Position numbers and translations under genes: made by a program. From Mytilus californianus (Eukaryota): a stretch of 64,000 nucleotides of DNA. Shown here piece after piece: positions 1 to 64,000 of the stretch; position 1 is the first letter of the stretch, and each line of letters begins with the position of its first letter. A model generated the notes under the pieces. That model did not search any database. It had not been told where the DNA came from and worked only from the letters and a program-made list of their open reading frames with translations. The DNA lies in contig NW_026262745.1 of NCBI RefSeq assembly GCF_021869535.1, positions 58,528,001-58,592,000 on the forward strand, given 5' to 3'.

Positions 1-3
1 ATT

Positions 4-200
4 TGGTAGTCAGTTTTTATTGGTGGAGGTAGCCGGGTGCCCAGAGAGATCACTGACCTTCGGTATGAAAAGTGACATTCCTAGTCAATTAAGATTGGAG
101 TCAAGCTCACCTGCTACGTGAGGGATTCAAACTCACAACCTCAATGTTTACAGGCTAGTGATACAGTAGTTTGACTACTAAGATAACTCAACCTTGTCAG
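4..200 (-). mobile_element. tRNA-derived SINE fragment
   Basis: The minus strand carries a B-box-like GTTTGAATCCC (plus GGGATTCAAAC at about 122-132). The body matches copies at 40668-40860 (+) and 56092-56220 (-), e.g. the GGTCAGTTTTTATTG..GCCGG..GTGCCC..AGAAA core. Confidence 0.6.
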
Positions 201-611
201 AAGGCCCCTATATTATATATATATATGTATATATATACTGTAAATTCAGAAAATTTTGGGATGTTTTTATTATTCCGAAAAATTGGAATGGTTTACCTCA
301 TTTTACATTTTGATAGCTTGACAAGTTGACTTGTATGTATCATATTCTGAAATCACAAAAAATAATCTTACATTTTTGTCAATCCGAATCCGCACAATAA
401 ATGCTCACAAAAATTTCTGAATTAACAAATATTGTAAACCTCACATTTTAAAGTTTGAAAATTTAACTATCTTCAGTGGATAAATATTGTTATCAAAAGG
501 GAGGCATTGGTTCAGCAGTTCTTTATTTCTTACAACATGCATAAAGATTGTATTATCATATGTTATGACTTGCATGCCTAATTAAAAATTTATTTAATTC
601 ATCTTTTTTAG

Positions 612-1007
612 CCAATAGGTGGAGTGAATAAATTAGGTCCAGGAGACCTTGGACCCCAGAAAAAAGAAGCAGCTCCAAAAGAAATAGGTACAAGTCATTA
701 CAAAGAGTGTTAATTTAATGTTGATTTAAGACCCATGATGGTCATGTGTGTGCTATATGTTTCCTGTCCTGAAAACCAATAGAAATTGGAATGTTTGGTG
801 AAAAATTTGAATTAAGGCTAATTGTGCTGTCATAAAAAGAATGCTGATTATGTTCTTGTTTGTCTACTCAAATGAACATAAGATATTTAGAAAATAAAAA
901 CAAACACTATTTCTTTATTACAATGTATTTATGTCCATATTTATCTTCATGTTCTTAGCTGTTGCCTCAACATATTATTAAACAATACACAATCTACAAA
1001 AGATATA

Positions 1008-1041
<34 letters not shown>

Positions 1042-4000
1042 TTGTTTTTGACCCGTCCGTCAGTCCTGTTTCTTGTCATCGCAACTCCTCTCAAACCACA
1101 TAACAGAATTTCACGAAACCTTTTAAGATAATAAGGACATACTACGTAGATGTGCATATCAACAGGAAATTACGATTCAATTCTTTTTCTAGGAGTTACG
1201 CCCCTTTGAACTTATTTACTTTAATGTACTATTGCAACAGTTTGTCATCGCAACTCCTCTCAAACCACACAACAGAATTTCATGAAACCTTTTCAGATAA
1301 TAAGGACATACTACGTAGATGTGCATATCGACAGGAAATTACGATTCAATTTTTTTTCCAGGAGTTACACCCCTTTGAACTTATTTACCCAACATACTAC
1401 TGCAACCTTTTGTCATCGCAACTCCTCTCAAATCACACAACAGAATTTCATGATACTGTGTAGATAATAAGGACATACTATGTAGATGTGCATATTGACA
1501 GGAAATTATGATTCAATTTTTTTTTCTGATACAATTTTTTTTTCTTACACTTATTTTATTTCTCCAATGACAATGTGGGGACGTGGGGTATGTGAGCGCG
1601 CTCACTAAGGTTCTTTAATTTTGTTACAAAACAATTCAAGTATGTAAAATTGTGAAAACGTCCATTTTCAGAATTACAAGTATGAGTACATCAAATAAAA
1701 CATTCAACTTTGATAAAGTATAAGGTGTGTGGGTCAGAATTAACCAGACTGAACTGAATTGTCCAAAGCATTGATAACAAATATATATTTAAACATAGAT
1801 TTACCGTTACAATTCTACCCGCTTATTTTTCGCTCATGAAAAACTCAATTTCTGAGTAGACCTTAGTCACATGATAAATGTCAAAACAAATACACGTGTT
1901 CATTATAACACTTATAAATACGTTACATTGTGAATTGATTTTAAAGAAATGACGCTTGTTCCAGCTTGTCATTATTATAGTTGATTCATTATAAAAGAGG
2001 GGCGAAAGATACCAGAGGGACTTTCAAACTCATAAATCAAAAAATAAACTGACAATGCCATGGCTTAAAAAGAAAAAGACAAACAATAGTACACAAAACA
2101 CAACATAGAAAACATCAGAGTAAGCAACACGAACCCAAACAAAAACGGGGGGTGATCTCAGGTAACAATAGTTATTTAATACTAATTTAAAATGTAAGGC
2201 CATATTATATATTTATAATTAGAGCCTTATAAAACCAACTCCAAACTTTTACTATGATAAATAACATCTGCTATATCATTTAATTTTGGGATGAATGATT
2301 TTAAACAATTTTGAACCTTTAGATATGCAAGCTAGCTATATTATGAAAAATACAAGTTTTTGTTAAGCTGCAACATACTTTTTTGTATATTTTCAGATTA
2401 AAAATCCAATTAAATGTTTTTATTTTCAATATACTAGTACAATTCTTAATAAATATGATTTGCATAATTAGGAATCCTATACTATGATTGGTTGCAAGCA
2501 TTTCTAATTTTAATTTTTTTGTCAGTGTATCCTTTCATAGACTGTGTTCACAGGACAACTTTCGTAACGAAAAAGAATGACTGTTATATTTTTTTCTGTC
2601 TATGAAGAAATAACATCAAAAATGTGGTGCACCCTGAATAACCTGCATAGCAGGTTATTTAAAAGTGTGCATCACATTTTGAGGTAATTTCGAATAGACT
2701 GAAAAAATATTACAGTCATTCCTTATAATTTAATTCTAAATTCCATTTTTAAGGAGTAAATCATGAAAAAAATGTTGATGATGTCACGGTCACATGACAG
2801 AATTATGTCTATGAGCTGATAGACAAAATACTTTCAGCCAATCAGAAGACGTGTTACATCCAAAATTAAATTATTACAGCTTGAATTCACTGCTAATGTA
2901 ATATACTAATGAAATTATATATTTCAGAGAAAACACAGAAGAAGAAAACAAAAGATATTTGGGATGATGATGAAGTAGTGGAGGGATCAGAATATGACAC
3001 ATTATATGACCCACGACCTCAGCCAGAGTAAGGAAATGGAAAATATACAATGGGAGATAACTGTTTCAAAGAGACATTATATAAATCTCCTTATCTTGTT
3101 TAAAAAAACTATTATAAAAATGTGGTAAAACATACAAAAGCTAAATTTTAATACAATTGGTTAGACTTAAAGGTCAGTATTGCCACACACATAAATCATA
3201 TGTTTCTACACTGTCTAATTTAAAGTCGACCACATAACTTAGTTTTTCCATATGAGGCCATAGTAAATCTTTACACAGGATTTCCACACTACTTTGAAAA
3301 CCTGAAAAATGCTTGGTATTTTATTTCAGTCTTTTTAAACCTAGAAATAACATTTAAAGTTGCCAAAATGGTGAAAATCCTTGAGTGATACTTGTAAATG
3401 GTCTATACATTTTTCATATATGTAGCTCCATAAGAGGGAGGGTGGCTGTTCCCCCTGACCCAGGCCCTAAATCTGCCTCTGAATATTGATGAAGGTTTTG
3501 GACAAACCATGAAATTCTTGTTGTAGTAAAGGTTAGAAAACCTGAAAAATTAAACAAAATATAAAATTTCAAAAAAGACCTGAAAATTGAAACTATTTTT
3601 AACACATTTTTTGTTTTTACTTGTACAATAAATCTTAAATCCACTACATGTACTATAAATTCAAAAATGTTAGCGTTGCTATATATTTTCATTGCAAAAA
3701 TTGTAATGGGGTAAGTTTCACAAAATAAAAACTCGCATTTAAAATTTTGATAGCATTATTTGTATGCCCCATTTCCTGAAATCACAATGATTTATTTTGC
3801 ATTTTGGTCTATTGTCCCAACATTGCAATAATAATTCTGAAATTACATTTTAGTAATTTAATTAAGGGAGATAATAATTGTATAGTTTAGTGTTAAACTA
3901 AGGGAGATAAGCATTAAAAATATAAGTAATTTAATTAAAATTAAAAACCAATTGTTCAGAGAACAATTGAAGGTCTTTCCACCAGTAAGGATCTATTTTG

Positions 4001-7000
4001 ATATGAAAATATTAAAATTTTGTTTTAAATGTCAATTTCCGCGTCAAATGACAGCTTATTGTACGCTGATTCCAAAAATATATGGTTTCTATACAAAAAG
4101 ATATAAATAAGGGAGATAATTTTTTACTTCCGGTTTAAAAGATGTTACTTCTAGTATTGTTTGATAGTTTACTTGACACTGATTCCAAAAATATATGGTT
4201 CTATATACTTTTACATTAATTTAGTACAAAAAATAACTACTTCCGGTTTACAAAAGGTCACTTCTGGTTGACTTTTTCAATGTCACATTGCTTGCAACCT
4301 AATGCAAAAAGTCCCTTGGCTTTATCATGTATACATATGAGGTAAAAGCAAAGGTCAAAATCTATAACGTTAAATTAACCTAAAGCTCAATTTCAAGGTC
4401 ATAAACCAAGGATCTCAAATCAAAAGGCTCTAGATCTTTACTTTATATTGTTAATGAGTTATATTACCATACGACTAATATTAGATATAAAAGGGGGGAA
4501 AACTCGCATCAAATGTCTACGTACCCTTTCAACTAAAATTTACGTGTTACAACATGTCGCAACTAACAATTGTGTGAAAATATTTTGTCGATATCTTATA
4601 TGATTTCTAAAAATAAGAGAAAACAAGCCAAAATCAAAATTTTGAACATGACCTTGACCTTTGACCTTGACCTCATTTTCATTTTTTGGGACCAAGGACC
4701 TCATATTATAAGATCCCAGGCCTCTATCACTTATGGTTTTCCAGTTAAAAATGCATTTCACTTATATCAAATACAAAAGGGGAAATAACTCTCATATGGA
4801 GTCTTCGTAAAGCTTCGGTCTAAATAAAACCTAACATCCTGAGGATATAACGAGCAATTTGGAAAAATAAATTTGTCACTTTCTTTTACGGTTGCAGAGG
4901 AGATCTCATAACAAGAAAAACAGTGTTTGGGGAGATAACTCTTACAAAGAAAAGTGTTCGGTTAAACAAGGTCAGTTTCAAAAGCGTATAGACTGTATGA
5001 TATCATATACCAAAAAACTAATCGACATCTTTTGAAACAAAAATACACCGCAAGAAAAAAATTAGGCGGAAGAAAAAAAAAAAATAGAATGTCAATTTAA
5101 ACTTTGACCTTGACCCCAATTTAAAGGTCATGAAACAAGGGCCTCAAATCAAAAGACCCTAGGTCTCACAGGCCTCTACAATAACTTTTTTTCCAACTTG
5201 TCCAGTAGGACAAGTACAACCCAAAACTTACTTGTCCGAATGAAATTGGAACTTGTCCAAAACAAATCTTAATAATAACCTTTTTTGCCTAATAAGTTGA
5301 TCCAAGGAACAAAATGAATTAAAACAACAGAACAGAATTTGATTTATATCTTTTGAAATACTTTTCAAAAATATGAGTCGAGAACAACTGAATCTAGTCA
5401 TGTCACAGGGCTTAGGTTCTAGTTTTCATCAATGACAAAGTCTCATCAGACTCTGCACATGAGGCACCGTCTGATAGGCCTGTCAATGTACACTCATTGG
5501 ATTTGTATCCTGGTTGTTTAAGTTGAAAAAAGATTATTCAAATGCAATCAATAAAAAAAAGAAGATGATGTATGATTGCCAATGAGACAACTCTCTGCAA
5601 GAGACCAAATGACACAGAAATTAACAACTATAGGTCACCGTATTGCAAGTATTGTTTCTTTCTACATATGATCAAATATGATTTTGTGAATTTTATGGTA
5701 AATAATTTCTTCTTTTTTATTTAAAAAATATTTTTGTTAAAAAAATTACCGGTATGGTATTTATTATAAAGCAACAGAATAAGGTAGGAAAACGAGGTAC
5801 TGATTTGTCTTGGTCCCAAATGCCTCCTGCGTTTCCAAACTGTCTATTAATCATGTCTATTAAATATGTCTCCTACGGTGCCAAACTGTCTATTAAACTT
5901 AGGAGCCGAATCGTTTCCGAGCTGGTGAAGAACTGTCTTGTAAAGTTACCTTTTCTACAAAGCGCATCCCTGATTCGGATCAGTAAAACTGGTTTCCGAA
6001 AATAGTATGCCTTTTACCTATTAAAAAGTACCTGACAAAGATCCAGTTTAAAATTATCGGTTTGCAAGTAGACATGTCAAATTAATACTTGTTTTTATCT
6101 TCTTTTCTTGTTTTTTGTTTATAATTACTTTGTTCATCAAAGTTGGATTAAATTTATTTTCTGCAGAATAATTTTACTTGTCCCGTCGGACAAGCTTGAT
6201 CTAGCTTTTACTTGTCCGACCTTTTTTCCCTCTGGTACCGGACAATCGGACAAGCGTTATTGTCGAGGCCTGTCTCAATTATATAAGATGAATGAGTTAT
6301 ATCACCATACATGTAATTTTGAATATAAAAGGGGAGAAAACTCCCATTAAATGTCTCCGTACCCTTTCAACTGAAATTAACGTGTTACGACATGTCACAA
6401 CTAACAATTCTGTAAAAAAATTTGTCGATATCTTATAAGATTTCTGAAAATTAGTGATAACAAGCCAAAATCTAAATTTTTAACATGACCTTGACCTTTG
6501 ACCTTGACCTCATTTTCATTTTTATGGACCAAGGACCTCAAATCAAAAGACCTTAGGCCTCTATCACTTATGGTTTTCCAGTTACAAATACATTTCACAT
6601 ATATCAAATACAAAAGGGGAAATAACTCTCATATGGAGTCTTCGTAAAGCTTCGGTCTAAATAAAACCTAACATCCTGAGGATATAACAAGCAATTTGGA
6701 AAAATAAATTTGTCGCTTTCTTTTACGGTTGCGGAGGAGATCTCATAACAAGAAAAACAGTGTTTGGGGAGATAACTCTTACAAAGAAAAGTGTTCGGTT
6801 AAACAGGGTCAGTTTCAAAAGCGTATAGACTGTATGATATCATATACCAAAAAACTAAGCGACATCTTTTGAAACAAAAATACACCGCAAGATAAAAATT
6901 AGGCGGAAGAAAAAAAAATAATCAGAAGAAAACCAATAGGTCTTTCCACGGAAAGGTGGAAAGACCTAATTAAGAGAAATAATTGTTGTAAATATTAGTA

Positions 7001-9115
7001 ATTTAACTAAGGGAGATAATTATTATTAAGTGCCAGTCTTTGTAAGAATCAGGCAATTTAGAAATATTTCAAAACATTGCAGAAAAAACCCACCGATCTA
7101 ACCAACCTGAAGTTATCCTCATCATAAGTTAGAAATTATAGGTCTTTCGTTTCTGCGTGTCTGGTAATTCAAGAAATTTCTAGATAAATTTTGGTTAGAA
7201 TGATAGCAAATTACGGAGTTATCTCCCCTTAATTGTTTATTTGTAGTGCATTTCAACCAAATTATATCTTGTTTTACCAGATCAGCGAAAGGAAACGAAT
7301 GTTATATTCATGTACCATCATACATTCTGAACTTATAAAATTCATGTAAAGTTGAGTGGGTTTTTGTTTGTCATGTTTTCACCACTGCCTGATTCTTAGG
7401 CAGATTGGCACTTAAGGACATTCAACAGAACATACACAGTGATTCAGGTAAAATGATTATTGTTATATTTTTTCTTTATGAAAAATGTTATTTTACAGGT
7501 ATGACATTATTTACAAACAAGCTGTGACCTCAGAAGACATGTTTCTACAGATGGGAAATAAAAATAATGCCACTGCTAGCTGTGAAGATATGGTGGTAAG
7601 TATAGGAAAAATAAGCTTGAAAATATTTAATTGCTCATTTAAAATGGTCTGGTATTTATACCGTCATATAATAGTGAGAGGAAATCTGGTTTAGGTTTGT
7701 CCATGTATCCATTTGTCCATCGGATAATACTTAGGTCACTCTTTTATCAGGAACTTAAAATAGTAGCTCCAATTTTCTCAGCTTCATTTGATCCTGCTAT
7801 AATGTGTGATTCATTTACACATCCATCAGTTATTAACTATCAGTTACTGAATGCTTGAAGCAGGTACATTATGAGTGAGCCATAGCTTACAGTTCAACTG
7901 GTTAAAATGACAGATATAGCTTACAGTTTAATTTGTTATAATGACAGATATAGTTTGTACAGTTCAACTTGTTAAATGACAGATATAGCTTACAGTTCAA
8001 CTTGTTAAAATGACAGAGAACAAAAAGCAGAAAGGACAGTTACAATTAAAACTTTTCTGATCATGCAACCTTTACAAAAGAGACTCCTTATTTTCTTGAA
8101 AATAATCATGATTCTTTAAAAAGTAATGATAAATATTATAAAATTAATGAGTTATCTCCCATAGACCAAGATTGAATTGACAATGATTGTAGAAGGAATT
8201 GGTGATTTAAAATTTTGTGTTCTTACAAAAACTATGCATTCTTTCTGGATTTGTTATATATTCATTTGATTCTACTTTCAGGTTAAAATAGAATTACCAG
8301 GTATCAAAGGCTCTGATATAGAATTAGACGTCAAATCTAAATTTTTAGATTGTAGAACACCCAAAAGGTAAATTTTGCTATTTTATTTTATTGAATGTCG
8401 CCTAATCTATTTTAATAGAAAAAAATAATATCAAATTGCACACTAGAGATTTTTAGCAATCAACAATCAATCAGTCAAATTGAACATTGTATCATAATTT
8501 GAATTCAGGTGTGAAAAAAATTATGGAAAAATTTAGCAATAGTTAAAACATGCATTTTAAATTTGTATAGCAATAATTTCTCTCACATTTTTGTCCATTA
8601 TTCATGTTGTTTAATGATTGTAATAATAAATGCACTAAAAATTTATGAATCTATATATAGAAGATACATTTTAGCTTTAATCTTGTTGTTAGGTTTCTTT
8701 TTGATGAACCTATAACCCACATCTCATTATATACATAAGAAAACATGTTTGTGGGATTTCATATGTAAATTGTGAAAAGTCGTTTTATCACATTAAAAGG
8801 TCTTGTGGCTCTGTTCTAAACATGTCTTACAATTAAAATTGATTTTAAGTTATACTGGAGTGATCTTGACAATAGAATATTTTAACGCTTTTTTTGGGGG
8901 GGGGGGGGGGGGGGGGGAAAGAGTTGTTGCACCTTAGAATGTAACATTTTAATCTCAAACTATTATCAATGTTGTTTTTTTTCCACAGTAAACTAGGACT
9001 ACATCTACCACATCCTGTTGACCACAAGGCAGGGAAAGCACAGTGGGATGCTGACAAACAAGTATTAACAGTCACATTACGGATGGTCAGAGACTATGAT
9101 GATTTTAATTTCTGA
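612..9115 (+). CDS. DNAAF6: Dynein axonemal assembly factor 6 (PIH1D3/Twister), 5'-partial, five coding exons
   Basis: Exons 612-687, 2928-3027, 7499-7595, 8282-8367, 8989-9115, all AG/GT-bounded and phase-compatible. Spliced product: PIGGVNKLGPGDLGPQKKEAAPKEIEKTQKKKTKDIWDDDEVVEGSEYDTLYDPRPQPEYDIIYKQAVTSEDMFLQMGNKNNATASCEDMVVKIELPGIKGSDIELDVKSKFLDCRTPKSKLGLHLPHPVDHKAGKAQWDADKQVLTVTLRMVRDYDDFNF*. This matches the PIH1D3 pattern IW..EE..EG.EYD...D.R..PEY.I...Q.V..ED.FL followed by a CS/PIH1 domain. The start codon lies upstream of the window. Confidence 0.93.
1009..1616 (+). mobile_element. Helentron/DINE-1-like non-autonomous element (HINE) with internal ~169-bp tandem repeat
   Basis: 5' TTATACCCCACGC..GGGTAT followed by a GTCC microsatellite. 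TGTCATCGCAACTCCTCTC recurs at 1074, 1243 and 1411. The 3' end has the inverted subterminal GTGGGGTAT, a TGAGCGCGCTCA hairpin and a T-rich end. Confidence 0.7.
1993..2165 (+). mobile_element. Abundant interspersed repeat (GGGCGAAAGATACCA family)
   Basis: The same head (AAAGAGGGGCGAAAGATACCAGAGGGAC..AAACTCATAA..AAACTGACAA(T/C)GCCATGGC) recurs at about 29785-29955 (-), 47638-47706 (+), 50893-51140 (+) and 60490-60720 (+). Confidence 0.75.
2573..2875 (+). mobile_element. Interspersed element with ~160-bp internal palindrome
   Basis: A near-identical second copy lies at 29140-29433. The first ~160 bp fold back on themselves (GAATGA..TATTTTTTCTGTCTAT..GGTGCAC..AATAACC / GGTTATT..GTGTGCA..ATAGAC..AAAAAATATT..TCATT). 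Confidence 0.7.
3971..6968 (+). mobile_element. Helentron-like element with two ~700-bp direct repeat units, interrupted by a TIR element
   Basis: AGGTCTTTCCAC at 3971 recurs at the 3' end as a 13-bp-stem hairpin TAGGTCTTTCCAC-GGAAAG-GTGGAAAGACCTA (6937-6968). The block at about 4440-5070 is repeated at high identity at about 6273-6915. Confidence 0.6.
5169..6272. mobile_element. Non-autonomous DNA transposon with TIRs and TSD, nested in the 3971-6968 element
   Basis: TIRs CAGGCCTC(T)ACAATAAC and GTTATTGT(C)GAGGCCTG, flanked by direct repeat TCTCA (5164-5168 and 6273-6277). An alternative reading is ACAGGCC ends with a 3-bp CTC TSD. Subterminal CTTGTCC/GGACAAG motifs are present. Confidence 0.75.
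7882..8017 (+). repeat. Minisatellite, ~34-bp unit x4
   Basis: ATAGCTTACAGTTCAACT(G/T)GTTAAAATGACAGAT is repeated four times within a DNAAF6 intron. Confidence 0.9.
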
Positions 9116-10377
9116 TCTTGTTTCATTTTTAAATGTTAAAACTTGTTATTTATAAATCAGGGTTTGATCTCAAACTTTGATATTTTTCAAACCATGTTTA
9201 ACTTAATTATTTTAAATATACAAGACCATAAAAAATATTACATTGTGTGTTTTTTACTGGAAGTTTTGTTGTGTATTTTCTTTAAATGGGCAATCCTACA
9301 TCTTGACTAAAATATATTGGGCTGGTTTAATTTTCATAAAACTTTGAGAAAATATTTACTTTGACCTGTTGACAAAAATAGAAAAAATTCAAGAAATTTG
9401 AACCACAAAATTTACAGGAATAATTTCATTGGTTAGATAGCAGTTTGACAAACACTAATTTTGATCAAACTGTCTCTGAGACATCATATCTTCATCCTGG
9501 GTATGCAAGAAATATTTGTGACTACATTAAAGAGGGGAGGGTATCAAACATATTGAGTCAATAATATTCCCATTGCTTAATTTTTTCTGATTTTATTTTA
9601 GGAGAAACAGACAACTCTGATGAATAAAATTTTTATTTTGAGTAGCAATAATTTCAGATTTAATTTTTTTGCAAACAGTGTTTGCCAATTATGCATCGTA
9701 TACATAATATCAGATCATTGAACATTTACATTGTTTTTGTTAAAATGTTTTCTCATTTAATTTGAAATATTCATTTTGTAATTTAAATGTGCACATATTA
9801 CAGAAAACATTCCATGAACAAAATCAATTACATTCCGTCCAACCTATGTGAAATGTATTTTATATATATTTATTTGAATTTTACATTTATTTATGTTTAA
9901 AAAATAAATTGATTAATTTTCATTGTATTGTTTGTATTTTCATGCCACTGTGTAGTCTCAACACCTGAACTGTCTGGTAAGTTTCCATGGTAGCAAGATT
10001 GCTTTTAGTGCAAGAGGTCACATGTTCGATCAGGTCACACAAAACACAGTAAAAATGGTATTTGCAGCTTCTTTGCTAAGCATGTTGAATTTAAAAGTAA
10101 AATTCATGATGTAAGAATAATTATATGTTTTGTTTTACATTTTGTAATGTCTGATCTTTTATATTCAGAGAGCCAACATTATGAGAGGATGTGGGTCACT
10201 AAGATTATGAATATTATCAAAAACTAAGGGAAAATAAAATAATATATATATCCTGTAATCAAATCTTTGAAAACCACGAGGCATTTGATGGTTGTTAATA
10301 TATAAAAGGAGATTCCTAGTCTGGTCTTAAATAATCAAATTCGGGCTATACAAATGCTGTGACCTGTACATTCAGAG

Positions 10378-11240
10378 TTTTTGTCGAGCCTGCGACTTTT
10401 GTCGCAAAAGCGAGACATAGCGATCCTACATTCCGTCGGCGTCCACAAATATTCACTCTGTGGTTAAAGTTTTTGAAATTTTAATAACTTTCTTAAAACT
10501 AACCTGCATTTCAACCAAACTTGGACAGAAGCTTGTTTATGATCATAAGATAGTATCCAGAAGTAAATTTTGTAAAAAAAAAATCCTGTTTATCCGTATT
10601 TTACTCATAAATGGACTTAGTTTTTCTGCCAGTTAACATTACATTCACTCTGTGGTTAAAGTTTTTCAAATGTTGATAACTTTCTGAAACTATCCTAGAT
10701 TTGTACCAAACTTAGACAGAAGCTTGTTTATAATCATAAGATAGTATCCAGAAGAAAATTTTGTAAAAAAAAAAATCCTGTTTATCCGTATTTTACTCAT
10801 ATATGGACTTAGTTTTTCTGCCAGTTAACATAACATTCACTCTGTGGTTAAAGTTTTTCAAATTTTAATAACTTTCTTAAACTATCCTGGATTTGTACCA
10901 CACTTGGACAGAAACTTGTTTATGATCAAAAGCTAGTATCTAGAAGGAAATTTTGTAAAAATTTATTTCCTGTTTTTCCGTATATAACTGTATGTTACTT
11001 ATTAATGGACTTAGTTTTATTCCAGTTAACATTACGTACAGTCTGCAGTTAAAGTTTTTAAAACATTTATTAGATTCATAAACCGTCTTGGATTTTTATC
11101 AAACTTGAACAGAACTTCTTACAATCAAAAGATAGTATCTAGAGGGAAATTTTTAATAATTTTTTCCCCATTTTTGTTGAGCCTGTGACTAACAGCAAAA
11201 GTAGGCGAGACATTGGGTTCCGCGGAACCCTTACGAAATT
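10378..11240 (+). mobile_element. Helentron/HINE-like element with 192-bp internal tandem repeat
   Basis: TTCACTCTGTGGTTAAAGTTTTT occurs at 10452, 10644 and 10836, with a diverged fourth unit near 11040. Both ends carry TTTTTGT(C/T)GAGCCTG(C/T)GAC..AAAAG..GCGAGACA. There is a 3' hairpin GGGTTCCGCGGAACCC at 11215-11230. Confidence 0.7.
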
Positions 11241-11640
11241 TATTACTTAGTTTACTACTTTGGTATTGTCTTGGAATAATATAATGACCCACATGTTTTG
11301 GTGAGGTTTTATCCTGCAATCAGCCAATTATTGTACAAGTAACAGGTATACAAAAATTTTGTTCATTTTATTTGTAGTTGTATAACTACAGTCCCCTTTT
11401 ATCCGGCTCAGCCATAAGTCGAGCCAAATGTATTGTTAAAGGCAGTGGCTATTTTGTAGGCTCTGACAAAAAGGTGATTTATATACTATGAGTTTTGCTA
11501 TTTTGCAATTCTAATTCAGATTTTCAGTATATTAATTAAGAGTATAAAGAAATATAGAAACATACACTTATAAAAATAGTAGTCTCTTAAAAAATGTCTC
11601 CGAACACAACTGTGTCAAGCAAAGCATGAGTTATTGTTAA

Positions 11641-12378
11641 GGCAGTGGCTATTTGCTGGTGCCGGCAAAATAGAAAATATGCTATTTTGCCGGCTCTGAT
11701 TTAAATGTCTTAATAAAGCCAGCAAAATAGCATATTTCTATAGCAATGGCTTTTTTACTGGCACTTGCAATATATTTTATTTGTTATTTTGACGGTTCTT
11801 TGTAAAGAAGAGAGAATTTTGATATTTACTTTTGAAAAGAACTAAGAAAATGTGCATTGTCAATATAAAGAATCAAATTATTACTCATATAGTTAAATAA
11901 GTAACAATATTCGAGATACATATAATCGTTTAAAATGTTTATCAGTCAAAGTGAAATACAGAATTTGTAAAAATAAATAAAAATAAAAATATTGAGCATC
12001 CATTAATTTGTAGCAATGAAATCATATTAAAACAAGCAGTTGAACTTACTTCTAACATCAGTCACAATCTAATGCTACATGTGCATAAGAATAAAATCCT
12101 AGATTTTTAACTGTTTGTTGTAAAAAAATAAAAGTTAAAATTTCTTTGGCATATATATTTGATAAAACATTATATAATATAACAAAATAAATCACATAGC
12201 TTCAAAAAATTTTTTTTTAAATAAATTTGCTTTTGAAATAATAGTCAGTTCTTTGAATTGCATATATGTCAAAATGCAAATCGTTTTTTACTGGCAATAT
12301 TGGCTTCCGCTTATCTACGGATATATAGAAACATACACTTTATAAAATAAGTAGTCTTATAGGCAAATAGCCACTGCC
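11641..12378. mobile_element. Mutator-like MITE
   Basis: Perfect 16-bp TIRs GGCAGTGGCTATTTGC / GCAAATAGCCACTGCC and a 9-bp TSD TATTGTTAA (11632-11640 and 12379-12387). Confidence 0.8.
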
Positions 12379-12949
12379 TATTGTTAAATTATTGTTTTTG
12401 GTGTTCTCTTCGCGGTTAGACACACCCGAAAGACGTGATTATTTATCCCAATATACCCCAACATTACAACAGTATAATTATTGAGAATCGCAAAGCGCCA
12501 AGGTTAAATCGTAGGATAAAAACGACTCATATATTTACATTGTCAGAAAATATCTAGTTTATTTGTACAAACGAACAAGAAGAATTATCTAAGCGAGCCC
12601 CGTTTTTCCGGCTTCTTGTACAAATAAATAATACGTTTTCTCACAATGTTATATATTTGATACATACATGTATATTCTATATTTACTGAACTTGAAATGT
12701 ATAATCAAACATCATGTGCAGACATACCCGACTGTAATATTACAATTTTCATTAATGTCCGAAATTTGCTGACCAGTAGGTTAAATACACGTCTCATGCC
12801 TAAAGGTGTATGCACAATTTTTAAGAACATGTTTGTTACAAGTTTTTATTTATGTAATTCGTTATGCAAATTTCTGCAACCAGGAAAATCTATTTAATGA
12901 TCAACGACTGCAAGAAAAAATTACTTTGGTTTTGAAGTCGTTGTCCATC

Positions 12950-12966
12950 AGTCCACAGTGGTAAGT
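12950..12966 (+). promoter_or_regulatory. Putative 5'-UTR exon splice donor of the Met-rich gene
   Basis: Consensus GTG|GTAAGT at 12960/12961. The ORF at 14288 is preceded by an acceptor TTTATTTCAG|AAATCATG (about 14273-14282), which implies an upstream non-coding exon. Pairing this donor with that acceptor is inferred. Confidence 0.4.
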
Positions 12967-14287
12967 TGAAAAAACATTTAGTTAGTAATTTTGTTTTTAT
13001 ATATATTAGAACGTTGAAAAGTCTATGCATGTTTGACGAATATATAAGGTATAAGGTTTAATCGTCACTATATAACAACATAAACAAATATCAAATCATA
13101 TTGTTTAAAATTAATTACTTAACTAACTGTATACTAGGCATAAACAAGATACAATATGGTGTACATTATCGGAAAATTTTATATTTTTTTTTAGAGCTTT
13201 CGAAACAGGACAAAACGCGAGGTCCTCCTACTTCGTAACGAGTTCAATTTAGATTTAGATTAGAGTTAAATTTCATATTTCCGGCAATGAACATATACAT
13301 ACAATATTAGTTCAATCATGGTCAGAAAAATATCATCTTTTTGTATGAGGCTTAGAAACTGGGGAAGGGCGAGGTTTACAGAGACCTTCAACACTTTTGT
13401 GCCAAAAATTGTTTTAATGCTGCAGCTGAAAGTTGCTACAATTGTATTTATGAAATTGTAAATACAAAAACAGACCTAATTTTCCATCCTTAAACGAACC
13501 CCAGATTGTGAAGAAAAGTGTCATGACATGAAATCGACATTGCACAAAATATCTCTTCGCTACTATCTTTGATAAAGACAACAGGAAGTGTTTGAGCTGC
13601 AGTATAATTTGACTTTATCCTACAATTTACTAAAACGTATAAAGCTATTCTTGTATTCATTTTATTTTTGATGATCCCAATTGCCCAAAGTCATAATATA
13701 TACTTACTGTCCCAGGTTAGGGGAGGGTTGAGCGCTCACAAACATGTTTAACCCGCCACATTCTGTATGTGCCTGTTCCAAGTAAGGAGCATGTAGTTCA
13801 GTGGTTGTCGTTGATTCATGTCTGTCATATTTGTTTTGCGTAAACTGTTTTGTTACAAATTAGGCCGTTATCTTTCTCAATTGAATTGTTTCATATTTTT
13901 CATGTCGGGGACTTTTATAGCCGACTATACGGTGAGGGTTTTTCTCATTGTTGAAGGCCGTACGGTTACCTATAATTGCATTGCTTAAATCCACTTCATT
14001 TGAACTTTGGTAGATAGTTGTCTCATTGGCAATCATACCAAATCTCCTTGTTTTTTGTATCCATTTTATCCATGCATAGGGAAATGTTCTGGATTTAAAC
14101 GATGCTTAACAAAACAAAATCTAGATATTAACGTTGTTTATAACCAAAAATATCTTTAAAACGTGTTAGGATATATTGTCAAAAAAAATAATGGTACACA
14201 GGGAAGCAGGAAATAGAAGTATGTTTTGTTTGGCCTAATCTGAATTAAAGCACTTATCACTCAATCTGTTGATTTATTTCAGAAATC

Positions 14288-15130
14288 ATGATGAAGATTG
14301 TTCTTTTCGGTCTTTTGGCTGTCGGAGCCATGGCTCAATTTCCTGGATTAATGGGAGGATTTGGAGGTCTTCCAAGTGGTGCCATGGACATGCTTAAAAA
14401 CCTCAAACCAGACGACATAAAAAACGCCATCAAACACATGTCTCCAGAAATGAGAGACATGGCTAAAAGTATGGGAATCACCGAAGACCAGATAAAGAAA
14501 GCCGTCAACAACATGCCAGAAGATTTCGACATGTCTTCCATGGTTTCCGGTCTGTCCGATAAGATGAAAGACAACAAGGATTCAATGAAGAACATGATGA
14601 TGAAAGAAATGGACGAAATGAAAGAACAGATGAAGGAGGAATCTGTAGCAGATTTCAAAAATCAGATGGACAACTTGGGATTTGATTTGAGTCAAGGTCC
14701 TTCTGGGTTCAGAGGTCAAATTTTGCCCAAAATTACAGAAATGATGGGAGAAAATCTTAGATACGAAGGTATTGATACAAATGATCATGAAGCTCTCCGT
14801 AAAAGCGTCCATGTTGAGATCCGAATGATGATTGGTGCTAAAAGCGACGCCCCTAACGACGAAGTCAGAAGAATGCTCAAAGAAAAAATCATGGAAGAAA
14901 TGAAAGAAGAAGGAGTTGAATTCGATAAGGAAAAGGCACAGGGTGAATTCAAGAAAGCAATGATGGGACAGTTGAAAGATATGGGAATGGACGCCAAAGA
15001 CGATATTGACCCAAGCTCATTGAAAGACATGTTGAGAACCGCCATGAAATCCGGTAAATTTGGAAATTCTCAAGGTATGATGCAGCAGTTCCTCCCAATG
15101 ATGAACCTGGACATCAAAATTGATGCTTGA
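14288..15130 (+). CDS. Secreted methionine-rich, cysteine-free protein of unknown family (280 aa)
   Basis: 843-nt ORF that is clearly GC-richer than its flanks, starting at ATG in the context AAATCATGATG. Signal-peptide-like N-terminus MMKIVLFGLLAVGAMA|QF. About 39 Met by hand count, no Cys or Trp. AATAAA downstream at 15252. Confidence 0.88.
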   Translation: MMKIVLFGLLAVGAMAQFPGLMGGFGGLPSGAMDMLKNLKPDDIKNAIKHMSPEMRDMAKSMGITEDQIKKAVNNMPEDFDMSSMVSGLSDKMKDNKDSMKNMMMKEMDEMKEQMKEESVADFKNQMDNLGFDLSQGPSGFRGQILPKITEMMGENLRYEGIDTNDHEALRKSVHVEIRMMIGAKSDAPNDEVRRMLKEKIMEEMKEEGVEFDKEKAQGEFKKAMMGQLKDMGMDAKDDIDPSSLKDMLRTAMKSGKFGNSQGMMQQFLPMMNLDIKIDA

Positions 15131-15251
15131 ACAGTTTAATTGTTATTATCAATGATATTTCAAAATAGTAAATTGTATAATAGAATACAAGTACTTGTTA
15201 CTGTCAGTGTCTTTTTGCATTAAATTAACGATTTAATGACCAGTGACAAAA

Positions 15252-15257
15252 AATAAA
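15252..15257 (+). terminator. Polyadenylation signal of the Met-rich gene
   Basis: AATAAA 122 nt after the stop codon. Confidence 0.5.
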
Positions 15258-16246
15258 GTTATCAAAAGACATAACTCATTATCCGTATATGCCAACTTGA
15301 TCACATTCCTGAAAATAAATCAATAGCAATCAATATTCTAAGTATATTGATTGATTGTTGGTTTCTTAGCGTCTAGCGACAAATATTTCATGCATATTCA
15401 GGACGAGAACAAATAAACAACAAATACAATAGGTAGGTCCTGTAATATAGGCCGTCCGCGATAAAGGTCGGGGAAATTTGGACTGCCACTTGAAAATAAG
15501 GGTAAATTGTATATCCCCAATATCAAACCATAGACAATTGAAAAATAACTTAAAATTGATGGATGGATGGATAAACGGGCGGGTGGTGAATGTTTAATAT
15601 TTGGGGGATAAAGTCATCCGTTATTAAATCCTAAGAAACTGACTTCACGGCATGTGTGCCGAAATGATCATCAATAACACTTGGGTAAAAACCAAACTTG
15701 TTTCAAGGTTTTGAATATAATGTTCACCACTTTAGGAAACAAACTGGGTAACTCTTGAGAATTTGTAAACATGCAATGACATTTTGGACACACAATCTAA
15801 AGATAATATTGCCTTTAAGCATGTTTATTAATGTTCCCACTGTCGAGATAATGTTGTGTACCTAGAGTAATATGATATAACCTTGGCATTTTAACATGTA
15901 ACTGAAATCCATGCTTTCAATCTGCGAATATAGCTTAAAAGTAGTACTTCCGGTTCTGTTTTTTTTTTTCTATAATATATAGGGTTTGATTATCTTCAAT
16001 ATACCAAAATATTTAAAAAAAATTTAGAATACGTGTAGTATGGTAGAAGATGTGTCAAATAGGATATAATCAATAGTTAAAAATATCTCATTAGAATTTA
16101 AAAAAAAACCTAAACATTCTATCATTCAGCTCTCTTTGGAAATATAAGATATACAAGTAAACTATATTAAGACGGAGAAATCCAAGTTTCACCAATATAA
16201 TTACTCATAGCTAGGGGTATTGTAATTGTAAAATTCAATTGTTTAA

Positions 16247-18868
16247 AGGGCATACGATACAGTTTTGATTCCACGGTGAATTTTTGACGAAAACTTGCAT
16301 ACAAGCTAATTTTCACCTATAGTTAACTCAAATATGTAAAAAAAAATATACCTTCATATGCTACTTTTAGAGATAAATTGGGTCGAAATTTAAGATATTT
16401 ACTGGAAATTTCGATTTCTTGGACATTTCTATCGTTTAGAAAGACATACCGAACTTTTTTGTTTCAGAATATAAATGCAAGCGGATTTTTGTAACAACAT
16501 TCGGAATATCTTCTCTACATAAGTGTGCTTAGAATTTGTATAACAATGCTTTGGAAATAATTCGTTTTTATGACATTTTCATAACTTTAGTAAAAACACG
16601 GCATTTTTTTCCTGTATATTTATCTAATTTAAAAAAAAAACCCATCGGTGAATTGTACGGAAGCATATTAGCGCCACACAACTTTTTTTTTTATATTTCT
16701 TCCTACGTTTGCGTTATAACGCAAACCTTTGCAAAATAACGCAAACCTTTTGAGTTATAACGCAAACATTTGCGAAATAACGCAAACCTTTGCGTTATAA
16801 CGCAAACCTTTGCGATATAACGCAAACCTTTGCGTTATAACGCAAACGTTTGCGTTATAACGCAAAACGTTTGCGTTATAACGCAAACCTTTTGCGTTAT
16901 ATAACGCAAACCTTTTGCGTTATAACGCAAACCTTTGCGAAATAACGCAAACCTTTGCGAAATAACGCAAACCTTTGCGAAATAACGCAAACCTTTGCGT
17001 TATACCGCAAACCTTTGCGAAATAACGCAAACTTTTGCGATATAACGCAAACATTTGCGAAATAACGCAAACCTTTGCGTTACAACGCAAACCTTTGCGA
17101 TATAACGCAAACATTTGTTTTATCTTATTTCTTATCTAAGATTCAAAAGAAGCAGCAGTTATTAATGGAGGAGGCTGCATATATTAAAATTTATCTTCTT
17201 TGTACTCATTGCAAAGTAAAATGCTTTACTATTTAACTAATAATGAGCAGGATAATAGATATAAGAAGATGTGGTATGAGTGCCGATGAGAAAACTCTCC
17301 ATCTAAGTCATAATTGGTAAAAGTAAACCATTGTAGGTCAAAGTACGGTCTTCAACACGAAGCATTGGCTCACACCGGACATCAAGCTATAAAGTACGTG
17401 CCCCTAAAATGATATATATGATAATACATGTACATATATTACAATGAAAATTGAGTAAATTAAAGTTATACCGAAGAAAAAAAAAACCTGCTTATATAGC
17501 TATAGCCGAATATAGATATTCTTCCAAAGTAAGCTCTCGTTTGAGGATTGTGTAAGTTGGTTAACTACCCTTTTGCAATAAATGAATAAAATAAAGATAT
17601 TTTATTAATAAAATTATGTTCTCTCCATTTAAATTGCTACCAAGTTACCACACTAGATTGAAAATTTCATGACTTTTTATCAAAGAATCTTTATCATATT
17701 CTGAGATATTAAAAAACGATTTCTTACATCAAAACTTAAAAAAAAAATTCTTTCTTAATAATTCATTTTACAACAGAAAGATCATTTTGTCTATTTGACT
17801 TGACAGTTTTACAATTGTATGACATTATTTTTGCTCTTATCTACTTAATCAAAATTTTAAAAATGTTGGCCTTTCAAATAAAATATGCCTATAATATATC
17901 TATTTTCTTGTTAAATTATATACTTCTCTGATTCCTATGCATATTTATTATAATGACTTTGCCTTGTATTTATGGTTCTTTTCCTAACTAAATCACAACA
18001 GAAATTTAATGACAAACGAACATATATATAAAACATAATGAATAATTGAAATCAAGATGTTTGCGTTATATCGCAAATGTTTGCGTTATAATTCAAATAT
18101 TTGCGTTATTTCGCAAAGGTTTGCGTTATATCGCAAAGGTTTGCGTTATAACGCAAAGGTTTGCGTTATTTCGCAAAGGTTTGCGTTATATCGCAAAGAT
18201 TGGAAGAAAATTATAAAAAAAAAATTGTGTGGCGCTAATACGTACAGAAGCGTATTAGCGCCACACGTTTTTTTTTTATATTTCTTCCTATGTTTGCGTT
18301 AAAACGCAAACCTTTGCGTTATAACGCAAACCTTTGCGAAATAACGCAAACCTTTTGCGTTATAACGCAAACCTTTGCGAAATAACGCAAACCTTTGCGT
18401 TATAACTAAATCACAACAGAAATTTAATGACAAACGAACATATATATAAAACATAATGAATAATTGAAATCAAGATGTTTGCGTTATATCGCAAATGTTT
18501 GCGTTATAATTCAAATATTTGCGTTATTTCGCAAAGGTTTGCGTTATTTCGCAAAGGTTTGCGTAATAACGCAAACATAGGAAGAAATATAAAAAAAAAA
18601 AACGTGTGGCGCTAATACGCTTCCGTAAATACGCTTCCGTAGAATTGTTCATAAAAATTGGCACAAATAATCTTCATACATAATCAAGTCAAATGTCATT
18701 TTTAAAAAGAGGGGTCCATGAACTCGTTTTCAAGTTAAATTAGAATGAATGATAAAAAAAATCGGTCGAAAAATGCATCTTATGCATCTTTTCCCGATAT
18801 GTCACAGTTTGACGTCGTAAAAAATAATATTTTACGTTAGCGACTTCATTATCTCCACTGTAACTCCC
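16247..18868. mobile_element. TTAA-flanked non-autonomous element hosting the IS3EU-like insertion
   Basis: Segments 16247-16655 and 18642-18868 join into one element homologous to an uninterrupted inverted copy at about 55500-56062. TTAA is present at both ends (16243-16246, 18869-18872), and the GGG-type termini are imperfect. Confidence 0.6.
16656..18641. mobile_element. IS3EU-like non-autonomous DNA transposon (head-to-tail dimer) with 18-bp palindromic tandem arrays
   Basis: Termini TACGGAAGC(A/G)TATTAGCGCCACAC and GTGTGGCGCTAATACGCTTCCGTA, with a 6-bp TSD GAATTG (16650-16655 and 18642-18647). Arrays of (A)TAACGCAAACCTTTGCG(AA/TT) run inward from each end. An internal right-end/left-end junction lies at about 18228-18266. 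Confidence 0.8.
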
Positions 18869-19574
18869 TTAATAATCTAAAGACAGTAAAAAATGCTGGC
18901 TTTGAGGTGTTTTACATTTTTTATTATTATTCATCATCAAGGCTATGGGGAGGGATATAATATAAAAAAAACATAATACCGGTTTTAGTCATTTTATGTT
19001 TTGCTGGATTGCTGTCGCAGGTCTAAGTGGTTTGTATTCCTTCTCGATCTATATATATGCGTATTTAGTCAACTTTAGCTGAGAGTGCCTGAAGCGATAG
19101 TATTTTTTCTTAAATTTCTGTCAGTTTTAAATGCCGACAAAAATGATTCCATTTTTTTTTTATAATAATTAAGAGACTATAACTTTAAAGTTTGGTATTG
19201 CTTGAAATCTAAATTTTTATTGAATAGTTTTAGTAAATAGGACTGACTTGATTGAGATCGATATTTTATTTCGGTTTCCATTTTGCCCTGATTGGCCCTA
19301 TATTTTTCGTTTATATGGACTAGACTTCTAATATTTTGCAGCAGATTTTATACAGTATATGCAACCAAACCAGTTTCCTGCACACAAAAAAAAATCTACC
19401 CAACAAACTTTAAACCATGGCTAGCTTATCATATTACTTTACAATGTTTACAAAAACAAATTGAGGAGTACAACATCAATATCTAAACAACAATTACACA
19501 TTCACTCATTCATAAATTTGGAAATTATCATTTATTAAATATTATTAATCTGATGTCTCATAACAATGCGTGAC

Positions 19575-19607
19575 TATATATTTGTCAAAAGTCACGGACA
19601 GTCAGTA
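19575..19607 (+). promoter_or_regulatory. Putative core promoter of FAS1 gene A (TATA + Inr)
   Basis: TATATA at 19575-19580 lies 29 nt upstream of the A in an Inr-like TCAGT (A at 19604), which is 71 nt before the ATG at 19675. Confidence 0.45.
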
Positions 19608-19674
19608 AAATAGACCAACCTTATCTATTCAATGTCGTCTTAACTACCGAATTTTAGTTAGTGCTCTCACATTT

Positions 19675-22600
19675 ATGAACGTCACCATGAGGTCTTTGTA
19701 TGTGTGTGCCGTGTTTTTGTCTTCTTTATCGTGCTCATTTGGAGCAACTATTTTAGAATATTTACAGAGCAAACCAGCCAATTTTACATATGCCGTCCAA
19801 GCTATTAAAATTGCAAATTTGACGAATGAACTTCAATCAGGAGGTATGGTTATAATTTATATAATTTTATGTTTTTCTTAATATTCTTTAACTTGGTACA
19901 CGTTTATCTTGATAATTAGTATGCGCTGCCTGCCTTATTAAACGAGCATTATGTTTTCTGGTCTGTGCGTCCGTCCGTCCGTTAGTCAGACGGTATTAGG
20001 TTTGAGTTTTTTTGTTTATGGTAGTTTATCATGAAGTTGTGGTCACACTTGGTACACATGTACACATGTTCATGTACACATGTTCAATTTAATGTGATTT
20101 TTTTTAATCATATATAAAAGTAAGATGCGGTATGATTGCCAATGAGACAACTCTCCACGAGAGACCAAATTACATAGAAGTTAACAACAAAAGGCCCCCG
20201 TACGGCCTTCAACAATGAGTTAAATTCATATATGCCAACTTTTGGTCTTGACCCCGCTCCCGTGGTTCACTAAACATAGAAATGTAATGATCTGAAATTC
20301 TCAGGTAAAATTTTTGGTTAAGGTAGTTTGAAACCTAGTACACGTGTTCATTGCTATGTAAACTATGTATGCCTTATAGTTGTGACCCCGACTTCACGGT
20401 TCACTGAACATGGACGTATGATAGTTCGAACAGGGCATGATGTCCAATTGACATACATTCTTGTTACAGGCTTGTAATAGCACTCGCAAACATGTTCAAC
20501 ACCTCTACAATCGTTTTGTGTCTGTCCCAAGTGAAAAGCGTGTAATTCAGTGGTTGTTGTAGGTTGCTTTCGGTCATGACTTTCCTCGTTTATTGATTTT
20601 AGCTTTACACATGTCGATGTGTTCTCTTGTTACTTTATTGTCATCCCGGCAGGTAGCTTTTACAGCTTACTTTACAGTACGGTTTTGCTCATTGCTGAAG
20701 GCCATACGATGACCTGCTATTGTTTACATTCTTGTCCTTTGGTCCTTGGTTAGTTGTCTCACTGGCAACAATACCGTATCGTCTTATTTGTATATTAAAG
20801 GTTGACTCCTATTTTATAAATGGACATCAAAGTGGCTGTTGTGCATCAAGAGATAACGCTGGTTTAGATGGCATTTAGTTTTATTACCTTGTGAATCAAG
20901 TCATCTTAGAGATAAATCTGTTTTAGAGGATATTTTGTATATAACCAATTAGTACTGCTCATTTCCATTGTATTTATACATTTTAAACCACACCACCATC
21001 TTTTATATCTCTTTTAGTCTTTTGTCGGTTTTCTTCTGGCATGACCATTCTTTGTCCTGTATAAGAGTCTGGATAGGGGTAATCATTTCTTTGTTATGGT
21101 TACCGTAGTTTTTCTCATTTCTTTATTTGATTTTGCACAATATTCTCTATTCTTAATATTTAGCACCTCCTTATTTTCTATTCTTTTTTTTTATTTGCCT
21201 ATTTTCTCTTTTTCTATATTTTTTAGCCAAATTTACTTTAGTTTTGGTTCATTATTCTCAATTCGGTAAACCCCATTCGGACCATCTTGGATATAGGGGT
21301 AGAAGATGTTTAAAGAGCAATAAAAACCATAGATAAGTTGGTGAAAATAGACAACATTGTCAAAAGAAAAAAGACTACAAGACAAACAGTTAAAAAAGCA
21401 CTACACAAAAACTACTGATTGAGCAAAAAGTAAAATAACAAAAATTAATACCGAACTCCAAGGAAAATTCAAACCGGAAAGTCCCTTATCAAATGGCAAA
21501 AACAAAAGCCCAAACCCATCAAACGTATGGAAAACAACTGTCATATTCCTGACTTGGTACGGGCATTTCCTTATGTATAAAATGGTGGATTAAACCTGGT
21601 TTTATAGCTAGCTAAACCTCCTACTTGATTGACAGTCGTATATAATTCCATTATATTGACAACAATGTGTGATCAAAACAAGCAAACCCAACCAAACACA
21701 TGGTATGCAATCAGGTTCTCCTGTTGAAGGGTAAACAGTTTCTGCTCCGTTAGTGGTACACTTCGTGTTGCTCATGGCAGGTAAAATTACGTTATTATGT
21801 TGCATTCGGTGATGTAACTATCCAGGAGAAGAGGACAGGATTGTAGTTTTGACAAATGAACCATATCCGTGTATGATAATACTAAAATTAACAAAAAAAA
21901 AAGCCTTTTCTCTTTGTTCTTCGTCTCCAACCAGGATCGTCCTGAACATGCATGAAATATTTGACACTGGAACTACCAATCCATCAATCTCCAGATAGGA
22001 AAATCAATTCATGTTTTTGAGACAGAGTTAACTAGTTAGCTTCGCGATTGTACATGTGTATTTTGTTGAAAGGTTATCCTACTAAGAACTTTGTTCTATT
22101 CTACCAATTTTCCATACAGTTTTGCAATTTTGTATAAAACTTTCTATAAAGTTACTTAAGTAATTTGTCGGCGTAAAAGGCAGCTCCTTTGCAGAAATGG
22201 CTTGCGTCTCCCCTTTTTCAGTTAGTGGCATAAAAAAACCCGATAGACCCGTATTAATGACAATGCTGTTATAAATAAGCAAAATTATGATAAAGTGTAT
22301 TTATGTCTGTTATTAAATCTAATTTGTCATGTCATGACACTGTTCAATGGTTTTCCAATTTGATTCCATTTTGCTCACAAGTAATTAAAACTATTTTGAT
22401 ATTTTGATAGATAAAATTATCAATATCATTAATTTATAAAGTTTAATCTATAATGATGTATATATTCAATGTACAGGACCATTTACGGCATTTATACCAA
22501 CTGATGCTGCCTTCCAGAAAATTCCAGCACCAATTTTACAACAACTTTTAAATGATCAAACTGCAATCAGAAGTTTGTTGCTTAAACATGTGACAAATGG

Positions 22601-25600
22601 AGCACTCATTTCACCATTCATCAAAAGCGGAGACAAAGAAGTATCCCTTGGCGGTACTAACTTAACTTTGACCAAAAATGGCGCTGGTGTAAGTAGCTAT
22701 ATGAAAGTAAAATAAATTGAAATTGAAATTATCTAGATATCATTAAGTTTTTTTTCTATGCACCCTGAGTTCAAATTCATTCCGTTTTGCTTTTCTCGTG
22801 TCAATTATTAAATTTTTTTTTATATCTAATGTGTATATAAATTAATAGAAAACATTGATTATCCCATAGTCACTGTGATACATGAATTTAGTGTTGAAAT
22901 AAACTACATTATCCATTCTGCATGTTCATTTACCAAAATTCTCGTCAGACGTTTTCTCAAATTATCACATCTTTAGGTTTGTCCTAACTGTTTAAAAAAA
23001 ATACAATTTTTCTGCAGCTAAATCGATTTAAAGCTTGATATATGCATCTATTGATTGATGCAGACCGCGTATATTTGTTTCAAGTCGATATCTGTCTAAT
23101 CAAATGAACGCAAAAACATTTAATGTGAACAGTACATTTCTTAAAATGTAAATAAAGGTGAGATGTACACATTGACAACAATATTGGCACAGTTCCCTGC
23201 ACCAAACGTTATTTTATTTGCATACATTTAACGTTGAAGTGAGTTTCATAGCATGCCATGTTCATGCTAATCAACGATTGCTTCCAATCGATTTGTATTT
23301 ACGATCTTGTTCATGACTTACGATCAATCTTAGTCGTAAGTTTTTTTTTTCTGAAACCGACTCCTGTGCTAAAGATAATCGTAATAAGATCGTTCTTAAT
23401 GACGATGGTTAACAATGCAATTTGAACAAGTTAATCGATCACGATCGGTTCAGATCACCTTAATTATATTTTGCATTTAATTGTTCATAGCTTATTACTA
23501 TATTGCCATATTGCCGTCGGTCTTAATGAGAACCATAGAATCGATCGCGATCGATTTACAACGATTCACAATCAAATTAAATCGATATTGATTGTATGGT
23601 ATAATGGTTTATATTTTAGGCTGTATCCGTGAATGGGGTAAAAGTTATCCTTCCTGACGTCATCGTATCCAATGGTGTTGTACAAGGAATTGATTTCGTC
23701 TTCAATGTGCCCGCTGCTAGCGTCAATATGGTTGAGTATCTTTTAAAAAATCAAGACCAATTCAAAGACCTCACTGCAGCATTAACACTTGGTGGTTTAC
23801 TGTCAACACTAGAGGGTTAGTTTGTGTTAATACACAAGAGCATTCAATATGTGCGCCATGTCAAACTAATGGTTTTTTTTTCTTTGCTTGCGAGCTGTTT
23901 TTTTGTTTGTTTGTAATAAGCCTAAATTCAAGATGATTGCCTTCAGATGTATCAAGCCGCATTTTGATTGTCTAAATAAAGCACCACGAAATAATGCTAG
24001 TAAGCATCTTTAGTGACGAAAATCACTTAGGGTAGGCGCCAATAAGACAGCAACCAAAACACACTGGGTAAGGAAAGGATTAGACCTAAATTGGTCCTTA
24101 AATTTCCAACGGGTGGAATAAATGATTAATTGTATTTTCCCAAGAAAACGAAGCTTTTTAAAAAATAAAATAGTTTTGCTTTGTAACTGAGCAGGTTTTA
24201 AAGGTGATAAATGGCGATGTATTCACTAAAATTGCCAAGTTACACAAAACAATTTAACCATTTCACTCAAATATGACGGGAAATAAGGTAAATGTGTACA
24301 TCACAATCCAACACAACCCACATTTCTTAAAAAAAGAAAAGAAGATATACATGCAGGAAGTGTCAAGTTGCTTTATTATCTACTCGCTTGCAAATATTCT
24401 TGTAATATTGTACTATTAGCCGCTAGACGAAAATCATTCATCAAGCAATCAATCAAAATTCTTGCAACAAGAATCACGAAAGATATTCACATACAATGAC
24501 TTAAAATTTTAAGAAATTTCATGTTCGTGTAGCACAACGCCTCTCACACATGTGTTCCAATTTCTTTTCTAACGAAATTCATACAAAAGTAACAAGAAAA
24601 ACAATGAATTTTTTATCAGATGTTAAGTGAAAATTCATGTTTAAAAATATATTTAAGGTAGTTACTGATTACTCATATAAAAAAAATCTAATCGAAAAGC
24701 CAAGTGTTTCCTTTCAATAGGATAAGAGCCCTAGTATATCTTTAAAATCGATGTTCGAAACAGTGGCAATGTCGCTTCACTAGCGTCGCATCGCAGAGAT
24801 GACGTTACTTCTTTTTGTTTGTTTGGTTCCAAACAATCGGTTAACACTAGCGGTCTTTCTTATTTGTATATATTGTACTCGGAGAATTAAGAGCTAGACT
24901 TTTGGTATGGATGTTTGTCTATCATTGACCTTGGATGCCTGTCTATCATTGACCTTGGGTGTCTATTTTGGTCTAATGTGTTATTGATTTGTGTCACATT
25001 GACAGTTTCTCCACATCTTTTCTGATTCATATGCATTTTCTGTTGTAGGTCCAGGACCTTTCACGTTGTTTGCACCAACGGACGCAGCGTTCACAACTTT
25101 GTCAACCTCACTACAAAGTCTAGCCTCAGACATGAATCTTTTTAAAAGTAAGATATTACAGACATCTTCAAATCTCTAAATGAGAAAGTCATTGTTATGG
25201 TAGATATTTTTATAAAAGTTATATTTGCAGCTTGTTTAAATAAGTACTGTATGGACTCATGCATGTCATGTGTGAATCTTTAGTCTAAAAAAGAGATAAT
25301 TCATGGAATTATTTGGCGGCATGCTCTATAAATTCATTTTTCATGTCAAAAGTAATTTCTTCATTTTTTTGAAATTTCGACGTCTGCAGTGCATGTACAT
25401 TGTACAGTTTACAGATCTACCGAAAACGTATCGTGAACACTTAAAATAATTAAGAAGCTTACTGTAACAAAATAACGTACAAAAGTTAATACTGCCGCTT
25501 ACTGTAACAAAATAACGTACAAAAGGCAATACTGCCGCTTACCGTAACAAAACAACGTACAAAAGATAGTTCTACCGCTTACAGTAACAAAATAACGTAC

Positions 25601-26600
25601 AAAAGGCAATACTGCCGCGTACTGTAACACAATAACTTACAGAAGGCAGTTCTGCCGCTTACTGAAACAAAATAACGTACAAAAGGCAATACTGTCGCTT
25701 ACTGTAACAAAATAATGTACAAAAGGCAATACTGCCGCTTACTGTAACAAAATAAAATACAAAAGACCAAAAACAAACACGCATGCAGTGCACAACAACA
25801 ATATAGTTCTGCCAGAAGAAAACTGTTTTTTCCTCAACAATGTTATTTCTCATATCAATTATCATAATGCAAAATGCATATATCATATTTAATCTATTTA
25901 TATAGATATCTTAAAATATCATGTCGTCAGTGGGTCTACATACGCTGCAGATCTTAAGGATGGACAAAAAGTAACAACTCTGGCCGGAAGTGCTTTTACA
26001 GTTATGAAAGCGGGCACATGTGAGTATTAGGCATACGAACTAGTGAAGGAAATACACGGATGATTTTGATTACATGAGGGTCAGATGGGAATTTTCGTTT
26101 GTGTATTTTTTAATTTTGTAGGCCATTATTCCCTAATCTTTATATTTTAGCATCCCATTATTCTCTATTTTTTATTTTCTTTTGTATATTTTTCTCTATT
26201 CTTTAAATCCCACCCAGAACCTCATACATGTATATATATATGTATATTTCGAGAAATGCATATGATTAACCTATGATTAACAAAATACGAAAATTAAAGA
26301 CTACACTTTTTTTTTACCGACACAATCATGGTAACAAAACACGTATATATAATTTGTAAAACGTTCGAATTCGCCCGAAATAACTTTTGTTTTTATCTTT
26401 AAATAGTTTAATTTTTTGTTTAAAAATCAATTGATATATTTTCGTGATACTCCAAAAAAAACCGAACCTGTTATGGAAGAATGCTTTTATATTTTTCAGC
26501 CGTCACTATTGACCACGCCCACGTTACACAGCCAGACATTCCCGTTCTCAATGGTGTTATACATGTTATTGACGGCGTACTTGTTCCAAGCACATTTTGA
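19675..26600 (+). CDS. Secreted two-FAS1 (fasciclin) domain protein, paralog A (296 aa, TGFBI/sym32-like)
   Basis: Exons 19675-19843, 22477-22688, 23620-23815, 25049-25147, 25906-26019, 26500-26600 (891 nt, phases 1,0,1,1,1). Signal peptide MNVTMRSLYVCAVFLSSLSCSFG. H1 motifs GPFTAFIPTDAAF and GPFTLFAPTDAAF, YH motif ILKYHVV, H2 motifs SNGVVQGIDFVF and LNGVIHVIDGVLVP. Confidence 0.93.
23250..23595. repeat. CGAT/ATCG-rich degenerate repeat in intron 2 of gene A
   Basis: Dense CGAT/ATCG words (e.g. TTACGATC, TAATCGATCACGATCGG, AATCGATCGCGATCGATT) in otherwise CpG-poor DNA. Confidence 0.5.
25457..25766 (+). repeat. Minisatellite, 40-bp unit x ~7.7
   Basis: GCTTACTGTAACAAAATAACGTACAAAAGGCAATACTGCC units start every 40 nt from 25457 to 25737, in intron 4 of gene A. 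Confidence 0.95.
26074..26225. mobile_element. MITE family with ATGAGGGT..ACC(C)TCAT ends and TTTCTCTATT subrepeats
   Basis: Imperfect inverted ends. Related copies at about 21065-21290, 27663-27892, 55250-55488 and 57988-58245. Confidence 0.5.
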
Positions 26601-26794
26601 TATTAAAATATGTTATATAATATTTCTAACTTTTTCTTTGTTTGATTATGTTTAAGAGCCAATTTTGTTTAATTATTATACAAGTTTATATATTATGTCA
26701 GTTTTACAAACAAAAACAAAAACATTGCAAAGTATGGAACACCGAATCCGCCGGAGCAAACCGCCGATATACTTGAATGTATACCATATGAACA

Positions 26795-27072
26795 GATAGA
26801 GAATCAGGAACCTGATGTTCAGTGGTTGTCGTTTGTTGATGTAGTTCATGAGTGTTTCTCGTTTCTCGTATTCTATACAGATTAGACCGTTGGTTTTCCT
26901 GTTTGAATGGTTTTACACTAGTCATTTTGGGGCCCTTTATAGCTTGCTGTTCGGTGTGAGCCAGGCTCCGTGTTGAAGGCCGTACTTTGACCTATAACGG
27001 TTTACTTTTACAAATAGTGACTTGGATGGAGAATTGTCTCATTGGCACTCATACCACAACTTCTTATATCTA
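26795..27072 (-). mobile_element. Abundant interspersed repeat (CCAATGAGACAACT family)
   Basis: Near-identical to 34520-34790. Partial copies at about 5563-5640, 13915-14045, 17258-17395, 20120-20220, 20690-20790, 44290-44430, 47765-47795, 50260-50360 and 54672-54705. Confidence 0.8.
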
Positions 27073-29139
27073 ATTATCATATTTTTTAATGATAAGAGAC
27101 GTGATCGAGGACCCTCATATGTCATATGTTAAAACCGACTTCACTTTTTCCTGTTCATGTAAAATGTATCTATCTAGCACTCAAGCACTCTTCCACTGAA
27201 GTCCCATATACTGATAAATGCATTTCATTTGAGAGATAGTCTCTCCTGATAATTTTACAACAATAAAAACTTTTTCAAACAACTAATATTAAACAGTTAA
27301 ACAATGAGATGCATTAAATACCTGTAAAACGTCTTTAACATAATCTTTGTATCTTGATTAAGTTTCATTTCCTTGCTGATATATATATATATAAATATAC
27401 ATTTCTGTAATGGCCCATGTTAGACCTAAAAATTTGCGTACAATTGTACAACTGCTCAGACAACCAAAACGTCAAACGTAGAAGCGAATAAGAAAGTTCT
27501 GCAGTTGAATACCAGAAGTGGTCATGAATATGCTGGAATAGGTCATGAATATGCTGGAATAGAACATATATTCGTGCAATTTTCATGATAACATCTAATG
27601 ACTAATTTGTTATTTTCAAGTGCAGTTATGTCGTCGAAACTCACATATATGCCAGTACACATGGTTGTGGGTCTAGATTTGGGATATGCTCATTTCTGTA
27701 TTCTTTAATTTTCAAGACCACCTTTTTCTCTTCCTTATGTTTGTTTTGTGTTTTCATTTTTCATTTTAGCACCCTAATATTCTCTATTTTTATTTTTTGT
27801 ATCCTGTTTTCTCTATTTTTTTTTATTATTTTCCATTATTATCATTTTTTTACCCATTATTTTCTATTATGTTGATCCCATCTAGACCCTCATAGTGGTC
27901 TGACAATGATCACAGAGAAATTGTATCAAGAAAACACCAAAACAAAAAACAAGAACAACACTCCAAAAACAGTGAAAAATGCAGTTTTCGGAAAACCAAA
28001 TACCACAAAACAAAGAGCAAGTTTAGATGCACTTGAATGGTATATATGTATTCATATCCTGCTCCACGTATGCATCCATAACTTCTGTTATTGCCTTGGC
28101 TGCATTACACCAGTTAATTTCTAATGAGTGTATTTGGTTGCGATAACGTATTGAACAAACCAGGAGACATTCGCCTAGACGTCTCGGAGACCTGCATTGT
28201 GTAATTCATTAATAACTAAAGGAGTTGAGCGTCAAAATTACGCCATGGTTTTATCACAAGTGTCTTTATATTATGATGACGACAATGAAAATAGCATTTT
28301 ATAAATTTTGTGCATTCTCGCTGCTTTTCTGGATTTATCTTCACATGGAACACACAAATTAAAATATTTTAAAGCCAGGGATATATCAATACTTTGAAGA
28401 GCTATATGACCAAAAGGGACCAAAGGACAAGTTTCTAACACTGCCTTTTTTTTGTTTACGAGGTAACATTGTTATATACAAACTCTAAAACAGCGTAGTG
28501 ACTATGAATTTTTAACACCATACGCAAGAATATAGGCTCTATGGTTGCTCATAATGGGAAGTTCACAATTGTGATCACGTTCGTTGAACAGTTTAGTGTT
28601 GAACTTTCCTTTGCTTTTGATTGATTGATAAATGTCTTGGAATGTGTCAACTATATTGTTGTTCTTTCTGTCTTTTTGTGGTGAAGAGTTTTATACCACA
28701 TCTGCGGGACTAAAAACAAAGTATTGAAAAAAAATGATAAAAAATCTTCACCGGAATTCGACCCAACATTTATCTCTATGAAATTGGAGACATATGTTAT
28801 AAGTAGAAATTAAACCTACACTAATGAGTGAAAATGTGTTTCATCTCCTAGGACACATTGGAAACAATGCAACTAGTAAGACATAACACCGGTTTTTATG
28901 TTCTTAAAAACGTAGAGGAGTAGGGAATTTGAGTTTTAGTGTGGGGTCTTCAGATGTGCATCTTAGGCTATAAACATGCCTGCAGTAGCCTCGTGTGACA
29001 AACCAGTCAGTGGATGAAAGTGTTCGTCCCTCTTACTTGAATGCTCAACAGTTACTGCTTTGATGCTGATAGAGAGACAATTATTGTAGGACTTTCCGAT
29101 TTGCTTCTCTCTAACCAGAACTTCGATCATGTTTTACTT

Positions 29140-29433
29140 AAGGAATGATTGTAATATTTTTTCTGTCTATGAAGAAATAACATAAAAAATATGGTGCACA
29201 CTGAATAACCGGCGTAGCGGGTTATTTAAAAGTGTGCACCACATTTTTTATGTTATTTCGAATAGACCGAAAAAATATTAAAGTCATTTCTTATAATTTA
29301 ATTCTAAAAAGGAGTAAATCATGATAAAAACGTTGATGACGTCGCAGTCACATGACAAAATTATGTCTATGAGCTGATAGACAAAACACTTTCAGCCAAT
29401 CAGAAGACGTGTTACATCCAAAATTAAATTATT
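29140..29433 (+). mobile_element. Second copy of the palindrome-containing element at 2573-2875
   Basis: Shares TTTTTCTGTCTATGAAGAAATAAC..GGTTATTTAAAAGTGTGCA..TTCAGCCAATCAGAAGACGTGTTACATCCAAAATTAAATTATT. Confidence 0.75.
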
Positions 29434-30018
29434 TCAAATTGTGAAAAAAGAATACGTCGAAATGTCGATTTTATATTGAAACAGTTGGAAGCACAACACA
29501 ACAGCCAGCATGATTTTAGATCGTCTTTGGCATCAAAACAATGTGACGTCATAGGTATACTTCCAATGTCAAACATAAACACTAGACGTATTTATACTTT
29601 TCGTACGCTTATGAATGTTTCAATAGACAAAAAGTAAATTTTGAGGCACAAAATATGACTTTTTTGTTTATTTTTTTTGAGAAATAACATACCAAAAAAA
29701 AAACCGGAATTCAAAATGGTGGCTTTCCTTAGTTACGGACTGGTAGAACGTGGAATCTAACTCTTCAAAATATTTGTCAACGTCCGGTTATTGGTGGGGA
29801 TCGTGTTGCTTAATCATTAGTTAGCTATGTTGTGTTTTGTGTACTGTTGTTTTTTTTTTTTGTTTGTCGTTTTTCGTTTATTGCCATATGCATTGTCAGT
29901 TTGTTTTTTGACTTATCAGTTTAACTATCCAATGGTATCTTTCGCCTCTCTTTAAATATATGAATGTGGAAAAATAAATTCGAAAAATAGATAAATAAAC
30001 ATTTTATTCATAACGTAA

Positions 30019-33000
30019 TTACAAATTCATTATTTGTGTTCTCAATGAGCTTGGAATGAGCACGTGGTTAATCATGTGGACGACTCCATTGGTGGCGCTG
30101 ATATCTGGTTTGATGACGCTTGTTGTTCCATCAACATGGACAGTTGTACCTAAAAGAAAAACAAAAATTCAGAATTTAAAGGACTATGGGTAATTTGTGT
30201 TGTTCCTACCCAAAATTAAAATAACGTCACGTGACTCACGTCATTGCTTAAATTTCCATTTTTTAGAACGTTTTTGACCAATCACGACAAATTGGTGTAC
30301 CCTTTTAAAAACATAACCTAGAATGTATTAGATTTTGAAAGTGAAAATTCCACGCAGTGAAAGGTATTCAAAAGTTTGTGAGCAACAACATAAAATGCAC
30401 TTATACAGATCCTCCAAAACTTTACAACGATAACATTGCCCGATTCTGTTTCAACCTTGATTTGAATAAAAATTACATATTTCAAACTGCACATCTCTAA
30501 TCTTAAATACCATTTAACTCATTCAAATATCTAGGGATATGTCATATGTCTGCTTGGCGGATAGTAACCTTAGACAGAGTAAACCGGTCAGTGGTACTGA
30601 CCTAGTTGTAAGCAATGAAGGGCACCATACATGTAATATTTGACCCGGACGTTCAGCATATATCATCATTATCATCCCCAAAGCTGCCAAAGAGTCTCTT
30701 AATCTTGCTACTGAGCAATTCTAATTTTAAAGGAAAATAATTTCGGAATCCACCCCATCCCTAGGAAACGTAATCGTGCGTGGCTCAGACTAAAAGAGGT
30801 ATGGTTTACGCTGTGAAGGTTGTTTTGGAATTTTCTCTTATAGACATAAACGCCAATTACTTGTAAATTCATGTTACATGCACTTTTAAATTTTGAAATA
30901 TCCCAAAAGTAGAATGTTCTTCCTAATCATTTTTTCCATCCACCTTAAGATAACCTCCATATGGAGTATGCTATATGGGACATTTAAAGCAGCAAAGGAT
31001 CCATGTTCCGTTGTTTATATACATGTACATTTGTTATTTAGCAAACACCATGCATATCCAAACAAAATCTAATGAACTTTGTCATCAAACAGTGGCGGAT
31101 CCGGGGTGGGGGGGGGGGGGGGGGGGGGGGGGGTTCCGGGGGTTGGAACCCCCTATATTTTGACGATCAATGCTTTTGAATGGGGAGATATGGTTGGAGG
31201 TTGGAACCCCCCTTCCTTTAAAAATGGCTTGATCCGCCCCTGACAAATGATTGAAAATGTCACTGCAACTAACCCGAACAATACAAACAGATAGACAAGC
31301 ACGGGGCACGTCGAGATGAATATTTATTTACTTGGCAGGACATAATCTATGTATAGATTAAGTGATCTAGGATATCTGAATAATAATTTTGATAAACCAA
31401 CAATCCAGAAAGAGTGAAACCGTGAAGTTGTGCACATACCAGAAGTTAATATTAAATACAGCATATACACTTGAAACATATAAAAGTATACACTATTATG
31501 CCCGCGTTTGTTCAGTTTACAATCTAGTACTTACCAAAGAATGAAGCTGAAATTCGCTCACGATCTGCTTCTTCTAAAGTGTGGAGGGAACCTGAGTGTA
31601 AACCGTCCTTGTAAATTGTTCCAGGTATAACATGATACAATAAGACCTCTAAAACGATACGTTATTGTCATAAAGTAGAGACGATATATCTTTTTCCATT
31701 AAAAAGATTGTTTCTTTGGTTTTTTGCTATAATTTTTTGGGGGATTTTTTTTCTGATTTCGTTTCTGTTCATTTGTTTGTTTTTATCAATATCTTTTTGA
31801 TGTTTGGTTTCGTCTTTTGCAAAATGGTTTCTTGTAATTTGACATGTATCGATTTGCTTAAGAATAAAAACATTCCGATTGTGTATGAATCATTTATTAA
31901 ATCTAATGAAAATAGCGTTTTTTTGGAACGGACAGAAATGTTAACTCAATAATATATACCAACTGTTATAGCTAGCTGGTTACGGGATAAAGTTATTCTA
32001 AATATATCTGCATATGTATGCTAGAATAACAAACAATATGTGTTGATCATTAGATATATATTTTTCAATATTTTAATACATTGACTTTTAATGTAAATTA
32101 TGTATTTTATCTTCTTTTCTCAATTCTAACGTCAGAGGAGTAATTTAAATGTTGCAGAATTTATTTTACAAGTGAAATGTTTTTTTTTTTGTACTTGGAA
32201 ATCACGCTATTACAAAAAACAATAATATGCATCTTTAATCAGATAATGTACTTTCAAGTGTATTTTTCAAACACATAGTAAGATGTTTTTCTAGTATACT
32301 TTATACACAAGTACATTTTATATATTGAATAGAAAAGGCATTTTTAAACGCATTTTATCAACTATTTGTTAGTTATTTTGTTAGCGATACATGAATGATT
32401 ACTACGGCTGTGGATTACATCTGTAATAAGAAATTTGAAAAAAATATGTGTTGTAAAGAGACGAAATGATCGAAATTTTTATTTATTAACAAATTCAGGA
32501 CCGGATCGCGCAACTTTTGGAAAAGACATACCTTGAGATAGTTTGGTATAGTTTCCTATCCTTATATGAACCTGTCAATTAACTATGAAATAAGTTTCAA
32601 AAGGTACTACCTTTACGAAAATATATTTTACTGAACAGGACACTCATTTAAAGTGTTTATGTATTTAAGAGTGACTTCAACTTTTTTTATTGTCCAGGTT
32701 CTCTTTGTTAATGAAGTACTCTCAGACTGAAACTACATATATTATACATGCAGGTTGAAGCAAATTGACTTACATTTGGTAGATCTGGTGTTATAGCATA
32801 CTTAATCATAATACAAAATATAACGAAACTTACTCTTCAGGAGATCTGGGTTAGCCAGAAGCTTGTTAACTTTGTCTCCCAAAGCTGCAAAGGCATCATT
32901 GGAAGGTGCCATCAGAGTGAAAGGACCTGCTGCAAAATAGTAAACATTTTTGTGACTTATTCGTTTGTGACGTTTCCGCCTGATTTTTTCCGGTATAAAA

Positions 33001-36000
33001 AAATATTGCCCCGATCAGACTCGACAAATTTTACAGGTGGGGGGGGGGGGGGGGGCTAGGATGCAAAATTGTATCCTGCACATTTCCTTTAGTTGTAATT
33101 TCTGTCCTGCCTTTTTAATTTTCACTCTATTCGGTCCTGCCTTTTTTTTTTACATAAATTGTCATCCTGCCTTTTTTTTTAACTCAAAACTCCTGTCCTG
33201 CCTTTTTTTCAAATTTGATCATCTTGACTTGTGACTTACAATGCGGTATTGGTTTTTCTCACTGTCAAAGATCGTACTGTGATGCGCAGCTGATTACATC
33301 CTTTTCCTTTGGTCTTTGGTGGATACTTGTCTCGTAGGCGTTCATATCGCATTTCCGTATTTCAATATAGTTATAGATTAAACAGGATATTTCTTTATAT
33401 ATTTATCATAATTATATATTATTGTATATTTCTATTATCTATGTAGCGCCCATCGTTGACTTGTAATTTATTAGATAAGACCTATTTTTTTTGTTTATTT
33501 ATCACATTTTCGATATTTCTATCATTTAGGGAGCTACCATTTGATTTTTTATGGGAGGGGGGGGGGGGGGGATTAGGATGAAATATTTTGTCCTGCATTT
33601 TTTTAAGTTGTAATCTCTGTCCTGACTTTCTATTTTTCCCTCTATTCGGTCCTGCCTTTTTTTAAAAAGTTTATCCTGACTTTTTTTTACCTAAATTGTC
33701 ATCCTGACTTTTTTTTTGTAAGCGTCTCATCCTGCCTTTTTTTTTAACTCAAAACTCCTGTCCTGCCTATTTTTTTCAAATTTCATCTTAGCAACACCCC
33801 CCCCCCCCCATAAAAATCAAATGGTAGCTCCCTTATTTGACAACCAACTTGTTTGATTTGTGAAACAATATGCACTGTGATTAATTATACCCCCGCTCAA
33901 TGGTGTTAACTCTATTTTGAAGTAAATACGAAAAATGCCCATGACATATATAAAGATATTTCCGCAAAAAGGAAAAAGAATACCGAAGGAAATAAATCGT
34001 GTGATACTGTATGGGATATATTCAGACGAAGCTTGGTGCCAAACATCAAGAAGCTATGGCGTGTAGTTGCTAAAAAAAAACATGTGACGAAAGTTTCATA
34101 AGAGCGCATGATATTTTTAAGCTGTGAATGTTTGGCAAACAGGAAGTAGAACATCGAGGATACGGAAAACGTGCCAAACATCCGGAGGCTATGGAGTGTA
34201 ATTGCTGAGATATAAAATGTGACGAAAGTTTCATATGTGTGCATAATATATTTAAGCTGTAATGTCTTTGCAAACAGGAAGTAGAACATCGAGGATGCGC
34301 AAAACGTGTTTCGCGGTATTGCATAACCAGATGAAGATAAGTGTCATACATAAGGTATTGTGTGTTAATTTATGTTTTTTGATTGAGTTAAGCCTTCCAA
34401 TTGATATTTTATAGTGTGTTTTTCTATGTTGTGATGTTATACTATTGTTTCAGAAAAGGGAGAAGGTTTGGTACCATTAAAACGTTTAATCCCGCTGCAA
34501 ATGTTTGCACCTGTCCTAAGTCAGGAATCTGATTATAGTAGTTGTCGTCTGTTTATGTAGTTCATACGTGTGACTTGTTTCTCGTTTTTATATAGATTAG
34601 ACCGTTGGTTTTTCCGTTTGAATGGTTTTACACTAGTATTTTTTTGGGGCCCTTTATAGCTTGCTGTTCGGTGTGAGCCAATGCTCCGTGTTGAAGGCCG
34701 TACCTTGACCTATAATGGTTTACTTTTATAAATTGTAACTTGGATGGAGAGTTGTCTCATTGGCACTCATACCACATCTTCCTATATCTAGATATAAAAT
34801 GTAGTGAACACGACATTGCGTTACGGACATACAGACAGAGGTGAACACCTGTGGCGTGTCCTCTTTGTAGCCGGGATATAAAAAGGAGAACCACCGTAGT
34901 TGTAATCGGGGTTATGCTAGTTTACCATAAATATATTTTATCTGACTTTTATTGGTTAAAATCTTAAGAGAATGATCTTTCAAGAATGAATCAGGCTACA
35001 TGTACGTTTGGTTTGCAGTGGTTTACAGGCTTTACATGCTTCAGAGAAGTTTGAGTTATTTACAAAACGGACGTAAAGTAATTCAAAACCATCCAGGAGC
35101 TACATATTTCGAAAATACTAACCTTGCAGGTTCTCGACAAGCCCAGCGGCCTTAGCTGCAGCTACAAGTGTGGAGAAGTTCCCATCAGCTGTCAAAACAT
35201 CAACAATACTTCCTGCTGGTGGCATCATGACGTCATGGACAATATGAACGACACCATTACTGGCCATTATGTCTGATCTAAGAATTCTAGAACCTTCAGC
35301 TGTTACATGTCTCTGGATGACAAAATATGCATGTTATATATTAAAGAGAGTAAAAAAATGCGTGACAGGATATGCACCTTTCCCAAATCCCGCCTTTTTG
35401 TAATTTTTTCTCACTTTTTTTTTCCAGATCCTACATTTTTTACCCTCTTTATCCCATATTCCCACTTTTTTACCTCCTATATTCTTCTTAAGGTGGTACA
35501 TAACACTTCAGTGAGATAACTCTGTAAAAGTCAGTTGAACGTTTTAATCACGTTCTATTGTTAAGGAAATATTTAAGCTTCTCAATGATCAAAAATAGTG
35601 GCTTGTCAAACTGCTATTTATCCAATGAAATTTATCCGATAAAATGTGTGGTTCAAGTTTTTTTCAAATTTTGATATTTTTGTCAAAGGGTCAAAGTTAA
35701 TATTTTGTCAAAATTTTATGAAAATTAAACGAGCCAAATTAATTTTAGTCAAGGTGTTTGGTACCACCTTAATCCCAAAAGCGTGTGAACCCCTCATATA
35801 TCTGTTTACATTTTGTTGAACATAGAGATATTTACGCGAAATTTCTGTTGACTCCGAAGCACATGACTAATGCAACTTGAAGGCTTAAGGATGTTCGCTC
35901 CTCTTGTTTTTGAATTTTTGCCAGATTTTCGGAATTCTCTTGTCTTATCCATGCAAATAATTTTGTCCACTAACCCCTACTTTTCTTTTCATAATTTTAT

Positions 36001-38387
36001 TACATTTAGTTTAAAAAGCCATATTTGAAAATCTTATAAAATCCTTATTATTTTTTCATTGTTTTTGAAAGAAAAAAGGTGTCAATGTTAAATGTATGAA
36101 AAATCTAGAGAGAATCATTTCCTGCCAAATTTTCAAAGGCTTATGATTCGAAAACAAGCACACGGACCCATAACTTTTTTCTGCTTTTTTAGTTCCTTCA
36201 TTCATATACTATCAGTTCATAACAGTCTTTTAAAAAGCTTGTTATTCTGAAACAGAGTAGCGAACATCCTTAACATACACTTGACTACGATGGTCAAAAA
36301 TAGTTTAACGCTTCTTAAACAAATAAATGACATTATTATCCTTAATTTTGAAAAGCATGCAACAGTTGCCTCTTGTTTATTTTTTTCAATGATCATTCAA
36401 AATTTGAATAAACTCACCCTTGCTGTAAAATAATAGTTGATTCTGATTTTGGTTCCTGCCAAACTGTCTAGTTGGAGTTCATTAACATGAAGATCTTTCA
36501 GTTTGTATATACCATTGACAACGTGGTATTTGAGTGTTTCAGCTAGTGTGTTCGGGTCCTTCTTGAGGGCTGTAAGAGTATCATTTCCAAGTCTGGTGAA
36601 GGCATAGTCGTATGGTGCAAAAACTGTGAATGGACCTAAAAAAAGAAATAGTTATATTTATAGATATTATAAATATATGTTAGCCTAGTTGGTCGAGTGG
36701 TTTAGGGCGCTGGACAATAATAAATAAATGTCCAAGAAATCAAGGCTCGATCTATCTATTTTCTGTTAATGTCGATCAATTTTACACGGTACAATCTTTT
36801 TGATAAATACTTTTAATATAGAACTTTTATATATATACGATTTAAGTGATCACAAATTAAAATATTATTTTTATAGGTCATAGAAACTTTAACCGATGAT
36901 CATTTTGTAATATCATATTAAAAGGGGTAGCTCTTATTTTCAGTTTTGGTGTGTGTAAAGAATACACGTTAATATATTTGAACTGAATTACTAAATCAAT
37001 ATACTGAAAATGTATTTTACTATTTTATAAACAAGCAAGGATAATGAATGTTTAATAAGTTATTATGGATTTTGTCCTATTCACTTTTTATTGTAAATAA
37101 AATGTTTTCAAATAATAAAAATACACGTTACAGTTGTACAATGCCCTTTCGTCACTTGAAATTTGCTTGCTGTTCAGAAAAGCGAATGATCAATGCCGAC
37201 AGAGAGTGAATATCAAGAATCACAAGTCGGTACGTAGGATGTTCGCTTGTCATGTCAGCCATCTTGCTTTTATTATTTTTGTCGATTTCATAACATTTCT
37301 AAAAGGATTTTGACAGTGAAATCATCTGTATATAAAGTACAAAAAATGTATATGAAAATATCAAGAAACTAATAATTGAAAATGAATAACACCAGTTCCC
37401 GCATTTAAAAAAAAATATTCGCATACCTAAAATAAAAACAAGCGCAAAGACATAAGTGTGTTATTGCTTAGTAATATGAGCCAGGTGTTAATACTTATTA
37501 TTTTTGGTAATCAGATAAACAAATTTGCAGAAAATCTTATGCTCTAAAAGATGACAGCCTCAAACCACCATGATAGTAATGTGCTACTGCATATATTTAA
37601 AAAAAAAGTTTACAATGTTTTATTCACTAGTATATAGATTTGTAAAACGATTTTGATTTGTATTGATTTTTCAAATGCCTTTCATTTTAAAACAACTAAT
37701 TTAGAATCCTGTTACTTGAACTACACCGGTAAAAATTGTTTAAGGTAGATGGGGTGTTTAAATGCACGGCTATATATTTGTCTTGAACTTTTGAGTCAAC
37801 GTACTTTCAAATTTCAATACAAAAAACTGGGAGTTACGGACCTTGTTTTTTGCCGGTGAAATACATTGGAATTTACGAAATCAAAGTTATATTGTATATG
37901 GGATATATAGGGGAAACTTAATGTTTCCTTATTGAGGTCACGGGCCTTGAATTCTTGAGAAATCAAAAAAATTGTCCTTCAAAATTTATCATAATTATCT
38001 TTCCTTGCTTTTAAAAGGATTGTTTCCTGAAAATTTTGAATACACTTAATTCTTTTATAGTTTAATCTTTTAATTTTAAGGTTTAGATGGTTCTGTTGTA
38101 TATTGAATGATACTTGGTAAAATATCGTTAAACCAAAAAAAAATTTTGCGACAAGCACAGAAGGGATGAAAAAAAAGACACCCGATCTACCTTAAGCGGA
38201 GGTATTCTTATTTTACAACATTACCTCCTTGGCTCAAAACATCTGCTAATCCAGCTGTCTTCACCAAATCGACTAGAATTGATTCTGAGGTACGCCCCGC
38301 AAGTACAGAAACAATATCATTGGTGGCAGGGGTCGTAGACGCCAGACAAAGAGGGATAAATACTGACAGGAGTATTACTTTCAACAT
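30019..38387 (-). CDS. Secreted two-FAS1 domain protein, paralog B (303 aa)
   Basis: Minus-strand exons 38387-38225, 36635-36418, 35312-35123, 32929-32834, 31648-31535, 30149-30019 (912 nt, phases 1,0,1,1,1). Signal peptide MLKVILLSVFIPLCLA. Motifs GPFTVFAPYDYAF, TLKYHVV, SNGVVHIVHDVMMPP, GPFTLMAPSNDAF, VLLYHVIPG and TNGVVHMINHVLIP. Confidence 0.93.
31090..31242. mobile_element. hAT-like MITE with poly-G tract (CAG(G/T)GGCGGATC ends)
   Basis: Ends CAGTGGCGGATC and GATCCGCCCCTG. Relatives at 48861-49038 and 57684-57848. No TSD was recognised, so the superfamily is tentative. Confidence 0.55.
33529..33832. mobile_element. PIF/Harbinger-like MITE
   Basis: TIRs GGGAGCTACCATTTGATTTTTATGGG / CCCATAAAAATCAAATGGTAGCTCCC with a TTA TSD (33526-33528, 33833-33835) and internal TCCTG(C/A)CTTTTT subrepeats. 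Truncated relatives at about 33040-33230 and 59540-59725. Confidence 0.85.
34430..34790 (-). mobile_element. Longer copy of the CCAATGAGACAACT repeat family
   Basis: 34520-34790 aligns by eye with 26795-27072. Confidence 0.75.
35492..35768. mobile_element. Kolobok-like MITE (TTAA TSD, GG..CC ends)
   Basis: TTAA|GGTGGTAC ... GTACCACC|TTAA. Confidence 0.7.
35889..36269. mobile_element. Kolobok-like MITE (TTAA TSD)
   Basis: TTAA|GGATGTTCGCT ... AGCGAACATCC|TTAA. Confidence 0.75.
37744..38191. mobile_element. Kolobok-like MITE (TTAA TSD)
   Basis: TTAA|GGTAGATGGGGTGT ... ACACCCGATCTACC|TTAA, ending about 30 nt from the exon-1 donor of gene B. Confidence 0.75.
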
Positions 38388-39940
38388 GGTTCAAGATCAG
38401 TAAAGATAGTAAAACCAAAACTTATTACGAATTTGTAGATTTTGGTGATAATGTACTTACGAAAGATTCGTGTCTAAGTGTGGGAAAAACCATATGCTGG
38501 AATGCCTTTATCTTAGGATGTTTGCCAAATGCTTAATATTAACCTTTAGATAAAGGTCTATGGTTACATGTGTAATTTGAATGAATTCTAAACTTTTATT
38601 CACATTTCGCGTCATACACGGAAATTTCTGAATTTCCGTACCGTACTCGAAATAATTATCCTTGTGTTTAATGTTTTTCTGTTACAGTATTGATATACAA
38701 TCTAGACATAAACACAAAATACTAAAAATGGTATATAAATGAATACCACATTGTTACATTTACACTAATACTAAATGTCTGTTGTATTGTTGAAATCCGA
38801 CATTACTAAAGGCCTTCACATTTTGATTTTCAAACTAGCATTAAATTAAAATAAAGAAAAGTATCAAGGAATTATCCTTATGCGTCTTGCTTTAGTGATT
38901 TTTTGTTAGCTGTGAATTTTAAAATAGCTGGGAGAAAATGCTTTATTTATAAGACGTTATTGGTTTTGAACTAGCTTTCAGTAACTGCGATTGTTTCTTT
39001 TTTTTCTTTATGTTAGTTGGGTTTTTTGGGGTTTTTTTTTTTTTTGTTCTTTTTGTGTCGATCTGATGAGTTAGGCCATTTCCAACTGATCTTACAGCTT
39101 TTATATTGTGCTTTGCACCACTGTTCTAGGAAAGATGAAGCGTTAGCACTTCAAAATATGTTTAACCCCGCCTTATTTCTATATGTCACTGACAAGTTTC
39201 ATTGTAATCAGGTATCTTTTACTGAGTGCAGATGTGTTTCGGAAGCAGAGTGTATGTAAGAAAAGGATCGAGAGTATAAGCGTACGAGCGTAAGCACAGA
39301 CGGACGGACGGACAAAAAGATCACTAAAAATCCTACTTTACTATGCGGCAAGTGTTTTAACAATAACATATACAAAGAGTACAGTTATAAAGTACATGCA
39401 TATTAAAAACGCTTTTTTCCCTTCAATTCTAGTCACTGCCTTAACAAAGGATCAGTAAATTGAACAGTGCAACATGCTTTAGTCATATACATCAAATTTG
39501 AGATTGTTATCTTTAAAAACGGATGCGAAATTATATCGACCTATGATAGCTAAACAGAGTGCATGTCAATGAGGCAGCAACCCAAGGAAAAAAAACCCTC
39601 AATAAACATCTAGATGTGAACATTAGGTCTTAAACAATAGAAAGTTGTCAATGCAATATGTAATGCACTAATTGGACCAGATTTATTATCTATCTCTTTC
39701 TGGTCTCTAGATAAATACTGTATAATATATTTTATATATTATTTATATGGAATGTAATTAGTTTCACTATTTAATAGAAATTTTCTTCATTTCACGTTTT
39801 ATGTGCACCTACATCGGTTTATATTCCTATATCAGACCAGGTTTGCACGGTTCGTCTTTTTAGTAAAATTTTGCAATACTTTCCATTTATTGCTTCAAGT
39901 TTATGGGCACTTAAAACATTTGAAGAATTATATAGTGAAC

Positions 39941-40308
39941 TACGGAAGCCTTTTAGGGCCATGCCAATTTACTTTTTACAATTTGTTATAACAGATTATT
40001 AATTTGATATCAAATAAATGCTTCAATAAATCATATGAATTATTTGTTATATCAAATTATTAATTTGTTATATCAAATTATCACAATTTGTTATATCAAA
40101 TTGATAATTTGTTATATCAAATTGATAATTTGTATATCAAATTGATAATTTGTTATATCAAATTGATAATTGGTTATATCAAATTGATAATTGGTTATAT
40201 CAAATTGATAATCTGTTATTTCAAATTAATAATCTGTTATATCACATTAATAATCTGTTATAACAAATTGTAAAAAGTAAATTGGCATGGCCCTAAAAGG
40301 CTTCCGTA
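39941..40308. mobile_element. IS3EU-like MITE with internal ~21-bp tandem array
   Basis: Long TIRs TACGGAAGCCTTTTAGGGCCATGCCAATTTACTTTTTACAATTTGTTATAACAGATTATT.. with a mirror copy at the right end. 6-bp TSD GTGAAC (39935-39940, 40309-40314). Internal TTGTTATATCAAATTGATAAT repeats. Confidence 0.85.
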
Positions 40309-40667
40309 GTGAACACTTTTGTATAGAAGAGTCATGTCATGACTTGAATTGACACTAAGGACTGAGTTAAAAAAAAATCGCACATAAGCAATTTTCTTCA
40401 TATTTTTTTTATCATTATTTAAAAAATTCTAATAATGAACCTTTTAGGTCTTGAAATTAAAATAAAGAACCAATTATTTTCTGAAAACCTCACATATATC
40501 ATGGAAACGTAGACTGCTAGTACAGTGACTTGTCATTGAAATATCCTGTTTTAGAAAATGATTCACATTCAGTTGCTGAAATTAATGCTGGTAAAGACTA
40601 AAAAATGAAATGGTTCAATGTTCTCAAGAACAGAACAATAATATATAATATATTCCCAATACTCAAT

Positions 40668-40860
40668 TGTGAGTTCGAACCCCGCACGTGGCAGGTGCGC
40701 TCGACTCTAATCTTAATTCACGAGGGTTGCCAGTTTTACTGCGGAAGGTCTATGGTTCTCTCCGGGAACTCCTGCTTCCTCCATCAATACAGAATGGCCG
40801 CCACGAAATAGCCAATAGTATATAATGAGGCGCTAAACACCTTAAACCAATCAACCAATC
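40668..40860 (+). mobile_element. tRNA-derived SINE with (AATC)n-like tail
   Basis: B-box GAGTTCGAACCC, a body shared with 4-200 and 56092-56220, and a 3' GGCGCTAAACACC..AACCAATCAACCAATC tail. Confidence 0.7.
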
Positions 40861-41157
40861 CTATTACTGTCTCTAATAATCATTTTTGTAGATTTATGCA
40901 ATTTGTCAATTACAGATTGTGTTTCTGGATGGCTATTCAGCTTCTTATACGGCTGAAACTAAAGCTATGAAAGCAAGAAAAGATTTAATAATTTAAGTTT
41001 TGTATTTTAAACTATTTTGGAAACAGGATATGCCAGAACAGCCAAAAGCACAATAAACATTAACAAACACTAAGAGGTCAACCGACGGTCTCTATTTATA
41101 GACAAGTGTACATACCATATTCCTTGCTCTAAATCAATTCTGAACAGGAAGTACAAA

Positions 41158-41499
41158 TTTCATATTACCGACTTTTGACTCTGGAGTATATAATATTTTT
41201 CCACATTACCTACTCTGTGGTACGACATTCTGGTACAGTGGCAAGTAAAAGAAACTAAAAATATAGTCAAATCAAAATTACAATTAGTGCAATTTGGGGA
41301 AAACCTAATTGTTTTATGTTATATATACACAACAAAATCATCAGAAAACAGTTAATTTTCCCCCAAAGTGCAACGATTGTAAGTTTGAATTTACTATTCT
41401 TAGATGCTCTTACTTTACCGAGTACCAGAATGTCATACCTCAGAGAAGGTAACCTGTAGCAAATTATATACTCCGGAGTCATAAGTAGGTAATATGAAA
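41158..41499. mobile_element. Foldback/MITE with ~80-bp imperfect terminal inverted repeats
   Basis: TTTCATATTACCGACTTTTGACTCTGGAGTATATAAT..GACATTCTGGTAC is mirrored by GTACCAGAATGTC..ATTATATACTCCGGAGTCATAAGTAGGTAATATGAAA. Confidence 0.65.
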
Positions 41500-42449
41500 A
41501 TACATATAGTCTAATCATGTCAATGTGTAGACAAAACGATCTTCAAAGTTCCTGGCATTGAGCACGCACCTGGGCATGTTTCGTAGTCAAGGCATTGAAG
41601 TACTCAAACCTCTCTATTTCGAACTTATAGGAAAAGAAAAGGAACTCAGACGAAAGTACAAGAAAACCTAGCCCCTAAAAAGCACATGTTAAAATAACTT
41701 TATAAAATTGTAATTACCAACCACAAAATTCTAAGTACAGTTAAAACAATTGATAAAACGAAACCACCACAAGTATTCACTGTGAGCCTTGGCTTGCACT
41801 TGTCGTGTCTGCTTGAGAACCGAGTCGGACGATGACATTTATATGGCACTTTCGTGTTCTTCGGGTGTTTATTTGGCACCAGTCGGCAAATGCAACATGT
41901 CTTAGGGAAAAAATTATCATTATAACCGAACATTGCAGATCGTTTAATAGTTTAAACTTTCGTCCTAACCAACCAAGGTTAGAATTCAGGATTTCATGTG
42001 ATGGGTGGTTTGAGTGTGTTAGAAAACAAAACGTATTTACGAAGACAGTTACAGGTTTTACACATTTTTGCCCATTCGATGGGCGAGCATTGTTTGAACC
42101 CCACTTTCAATCCGCTCTTGCAATTAATTTTTAGTGTAATGTTTTATGAACTATAAATGTTTGTCTATTCGTCTTTTTTTATTCTTTGGTTTATTCCCCC
42201 TTACTATCTTCCTTTTACCACCAGAACATTGAATATACGATAAGAACATTTTGCTCCACAATGAAAGGTCTATTCAGGTTGTAGAAGGAGCAAGAACACT
42301 AAAGATAAACATTTTAAAATATAACTTCCGTGTAAATCTAGTTGAATCTTTTCCATTAAAACATTTCTGTTCTTCTTTGTTTTTCTCTTGAGAGTTCTTT
42401 GTTTTTCTAACTTGACGGAATGATATAGTAACAGTCTTTATAGTAATTG

Positions 42450-43075
42450 TTGTGGTAGTTAATTAATATAAACAGTATGTACAAGCGTATTTGCATTTGT
42501 GCACACCAAAGAAAATAACACCTTATAAATTTGACAGTCCTAATTGTTTTTGGAGGAGATTTTATGCTAAAACATTTTTCGTTTTGGTAGTCACAGTAGA
42601 TGCATCATTTCCTTATTACATGTACTTATCATACGGTTGTGAAATGTAATTGCTTAGTAGGAACACAAATTTCCATATACACCGAGTGCATGTAAGGTTT
42701 TATGTTGCCTAATCATTGATTTTGTTATTTTCGTCTCCTTCTTCTTTCGTTTATCAACATATGAAAATGTGATGGCATCATGTGCAAGTGCTGTACAATG
42801 AAAAATAGAAAATTCTATGCACACTTAAAAATTTGAAAATAAATGTGACAGGTGCAGGATGAAGAAATTGATGATACTCTACAGAAGTATTGTTTCCCTG
42901 GTCTCAGGATGGAAAGAAACTCTTCATAGATACCAGGATAAAATTGTAAGCGTCAGACGCGCGTTTATTACAAAAGACGCATCAGTGACGCTCGAAGCAA
43001 AACAGTTAAAAAGGCTAGGTAAAATACGAAGCTGACGAGCACTGATGATGGAAGTAGGACCAGAGGTTTTCATTA
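42450..43075 (-). pseudogene. Possible decayed class A GPCR relic
   Basis: The minus strand gives SDAYNFILVSM (AYNFILVSM at 42951-42925), then after a frameshift EFLSILRPGKQY (TM3/DRY-like). Further downstream are KRKKKETKITKSMI (42746-42711, TM6-start-like), ICVPT and LVCTNANTLVHTVY. There are multiple stops and the motif spacing is shorter than in an intact receptor. Confidence 0.3.
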
Positions 43076-43613
43076 AAGGTGTCGAAGTCAGTGTTAGTTG
43101 CGATGTGTTCTGGAAGTAGGTTCCAGTCTCGAATTTTTCATATCGGTGTTCGTATTCAGAGGTGTTGAATTGAGGTTGCATGATACCCACTGAGCGACTA
43201 TGTAGTTTAATTTGTATATTGTGAACCAAAAAGCACAGTATACTGTGGAATTTCGGTGCCTACTTGTTCACAATGTCACGACATTTGAGATCTTTAATTT
43301 CAATTTATTCGTTTGTAATGTAATGTGTTGTTAGGTTGCTGTCTCGTAGGCGTATATCGTACATCTTTGTGTCTTCTTGGTATAAGGTTTTATACTTCCG
43401 ATAGAAATTTGCTTCGGTGTTGGATTGACTTTGTTATTTTTTTCTTCTAGAGTGTATTAAGCTTAATAAAAATTGGCACCAAACCTTTGAAACTATAAAA
43501 AGTATCGTATGTAAAATGAAAAAAAAAGGAAATTCACATGTTCCAAAATCATTTTTATTTCCAATGGCATACACAATAAAGTTAATAGTAACAATCACCA
43601 ACATCAAAAAGAC

Positions 43614-46600
43614 CTAACCAACGATCTGTGAATAGTTTGTATTTTTGTTTGATCCATATGGCTCATTGAAGTGTATGACATCAAACAAATTTGCCGGTGT
43701 TAGCAATTTGGTCAGTTTATGTACAACACCATTTGTAGCATGGCTATCTTTCTCCTGTACCACAGCTCCATTGGCATAAATCTTGTCTCCTACAAAACAT
43801 AAAGTACATATAAGTTTAAACAAGCCAATCAGTCTGATCCGTCAATGACCTATCCCGCCTCCTAATGCAAATCAGTCCTATATGTCGGGAATCTGAGCTG
43901 ATTTATTATCTCCCCTTATTTTCACCTAGCGTTAGTTGACACCTCTAAATCACAAAAAAAATCTTAATAGTTTCATGTTGCACGCGATTGGAAATTAAAG
44001 TATGATACCGATTTGAGTAAGCGCACTGCATATGTTTCTATAGTGCCAGGTACATCGTCGCTACGCGTCGCCAGGTAAACTAAATTTGCGACAGTAAAAC
44101 TACCGATGGACGTCCGAAAAGCTTCAAATACAATACAGTTATCTCTAAAGTAGCAAACCTTAGAACAGATTGAAATTCAAAACATCATGAACAGCCCAAA
44201 CATATGTCATTGTGTAGTGCGATTATGCTTAACATTTATAATAATGTAAGACAGTTCGAATAAAAAAAAACGAAAAACTCAAATTATGTCATGTCGGGGC
44301 CTTTTATAGCTGACCATATATGAATTTTGATTATTGTTGAAGGCCAAAAGGTGACCTAAAAATTGCTTAATCCACGTTATTTCAACTATGTTGGATAGTT
44401 GTCTCATTTGCAATCATACCAAATATCCTTATTTTGTAATGAACATATGCGTGTTTTGGGAGGCGGCTTTCGTGGTATGGAGCTTGCGCCCTACTGTATT
44501 GAACATAGTTTGTGTCTTATTCTTATATATACCTACCCATAATAGTTGAAGTCAACTTTAAAGGACTTCGTCGATATAATGAAGGATAACTTTGATCTTG
44601 TACTCCCACTGAGTATATAGTTCCTCGTATCACGTGATATTCCAATACTTCTGCAAAAGAGAGACAACGAACTCTTCATACCCATTCTCTAAACTACACA
44701 CATGTAACTCGTAATTGCTATCATGCAATTTTCACATATAACAATTATTATATACTTTTTGTAATACTGTTTCTTTCTATATGTCCAGGGTTAAAAGTGG
44801 AAAACTAATTAAATGCTAGTATAAAATACCAATTAAAACAATGTACAATCTCGTTTTCATTACATAAATTTGGGAAACAAATCTTAACCAAAAATTTGCG
44901 CCATATAAAAAAAAAAGACACCGACTGACGGTTTCGATCAGCTTGCTTTCTGAATAAAGAAAATTATAATCATTTGAACTTTTCACTTCTATACATTCGG
45001 AGTTTAGTGTGACGTCCATTTTCGCTGAACTAGTATACATTATTGTTTAAGGGGCCAGCTGAAGCCCGCCTCCTGGTGCGGGATTTTCTCGCTGTGTTGA
45101 AGACCCATTGGTGGCCTTGGGCTGTTTTCTGCTCTTTGGTCAGTTGTTGTCTCTTTGACGCAATCCCTGTTTCCATTCTCAATTGTATTGAACTCAATGG
45201 AATAATAATTTAACGACTATTCATTTTAAAACATTGAAGAAATTTAAACTGCTAATGTTTTAATCACTTATTAAAGGAGTACATGCGTTAAGGGTACTCA
45301 ATAACTGTTTAAAACAGCAGTGAGCTTTTAATAGGCAGTTGCATCCATGTTGTTTAAGCATTCGTCTGTAACAGAATCAAAATAATCTGTGTTCCTTAAA
45401 AGCTTAGAATAAATTTATGTAAATATGTTGCCACAAGCGTTCCAAGGATGGTAGGAATTATTTCTCTTAATCTAGGTCCGTCTCCCCTTCAATATCCTGC
45501 TATGGTGATTAAAAAGTGACTCAATATACCTGTGAGAATGTTATAATAGATTACCTTTCTTAAACTCAACGCTTCTCTGATTAGTAGCTTTTTAAGCTCC
45601 AGCCGTTCAGAGTTATGTAATCATTTAATAATACTTACTTCGTAGATTTGTCACGTTTCTTTGAAGTTTTTGCCATTCATCGACTCCAAATCTAACAAAC
45701 GCTGTATTTTCTGGTGCAAATACGGTAAATGGTCCCCCTGAAATACAAACTCTTCTTTAGTTTGGTTATCATTAACACTTTTATACCTTTAATTTACCTA
45801 CATATTTTTTTATCCAGTTAACATTGTTACTCGTTTAGAACTATTAGCAACAATATGGTAATCTTGTCCGACCAATTTCAAACCATTATGATGCCACGAA
45901 AATCGAAATTCAACTATAAAGGTTGCAATTTTCTCAGGCACCTGACATTTTTGGTCATAAAATTCTGATTTGTTTCAGGTATGTGTTTTTTAAATAGTCG
46001 GACCGAGTGTATCTAGCACAAGAAACAATTGTTGTTTGCACTCCCTGCTTTCAAACGGACTTCTAAACCAAAGTTTCCAAATAAATTGATATTTATTTTT
46101 TCAAAATTTTTACAACTTCCCGTATCTCGGTGCACTAGATTAACACGTATTTGTTAAATTTATGGTTTAGGTTTAAGTTTTAGTCTATTTGTTAAAGCAC
46201 CCTAGTCACTTTCATTGTATTTGATAATGGATGCTTCCTTTCAATGTTCTTACACTGGTGTTTGGCCTATGGTTGACCGTTTATCAAAACCACACAAGAA
46301 CAGCAATAAAAGAATCTTTAATAATGGATACTGCAAGGTACAAGCCTCGAAGCATTTGAGTTGTGCCCATTGTGATACATAAACATTCTGATTTGCCTGT
46401 TTCAAAATGTTTATTGATATTAGAATACATATTTTGATATATTAATTCATACCATCTTGCATGATCTTTATCATGCCTGTTATTTGTAATGCATGAACAA
46501 ATGTAGTATAGTCAGGGTCATTATATAGGACGTCCATAATGTTTCCAATTGGCGGGAAAAAGGCATCATGAACAACATGAATAATGCCGTTCTTTGTTAG

Positions 46601-49600
46601 CATATTTTTAGCCATTATTCTTGATCCCTGTATTAAAAGTGTCTGTAATAGAAGAAACAGAAATAGCCACATCATTTTTTGTACACACGTAGAAAGAATT
46701 CCAGGACCTGTATCTGCCATCAGAAATATTTTGAAAAATAAAGGCAAAATGTATTTCAACCCCATTGTTCTGTTTAATGGCATGTATAGGTCTTTCTAAG
46801 TACTATCAGCTTGATATTATACACATATTGTCATTTTGTTGATACTGTTTTGATAAATGAATATCCAAAGGATAATGATCGATTATGTATTGTGTACATG
46901 CGCTTTAATAAATATTAAACTGTTAATTTTATTCTATGATCTGTTTAAGTGTGAAAATGCCTCCAATGAAAAAAATATCTGAATATAAACGAAAAATGGT
47001 GTACACAACACACAGTTTCTTGTTGTTTCAGCGTAGTAACATTTGAAGGAAAGTATATCGAATTAATTATGTGATTGTATTCATTGATTTTACATAACAG
47101 CAATGTCAGAAACATATGCAGGATTTATATCAAATTTTCAATATACAAGTACTAATTAAACATCACAAAGACTCACGTCGCCATTCCTGTAATAGTTTAC
47201 ACGGATTCGTTGTGGGTGCAGAGTCCATAATGTCATTTCATTAACATGTAGTTCGTCGTACGTGTACACGTGTCGCACGGTGTGGAATTTGATGAAATCC
47301 GCCATTGCCTTGGTGTCATTTCTGAACTTTTTGTTGAATGTATCACCGAGTCGTTCAAATGCTAACCGGTCCGGACTGAAGAAGGTAAATGGACCTGTCA
47401 ATACATTTGAAAGGGATTAAAGATTACCATGATAGTCACACGGTTGGTGCGAGTTTAATTCCATATAAATTTATGATGGAATTCATGTTCAAATTGAGAA
47501 AAATAATGATAGCAACGAAACATTTTAAAAACACACATCTAGATGTAGTCGGAACAGTTGCCGGAAATTACTATAAAAATAAGGTAAAGCACCGATAAAT
47601 TGTCAAGAAGAACACTAACCCCTTATTCAAATTCAAAGAGAGGCGAAAGGTACCAAAGGGGTATTCAAACTTATAAGTTGAAAACAAACTGACAACGCCA
47701 TGGCAAAGTTATGAACATAAAATTAATGAGGATTAAGTATGATTTATAGTTATTTCCTTTTATATCAGATGTGGTATGATTGTCGATGAGACAATATGTC
47801 AGATGTTACTTTACTTTATTGTTTATAGTAATTTTAATTAAGCCCATTTGTACATAGCACATAAGTTCCGGGGAGTTTTAACACTCCTACCTTACTCGGC
47901 GTATTCGGAAAAAGAAGAAGAGACAACTAAATGACCTGGATTTAAAAATCACCAGATCAACGTACGACTTTCAACAATGAAAGAATCCAATACAATAAAG
48001 TCAGCTATAATTGTGGACACCACCACGAAAGAAAAATGTAGGAAGACAAACAAAAATGAAACTGGGAAACACATGGTCGACAAACCTTGTTCTATACATA
48101 TGTAATATGAACATTTACCTAGACAGGAGAACCAGCCTACAACACAGTGTGGAAATTAGCTGAACACATTTTAATCGACCGGAATTAAATATCCTCAAAC
48201 TGGTACCTGTAATCACATTGTTTACATCATTTGGATGGAATTGTTAACGAATTAAAATGATGATAAGACAGAAAGATCGAAAGCAGTGATCATTTTGACG
48301 TTTCAGAATTTAAAGGATTGTGTGGAATTTCACTGTTCGTACCCAAAATGAATATTACGTCACGTGATTGGGAGAATTTCCATTGTTTTAGGATGTTGTA
48401 AGCTAATCACAACCTTTTGATTTACGCTTTTAAAAAATATTACCCAGAACGCATTAGATTCTGAAAAGACGTATTGTGATGTAAAGGAGTCAGTTTTGGA
48501 TTGGTGACAGATAAAAAGGGATAAGAAACTGAACATGCTTTGTCAAAAATGCGGACGAAATGAATCAAGGAAACGAGACAGTTGAAAAAAGACGCAGTCG
48601 AACGTCAAATACTTTATCTAAAGTTCAAGACGGGTGTTGCCAGTGAAGATGGAACTGATTGTCCTTCCAGAACACCTTATGAATTAAAAGATGTATGATT
48701 ACTAATGAGACATGTTCCACCAGAGACCAAATGACGTAGAAGTCAGTGTGTTTAGAATATCTCCGGTTTTTGTAGGGTTCGTGTTGCACAATCTTTTCTG
48801 TGTAGTACTTTGTTAACTGTGATTTGTATGTATGACTTTTTCTCTTTTCGTCATGGTTTCCAGGGGCGGATCCATGATTTTTGGAAGCGGGCGTAATCCA
48901 ATAAAACAAGAAATATTGACGAGCGTAGATACAATAAAGAGTTTAAAAACATTTTGGACTATGTAATGCTAAAAATTGATATATTTTCCATTCAAAAGGG
49001 GAGCATACGCATTCTACCCCCCTTTGAATCCGCCACTGCTGTTGTTGTCTGTTATCGACTTAGGTTTTTTTTATTTCCCTTGGCTGTCCTATAATATAAA
49101 CTTGTTTGAAAAAGATTATTCTATTGTTTGATCTTGACAACTATCTATTCCGGACCATTATTGGTATAAATTTTTAGTACTTGTTGAACTTTTTCTGTTC
49201 TTGAACTTATTGGTGGCGTTATACAATCTTGCTACGTCAGAGATATTTCGGGCTTTAACACGAAACTTAGTACATGTGTTACGTATCTCCTTATTTTTAT
49301 GTTTGGTAATTGTGATTGAAATCAATTACTGTCTATTATATAAAATATTGACGTCACAAGTCAACATGACATTTCAAAATTTGATTGTGTTATCTAACAG
49401 CGTAATAAAATGCAATTCGCAATTTTGGAAATAAGCATGTCTGTAGAGGTCAACACCTACATTTATGACATAAGTTATATATATCTTTAACCTTCAAAAA
49501 TTGAAATTATACATTCTACTAGATGAGATGCTATGACAGAAATAATTAGGATGACAATACTAAAAAATTGAAACAAAGGCTTCAAATATGCCAGAACCTT

Positions 49601-50063
49601 CAGAAACAGGTGATGCTCTGATTTTGCTTTGTGATTTTAAAACATCCTTTAACTGCAGTTCCCCGTTTTAGAATCTAATGAATTATAGATTTTTTTTCCT
49701 CAATCGTACACCAAAACGTTGTGATTAGCTCACAACGTCCTAAACAATAGGAATTCAACCAATGGCGTGACGTAATTTTCATTTTGAGGTACAAACAATG
49801 AAATTACCCATAATCCTTTAGATTCTGAAACGGCGAATTAAATGTCATTAAGAAAATGAATAGTACTGAAACATACCACCGACTTCAAGGATTTCAATAA
49901 TTCCAGAATTCTTCAGGACGTCAAGAGTTGTCGCGGTATATTGGCTCACATTAAGTCCTTGTACTAAATTAGAGAAAACAAATCCGCCACCATCTTGGAT
50001 GGTATCATCAGCAGCTAAAGAAACGAAAATTACAAAAATAATTAATAGACCACTAGCAGCCAT
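43614..50063 (-). CDS. Secreted two-FAS1 domain protein, paralog C (327 aa, divergent)
   Basis: Minus-strand exons 50063-49877, 47394-47177, 46642-46453, 45737-45639, 44650-44537, 43789-43614 (984 nt, phases 1,0,1,1,1). Signal peptide MAASGLLIIFVIFVSLAA. Motifs GPFTFFSPDRLAF, FIKFHTV, KNGIIHVVHDAFFPP, GPFTVFAPENTAF, VLEYHVIRG and TNGVVHKLTKLLTP. A minus-strand AATAAA lies about 55 nt after the stop. Confidence 0.9.
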
Positions 50064-52790
50064 TTGTACAGCATGAATTATAATAAATGTACGTTAGTAA
50101 CCCCTTGACCACACTAGGCGCCAAACCAAACTGATAAGATATAATACATGGACTTTTATTTAATATTAACAATCTGTCCTTTTAATAATAATATTTAACA
50201 TCTGTAGTTTTTCTAAAGAGATTTGTAATGGTAGGGATATTGATAAGCGAGTTGCCATCAAATTTGAAGGCCGTCCGGTTGAATATTATTGCTTACATCC
50301 ACTTCATTTGAACTTTGGTGAATAGTTGTCTCATTGGCAATCATACCACACCTACTTATTTTTAGTTTGTAAACATTAGATGTGATAAGAAAAAGTAGTC
50401 GACCATGTATTTTTGTCAAACATATCTTTATTTAATTGATTGTATATCAAAATATCGAACCAGAAAAACGACACAAAGAACATGAAAACTCAAGAAAAGT
50501 TTAGACGTTTTTGGGTCTAATATCTATAAGTTCGTTGATTTTTGTTGTGTTTTGTGTTTTTGTTTTGTTGTTGTTGCTTTTATACATTATAACAGCAAAC
50601 TGAGTTCTTGGATGAAAACATGTTCGTTCTCAAGCCGAGGACAAACAAACGTACCTTCATATATAAACATTTAGAATTAAAAAATGTCTTATTTAAAATG
50701 CATTTGATTCCCACCTGAATTATTTATTTTGCAAATGTACAGAATACTTAAGCTTTGTCTATCTCAAAACGGCACACGGGTCTATTTTTTTATTTTTTGA
50801 AGGATTGAAATTTATGTACAGCAATTCGCAGAAGACGTCACTTTCGATTTTATATTATCGACAGCGGGATTGTTTATATTGTATCCCTTTCAAAAGACAG
50901 GCGGAAGATACCAGAGTGACAATCAAACTCAGATGTCGATAACAAACTGACAACGTCATGGCAAAAAAAAACCAAAAAGCGACCAAAAGATAGTATACAA
51001 AACTCAACATGAAAAAAACTAAAGACTGAGCAACACGAACCCCATCAAATCCGGGAAGGTTTCTGGTTCTCCAAACAGGTAAAAAGATCCTTCCACTCAT
51101 GTGGCACCAGTCGTGATTTTAATACTAGTATAAGTACAAACTCGATGATAAGTCTTATTTGGTGATGTAAATTATGGTTTATAGTCTGGAACAGTATGAG
51201 TACTTTTCTATTCAATTTGTCATATGTTATGCAAACCTTTTCTATCAATTTCTTATATTTTTCTAAAGAAAGTGTTTAGCAATGATATAATGTAGGCTGG
51301 TTCTCATCCTTGCAACATACGGATTCATGTAACTGAATCACCCTTGTTGTCAGGTCAGAGACAAACAGACACAGGCCAGTGACACAGTCTCTGATTTAAT
51401 TTAACGTTCTAAGTAGAGTATCAATCAGTCTAACAAATAGATGTTGAATTATTGGAAATTTCAAAGAAATTATTATTCAATTTTCAAAGTTAACGTATAC
51501 TAGCTGTATAACGTCAGATCCTTTCGGGTCACAATGTAATTTTCACATGCTTGCTAAAGCAACGCGTAACAGTTAGTTCGCCTACCCTGAAGTAACATCA
51601 TGTAACAATTCGTTCACGTACCCTAGCAAATATCGCTAACAAAACCCCGATATCAAGTGTATGAGTGTTTAATTTACCAAAAAAGTGTAAAATGGTAACA
51701 GTTTTTTTTCCTGTGTAATAGCACACACTGGAGAAGAAAGATTTTCTAGTTCGAGTTCATTCTTTATTATGAAGTTCTGCAGTATACTTTGTTTCGTGTA
51801 AAGATAGACTTTAAATGAACGATTGCGAACGTGTATGCAGTCAATCATGTAACCCCTTAATGCTCTTCTAGGTAGAATCAAGAGTTTTAAGAAATTCAAC
51901 GTAAATCGAAAATATGAAGGCATAATTTGTCTAAGCCGAATTCAAGTTAAAATTCTTTATTGGTTATAAACATTGAGATACAACAGATCATATACATATT
52001 ATAGGAATACTAAAAAAAACACATACAGGCATATCAAAGAAAATGTATACGAACATTTCTTAGTATATTGTGCTTCAATAAATAAAATAGTTTAAAACAG
52101 GGACATATTGAATGTTTGCGAGTGTAACCCCCCCCCCCCCCCCCCCTCTAAAATCTTGGCATAACGATATAACACCATAATATTAAAACATACTGACTAT
52201 AAACATCAGTTTAAAAGAGTTTATCTCAACATATATACATACGTACAAAACACACACAAACAAAAAAACACCACCAAAAAGACAAAATAAAGACATAAAG
52301 TAATTGTCTCTGAATTTACTTGCAGTTACTGAAAGCTATTCAAGGCCAGTGACGTCTTATGAAAAGTATCATAGGGCTACATTAATCGTCGGCTCTTCTT
52401 AAAGTATTGTAAGTGATTAAATTAGGAAAAAGTTTTTGCACTTGGAGTATTCGGACTCAAAGTCAAGAGGTTATACATTATACGTTGGAAGCGTTTACTA
52501 TCCTGAAAGGTAACATGTTATTGATCGAGTTCAGGTAAAGATCTAGAAATTTAGAAGCGAGCGCGTTATAACAGGAAATGTTGGATGTATTGTCGAGCAT
52601 ATCGAGGCGAAATAGTTTTTGAAAGATTTTATGCTAAACAACGACATGTTTTCCACTCGAAGGGGGAATTACGCACTCTACGACCCTGAATCCGCCACTG
52701 TATCAAATGAGAGAAAACATTACAAAGTACTAGTAGCTAAAATATATTACTTTTACAACACTACATTTTTTTTAAGAAAGACAAATATAT

Positions 52791-53852
52791 TCAAGTCCCG
52801 TTATTTTTTGTAGGCTTGGCTTTTCGACAAAAAAGCGACTTGATTTCATTTCTGTAGACTTCGCCTGTCTTGTAATATATGATGAAATTGATGCAAGAAT
52901 TTACCACTACCGGAATGTAGCCTACAGACATTGCAACTTCAAAAATGTTACTCGTGTATTTATATGGCGTCATTCCTATGAAAATAATGATCATCAATAT
53001 TCCAGTGGGCAGCTGACAGACGAAAAACGAAAATGTTAGAAACAAGAGCGTTCTCGTGACCTGCATCTCTTTCTGATTGGATGTTACTTGCGAACTGGTA
53101 GTCATTTTAACGCGACGTCTAGCGGATGTCAAAACAACACTTCCGGTTATGGTGCTGGATAGCATGACTCCAAAAACCGGAACAAACTTGAACAATATAG
53201 CCATGGTTATGTAGAAAGATTCCGAAAACGCTTCATTTCTTCCTAATTTTGTTGGATGAATTAAATAAACAAAACTTTCCGTTTTATTGGAGTAAATTTC
53301 TTTTGTTCGATAAATAAAGAGTAATGGCAAGCAAATTGTAAACGTAAAAATATAGACAAATGCAACAGCAATAATGGCATATTTCTTGGAAGAGTATTGC
53401 TTAATTTTCATTGGTTGAAGCACACAAAAGAGCCGCTCCAAGGAAATCAAAAGTGTGATTGTATTACCAATGCGTGCAGGAATAGCATTGAAGTACGTAT
53501 CAAAGTAAGGAATAATTTGTATTCTCTGCTGAATAGTAAACGGAATTTGATAGTATGAAGACGCGGTAGAAAGAGAGTTCATGGCAGCCACAAGTAAAAT
53601 TAAACTATCAGTAATAGCCAATGCGAAGAGCAAGACAACGGTTGACGTAATCGTTTTAAGCTTGTAAAACATTATGCAACATAGAGTATTTAACACCAGT
53701 CCAACGAGTACTAACACTGGAATAACCCCACAAAATATTAATGTCTTAATCATCTGCACGGTGTCTTTGGGTATAACATAATATCCGGATCCGGTATGTT
53801 TCGTTGTGTTCGACATCTGAGTCATCTGCGTCGTTTGTACGTTTGCATTCAT
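52791..53852 (-). CDS. Intronless rhodopsin-like (class A) GPCR, FMRFamide/peptide-receptor-like (353 aa from first ATG)
   Basis: Seven hydrophobic segments, including TM1 GLVLNTLCC, TM2 LFALAITDSLIL, TM3 LISLERL, TM6 FFVCQLP and TM7 VNSCINFIIY. The ORF-track start at 53870 is TTG; the first ATG is at 53852. Confidence 0.92.
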   Translation of the reverse strand: MNANVQTTQMTQMSNTTKHTGSGYYVIPKDTVQMIKTLIFCGVIPVLVLVGLVLNTLCCIMFYKLKTITSTVVLLFALAITDSLILLVAAMNSLSTASSYYQIPFTIQQRIQIIPYFDTYFNAIPARIGNTITLLISLERLFCVLQPMKIKQYSSKKYAIIAVAFVYIFTFTICLPLLFIYRTKEIYSNKTESFVYLIHPTKLGRNEAFSESFYITMAILFKFVPVFGVMLSSTITGSVVLTSARRRVKMTTSSQVTSNQKEMQVTRTLLFLTFSFFVCQLPTGILMIIIFIGMTPYKYTSNIFEVAMSVGYIPVVVNSCINFIIYYKTGEVYRNEIKSLFCRKAKPTKNNGT

Positions 53853-55499
53853 CGTACAGCTAATATTCAAATGCGATTGATATTATTTCCAACACCGAAT
53901 GTCCGAATATATATAAATATAACAAACTGATGATAAAACAAGAATGTTATTATTGTTGTTAATTTTCGTGACTAAAATTGTTATATCAATAAAAGAAATA
54001 GCAAGAATCAAGCGTATTTCCGGTTACAGCAAATCATATACGCCCGTAACCGACCCATGCAATATTTATAACAAAAGCTAGTCACATGACAATTTGTTAA
54101 ATTAACGTAATTAGCAAAATAATTGAATTCAGTACGGGCTACATAAAGTACAAACTCTTTCCATATTATTATAATCACATGTATCATAGAACGAAATTCC
54201 AATAAGAACTCGTTAGTTCTGAGTACACTGCCAGATATTTTCTAGATGCCCTATAATTTTGACGATAAATAACAAAATTCAGAAATATATTCATTTTAAT
54301 TTTCATAAAGTTTGTAATTGTTTGCTTTTATGAAATATTCTTCGATGATCTAATATACCTTTTATCTTTTGGCCGTTTGTAAATTTTGACACCGAGGTTA
54401 CAATCTTTAATTTTACCAATCTATCAAAGACACAAAATTAAAATCTTTAGTGCGATTTTCTTATTCGTGAGCTTGCGAGCTTCAATTATAGCATAGACAA
54501 AGTCTTGCACTTAGATTCTGAGGTTCTTTTTATGCATGGTTCGCTGGTTAAAGAATTAATATATAATGGATTAAACAAATAGTTACTTTGAATAGTCTTA
54601 CGTAAAATAACGTTTCATAAATTATAGAATATTGATTCATACAATATATAACATTATACATAGCAATATGAAGATGTGGCATGGTTGCAAATGAGACATC
54701 GATTTACACCGTAGGCCAACATGACGAGCTTGAGAATGTCATGAACTGTAGTAGTGAATTCACAAATAACCAAAGAAAATACCGCGAAGTAAACTATAAA
54801 TAATGAAGACATGAACCAACGACAACTACTGAACTACAGACTCCTGACTTGGAACAGGCACATACATAATGTGGCGGGGTTAAAAATGTTTGTGAGCGTC
54901 CAACTTTTTCCTGGTTCAGTGGTGTAACAGCACACCAAAGAACAAACTTTACAAATCAGTTGAAAAAGGCTATACTCATCGGCTCGATAACATAAAACAA
55001 AAACACAGACAGGACTTGGCAGGGTATTTCTATCCATCACCCCTAACAACAAAAAAGACACTAAGTACAGATCTGAGAGTACTCGCAGTTACTTACAGCT
55101 AGAGTCGGTTCGAAAGGACATGATTGGTTCAAAACAGAACAGTAAATAATGAAAACAACAATTTATAAATATCATGCCCCCGAAACCCTTTTCTGGATTA
55201 AACTTCACCAGGAACGCTCAAAATCGTATATTTGAAAGCCCAAGTTTTATAACTGATGTTCTTGTTTGGTTTTTATTGAATAGAGAATAATGGGTATAAA
55301 ATTATAATACATTTGAAAAAAAAGAATGGAGAACAATGGACCAAAAACAATAACAGTAGAGAACAATGGAGTGCACAATTATAAAGAATAGAGTATAATG
55401 GACCAAAAATATAAAGAATAGAGAAAAAAGGGCGAGTAAATTAAAGACTTTCCAGATAGAAATTAAGGACCCCCTTTCCAAGCATCATAACTTGCAGAT

Positions 55500-56062
55500 C
55501 GACAAATGATACAAATAACCGATCTTGGTAGGTAATGACGTTGCTAACGTAAAGTGTTATCAAACTGTGACATACCGGGAAATGCGATTGTTTTCGACCG
55601 ATTTTAAACATTAGCTTGAAAACGAGTATTAGAAAATAAACACCATTTTTTAAAATGATAATTAGTTTGATAATGTATGAAGATTATTTGTACCAATTAT
55701 TATGGAAATTTTAAATCATGAAACTTTGATAAAAACGAATTATTTCCAAGGAATTGTGACACAAATTTAGAGTATACCTATGTAACGAAGATTCTCCAAA
55801 TACTTTTACAAAAATCTGATTGTGTTTTTTTTAGAACACAAAAGTGTAGTATGTCTATCCAAAGGATAGAAATGTCCAAGAAACCGAAATTTGAGAAAAT
55901 ACATCAATTCAGACCCGGGTCCTTTTATCTCTATAAGTAGCACATGAAGGTACATTTTTTATTACATATTTGAATAGACTAGGTGATAAAACTTTTAAGC
56001 TTGTCTGCAAATTTTCGTAAATAAATCACCGTGGGATTTAAACTGTATTATATGACCCTAGT
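55500..56062 (-). mobile_element. Uninterrupted copy of the element split at 16247-18868
   Basis: The reverse complement matches 16250-16390 (ATACAGTTT..CCACGGTGA..CCTTCATATGCTACTT..AGAGATAAA) and 18648-18850 (ATTGG(C/T)ACAAATAATCTTCATACA..ATCGGTCGAAAA..TTTCCCG(A/G)TATGTCACAGTTTGA). Confidence 0.65.
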
Positions 56063-56969
56063 GCCAGTTTAAGCACTATTGGCTTTTTTTTGTTGTGGCG
56101 GTCAGTTTTTATTGATGAAGGAAGCCGGAGTGCCCGTAGAAAACCGCCGACCTACGGCTGGAACTGAAACTAAGAAACATTGAAATCGAACGCACTTGCC
56201 ACGTGCGGGATTCGCACCTAAAGATCACTTTCCGTTACAAAGATATCGATATGAAAATACATTGCATATAATGGTTAAATTTTGCTGTGTATCTAGAGAT
56301 AAACAAACCAATTGTTTGTTTCTACAATGTTATTATGCTCAGTATACGTAGGTATTTTCAAATTTGCGGCAAACTTTCTTAATTAAAGTAAGTGTGTGAA
56401 AAATTGCACAGACGTGTACAAGGAAAAGTATAACACACGATTCAAATGGTGATATGAATTTTAGATTTTCAATAATATATCCTCATTAACTGCGACTATC
56501 TCTTAATATTTTGGTACATGTAATTGACAAGACAAAATCGATAATTCACTTTTATGACATAAACTGACATTTTTCCTGAAAGAATTTAATTTTGGGGCAA
56601 ATCATGACAAGATAGACAATATAAGAATTTTGCCGATTTTTACACGTTTGTCAATTTTAGAAATGTATTTCCAGAGTAGGTCTATTGGAACATATCCATG
56701 GCCATCTATGACACAGATACTCCATAATGGTCAACCTGAGCATCATGGCGTCCGTAGCACATTCAAATGAACGAAACTAACTTGCTATTAGAAACCACTG
56801 GTTCATTAGCTTCCTGTAAACAGCAATCGTCAACAAGAAAATTCATGATAGGATACGCAAACTCTGGAATATCGTATCAACTTGGAGCTATTTTTCCCGT
56901 ATGTAGGCGGGCTATATGGCGTATCAAATATATCCATTAACTAGTTATCAATTCATTCCTACAGAATAA

Positions 56970-57360
56970 GGATGTACTTACATGTACTAGGTGAAATTAA
57001 AAAATCTAGAATTTAAAATTGATAATATAAGTCAGAAGAGCATACGTTAAGAAATCAAATAAGCTAAAAATATTGATAGGTTATGGAACTCCTTTTCAAG
57101 ATATTTAATTTTAAAAATTGCGGGAAAAGCTGACTCGGACTTTCACCTTATATTTGCATTGTTATTATTTTGGTCTCAAATCGATAGAAAAGAAATCTAG
57201 AATCTGCTTAAATTTTGATAAATGACCTTTTATGAGCTATTGAAGTCTTATATGAAAAGAAAAATAGGTGTTACATGTATGGGGCAAAATATTTTACCCT
57301 GTATCGTAGGAAAAAAACAAGGAGTCCGAACATCTGACTAAAACTGACCTAAGTACATCC
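56970..57360. mobile_element. Kolobok-like MITE
   Basis: ATAA|GGATGTACTTA ... TAAGTACATCC|TTAA. The left target has one mismatch. Confidence 0.6.
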
Positions 57361-58594
57361 TTAAGTATCATTTTACCTGCATGTAAAGTTTCAAAAATAG
57401 TTCATTCATATTAAAAATTGATTGAAGTGGTTTAGATGATTTAGGAGTGTCTAATTTTCAATTTGGGCAACTGAAAATTACTTCAGTCAACAGTACCAGG
57501 GCTTTCTGTCATGCAGTCACATCTTCGAAGCAAAGAAGTTGAACGACCAGAGTGAATGCGCATGCTCCATATCAACCATTTCAAAAAGTAAAATTAGCCT
57601 ATACCGGACGGTATTGTCAAACTTGTCAAATTACTGCCGGATACCAGTCATTTTAACATTGGTTGGCATTATAGTTGACAATGCAGGGGCGGATCCAGCC
57701 ATTTTTAAAAATGGGGGTTCCAACCCAGGATAAAAGGGGGGAAGGGGGAGGAGAGGGGGGGGGGGGGGGTGGTTCCAACCATATGTCCCCATTCAAAAGC
57801 ATTGTACGTCAATAAAAAAGATGGGTTCCAACCCCCGGAACCCCCCCTTTCATTCAACCCTATTCTTCCTTTCTTCCTAAATCTGTGCGTAGGTCCTCTA
57901 CGAACATGTATTAAGAATAAGTAACACTATCTAACTATTTGTTTTGAATTCATACTTCCATGAAGTTAAACTAACACACTTATTAAGAAGGGTCTGAATA
58001 AGGTTTACAAAATAGAGATTAATGGGCCAAATCTATAGAATAGAGAATAACGGGACAACACTGCAGAAAAACAAGCCAAACAATAGAGAATAGAGAAAAA
58101 AGGCCGAAAAAATAAAGAATACAGAATAATGAGGTGATACAATATAAATGATAGAAAATACTGGGCAAAATTTATAAAGAATAGAGAAAAATGGCTTATA
58201 AAATTAAATAATACAGAATTCAAGGACCCCCTTTCAAACCCTCATGTAGTCATATATCTTCGCTCTAATTTACCATTTCAAGCTCTTGAGAATGACAATT
58301 AAATAGATATAACGAATGTGTAGATTAAAAAAAAATCTGTCTGTCTTACTTCTATACATATTATCATAAAAAACACTCTGAGAAATACCCTACATGTTTA
58401 TTGCAACGTGAATAATATTTCCTATCTCTGATGTAAGAGTACGACACGAAATCATCAATGCTTAGGTAGTTAAGACAGGTTCTTATCTCTTGGGTTCACA
58501 ACATATGGTCAAATCGAGGCGGTGTCAAAATTTGTTAAATTTGTAAAGATTATAATTTTCAGTTCACAGAGCCCCACTAAGCCATTTTGGAACA

Positions 58595-61500
58595 ATGAAG
58601 TGCTTATTAGCGTTGCTGCCCTTTATCTGTCTGGCTTCAGCCTCAGAAAATCTGGTTGACTGTGCGAACGCAGCCAATTTAACAACATTTACCAGTTTTG
58701 TCAACTCAGCTGGATTAACCGATGTACTTCGGGAACAAGGTAATTAGTATTTGCATATTCAGTTTTAATTCATATTTTTTATTATAACATTTTTTAATCG
58801 CCATGTGTTTTCGCTGATAAGAAAGATACGTCGAAAAACATGGCGATCGCAGTTCTCTACTAGATTTCTCGACCGTTAAAGGTGGAGAAAATAAGCGAAT
58901 AGGAGACGAATCAAAATCTAATTTCAATGTCTCGCCAGAAAAGCTCGACTCTTCGTTGAATGAGATTACAAAGATGAAAATTATATTTCCAGCTTTCATG
59001 ATTAAAGCTCATTAGATTATCAATTCGGCTTTAAACTGAACAATGTATGAGCATGAAATACGAATATGCTATAATTTCTCATGGACTCTCTTATAGTAAT
59101 CGCCTGTATCCGTCCGAATGATAAAGTTAGAATATCATTAAATCATTATAATTTTGTGTAATTTCTATTCTGTGAACAAATATTATCGATGTTAGACTTG
59201 AGTCGATTAGAGTTTGAAGTGTATTATAGAGATCTATAGACATCTGAATTTTTGTGTTTAAATATTCAATGTTGGCCTCTAGAGATTTGACTTGGTTTGC
59301 TTTGTTAGATATCTGTCTCACTGACATATACCAGGGATTTCCTTATAGTCATATCATCTGCATCTTTCGTCAGCCACATCGATTATCACCATACATTTAC
59401 GACCCCCCATTTACCATGTTTACAGTAATATATTTGAAATTTAAAGCCACTGTTTCGGATCTTTACGATTCATGCTTGAAAGATAACCAGTTTTGATAAA
59501 TTCTACAATTTTGTTTAACTGTAAGATACAAGTTATATAGGGAGCTAGGGGGGTGGGGTAGGATGAAAAATTATGTCCTGCATTTTTTTTAGCTGAAATC
59601 TCTGTCCTGCCTTTTTATTTTTAACTTAATCCGGCCCTGCCTTTTTTTTAATCAAACTGACTCCTGTCCTGCCTTTTTTCAAATTTCATCCTAGCCCTCC
59701 TATTAATATCAAATGGTAGCTCATTTACATTGTACGTGTACTTTTTTTTGTTGTTTTTGGTATTTTATACGATTAATGGGCATATCCTTGATCTCCTAAA
59801 TTGGAGGTTTAATAAGAAGACATACAGATACATGCATATCATGAAAGAAATACACATCTACTGTTTCTTATAGGTCCATTTACTCTAATCGTTCCAACCA
59901 ATGAAGCATTCGCTAAGCTTCCACCCGCAACAGTTGCATCCTTACAGAAGGATTCCAGTGCCCTCGCAAACGTTCTCCAGTACCATGTGGTGAAAGGAAG
60001 TATCTACAGTTGGGACATGGTTTCCGGTGAAATTCTTAGCAGTTTAAATGGCCACTACATCCGGGTCTATTCTCAAGGAAGTGTAAGTTTCAATATAAAA
60101 TGAAAATTTAAACATATATAAAAAAAATAGCGCTTTTCAAATTAAAATTCTAATAAACATCAATAAAAGTGGTGTTCATTTGATAAAATGCATATATTTA
60201 ATTGTATAACACTGCAGTATACATAGATATATGAACAATATTGCTTGGTTTTCTATCTTCTTTTTTCTTATTTTCTTTTATTCTCTCAATTGATTTTACT
60301 CCTGCCATATGTGACCAGATGTATTGATACTTTGATTAAATTTTAAGCAATAAATTTCCGTTGTAAATTCGCTAATATAAAAACCGTTTTACCTGCATAA
60401 TACATTTACATAATATATAATGATTAAAACACTGATGGACAGTTTTTTTAAGCTGTCTTTTGTTCTAAGATAGTTGTTTCTTACTAAAAAAAGGGAGGCG
60501 AAAGATTCCAAAGGGACATTCGGACTCATAAGTCGAAAATGACAACGCCATGGCTAAGATAGAAAAAGACATATAACAGTACACAAAACACAATATTGAA
60601 GACTAAAGACTGAGCACGTAGAGGTGCTCCGGAAGGGCTGAACAGATCCTGTTATACATATGGCACCCGTCATGTTGCTCATTTAAATACAAGTACGCTG
60701 ATAAATTTAATTCGGTAGGGAAAAGTGGAAGGGAATGTAGTAAAGGACTAAAAAGGGATGACAACAGATCTTTCGAAATCTTTCACAATGAATTGTGTAA
60801 AAAGTGCGCTGTATATTTAAATTGATACATTGTATTTGAAAATCATTGTCAATATTTGAAAATGTAATTAAGGGTGATCTTGATATTTAATTTCCTATAT
60901 GAATATCTCTTTTGTAGTCTCTGTATTTCAACCAAGCTAAAGTAACAAAAGTAGATCTTCAATGCTCAAACGGAGTTATCTACCTTGTTGATGAAGTTCT
61001 AAATGTGCCAGAAGGAACTATTGTTGACGTCATAAAGAACCCGGATTATAACATCAGTGGATTTATGGAATTTCTAGAGGCAGCCAAATTGACTGATGTC
61101 TTCAATCGAACTAGTATGTAAAACATCTTCTATTTATTTTAAGAATTGAATGCTTCTTTTTTGTAAATTCATTGGGGTGTAAAAGCGTTGACCGAAGTAC
61201 ATTTTGTATGAAGCACGGAAACGCTTCATTCTAAAAATGTGCGCACAATCAACGCTTTTACAACCCTATTAAATTACTAAAAGAAGCATTCAATACTTAT
61301 AATTACATTTCTTAGCTAGGATCATGATTTCAATCAAGTTTTTCTTTTATTTACCTGTGCACTTTATTGTGGGAACTCGTGTCATCATGAATATTGCATT
61401 TCATTTTGAAATTTTGAAATGAAGGTTAATTTCAGAATGACGCGAGATTGCAGTTAGCTAATCAAATAATAAAAATAACGTTATCATTATGAAACAAACA

Positions 61501-62500
61501 TGCAATGTAATTATTAAAGGGAAACAATCAACTATAGTTTTTTTTTTTAACGCAAGTACAAAAACATGAAAATATACGAACGAATAAACACATGAAAACA
61601 AAAAAAAATCAACTTTTGTTTCAATCAGTTTCCAGTTTTCCAAAAGTAAAAACATCTTATAATGGAGAAACGTTTTTCGTCATATCATTGCGTTTTTTTT
61701 TCAGTACGACGGTGACCAGTATACAGAGGTATAGTCTCAAATCGGTTCTTCTGCCATTTATATGCTCCCTTCGGCAGCATATCAATGTTGTGTCGGGGAA
61801 ATCAGCATCTGATTTTGATAATATAAGAGTTGTAATATCTGTCTTATCTTTAAGGTTCACAGAGATATACAATGTTTGTTCCATCTAATGCTGCTATCGC
61901 TAGTCTGGATGCTGATTATATCACAAAATTGAAAAGCAGCTACATTTATGCTAGACGTAAGTGAACCATTAATTGTACCTGTTACCTGTTACCTATTCTG
62001 TATATTCCACCTTTTCCAGATGAACCACTTCAGTTGGTAAATCCTCTTGAAGTGTAGAATCCCTTATCCTATATTTATTGCATATTCACATTCGTATTAA
62101 AGACTTCTTCTTTATACACTTATACACACCGCCACCACACTTATTTAAAAGTATTTAAACTGTATATACAGTCATATATTAAAATCTAAAACTTGATAGA
62201 TGCATTAAATGTCATTTTGTCCATTATCTCACTTGTGCCTCTTTCCTCATCAATAGAATATATATACATGTATCCACAATGCACATTGACTGTAAAACTT
62301 GCTCATATCAGCAAATGTCTGTTTCTCCTTTCTTATACTTATGACTACTCGTAGGATGCACATTAAAGTCCTAAACCATGCTCTTAGTATACCCCTTTCA
62401 AGAGAACCTTCTTACATACTTATTAATACTTAAGGTATTTAAATCATTTATCACAGTTACATGTACTTATGACTTAGCGACAAATACATATTTAAAATCT

Positions 62501-62531
<31 letters not shown>

Positions 62532-63570
62532 AAAATTTTCACCCATCATATAAGCTTTAATTATAACCACCTGACTGATTTGTTTGAAATATTAAAATCT
62601 ACCATCATTGTACTTAAATGTTACTGTAGTTCCGAGATATTCCGTTTTACCGCGTCTGGTTTCTTTTTACTCACAACTGAAAGTCACGTGATACCGTCAA
62701 AAATGTTTAAAGCACTGTTGGGATTAATTAATACAACATCGTCTGCATAAACACACCAACAAATGGACGAGCCGCTCTACGAGAAGTTTTCATCAGAGCA
62801 AGCGGGTTCAATCAACAATGAATAGCGTGGTCTACTATTTCAAGGGCAAATTCCCAAACAAAATTTCCGTTATATCATGTATATTTAATTTCCAAAGATA
62901 ATTGAATTAAAGACAATCAGTCGATTTTTGCTGTTATCTTTGGATTTGATATTTTTGACTCTTAGGCTAACCGTGTACAGTTTACTTGGTAATTTTTATT
63001 CCTGAAACAAGTCTAGCGAGAACTAAACTCGCTTTTTCACGGCTATTAGAACATACAATCTATCTGCAAAAAGCTATGCTGTAAATATGACCCTCTCCTT
63101 TCGGTTAGCACACAATGCCTTGTTTTGATTTTGACAAAACATTGGATTTTCGTGCCTGACGTTATAACTGAATTTGCAGCGTTAGTTGTATGTTAAACGA
63201 CGCCGAAAATCAATATGGACAGTTCTGTGGGTTTGTCTAGGAATAGCAGGAATTTCAACGATAATATAATATATAAAAGTCGAGAAATATAAGGGTTGCT
63301 AGGCACACATGTTTTTTTTAACTATCTAGGAAAAATCTAGAGGAGTTCACATATTAAGGGAAAATGTAAAATCTGAGAAGCGTACCGTACCTTCTTAATT
63401 ATATTTATTTTTATGTTGTATCGTCAGGATTCAACTGACGTCATTTTTTGTTTTAGATATTGTTGATTATCATGTTCACCCAGGAACAATTCACGAGAAG
63501 AGCTTAGACCATGCAGGAACACTGTCTACAATGTACAGGGGACATAGCATTAGTGTTACCGTTGATAGTA
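58595..63570 (+). CDS. Secreted two-FAS1 domain protein, paralog D (3'-partial, five of six exons)
   Basis: Exons 58595-58739, 59874-60082, 60918-61113, 61855-61956, 63457-63570 (phases 1,0,1,1,1). Signal peptide MKCLLALLPFICLASA. Motifs GPFTLIVPTNEAF, VLQYHVVKG, SNGVIYLVDEVLNVP, RYTMFVPSNAAI and IVDYHVHPG. The last exon is not in the window. Confidence 0.92.
61141..61310. repeat. ~170-bp imperfect palindrome in intron 3 of gene D
   Basis: AAGAATTGAATGCTTCTTTT..GGGGTGTAAAAGCGTTGA..ATGAAGC / GCTTCAT..TCAACGCTTTTACAACCC..AAAAGAAGCATTCAATACTT. Confidence 0.75.
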
Positions 63571-64000
63571 GTAAGATTTTGTTTTCTATAATTCAATCTG
63601 AGCACAGATGTACTAATTTTGACGATATTACCCTTGTAAAGAGTTGGTGACGGTGTTTTTATTAGTACTAAAAAGATGATTCTCTCTTAAAAGTTTTGAA
63701 TTTAGTTATTTTTGCAGTAACTAAGACCATTGCAACTACCTAAAACGGCGAAGAGGTGGGAACAGTTCCCTTTGTATCTGTTTTAACATATGTGTCAAAA
63801 ATCTGGGAAGATTTTAAAAGCCTAATTAGAGAGTCTGTATAATATCCTCACACAAATTATCAACAATTTTACTAATTTTTTTTACATAAAAATGGTTTTC
63901 AATGCTACATATTGCTGTGTTTGTAAAATATTTCTGGTTGGACGTCTCTTACAAAAATAGATTAATCTGTATTCGAATTATAATACTAAAATAATTGTAC

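What the first reader, a model, noticed from the sequence alone, without database searches (positions are those of the whole stretch)
14288..15130. Orphan secreted Met-rich, Cys-free helical protein beside a fasciclin cluster
Seen: 280 aa with a signal peptide, about 39 Met (about 14%), many Lys/Asp/Glu, no Cys or Trp and one Tyr. A helix-cap-like motif recurs five times (MAKSMGIT, QMDNLGFD, NLRYEGID, EMKEEGVE, QLKDMGMD), and there is a G/F/P-rich N-terminal linker. I recognise no family. Inference: a secreted all-alpha repeat protein with this much Met could be an extracellular oxidant sink or redox buffer, a soft-metal (Cu/Ag) binder, a sulfur/amino-acid store, or a shell, byssus or mucus matrix component. 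Its position 4.5 kb upstream of four secreted adhesion-type genes raises possible co-regulation.
Basis: partly seen in the sequence, partly recalled or inferred. Interest (0 to 1): 0.78.

Follow-up and report, generated by a model that had tools for sequence, protein, structure and literature searches.

The report
Mussel secreted methionine-rich helical-repeat protein
This is a real mussel gene for a secreted, cysteine-free, methionine-rich helical protein; it is not an orphan but a shortened copy, stripped of its coding introns, of an unnamed gene family found across bivalves, and its function is untested.

Summary
The ORF at 14288-15130 (+) encodes 280 aa with 39 Met (13.9%), no Cys or Trp, one Tyr, a canonical signal peptide and five conserved helix-Gly-hydrophobic-Asp/Glu/Thr turns.

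"Orphan" is wrong. Profile searches find about 30 relatives, all in bivalves (mussels, oysters, pearl oysters, scallop, freshwater mussels). All are unnamed, Met-rich (6.5-14%), almost Cys-free and acidic.

The window gene belongs to a well-supported "short" clade, most likely mytilid (source species mostly unidentified). This clade lacks the C-terminal ~120 aa of the 400-500 aa long forms. It keeps the family's acceptor-like site 1-5 nt before the ATG. It has lost all ~10 shared coding introns of the long genes, which points to reverse-transcriptase-mediated loss.

dN/dS is 0.13-0.33. Transcript-like contigs occur in one seawater poly(A) library and, at minimum, in run X15 of the same species. 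One other RNA run has no reads.

AlphaFold gives 12-13 helices but no confident fold. No Pfam, PDB or Atlas match was found.

Met occupies positions that hold Leu/Ile/Val/Phe in relatives, and Met-Met spacing is random. Met therefore lines pliable hydrophobic helix faces and does not form metal motifs. The role remains unknown. Nothing links the gene to the fasciclin genes.

The parts
14288..15130 (+). Complete coding sequence (280 codons plus TGA) in one exon
   Evidence: orthologues keep the frame and stop position; dN/dS 0.13-0.33
14288..14335 (+). Signal peptide, residues 1-16 (MMK, hydrophobic core, AMA before Gln17)
   Evidence: read from the sequence; conserved in all full-length family members, short and long; no SignalP run
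14336..14386 (+). G/F/P/M-rich linker, residues 17-33; expanded to MG and PPMMM runs in the long Mytilus paralogues
   Evidence: AlphaFold pLDDT about 30
14393..14533 (+). N-terminal module, residues 36-82: four short helices around the motif PxMxDMxxxMGI(T/S)EDQ. This is the most conserved part of the whole family
   Evidence: invariant M55, M58, M62, G63 and P77; many fragment hits of the profile fall here; pLDDT 66-69
14609..15043 (+). Four helical repeat units (residues about 108-252), each ending in a Gly-hydrophobic-Asp/Glu turn (G131, G161, G209, G233)
   Evidence: hhalign between units 87-96% probability, z 9-16 against column shuffles; each unit corresponds to about one exon in the long paralogues
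15053..15127 (+). Met/Gln-rich tail ending NLDIKIDA; matches the NLE(I/V)N(V/I)D motif after which the long forms continue for about 120 aa
14268..14282 (+). Splice-acceptor-like site (pyrimidine tract plus CAG) 5 nt before the ATG. The first, non-coding exon was not found
   Evidence: the same feature lies 1-5 nt before the ATG in seven short-form loci and in three long-form genes; the M. galloprovincialis model splices into it. Inferred, not shown by reads
15252..15257 (+). First AATAAA after the stop codon (a second is at 15314-15319); candidate poly(A) signal
   Evidence: read; no read evidence
13656..14207 (.). High-copy repeat just upstream, probably inside the 5' intron or promoter region; not part of the gene product
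   Evidence: very high depth at 90-95% likeness in all mussel runs
15312..15495 (.). High-copy repeat just downstream of the gene

Best explanation
Identity. The window holds an independent, expressed gene. Its whole coding sequence lies in one exon, behind a probable 5'-UTR intron. The product is a mature protein of about 30 kDa, acidic (pI about 5), Cys-free and secreted. After the signal peptide come a short Gly/Phe/Met linker, a conserved four-helix N-terminal module and four helix-turn repeats.

Origin. It is the short-clade member of a bivalve-wide, unnamed family of secreted Met-rich helical-repeat proteins. The short form arose from a multi-exon long-form gene. It lost all coding introns at once, which implies reverse transcription: either a retrocopy of a transcript that still carried the first intron, or conversion by a cDNA. 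It also lost the C-terminal Met/Pro/Gln-rich segment and the terminal helices.

Mechanism (inferred, not shown). Met, Leu, Ile and Phe form the hydrophobic stripe of amphipathic helices. With no disulfides and no confidently predicted tertiary fold, the chain is a flexible helical protein. It would act through reversible hydrophobic association, with itself or with a partner, as an extracellular scaffold or carrier. It is not an enzyme and not a dedicated metal site. High Met would make these faces unusually pliable and sensitive to oxidation. Expression is restricted by stage or tissue, and a planktonic stage is possible.
For: - Real gene: intact ORF with conserved frame and stop in at least 8 relatives; dN/dS 0.13-0.33.
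- Family: profile search of 1.84 billion representatives gives 30 hits, 14 at E<=1e-10. The named ones are Mytilus californianus, M. coruscus and M. trossulus, Crassostrea, Ostrea, Saccostrea, Pinctada, Argopecten, Potamilus and Sinanodonta, all 'uncharacterized'. The whole family is Met-rich (6.5-14%), acidic, with 0-3 Cys.
- Short clade monophyletic, 100/100 support.
- Intron loss: long genes have 10-16 exons, with intron positions shared between Mytilus, Ostrea and Potamilus at window-equivalent residues about 28, 62, 106, 136, 165, 186, 215, 238, 260 and 267. None is present in the window ORF or in the genomic loci L003 and L004.
- An acceptor-like site just before the ATG is shared by short and long genes.
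- Independence from the upstream gene: that gene's own last exon and stop lie at about 8990-9115.
- Structure: 12-13 helices, pLDDT 47-54, pTM 0.27.
- Hydrophobic i+4 periodicity, z 3-4.
- Columns holding Met in the window protein hold M/L/I/V/F/A in 81% of homologue cells.
- Internal repeats.
- Expression: a 688-nt contig at 99.6% identity in a seawater oligo-dT RNA library. In run X15 of the same species the contigs cover only the coding region, not the unique flanks. Another RNA run of the species has no reads there.
Against: - The mechanism is inferred from composition and periodicity only.
- Helix-by-helix hydrophobic moments are modest (z 0-2.6), and the longest helices show low moments at 100 degrees.
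- Low AlphaFold confidence may reflect the shallow alignment (11 and 30 sequences) and not real flexibility.
- The 5' exon, transcription start and poly(A) site were not seen.
- No contig of either run covers the last 18 codons. Contigs of two runs stop at 15073/15074, at a donor-like AAG|GTATGA, so an alternative 3' end is not excluded.
- The run type of X15-X19 is not on record, and only X15 was laid.
- The species of most short-form relatives are unknown, so 'mytilid-specific' rests on similarity.
- No poly(A) remnant or target-site duplication was found that would prove retroposition.
Confidence: 0.6

Rival explanations
1. Structural matrix component of shell, hinge ligament, larval shell, byssus or mucus. 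The Met-rich helices aggregate or cross-link into an insoluble scaffold, as proposed for the Met-rich proteins of pearl-oyster shell and ligament.
For: Met-rich regions are common in the insoluble shell and ligament proteins of Pinctada (LMP, NU-5; PMC7591529; PMC13080008). The long paralogues carry short MG and PPMMM blocks like those proteins. The family is bivalve-restricted. The protein is acidic.
Against: The known Met-rich matrix proteins are low-complexity repeats (LMP: PDMMMK units). This protein is a conserved, non-repetitive-looking helical sequence under purifying selection, with only 14% Met. No member was found under a name in the shell-proteome papers read.
Confidence: 0.2
2. Exchangeable-apolipoprotein-like carrier. 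Tandem amphipathic helices form a loose bundle in water and open onto lipid or another hydrophobic cargo in haemolymph or in larvae.
For: The overall anatomy matches apoA-I-type proteins (comparison from general knowledge): secreted, about 30 kDa, pI about 5, Cys-free, tandem helices broken by Gly/Pro turns, no confident fold. Hydrophobic i+4 periodicity is present. One orthologue (P0004) has a weak hit to Pfam Apolipoprotein PF01442 (E 3.3e-5, 24 bits).
Against: The 24 bits are far below the curated cut-off of 90, and only 3 of 30 members hit at all. Helix moments are modest. GRAVY is -0.74. There is no 11/22-residue periodicity test in its favour.
Confidence: 0.15
3. Sacrificial oxidant sink or methionine (sulfur amino-acid) reserve. 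Abundant exposed Met is oxidised and re-reduced, or simply stored for a later life stage.
For: Met content of 14% is about six times typical and is kept high across the family. The mussel short and long forms have the highest values, 11-14%.
Against: Met sits mostly at conserved hydrophobic positions that swap with Leu/Ile/Phe, which is not expected of a bulk reserve. The sequence is under purifying selection along its whole length. No extracellular Met-sulfoxide reductase link was examined.
Confidence: 0.1
4. Soft-metal (Cu(I)/Ag(I)) binder using Met thioethers.
For: High Met content; the N-terminal module has four nearly invariant Met within 12 residues (M51, M55, M58, M62).
Against: Met-Met spacings at 1-8 residues do not differ from shuffles (z at most 1.8 in the window protein). 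The protein has only three His and no Cys. Most Met columns are replaced by aliphatic residues in relatives.
Confidence: 0.04
5. The ORF is the last exon of the upstream gene, as in the 436-aa M. galloprovincialis model P0002.
For: P0002 joins four upstream exons (window 612-8377) to the acceptor before the ATG.
Against: The upstream gene's own terminal exon with a stop lies at about 8990-9115. The joined part starts with a conserved signal peptide, which would be internal in the fusion. All other relatives, including RefSeq models, begin at this Met.
Confidence: 0.03

Closest known systems
Unnamed bivalve family of secreted Met-rich helical-repeat proteins (e.g. M. californianus LOC127712740, M. 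trossulus LOC134728072, C. virginica LOC111099090/091, O. edulis LOC125664898/899, Pinctada A0A194AMK7)
   Same: Signal peptide, Gly/Met linker, N-terminal PxMxDMMxxMGI module, Gly-hydrophobic-Asp helical repeats, NL(D/E)I motif, Met-rich, acidic, almost Cys-free, acceptor-like site just before the ATG.
   Different: The window protein stops after the NLDI motif and lacks about 120 C-terminal residues. Its coding sequence has no introns, against 10-16 exons in the long genes. It lies on another chromosome-sized contig than the long paralogue of the same species.
Met-rich shell and ligament matrix proteins of pearl oysters (LMP, NU-5, MRNP34)
   Same: Secreted bivalve proteins with unusual Met content. 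Short Met/Pro and Met/Gly blocks in the long paralogues recall LMP.
   Different: Those are low-complexity repeat proteins (LMP: tens of PDMMMK units). No sequence similarity was detected by the profile search. Here Met is spread through conserved helices.
Exchangeable apolipoproteins (apoA-I/A-IV/E, Pfam PF01442)
   Same: Secreted, about 30 kDa, acidic, Cys-poor, tandem amphipathic helices broken by Gly/Pro, no rigid predicted fold.
   Different: No significant homology: best hit 24 bits against a cut-off of 90, in one orthologue. Different repeat length. Lipid binding untested.
Met-lined helical binding surfaces (SRP54 M domain, calmodulin lobes); comparison from general knowledge, not tested
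   Same: Met supplies flexible hydrophobic faces on helices and interchanges with Leu/Ile.
   Different: Those are intracellular and have defined folds. No sequence or structure match was obtained here.
WIYLD / UBA-like three-helix modules
   Same: A 24-column match of the MGI(S/T)ED..K.A.KN hairpin to plant WIYLD repeats (hhalign 86%, score 31 against 8.7 +/- 2.4 for shuffles).
   Different: The match is only a helix-turn-helix stretch. Pfam WIYLD hits in family members are at E >= 0.11. An extracellular setting makes ubiquitin binding implausible.

Membership tests
Bivalve unnamed secreted Met-rich helical-repeat family | Significant full-length profile similarity | tested here: met
   P0012 E 1.1e-27. 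Profile hits P0013 2e-89, P0014 1e-36, P0015 6e-35, P0017 6e-26, P0019 6e-23.
Bivalve unnamed secreted Met-rich helical-repeat family | Signal peptide, Gly/Met linker and conserved N-terminal module | tested here: met
   Alignments A1, A3 and A4. P53, M58, G63 and P77 are at least 90% conserved.
Bivalve unnamed secreted Met-rich helical-repeat family | Tandem helix / Gly-hydrophobic-Asp repeats | tested here: met
   G161 and G209 invariant in 30 sequences. Unit-to-unit hhalign 87-96%.
Bivalve unnamed secreted Met-rich helical-repeat family | C-terminal Met/Pro/Gln-rich segment plus conserved terminal helices | tested here: not met
   Absent from the ORF. No remnant in the window by tblastn. 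The gene is therefore filed as a truncated sub-clade.
Bivalve unnamed secreted Met-rich helical-repeat family | Multi-exon coding region with shared intron positions | tested here: not met
   10-16 exons in L006, L007 and L008 against a single coding exon here.
RT-mediated intron-less gene copy (retrogene or cDNA conversion) | Loss of all parental coding introns at once | tested here: met
   About 10 shared parental intron positions fall inside the homologous region and none is present.
RT-mediated intron-less gene copy (retrogene or cDNA conversion) | Poly(A) remnant and target-site duplication; loss of the 5'-UTR intron | tested here: not met
   No A-tract or duplication is evident. The acceptor-like site before the ATG is retained as in the parents. 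A plain retrocopy of mature mRNA is therefore not the simplest path.
RT-mediated intron-less gene copy (retrogene or cDNA conversion) | Copy kept functional | tested here: met
   dN/dS 0.13-0.33 and intact ORFs in all short-form loci.
LMP-type Met-rich matrix proteins | Long low-complexity Met repeats (e.g. PDMMMK) | tested here: not met
   No such repeats in the ORF. LMP sequence seen in the supplement of PMC7591529.
LMP-type Met-rich matrix proteins | Presence in the insoluble shell or ligament fraction | not testable with these tools
   Needs proteomics.
Exchangeable apolipoproteins (PF01442) | Pfam gathering score | tested here: not met
   Window protein: no hit. Best family member 24.1 bits against a cut-off of 90.
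Met-motif Cu(I)/Ag(I) binders | Enriched and conserved MxM / MxxM / MxxxM motifs | tested here: not met
   Spacing z from -1.0 to 1.8 in the window protein. Met columns hold aliphatic residues in relatives.
Abductin-type elastomers | Protein dominated by Gly/Met/Phe short repeats | tested here: not met
   Only residues 17-33 have that composition. The comparison with abductin is from memory.
WIYLD / UBA-like domain | Domain-length profile match | tested here: inconclusive
   24 columns at 86% probability. Pfam E >= 0.11.

The most novel reading that the evidence does not exclude
The bivalve-wide family, including this short form, is a new class of extracellular protein in which Met-lined helical repeats serve as an oxidation-switchable or unusually compliant hydrophobic glue. 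It could, for example, be a soluble organiser of Met-rich elastic or mineralising matrices (hinge ligament, larval shell). The mussel short form would be a retro-derived, stage-specific variant that lost the anchoring tail.
Probability: 0.12. Interest if true: 0.75.

Novelty: new variant of a known kind. Interest (0 to 1): 0.45.

Why it matters
Bivalves use methionine-rich proteins in shell and ligament in ways that are poorly understood. This family shows a second, non-low-complexity way of building a Met-rich secreted protein. It is conserved from freshwater mussels to oysters, yet has no name, no domain entry and no fold. The window gene adds a clean evolutionary case: a duplicate that lost about ten coding introns and its C-terminal domain, kept the 5'-UTR splice site, and stayed under selection. 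It also corrects a fused gene model in M. galloprovincialis. If a function is found (scaffold, carrier or redox role), it will apply to a family present in commercially important oysters, mussels and pearl oysters.

Tried and rejected
- Pfam on the window protein and on all 30 family members gave only sub-threshold, scattered hits.
- The PDB sequence profile search returned only designed helical repeat proteins, at E 0.0015 or worse.
- Two AlphaFold runs gave low confidence. Foldseek against PDB and the Atlas shape search gave no match. The models are too weak for a negative to mean much.
- The ESM Atlas feature search returned nothing for the window protein and for P0013, and an error for P0015.
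- hhalign self-comparison of the whole alignment listed no off-diagonal hit. Unit-against-unit comparison with shuffle controls did find repeats.
- Literature: no paper holds the LOC or UniProt identifiers or the run accessions. A ~50-kDa Met-rich ligament protein of Pinctada, checked as a candidate relative, is an unrelated Asn/Gly-rich protein.
- The C-terminal domain of the long form found no further relatives.
- Synteny: tblastn of FAS1 and upstream-gene exons against the flanks of a related locus found nothing.
- The upstream gene could not be named by Pfam or PDB. I recall a resemblance to a PIH1D3-type CS domain, but that is from memory only.
- I first took the 1.1-1.4 kb Logan contigs for transcripts. 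I dropped that because all of them carry the acceptor-like site and upstream non-coding sequence.

Full report
**Observation**

The ORF at 14288-15130 (+) is real and matches the description.
- It encodes 280 residues with 39 Met (13.9%), 32 Lys, 27 Asp and 22 Glu. It has no Cys or Trp and one Tyr.
- The five quoted motifs start at residues 58, 126, 156, 204 and 228.
- In a window of about 32% G+C, only a single-exon rhodopsin-type receptor has a longer ORF.
- The N-terminus has the n/h/c layout of a signal peptide: MMK, a 13-residue hydrophobic core, then AMA before Gln17. This layout is conserved in all relatives. No signal-peptide predictor was available.
- The mature chain is about 29.9 kDa, with pI about 5.0 and GRAVY -0.74.

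**Not an orphan**

- The word search found a 90%-identical M. galloprovincialis model, nine proteins at 51-62% identity, and a 35%-identical M. trossulus protein of 422 aa.
- A profile of these, run against 1.84 billion cluster representatives, returned 30 hits, 14 at E<=1e-10.
- The named hits come from M. californianus, M. coruscus, Crassostrea virginica, Ostrea edulis, Saccostrea, Pinctada, Argopecten, Potamilus and Sinanodonta. They are often tandem pairs or triplets, and all are 'uncharacterized' or 'hypothetical'.
- Nothing outside bivalves was identified. The exceptions are two weak multi-repeat hits. One is a plant protein made of 12 WIYLD domains. It shares only a 24-column helix-turn-helix stretch with the N-terminal module.
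- The whole family is Met-rich (6.5-14%), acidic and almost free of Cys and Trp.
- No Pfam family reaches its threshold in any member.

**Place in the family**

- Long forms have 394-510 aa. After the part shared with the window protein, which ends at an NLE(I/V)N(V/I)D-like motif, they continue with a Met/Pro/Gln-rich stretch and conserved terminal helices.
- The window protein and its 278-366 aa relatives stop just after that motif. They form one clade with 100/100 support. The branching of this clade, the Mytilus long forms and the oyster/pearl-oyster/scallop forms is unresolved.
- Some short-form relatives have expanded a 27-residue C-terminal repeat.

**Gene structure and origin**

- The long genes are highly split: at least 13 exon pieces in M. 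californianus over 12 kb, 10 in O. edulis and 15 in Potamilus.
- Their intron positions coincide in alignment coordinates. The window-equivalent residues are about 28, 62, 106, 136, 165, 186, 215, 238, 260 and 267. Roughly one helical unit corresponds to one exon.
- None of these introns exists in the window ORF or in related genomic loci such as L003 and L004.
- All seven short-form loci and three long genes carry a pyrimidine tract plus YAG 1-5 nt before the ATG. This points to an ancestral 5'-UTR intron that the short form kept.
- Losing all coding introns while keeping the first one implies a reverse-transcribed intermediate. That could be a retrocopy of a transcript still holding intron 1, or conversion of a duplicate by cDNA. 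It is not a plain retrocopy of mature mRNA.
- The short and long paralogues of the species lie on different chromosome-sized contigs, 99.9 and 115.5 Mb.
- dN/dS against four related loci is 0.13-0.33, apart from one nearly identical pair. The copy is therefore functional.

**Independence from the neighbours**

- The M. galloprovincialis model adds 157 N-terminal residues. Their exons lie at 612-704, 2927-3028, 7500-7604 and 8282-8377 in the window.
- That upstream gene has its own terminal exon and stop at about 8990-9115. The fusion is therefore an annotation artefact or, at most, a read-through.
- FAS1-type exons start 4.5 kb downstream and lie on both strands up to 50 kb.
- No FAS1 match lies near a related short-form locus, and none is recorded beside the long paralogue. 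Co-regulation was not tested with reads.

**Expression**

- A seawater oligo-dT RNA library holds a 688-nt contig (14387-15074) at 99.6% identity.
- Five small runs of the same species hold about half of the sampled words. In the one that was laid (X15), contigs cover only 14301-15073 and none of the unique flanks. This fits RNA, but the library type is not on record.
- A 2026 RNA run of the species, with about 10 million reads sampled, has no read on the gene. Expression is therefore restricted by tissue or stage.
- Family members also appear in a marine eukaryote transcript catalogue and in JGI environmental assemblies. Together with the seawater library this hints at planktonic stages. It is a hint only.
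- Contigs of both runs stop at 15073/15074, where the sequence reads AAG|GTATGA. Nothing covers the last 18 codons or the 3' UTR.
- The tail is conserved in orthologues. A polymorphism that breaks the assembly graph is therefore as likely as an alternative splice. I could not resolve this.

**Structure and mechanism**

- AlphaFold with 11 and with 30 sequences predicts 12-13 helices but no confident packing. Mean pLDDT is 47 and 54, and pTM is 0.27. The best regions are residues 40-80 and 160-200.
- Foldseek against PDB, the Atlas shape search and a PDB profile search give nothing usable.
- Units around G131, G161, G209 and G233 match each other at 87-96% hhalign probability (z 9-16 against column shuffles). 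The N-terminal unit matches more weakly.
- Taken together, Met, Leu, Ile, Val and Phe show strong i+4 enrichment and i+1, i+2 and i+6 depletion (z about 3-4). Met-Met spacings are no different from shuffles.
- Columns where the window protein has Met hold Met in 34% of homologue cells, and Leu, Ile, Val, Phe or Ala in a further 47%.
- Met is therefore mainly a hydrophobic-face residue. The mussel clades have pushed its share upward.
- The most economical reading is a flexible, disulfide-free helical-repeat protein that works by reversible hydrophobic association, as an extracellular scaffold or carrier. This step is inference.
- The data weaken a dedicated Cu/Ag site. They do not decide between a matrix role, a lipid or hydrophobic-cargo role, and a redox or reserve role.

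**Comparison with known proteins**

- The Met-rich bivalve proteins in the literature are low-complexity (LMP with PDMMMK repeats, NU-5, MRNP34). They show no similarity to this family.
- The same genome has a separately noted candidate LMP-like locus elsewhere (untested).
- Exchangeable apolipoproteins resemble this protein in anatomy but not in sequence: 24 bits against a cut-off of 90, in one orthologue.

**Verdict**

- 'Orphan' and the fasciclin link are not supported.
- The protein is a new, truncated variant, free of coding introns, of an undescribed bivalve family.
- Interest is moderate. The family and its origin are clear, but the function remains open.

Noticed in passing
window 612-704, 2927-3028, 7500-7604, 8282-8377, about 8990-9115 (+): Exons of an unrelated upstream gene. 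The last one ends ...LTVTLRMVRDYDDFNF plus a stop. The M. galloprovincialis 436-aa model skips this last exon and fuses the gene to the Met-rich ORF. Pfam and PDB do not name the gene; a resemblance to a PIH1D3-type CS domain is from memory only.
   Followed up: partly
window 15073-15075: Contigs from two independent runs (X1 and X15) end at the same place inside the ORF, at a donor-like AAG|GTATGA. Neither run covers the last 18 codons or the 3' UTR. This is either a polymorphism or an alternative splice; unresolved.
   Followed up: partly
window 19675-19881 (+), 23629-23820 (+), 35124-35324 (-), 38208-38387 (-), 43614-43823 (-), 46442-46783 (-), 47156-47401 (-), 49848-50063 (-): Fasciclin-type exons on both strands, three of them with signal-peptide-like starts. 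Only 47159-47401 was confirmed by Pfam (PF02469, E 1.2e-9).
   Followed up: partly
window 52791-53870 (-): Single-exon 359-aa rhodopsin-family receptor (Pfam 7tm_1, E 1e-18).
   Followed up: partly
window 13656-14207, 15312-15495, 17152-17500: High-copy repeats flanking the gene, with very high depth at 90-95% likeness in all mussel runs. They are probably transposable elements; not classified.
   Followed up: no
L006 27345-31980 (M. californianus, GCA_021869535.1 JAKFGE010000008.1): A second multi-exon family member (406-aa product) lies 5 kb downstream of the long paralogue. Oysters and Sinanodonta also have tandem copies.
   Followed up: partly
P0008-P0011; L004 10700-11110: Short-form relatives carry two to four tandem copies of a 27-residue C-terminal unit (MKDMMKSVKKSGQFGHPDRMAQQFAAP-like). 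In L004 the repeat runs on past the called stop.
   Followed up: no
long-form genes L006, L007, L008: Exon boundaries fall close to the Gly-hydrophobic-Asp turns, so about one exon equals one helical unit. This suggests the repeats arose by exon duplication.
   Followed up: partly
window residues 58-81 of the protein (14459-14530): The hairpin MAKSMGITEDQIKKAVNNMPEDFD aligns to helices of plant WIYLD domains (hhalign 86% over 24 columns). This is probably convergence on a simple helix-turn-helix.
   Followed up: partly

What the first reader, a model, noticed from the sequence alone, without database searches (positions are those of the whole stretch)
19675..63570. Quartet of small secreted two-FAS1 genes with sym32-like architecture
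Seen: four genes of about 300 aa, each a signal peptide plus two FAS1 domains, with identical intron phases (1,0,1,1,1) and an invariant 114-nt exon 5, but highly diverged proteins and mixed orientation (+,-,-,+). Established: vertebrate TGFBI and periostin have four FAS1 domains plus an EMI domain, while the two-FAS1 secreted form resembles sym32, the symbiosis-enhanced ~32-kDa protein of the anemone Anthopleura, and microbial FAS1 proteins such as MPB70 and Nex18 are also small and secreted. Inference: this may be an old lineage-specific, diversified adhesion or recognition cluster acting in microbe recognition, shell/byssus matrix or haemocyte adhesion.
Basis: partly seen in the sequence, partly recalled or inferred. 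Interest (0 to 1): 0.75.

Follow-up and report, generated by a model that had tools for sequence, protein, structure and literature searches.

The report
Conserved mussel cluster of two-FAS1 genes
Four real mussel genes each make a small secreted protein that looks like half of the human matrix proteins TGFBI and periostin; three of them form a gene trio also found in oysters and pearl oysters, the genes are already annotated in public databases, and what they do is still untested.

Summary
The window (Mytilus californianus) carries four six-exon genes in orientation +,-,-,+. Each encodes a signal peptide plus two FAS1 domains (296, 303, 327 and 297 aa). All have intron phases 1,0,1,1,1 and a 114-nt exon 5, and they are only 21-36% identical to each other. 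One correction: exon 6 of the fourth gene lies 755-882 bases past the window's end.

My models equal RefSeq proteins for A, B and D ("periostin-like", "TGFBI ig-h3-like"). RefSeq's model of C lacks the first 92 residues.

This is not a recently diversifying, mussel-only cluster. A(+), B(-) and D(+) have one-to-one orthologues in the same order and orientation in two oysters and a pearl oyster, with the same exon plan in the two oyster genes I checked. C is an extra, strongly diverged copy in the B group. All four are under purifying selection among Mytilus species (dN/dS 0.03-0.20).

A model of D's 99%-identical orthologue superposes as a domain pair on human TGFBI (TM 0.75). D is spliced as predicted and abundant in RNA contigs of related mussels.

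The likeliest role is a soluble matrix or adhesion protein, but that is inference. The sym32 likeness is architecture only. The scan had noted this stretch before (s1-337821); its duplicated GPCR-FAS1 idea is not supported.

The parts
19675..19843 (+). Gene A exon 1 (start codon, signal peptide, start of FAS1-1)
   Evidence: ATG at 19675, donor AG|GTATGG in phase 1. The whole model equals XP_052076429.1, 296 aa.
22477..22688 (+). Gene A exon 2 (FAS1-1 core)
   Evidence: Pfam PF02469 positions 25-91, E 5e-12. Splice sites.
23620..23815 (+). Gene A exon 3 (end of FAS1-1, linker, start of FAS1-2)
   Evidence: Pfam positions 95-121. Splice sites.
25049..25147 (+). Gene A exon 4 (FAS1-2, GPFT motif)
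   Evidence: Pfam positions 24-48. Splice sites.
25906..26019 (+). Gene A exon 5 (114 nt, FAS1-2 YH region)
   Evidence: Pfam positions 57-89. 114 nt.
26500..26600 (+). Gene A exon 6 (end of FAS1-2, stop codon)
   Evidence: Pfam positions 95-123. Stop TGA.
38225..38387 (-). Gene B exon 1 (signal peptide)
   Evidence: The whole model equals XP_052077402.1, 303 aa.
36418..36635 (-). Gene B exon 2 (FAS1-1 core)
   Evidence: Genome scan PF02469, 58 bits. Splice sites.
35123..35312 (-). Gene B exon 3
32834..32929 (-). Gene B exon 4
31535..31648 (-). Gene B exon 5 (114 nt)
30019..30149 (-). Gene B exon 6 (stop codon)
   Evidence: Genome scan PF02469 positions 88-123..
49877..50063 (-). Gene C exon 1 (signal peptide; missing from the RefSeq model of this species)
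   Evidence: Exon 1 aligns over its full length, ungapped, to M. trossulus DNA at 91%. RefSeq XP_052076407.1 starts at residue 93.
47177..47394 (-). Gene C exon 2 (FAS1-1 core)
   Evidence: Genome scan PF02469, 39 bits..
46453..46642 (-). Gene C exon 3
45639..45737 (-). Gene C exon 4
44537..44650 (-). Gene C exon 5 (114 nt)
43614..43789 (-). Gene C exon 6 (longer C-terminal tail, stop codon)
   Evidence: The whole model is 95% identical to XP_063413496.1 over 327 aa.
58595..58739 (+). Gene D exon 1 (signal peptide)
   Evidence: RNA contigs join 58739 to 59874. The whole model equals XP_052077323.1.
59874..60082 (+). Gene D exon 2 (FAS1-1 core)
   Evidence: Genome scan PF02469, 65 bits. RNA joint 60082|60918.
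60918..61113 (+). Gene D exon 3
   Evidence: RNA joint 61113|61855 in runs X1 and X4.
61855..61956 (+). Gene D exon 4
   Evidence: RNA joint 61956|63457.
63457..63570 (+). Gene D exon 5 (114 nt). Exon 6 is outside the window at L001:755-882.
   Evidence: Loose ends of the RNA contigs after 63570 read the start of exon 6.

Best explanation
What it is. The stretch holds four paralogous genes of Mytilus californianus. Each encodes a soluble secreted protein of about 29-35 kDa made of a signal peptide and one tandem pair of FAS1 (fasciclin) domains. In effect each protein is one half of a TGFBI/periostin-type protein, without the N-terminal cysteine-rich EMI domain.

How it arose. A(+), B(-) and D(+) form an old gene trio. 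Its order, orientation and six-exon plan (phases 1,0,1,1,1; 114-nt exon 5) were already present in the common ancestor of mussels, oysters and pearl oysters. C is an extra copy in the B group. It sits between B and D in the same orientation as B. It changed greatly at some early time: its stem branch is about 2 changes per site, its pI is basic, both Asp-Ile motifs are lost and its tail is longer. It has been conserved since. The quartet is one of several clusters of a large FAS1 family in this genome.

How it most likely works (inferred, not shown). The proteins are secreted into the extracellular matrix, haemolymph or pallial space. There the FAS1 pair would bridge cell-surface receptors (integrins in vertebrates) and matrix components, modulating adhesion and matrix assembly as TGFBI and periostin do.

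Confidence. About 0.95 for identity, structure and evolutionary history; about 0.4 for the adhesion mechanism.
For: Gene models, phases and exon lengths.

Agreement with public proteins: 100% identity to RefSeq for A, B and D; 95% over the full length for C.

Domain content: two Pfam Fasciclin stretches and nothing else.

Secretion: signal-peptide-like N-termini, no later membrane segment and no hydrophobic tail.

RNA: spliced contigs confirm introns 1-4 of D, at contig depth 4312 in run X1 and 335 in run X2. Short contigs that carry the complete coding sequence exist for C, D and B relatives and for the oyster genes.

Synteny:
- M. gigas and C. angulata have HSP70, A'(289 aa), B'(303 aa), D'(307 aa), lipocalin.
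- Pinctada has A' exon 6, then B'(-), then D'(+).
- Three other Mytilus species keep A, B, C, D in the same order.

Exon plan: oyster A' has 157/215/190/96/114/98 nt with phases 1,0,1,1,1 and equals XP_011428469.2. In oyster B', tblastn hits leave a 38-residue (114-nt) gap where exon 5 is expected.

Tree: A group 99/99, D group 100/100, B+C+oyster B' 100/98, all animal sequences 99/97 apart from bacterial ones.

Selection: dN/dS is A 0.20, B 0.08-0.12, C 0.07, D 0.03.

Structure: AlphaFold model of the 99%-identical D orthologue has pLDDT 90.7 and pTM 0.82. Both domains superpose on human TGFBI 5nv6 (TMq 0.75, 279 columns) and periostin 5yjh (0.71). By sequence, B aligns to TGFBI 124-378 at E 1.5e-59.

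Family size: 25 exon-2-type FAS1 matches in the genome, with about 11 paralogues in 150 kb on C132.
Against: - No functional experiment exists for any bivalve member. One paper states that the function of fasciclin in oysters is unknown (PMC9498863).
- None of the four has an RGD motif. Asp-Ile motifs before the NGV(V/I)H box are present in A, B and D but are general FAS1 features, and C has lost them.
- Integrin binding is extrapolated from vertebrates.
- The tissue of expression is unknown because run labels are coded. The RNA run from the assembly's own study showed no reads on D exons in the 6% of the run that was read.
- Transcription of A was not shown here.
- The timing of the B/C duplication is unresolved (AU p 0.375; alternative branch support 62/9).
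Confidence: 0.6

Rival explanations
1. Immune or microbe-recognition role, as proposed for sym32. The proteins would be released by haemocytes or epithelia and bind microbes or mark the host-microbe interface.
For: - A TGFBI ig-h3-like gene is a strong marker of oyster hyalinocytes (118-fold; bioRxiv 10.64898/2026.05.15.723513).
- Sym32 has the same signal-peptide plus two-FAS1 layout and sits at the symbiosome membrane (PMC3141003).
- The family is large in this genome.
Against: - Whole-gene dN/dS of 0.03-0.20 and one-to-one orthologues kept since before the mussel-oyster split do not look like an arms-race recognition family.
- It is not known whether the oyster haemocyte marker is an orthologue of A, B or D.
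- Sym32 is described as cnidarian-specific, and its table entry lists a membrane segment (PMC3141003). None is seen in these four proteins.
Confidence: 0.15
2. Structural or regulatory component of a secreted biomaterial such as larval or adult shell matrix, periostracum or byssus.
For: - D has very high contig depth in one run (4312).
- Transcripts with 0-2 differing letters per aligned piece (run table: 99% or more alike) occur in a poly-A RNA library of seawater, which would fit planktonic larvae.
- 'Periostin' is listed among adhesion, matrix and shell-formation markers in M. californianus larvae (PMC8696127).
Against: - Tissue labels were not available.
- The gene in the larval paper was not matched to this locus.
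- The proteins have none of the low-complexity or acidic repeat composition usual in shell or byssus proteins: pI 5.7-8.6, globular, high pLDDT throughout.
Confidence: 0.15
3. Carrier of a small hydrophobic ligand, as in the carotenoid-binding FAS1 proteins (AstaP) of green algae.
For: AstaP-type structures are among the structural and sequence matches (8c18, 22iy). Single FAS1 domains can hold carotenoids (bioRxiv 10.1101/2022.12.26.521925, listed).
Against: The matches to AstaP are far weaker than to TGFBI or periostin (TMq 0.39 against 0.75; E 1e-11 against 1e-59). The two-domain geometry is that of TGFBI.
Confidence: 0.05
4. A recent, mussel-specific tandem expansion that is diversifying quickly. 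This is the strong reading of the first reader's 'lineage-specific diversified cluster'.
For: Low pairwise identity (21-36%) between neighbouring genes. C has a very long stem branch.
Against: A, B and D each have orthologues in oysters in conserved order. All four are under purifying selection among Mytilus species. All exons align ungapped to the congeners' DNA, so exon lengths are unchanged among Mytilus species.
Confidence: 0.05

Closest known systems
Human TGFBI (beta ig-h3) and periostin (PDB 5nv6, 5yjh)
   Same: Secreted, with the same FAS1 fold. The two-domain model superposes as a pair (TMq 0.75 and 0.71). Sequence E-value is 1.5e-59 over a FAS1-1/2 or FAS1-3/4 pair. The H1 (GPFT), YH and H2 (NGV[VI]H) boxes are present.
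   Different: Two FAS1 domains, not four. No EMI/cysteine-rich N-terminal domain, no RGD, no periostin-type C-terminal region. The mature proteins are nearly cysteine-free. Orthology to the vertebrate genes was not tested.
Oyster and pearl-oyster two-FAS1 genes: XP_011428469 (289 aa), XP_011428468 (303 aa), XP_065932601 / XP_052675650 (307 aa), Pinctada KAK3100441 (302 aa)
   Same: One-to-one orthologues of A, B and D at 42%, 60% and 56-59% identity. Same order and orientation. Oyster A' was shown to have the same six-exon plan with a 114-nt exon 5, and the tblastn hits of oyster B' fit it.
   Different: The oyster and pearl-oyster loci read have no C-type gene and no GPCR between B' and D', which there lie about 1 kb apart head to head. 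The flanking genes differ: HSP70 and lipocalin in oysters, a PIH1_CS gene and a Met-rich protein gene in Mytilus.
Sym32 of sea anemones (Anthopleura elegantissima, Anemonia viridis)
   Same: Signal peptide plus two adjacent FAS1 domains, about 32 kDa (PMC3141003).
   Different: Described as a cnidarian-specific gene that corresponds to the first half of a four-FAS1 gene. It is induced by symbiosis, membrane-associated, and has a proposed gamma-carboxylation site. None of this was shown here, and no membrane segment is seen in A-D.
Bacterial FAS1 proteins (MPB70/MPT70, Rhodobacter Fdp, multi-FAS1 surface proteins)
   Same: Same domain. Two- and three-FAS1 bacterial proteins are 32-42% identical to A-D, which is as close as the four are to each other.
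   Different: MPB70 and Fdp have one FAS1 domain. The mussel genes have five spliceosomal introns and conserved animal synteny, and all animal sequences form one clade apart from the bacterial ones (99/97). Transfer from bacteria is therefore not indicated.
Insect Fasciclin I (PDB 1o70)
   Same: Tandem FAS1 domains with a role in cell adhesion.
   Different: Four FAS1 domains and a lipid anchor. Only one domain superposes on the FAS1 3-4 pair of 1o70 (TMq 0.43, rmsd 16.6), so the inter-domain geometry differs.

Membership tests
FAS1 / fasciclin domain family (Pfam PF02469) | Significant match to the Fasciclin profile over the whole domain | tested here: met
   Two stretches per protein, E 1e-44 to 7e-65 on full-length Mytilus orthologues 94-99% identical to A-D. 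Exon-wise matches in the window.
FAS1 / fasciclin domain family (Pfam PF02469) | FAS1 fold | tested here: met
   AlphaFold model has pLDDT 90.7. Single-domain matches reach TMt 0.92 to TGFBI FAS1-4 (2vxp).
TGFBI / periostin (vertebrate four-FAS1 matricellular proteins) | N-terminal EMI (cysteine-rich) domain | tested here: not met
   Pfam finds only Fasciclin. There are 0-2 cysteines after the signal peptide.
TGFBI / periostin (vertebrate four-FAS1 matricellular proteins) | Four tandem FAS1 domains | tested here: not met
   Two domains in 296-327 aa.
TGFBI / periostin (vertebrate four-FAS1 matricellular proteins) | Inter-domain geometry of a FAS1 pair | tested here: met
   TMq 0.75 and rmsd 3.6 over 279 columns to 5nv6_A.
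TGFBI / periostin (vertebrate four-FAS1 matricellular proteins) | Integrin-dependent cell adhesion | not testable with these tools
   No RGD. Asp-Ile motifs are present in A, B and D only. Needs binding and adhesion assays.
Sym32 (cnidarian) | Signal peptide plus exactly two FAS1 domains | tested here: met
   The sym32 architecture is taken from PMC3141003.
Sym32 (cnidarian) | Common descent with sym32 to the exclusion of other FAS1 proteins | not tested
   No sym32 sequence was available by reference. The literature calls it cnidarian-specific.
Sym32 (cnidarian) | Symbiosis-enhanced expression at a host-symbiont membrane | not testable with these tools
   Needs expression and localisation data.
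Pteriomorph A-B-D two-FAS1 trio (defined here) | Reciprocal orthology of A, B and D with neighbouring genes in oysters and pearl oyster, in the same order and orientation | tested here: met
   Tree groups 99/99, 100/98 and 100/100. Loci L018, L019 and L026.
Pteriomorph A-B-D two-FAS1 trio (defined here) | Six exons, phases 1,0,1,1,1, exon 5 of 114 nt | tested here: met
   Mussel A-D and oyster A'. For oyster B', tblastn hits leave a 38-residue gap where exon 5 is expected. Oyster D' may have exons 3 and 4 fused; this was not resolved.

The most novel reading that the evidence does not exclude
The A(+)-B(-)-D(+) trio may be a co-regulated unit that has been held together since before mussels and oysters diverged. 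On this reading the roughly 1-kb head-to-head B-D spacer of oysters and pearl oysters acts as a shared two-way promoter. In the mussel lineage it was split by a B duplicate (C) that acquired a new function as a basic protein lacking the Asp-Ile motifs, and by an intronless GPCR. The trio would then mark a specific secretory cell type or larval matrix programme of pteriomorph bivalves.
Probability: 0.2. Interest if true: 0.45.

Novelty: new member of a known kind. Interest (0 to 1): 0.3.

Why it matters
FAS1 proteins labelled 'TGFBI ig-h3-like' or 'periostin-like' keep appearing in bivalve expression and proteome lists. Examples are larvae under acidification or copper, a haemocyte cell type, and the crystalline style. 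The names come from automatic annotation, and nobody knows which gene is which or what they do.

This work gives a usable framework:
- three old orthogroups (A, B/C and D) with conserved neighbourhood in mussels, oysters and pearl oysters;
- one strongly diverged mussel copy (C);
- evidence that all four are constrained rather than fast-evolving.

It also corrects one RefSeq model: C lacks its signal-peptide exon and part of exon 2. It shows that the names overstate the likeness to vertebrate TGFBI and periostin, since these proteins are half-size and lack the EMI domain. The result is useful groundwork but not surprising, because the domain, the fold and the gene predictions were already public.

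Tried and rejected
1. Transfer from bacteria. A is as close to bacterial FAS1 proteins (37-42%) as to its oyster orthologue (42%). I rejected this: the gene has five spliceosomal introns and conserved animal synteny, and all animal sequences form one clade (99/97) apart from the bacterial ones.

2. tblastn of the GPCR at 52794-53870 finds no second copy in the window or its 10-kb flanks.

3. The big representative search with a profile of the four exon-2 translations. Its top 150 were all long multi-FAS1 proteins, because scores add up over domains, so it gave no orthologues. It did show 16,431 proteins at E up to 0.001.

4. Word searches with full-size queries were likewise swamped by three-FAS1 bacterial proteins. 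A 190-aa first row capped candidate length at 332 aa and brought out the true orthologues.

5. Long open frames in the C132 paralogues, which the genome scan suggested, were not confirmed by a stop-to-stop listing.

7. Shared flanking genes between oyster and mussel: none found in window plus flanks.

8. AU tests could not date the B/C duplication, and neither supported nor rejected a single clade for the four genes with their orthologues (p 0.375 and 0.198).

9. Rule compliance. Joined spliced models were never sent to a search tool. Searches used exon translations by reference or public full-length proteins by id. Exons were joined only inside sandbox scripts, for alignment, tree and dN/dS.
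Full report
WHERE THE WINDOW LIES
The window is G000:C165:58528001-58592000 of a 1.65-Gb, 175-contig assembly. The species is Mytilus californianus. RefSeq proteins of that species lie on contigs of exactly the lengths of C165 (99,871,944) and C132 (120,330,192). My gene models reproduce three of those proteins residue for residue. G+C is about 32% throughout, and the window contains no N.

THE OBSERVATION
A six-frame self-comparison showed four sets of related coding pieces. I listed GT donors and AG acceptors with their phases around each piece and built four six-exon models with GT-AG at all 20 introns.

| Gene | Strand | Span | Exon lengths (nt) | Protein |
|---|---|---|---|---|
| A | + | 19675-26600 | 169/212/196/99/114/101 | 296 aa |
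| B | - | 38387-30019 | 163/218/190/96/114/131 | 303 aa |
| C | - | 50063-43614 | 187/218/190/99/114/176 | 327 aa |
| D | + | 58595-63570, plus exon 6 at 64755-64882 | 145/209/196/102/114/128 | 297 aa |

- Exon 6 of D is outside the window (L001:755-882).
- Intron phases are 1,0,1,1,1 in all four genes, and exon 5 is 114 nt in all four.
- Pairwise identity is 21-36%.
- Pfam Fasciclin (PF02469) matches the exons of A as follows: exon 2 covers profile positions 25-91, exon 3 covers 95-121, exon 4 covers 24-48, exon 5 covers 57-89 and exon 6 covers 95-123. That is two domains split over exons 1-3 and 3-6.

The only omission is that the last gene is cut off by the window's end.

INDEPENDENT CHECKS OF THE MODELS
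- A, B and D equal XP_052076429.1 (periostin-like), XP_052077402.1 and XP_052077323.1 (both TGFBI ig-h3-like) at 100% over their full length.
- C is 95% identical over all 327 aa to M. trossulus XP_063413496.1. M. edulis and M. galloprovincialis also have 327-aa forms. The M. californianus RefSeq model XP_052076407.1 ('sll1735-like', 235 aa) covers only residues 93-327. Yet exon 1, with its signal peptide, is intact in the window and aligns over its full length, ungapped, to M. trossulus DNA at 91%.
- For D, spliced contigs of three sequencing runs join 58739|59874, 60082|60918, 61113|61855 and 61956|63457. Their loose ends after 63570 read the beginning of exon 6.
- Contig depth for D was 4312 in run X1 and 335 in run X2, both from related species. 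Two contigs of a poly-A RNA library of seawater were 99% or more alike (0-2 differing letters per aligned piece).
- The RNA run from the assembly's own study had no reads on D exons in the 6% of it that was read. Expression is therefore strong somewhere but not everywhere. Tissue labels were coded.
- Complete coding sequences of C (327 aa on a 1092-nt contig), B (302 aa on 956 nt) and D (310 aa on 1157 nt) occur on contigs far shorter than the genes, so these are spliced RNAs.
- I found no such evidence for A.

WHAT THE PROTEINS ARE
- Full-length Mytilus orthologues 94-99% identical to A-D carry exactly two Fasciclin stretches and no other Pfam family.
- Each protein begins with a hydrophobic core typical of a signal peptide. 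None has a later membrane-like segment or a hydrophobic C-terminal tail.
- The mature proteins are about 29-35 kDa, nearly free of cysteine, and have no RGD.
- pI is 5.7-6.4 for A, B and D but 8.6 for C. C has also lost the Asp-Ile motifs before the NGV(V/I)H box and has a longer tail.
- By sequence, the closest solved structures are human TGFBI (B 43-298 against TGFBI 124-378, E 1.5e-59) and periostin.
- An AlphaFold model of P0235, the 99%-identical D orthologue, has pLDDT 90.7 and pTM 0.82.
- Both of its domains superpose together on TGFBI 5nv6 (TMq 0.75, rmsd 3.6 over 279 columns) and on periostin 5yjh (0.71). On the Fasciclin I pair 1o70 only one domain fits (0.43).

In shape, then, these proteins are one FAS1 pair of a TGFBI/periostin-type protein, without the EMI domain and without the second pair.

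HISTORY
In M. trossulus, M. edulis and M. galloprovincialis the four genes keep the same order and orientation.

In Magallana gigas and Crassostrea angulata three two-FAS1 genes lie within 11 kb: 289 aa (+), 303 aa (-), 307 aa (+). They are flanked by HSP70 and a lipocalin gene.
- Exon by exon, the 289-aa gene is closest to A, the 303-aa gene to B (60% over the full length) and the 307-aa gene to D (56-59%).
- My independent model of the 289-aa gene equals XP_011428469.2. Its exons are 157/215/190/96/114/98 nt with phases 1,0,1,1,1.
- For the 303-aa gene, tblastn hits cover the expected exons and leave a 38-residue (114-nt) gap where exon 5 should be.

In Pinctada imbricata the same A'(+), B'(-), D'(+) arrangement is seen.

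A maximum-likelihood tree of 31 two-FAS1 units gave these groups:
- A group 99/99;
- D group 100/100;
- B + C + oyster B' 100/98;
- all animal sequences 99/97 apart from the bacterial ones.

C sits on a stem of 1.96 changes per site. The C132 cluster and a Tegillarca protein are the nearest neighbours of the B/C group (87/81).

AU tests do not decide whether C arose after or before the mussel-oyster split (p 0.375; the alternative branch has support 62/9). They neither support nor reject a single clade for the four genes with their orthologues (p 0.198). C lies between B and D, in B's orientation, in the Mytilus genomes examined; no such gene lies there in the oyster and pearl-oyster loci read. 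That position favours a tandem duplication of B in the mussel lineage.

SELECTION
Nei-Gojobori estimates against other Mytilus species, from exon alignments without gaps and without stops, were A 0.20, B 0.08-0.12, C 0.07 and D 0.03, at dS 0.21-0.34. The low identity between the four genes therefore reflects age, not present rapid change.

THE WIDER FAMILY
- The genome scan gave 52 FAS1 exon matches. Twenty-five are of the exon-2 type (profile positions about 24 to 93 in one exon), at about eleven places on seven contigs. Only the four genes described here lie on C165.
- A 150-kb stretch of C132 holds about eleven paralogues that match B at 38-49% per exon.
- Other loci have a different exon pattern and may be the four-FAS1 genes. 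I could not fetch them.

FUNCTION
Nothing here or in the papers I read tests function.
- One paper states that the role of fasciclin in oysters is unknown (PMC9498863).
- A TGFBI-like gene marks oyster hyalinocytes (bioRxiv 10.64898/2026.05.15.723513).
- 'Periostin' is among matrix, adhesion and shell markers in M. californianus larvae (PMC8696127).
- FAS1 proteins occur in the shipworm crystalline-style proteome (PMC8561940).

None of these could be tied to A-D.

From fold, secretion and conservation, I take the most likely mechanism to be a soluble matricellular protein. Its FAS1 pair would link cell-surface receptors to matrix components, as in TGFBI and periostin. This is an inference, at about 0.4. 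Rivals are an immune or recognition role, a biomaterial component, and a ligand carrier.

COMPARISON WITH SYM32
Sym32 has the same layout of a signal peptide plus two FasI domains. It is described as cnidarian-specific, as corresponding to the first half of a four-domain gene, and as membrane-associated (PMC3141003). I had no sym32 sequence by reference, so common descent was not tested. The likeness is one of architecture.

METHOD NOTE
Searches used exon translations by reference or public proteins by id. Exons were joined only in sandbox scripts.

The cluster listing mixes unrelated neighbours. For example, the 282-aa Met-rich proteins appear with A's orthologues, and the oyster 289-aa protein appears with the 307-aa ones. 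I therefore relied on my own alignments, not on cluster membership.

VERDICT
It is partly wrong: they are not mussel-specific and not rapidly diversifying. The genes are already in RefSeq under automatic names. What is new is the orthology and synteny framework and the diverged copy C. Interest is modest.

Noticed in passing
window 52794-53870 (-); likely ATG at 53852: Intronless rhodopsin-type GPCR (Pfam 7tm_1, E 1e-18) between genes C and D. A 90%-identical copy lies at the same place in M. trossulus (L022:7364-8431), where no gene is called. The oyster and pearl-oyster B'-D' spacers (0.9-1.2 kb) are too short to hold it. There is no second copy in the window.
   Followed up: partly
window 49877-50063 (-) and 47177-47394 (-): RefSeq's M. 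californianus model of gene C (XP_052076407.1, 235 aa, 'sll1735-like') starts at an internal Met in exon 2. It omits the intact signal-peptide exon that the 327-aa models of three other Mytilus species include.
   Followed up: yes
window 14288-15130 (+); L023:6075-6923; L024:7105-7953: The Met-rich secreted protein gene noted earlier (s1-337785) is called as a 282-aa gene at the same place upstream of A in M. galloprovincialis and M. edulis, next to a PIH1_CS gene.
   Followed up: partly
G000:C132:92865001-93015000 (L003-L017): A second, larger cluster of about eleven FAS1 paralogues lies in 150 kb. RefSeq's 438-aa 'periostin-like' protein there (P0221) looks like a fusion of one and a half genes. 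Long open frames at 120998-124037 of the joined stretch (L015:998-4037) look by eye like a retrotransposon; this was not checked.
   Followed up: partly
window 25344-25910 (intron 4 of gene A), 16533-18673, 10421-11185, 4379-5100 versus 6290-6920: Tandem or dispersed repeats showed up as self-matches in the six-frame comparison. One is a minisatellite-like array inside intron 4 of gene A. Another is a pair of about 550-bp stretches, 80-98% identical at the translated level, lying 1.8 kb apart.
   Followed up: no
window 58500-64000, run X4: A poly-A RNA library labelled 'seawater metagenome' holds spliced gene D contigs with 0-2 differing letters per aligned piece. This would fit mussel larvae or shed cells in the water sample.
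   Followed up: no
(tool output): The 90% clusters returned by the listing of cluster members contain proteins that are plainly unrelated or only 30-40% identical. Examples are the 282-aa Met-rich proteins with A's orthologues, and the oyster 289-aa protein with the 307-aa ones. Cluster membership should not be read as orthology.
   Followed up: partly
L018:7407-7706; L019:10828-11451: In the oyster D orthologue, exons 3 and 4 may be fused, because one tblastn hit spans D residues 119-218. If so, intron 3 was lost there. I did not resolve this.
   Followed up: no
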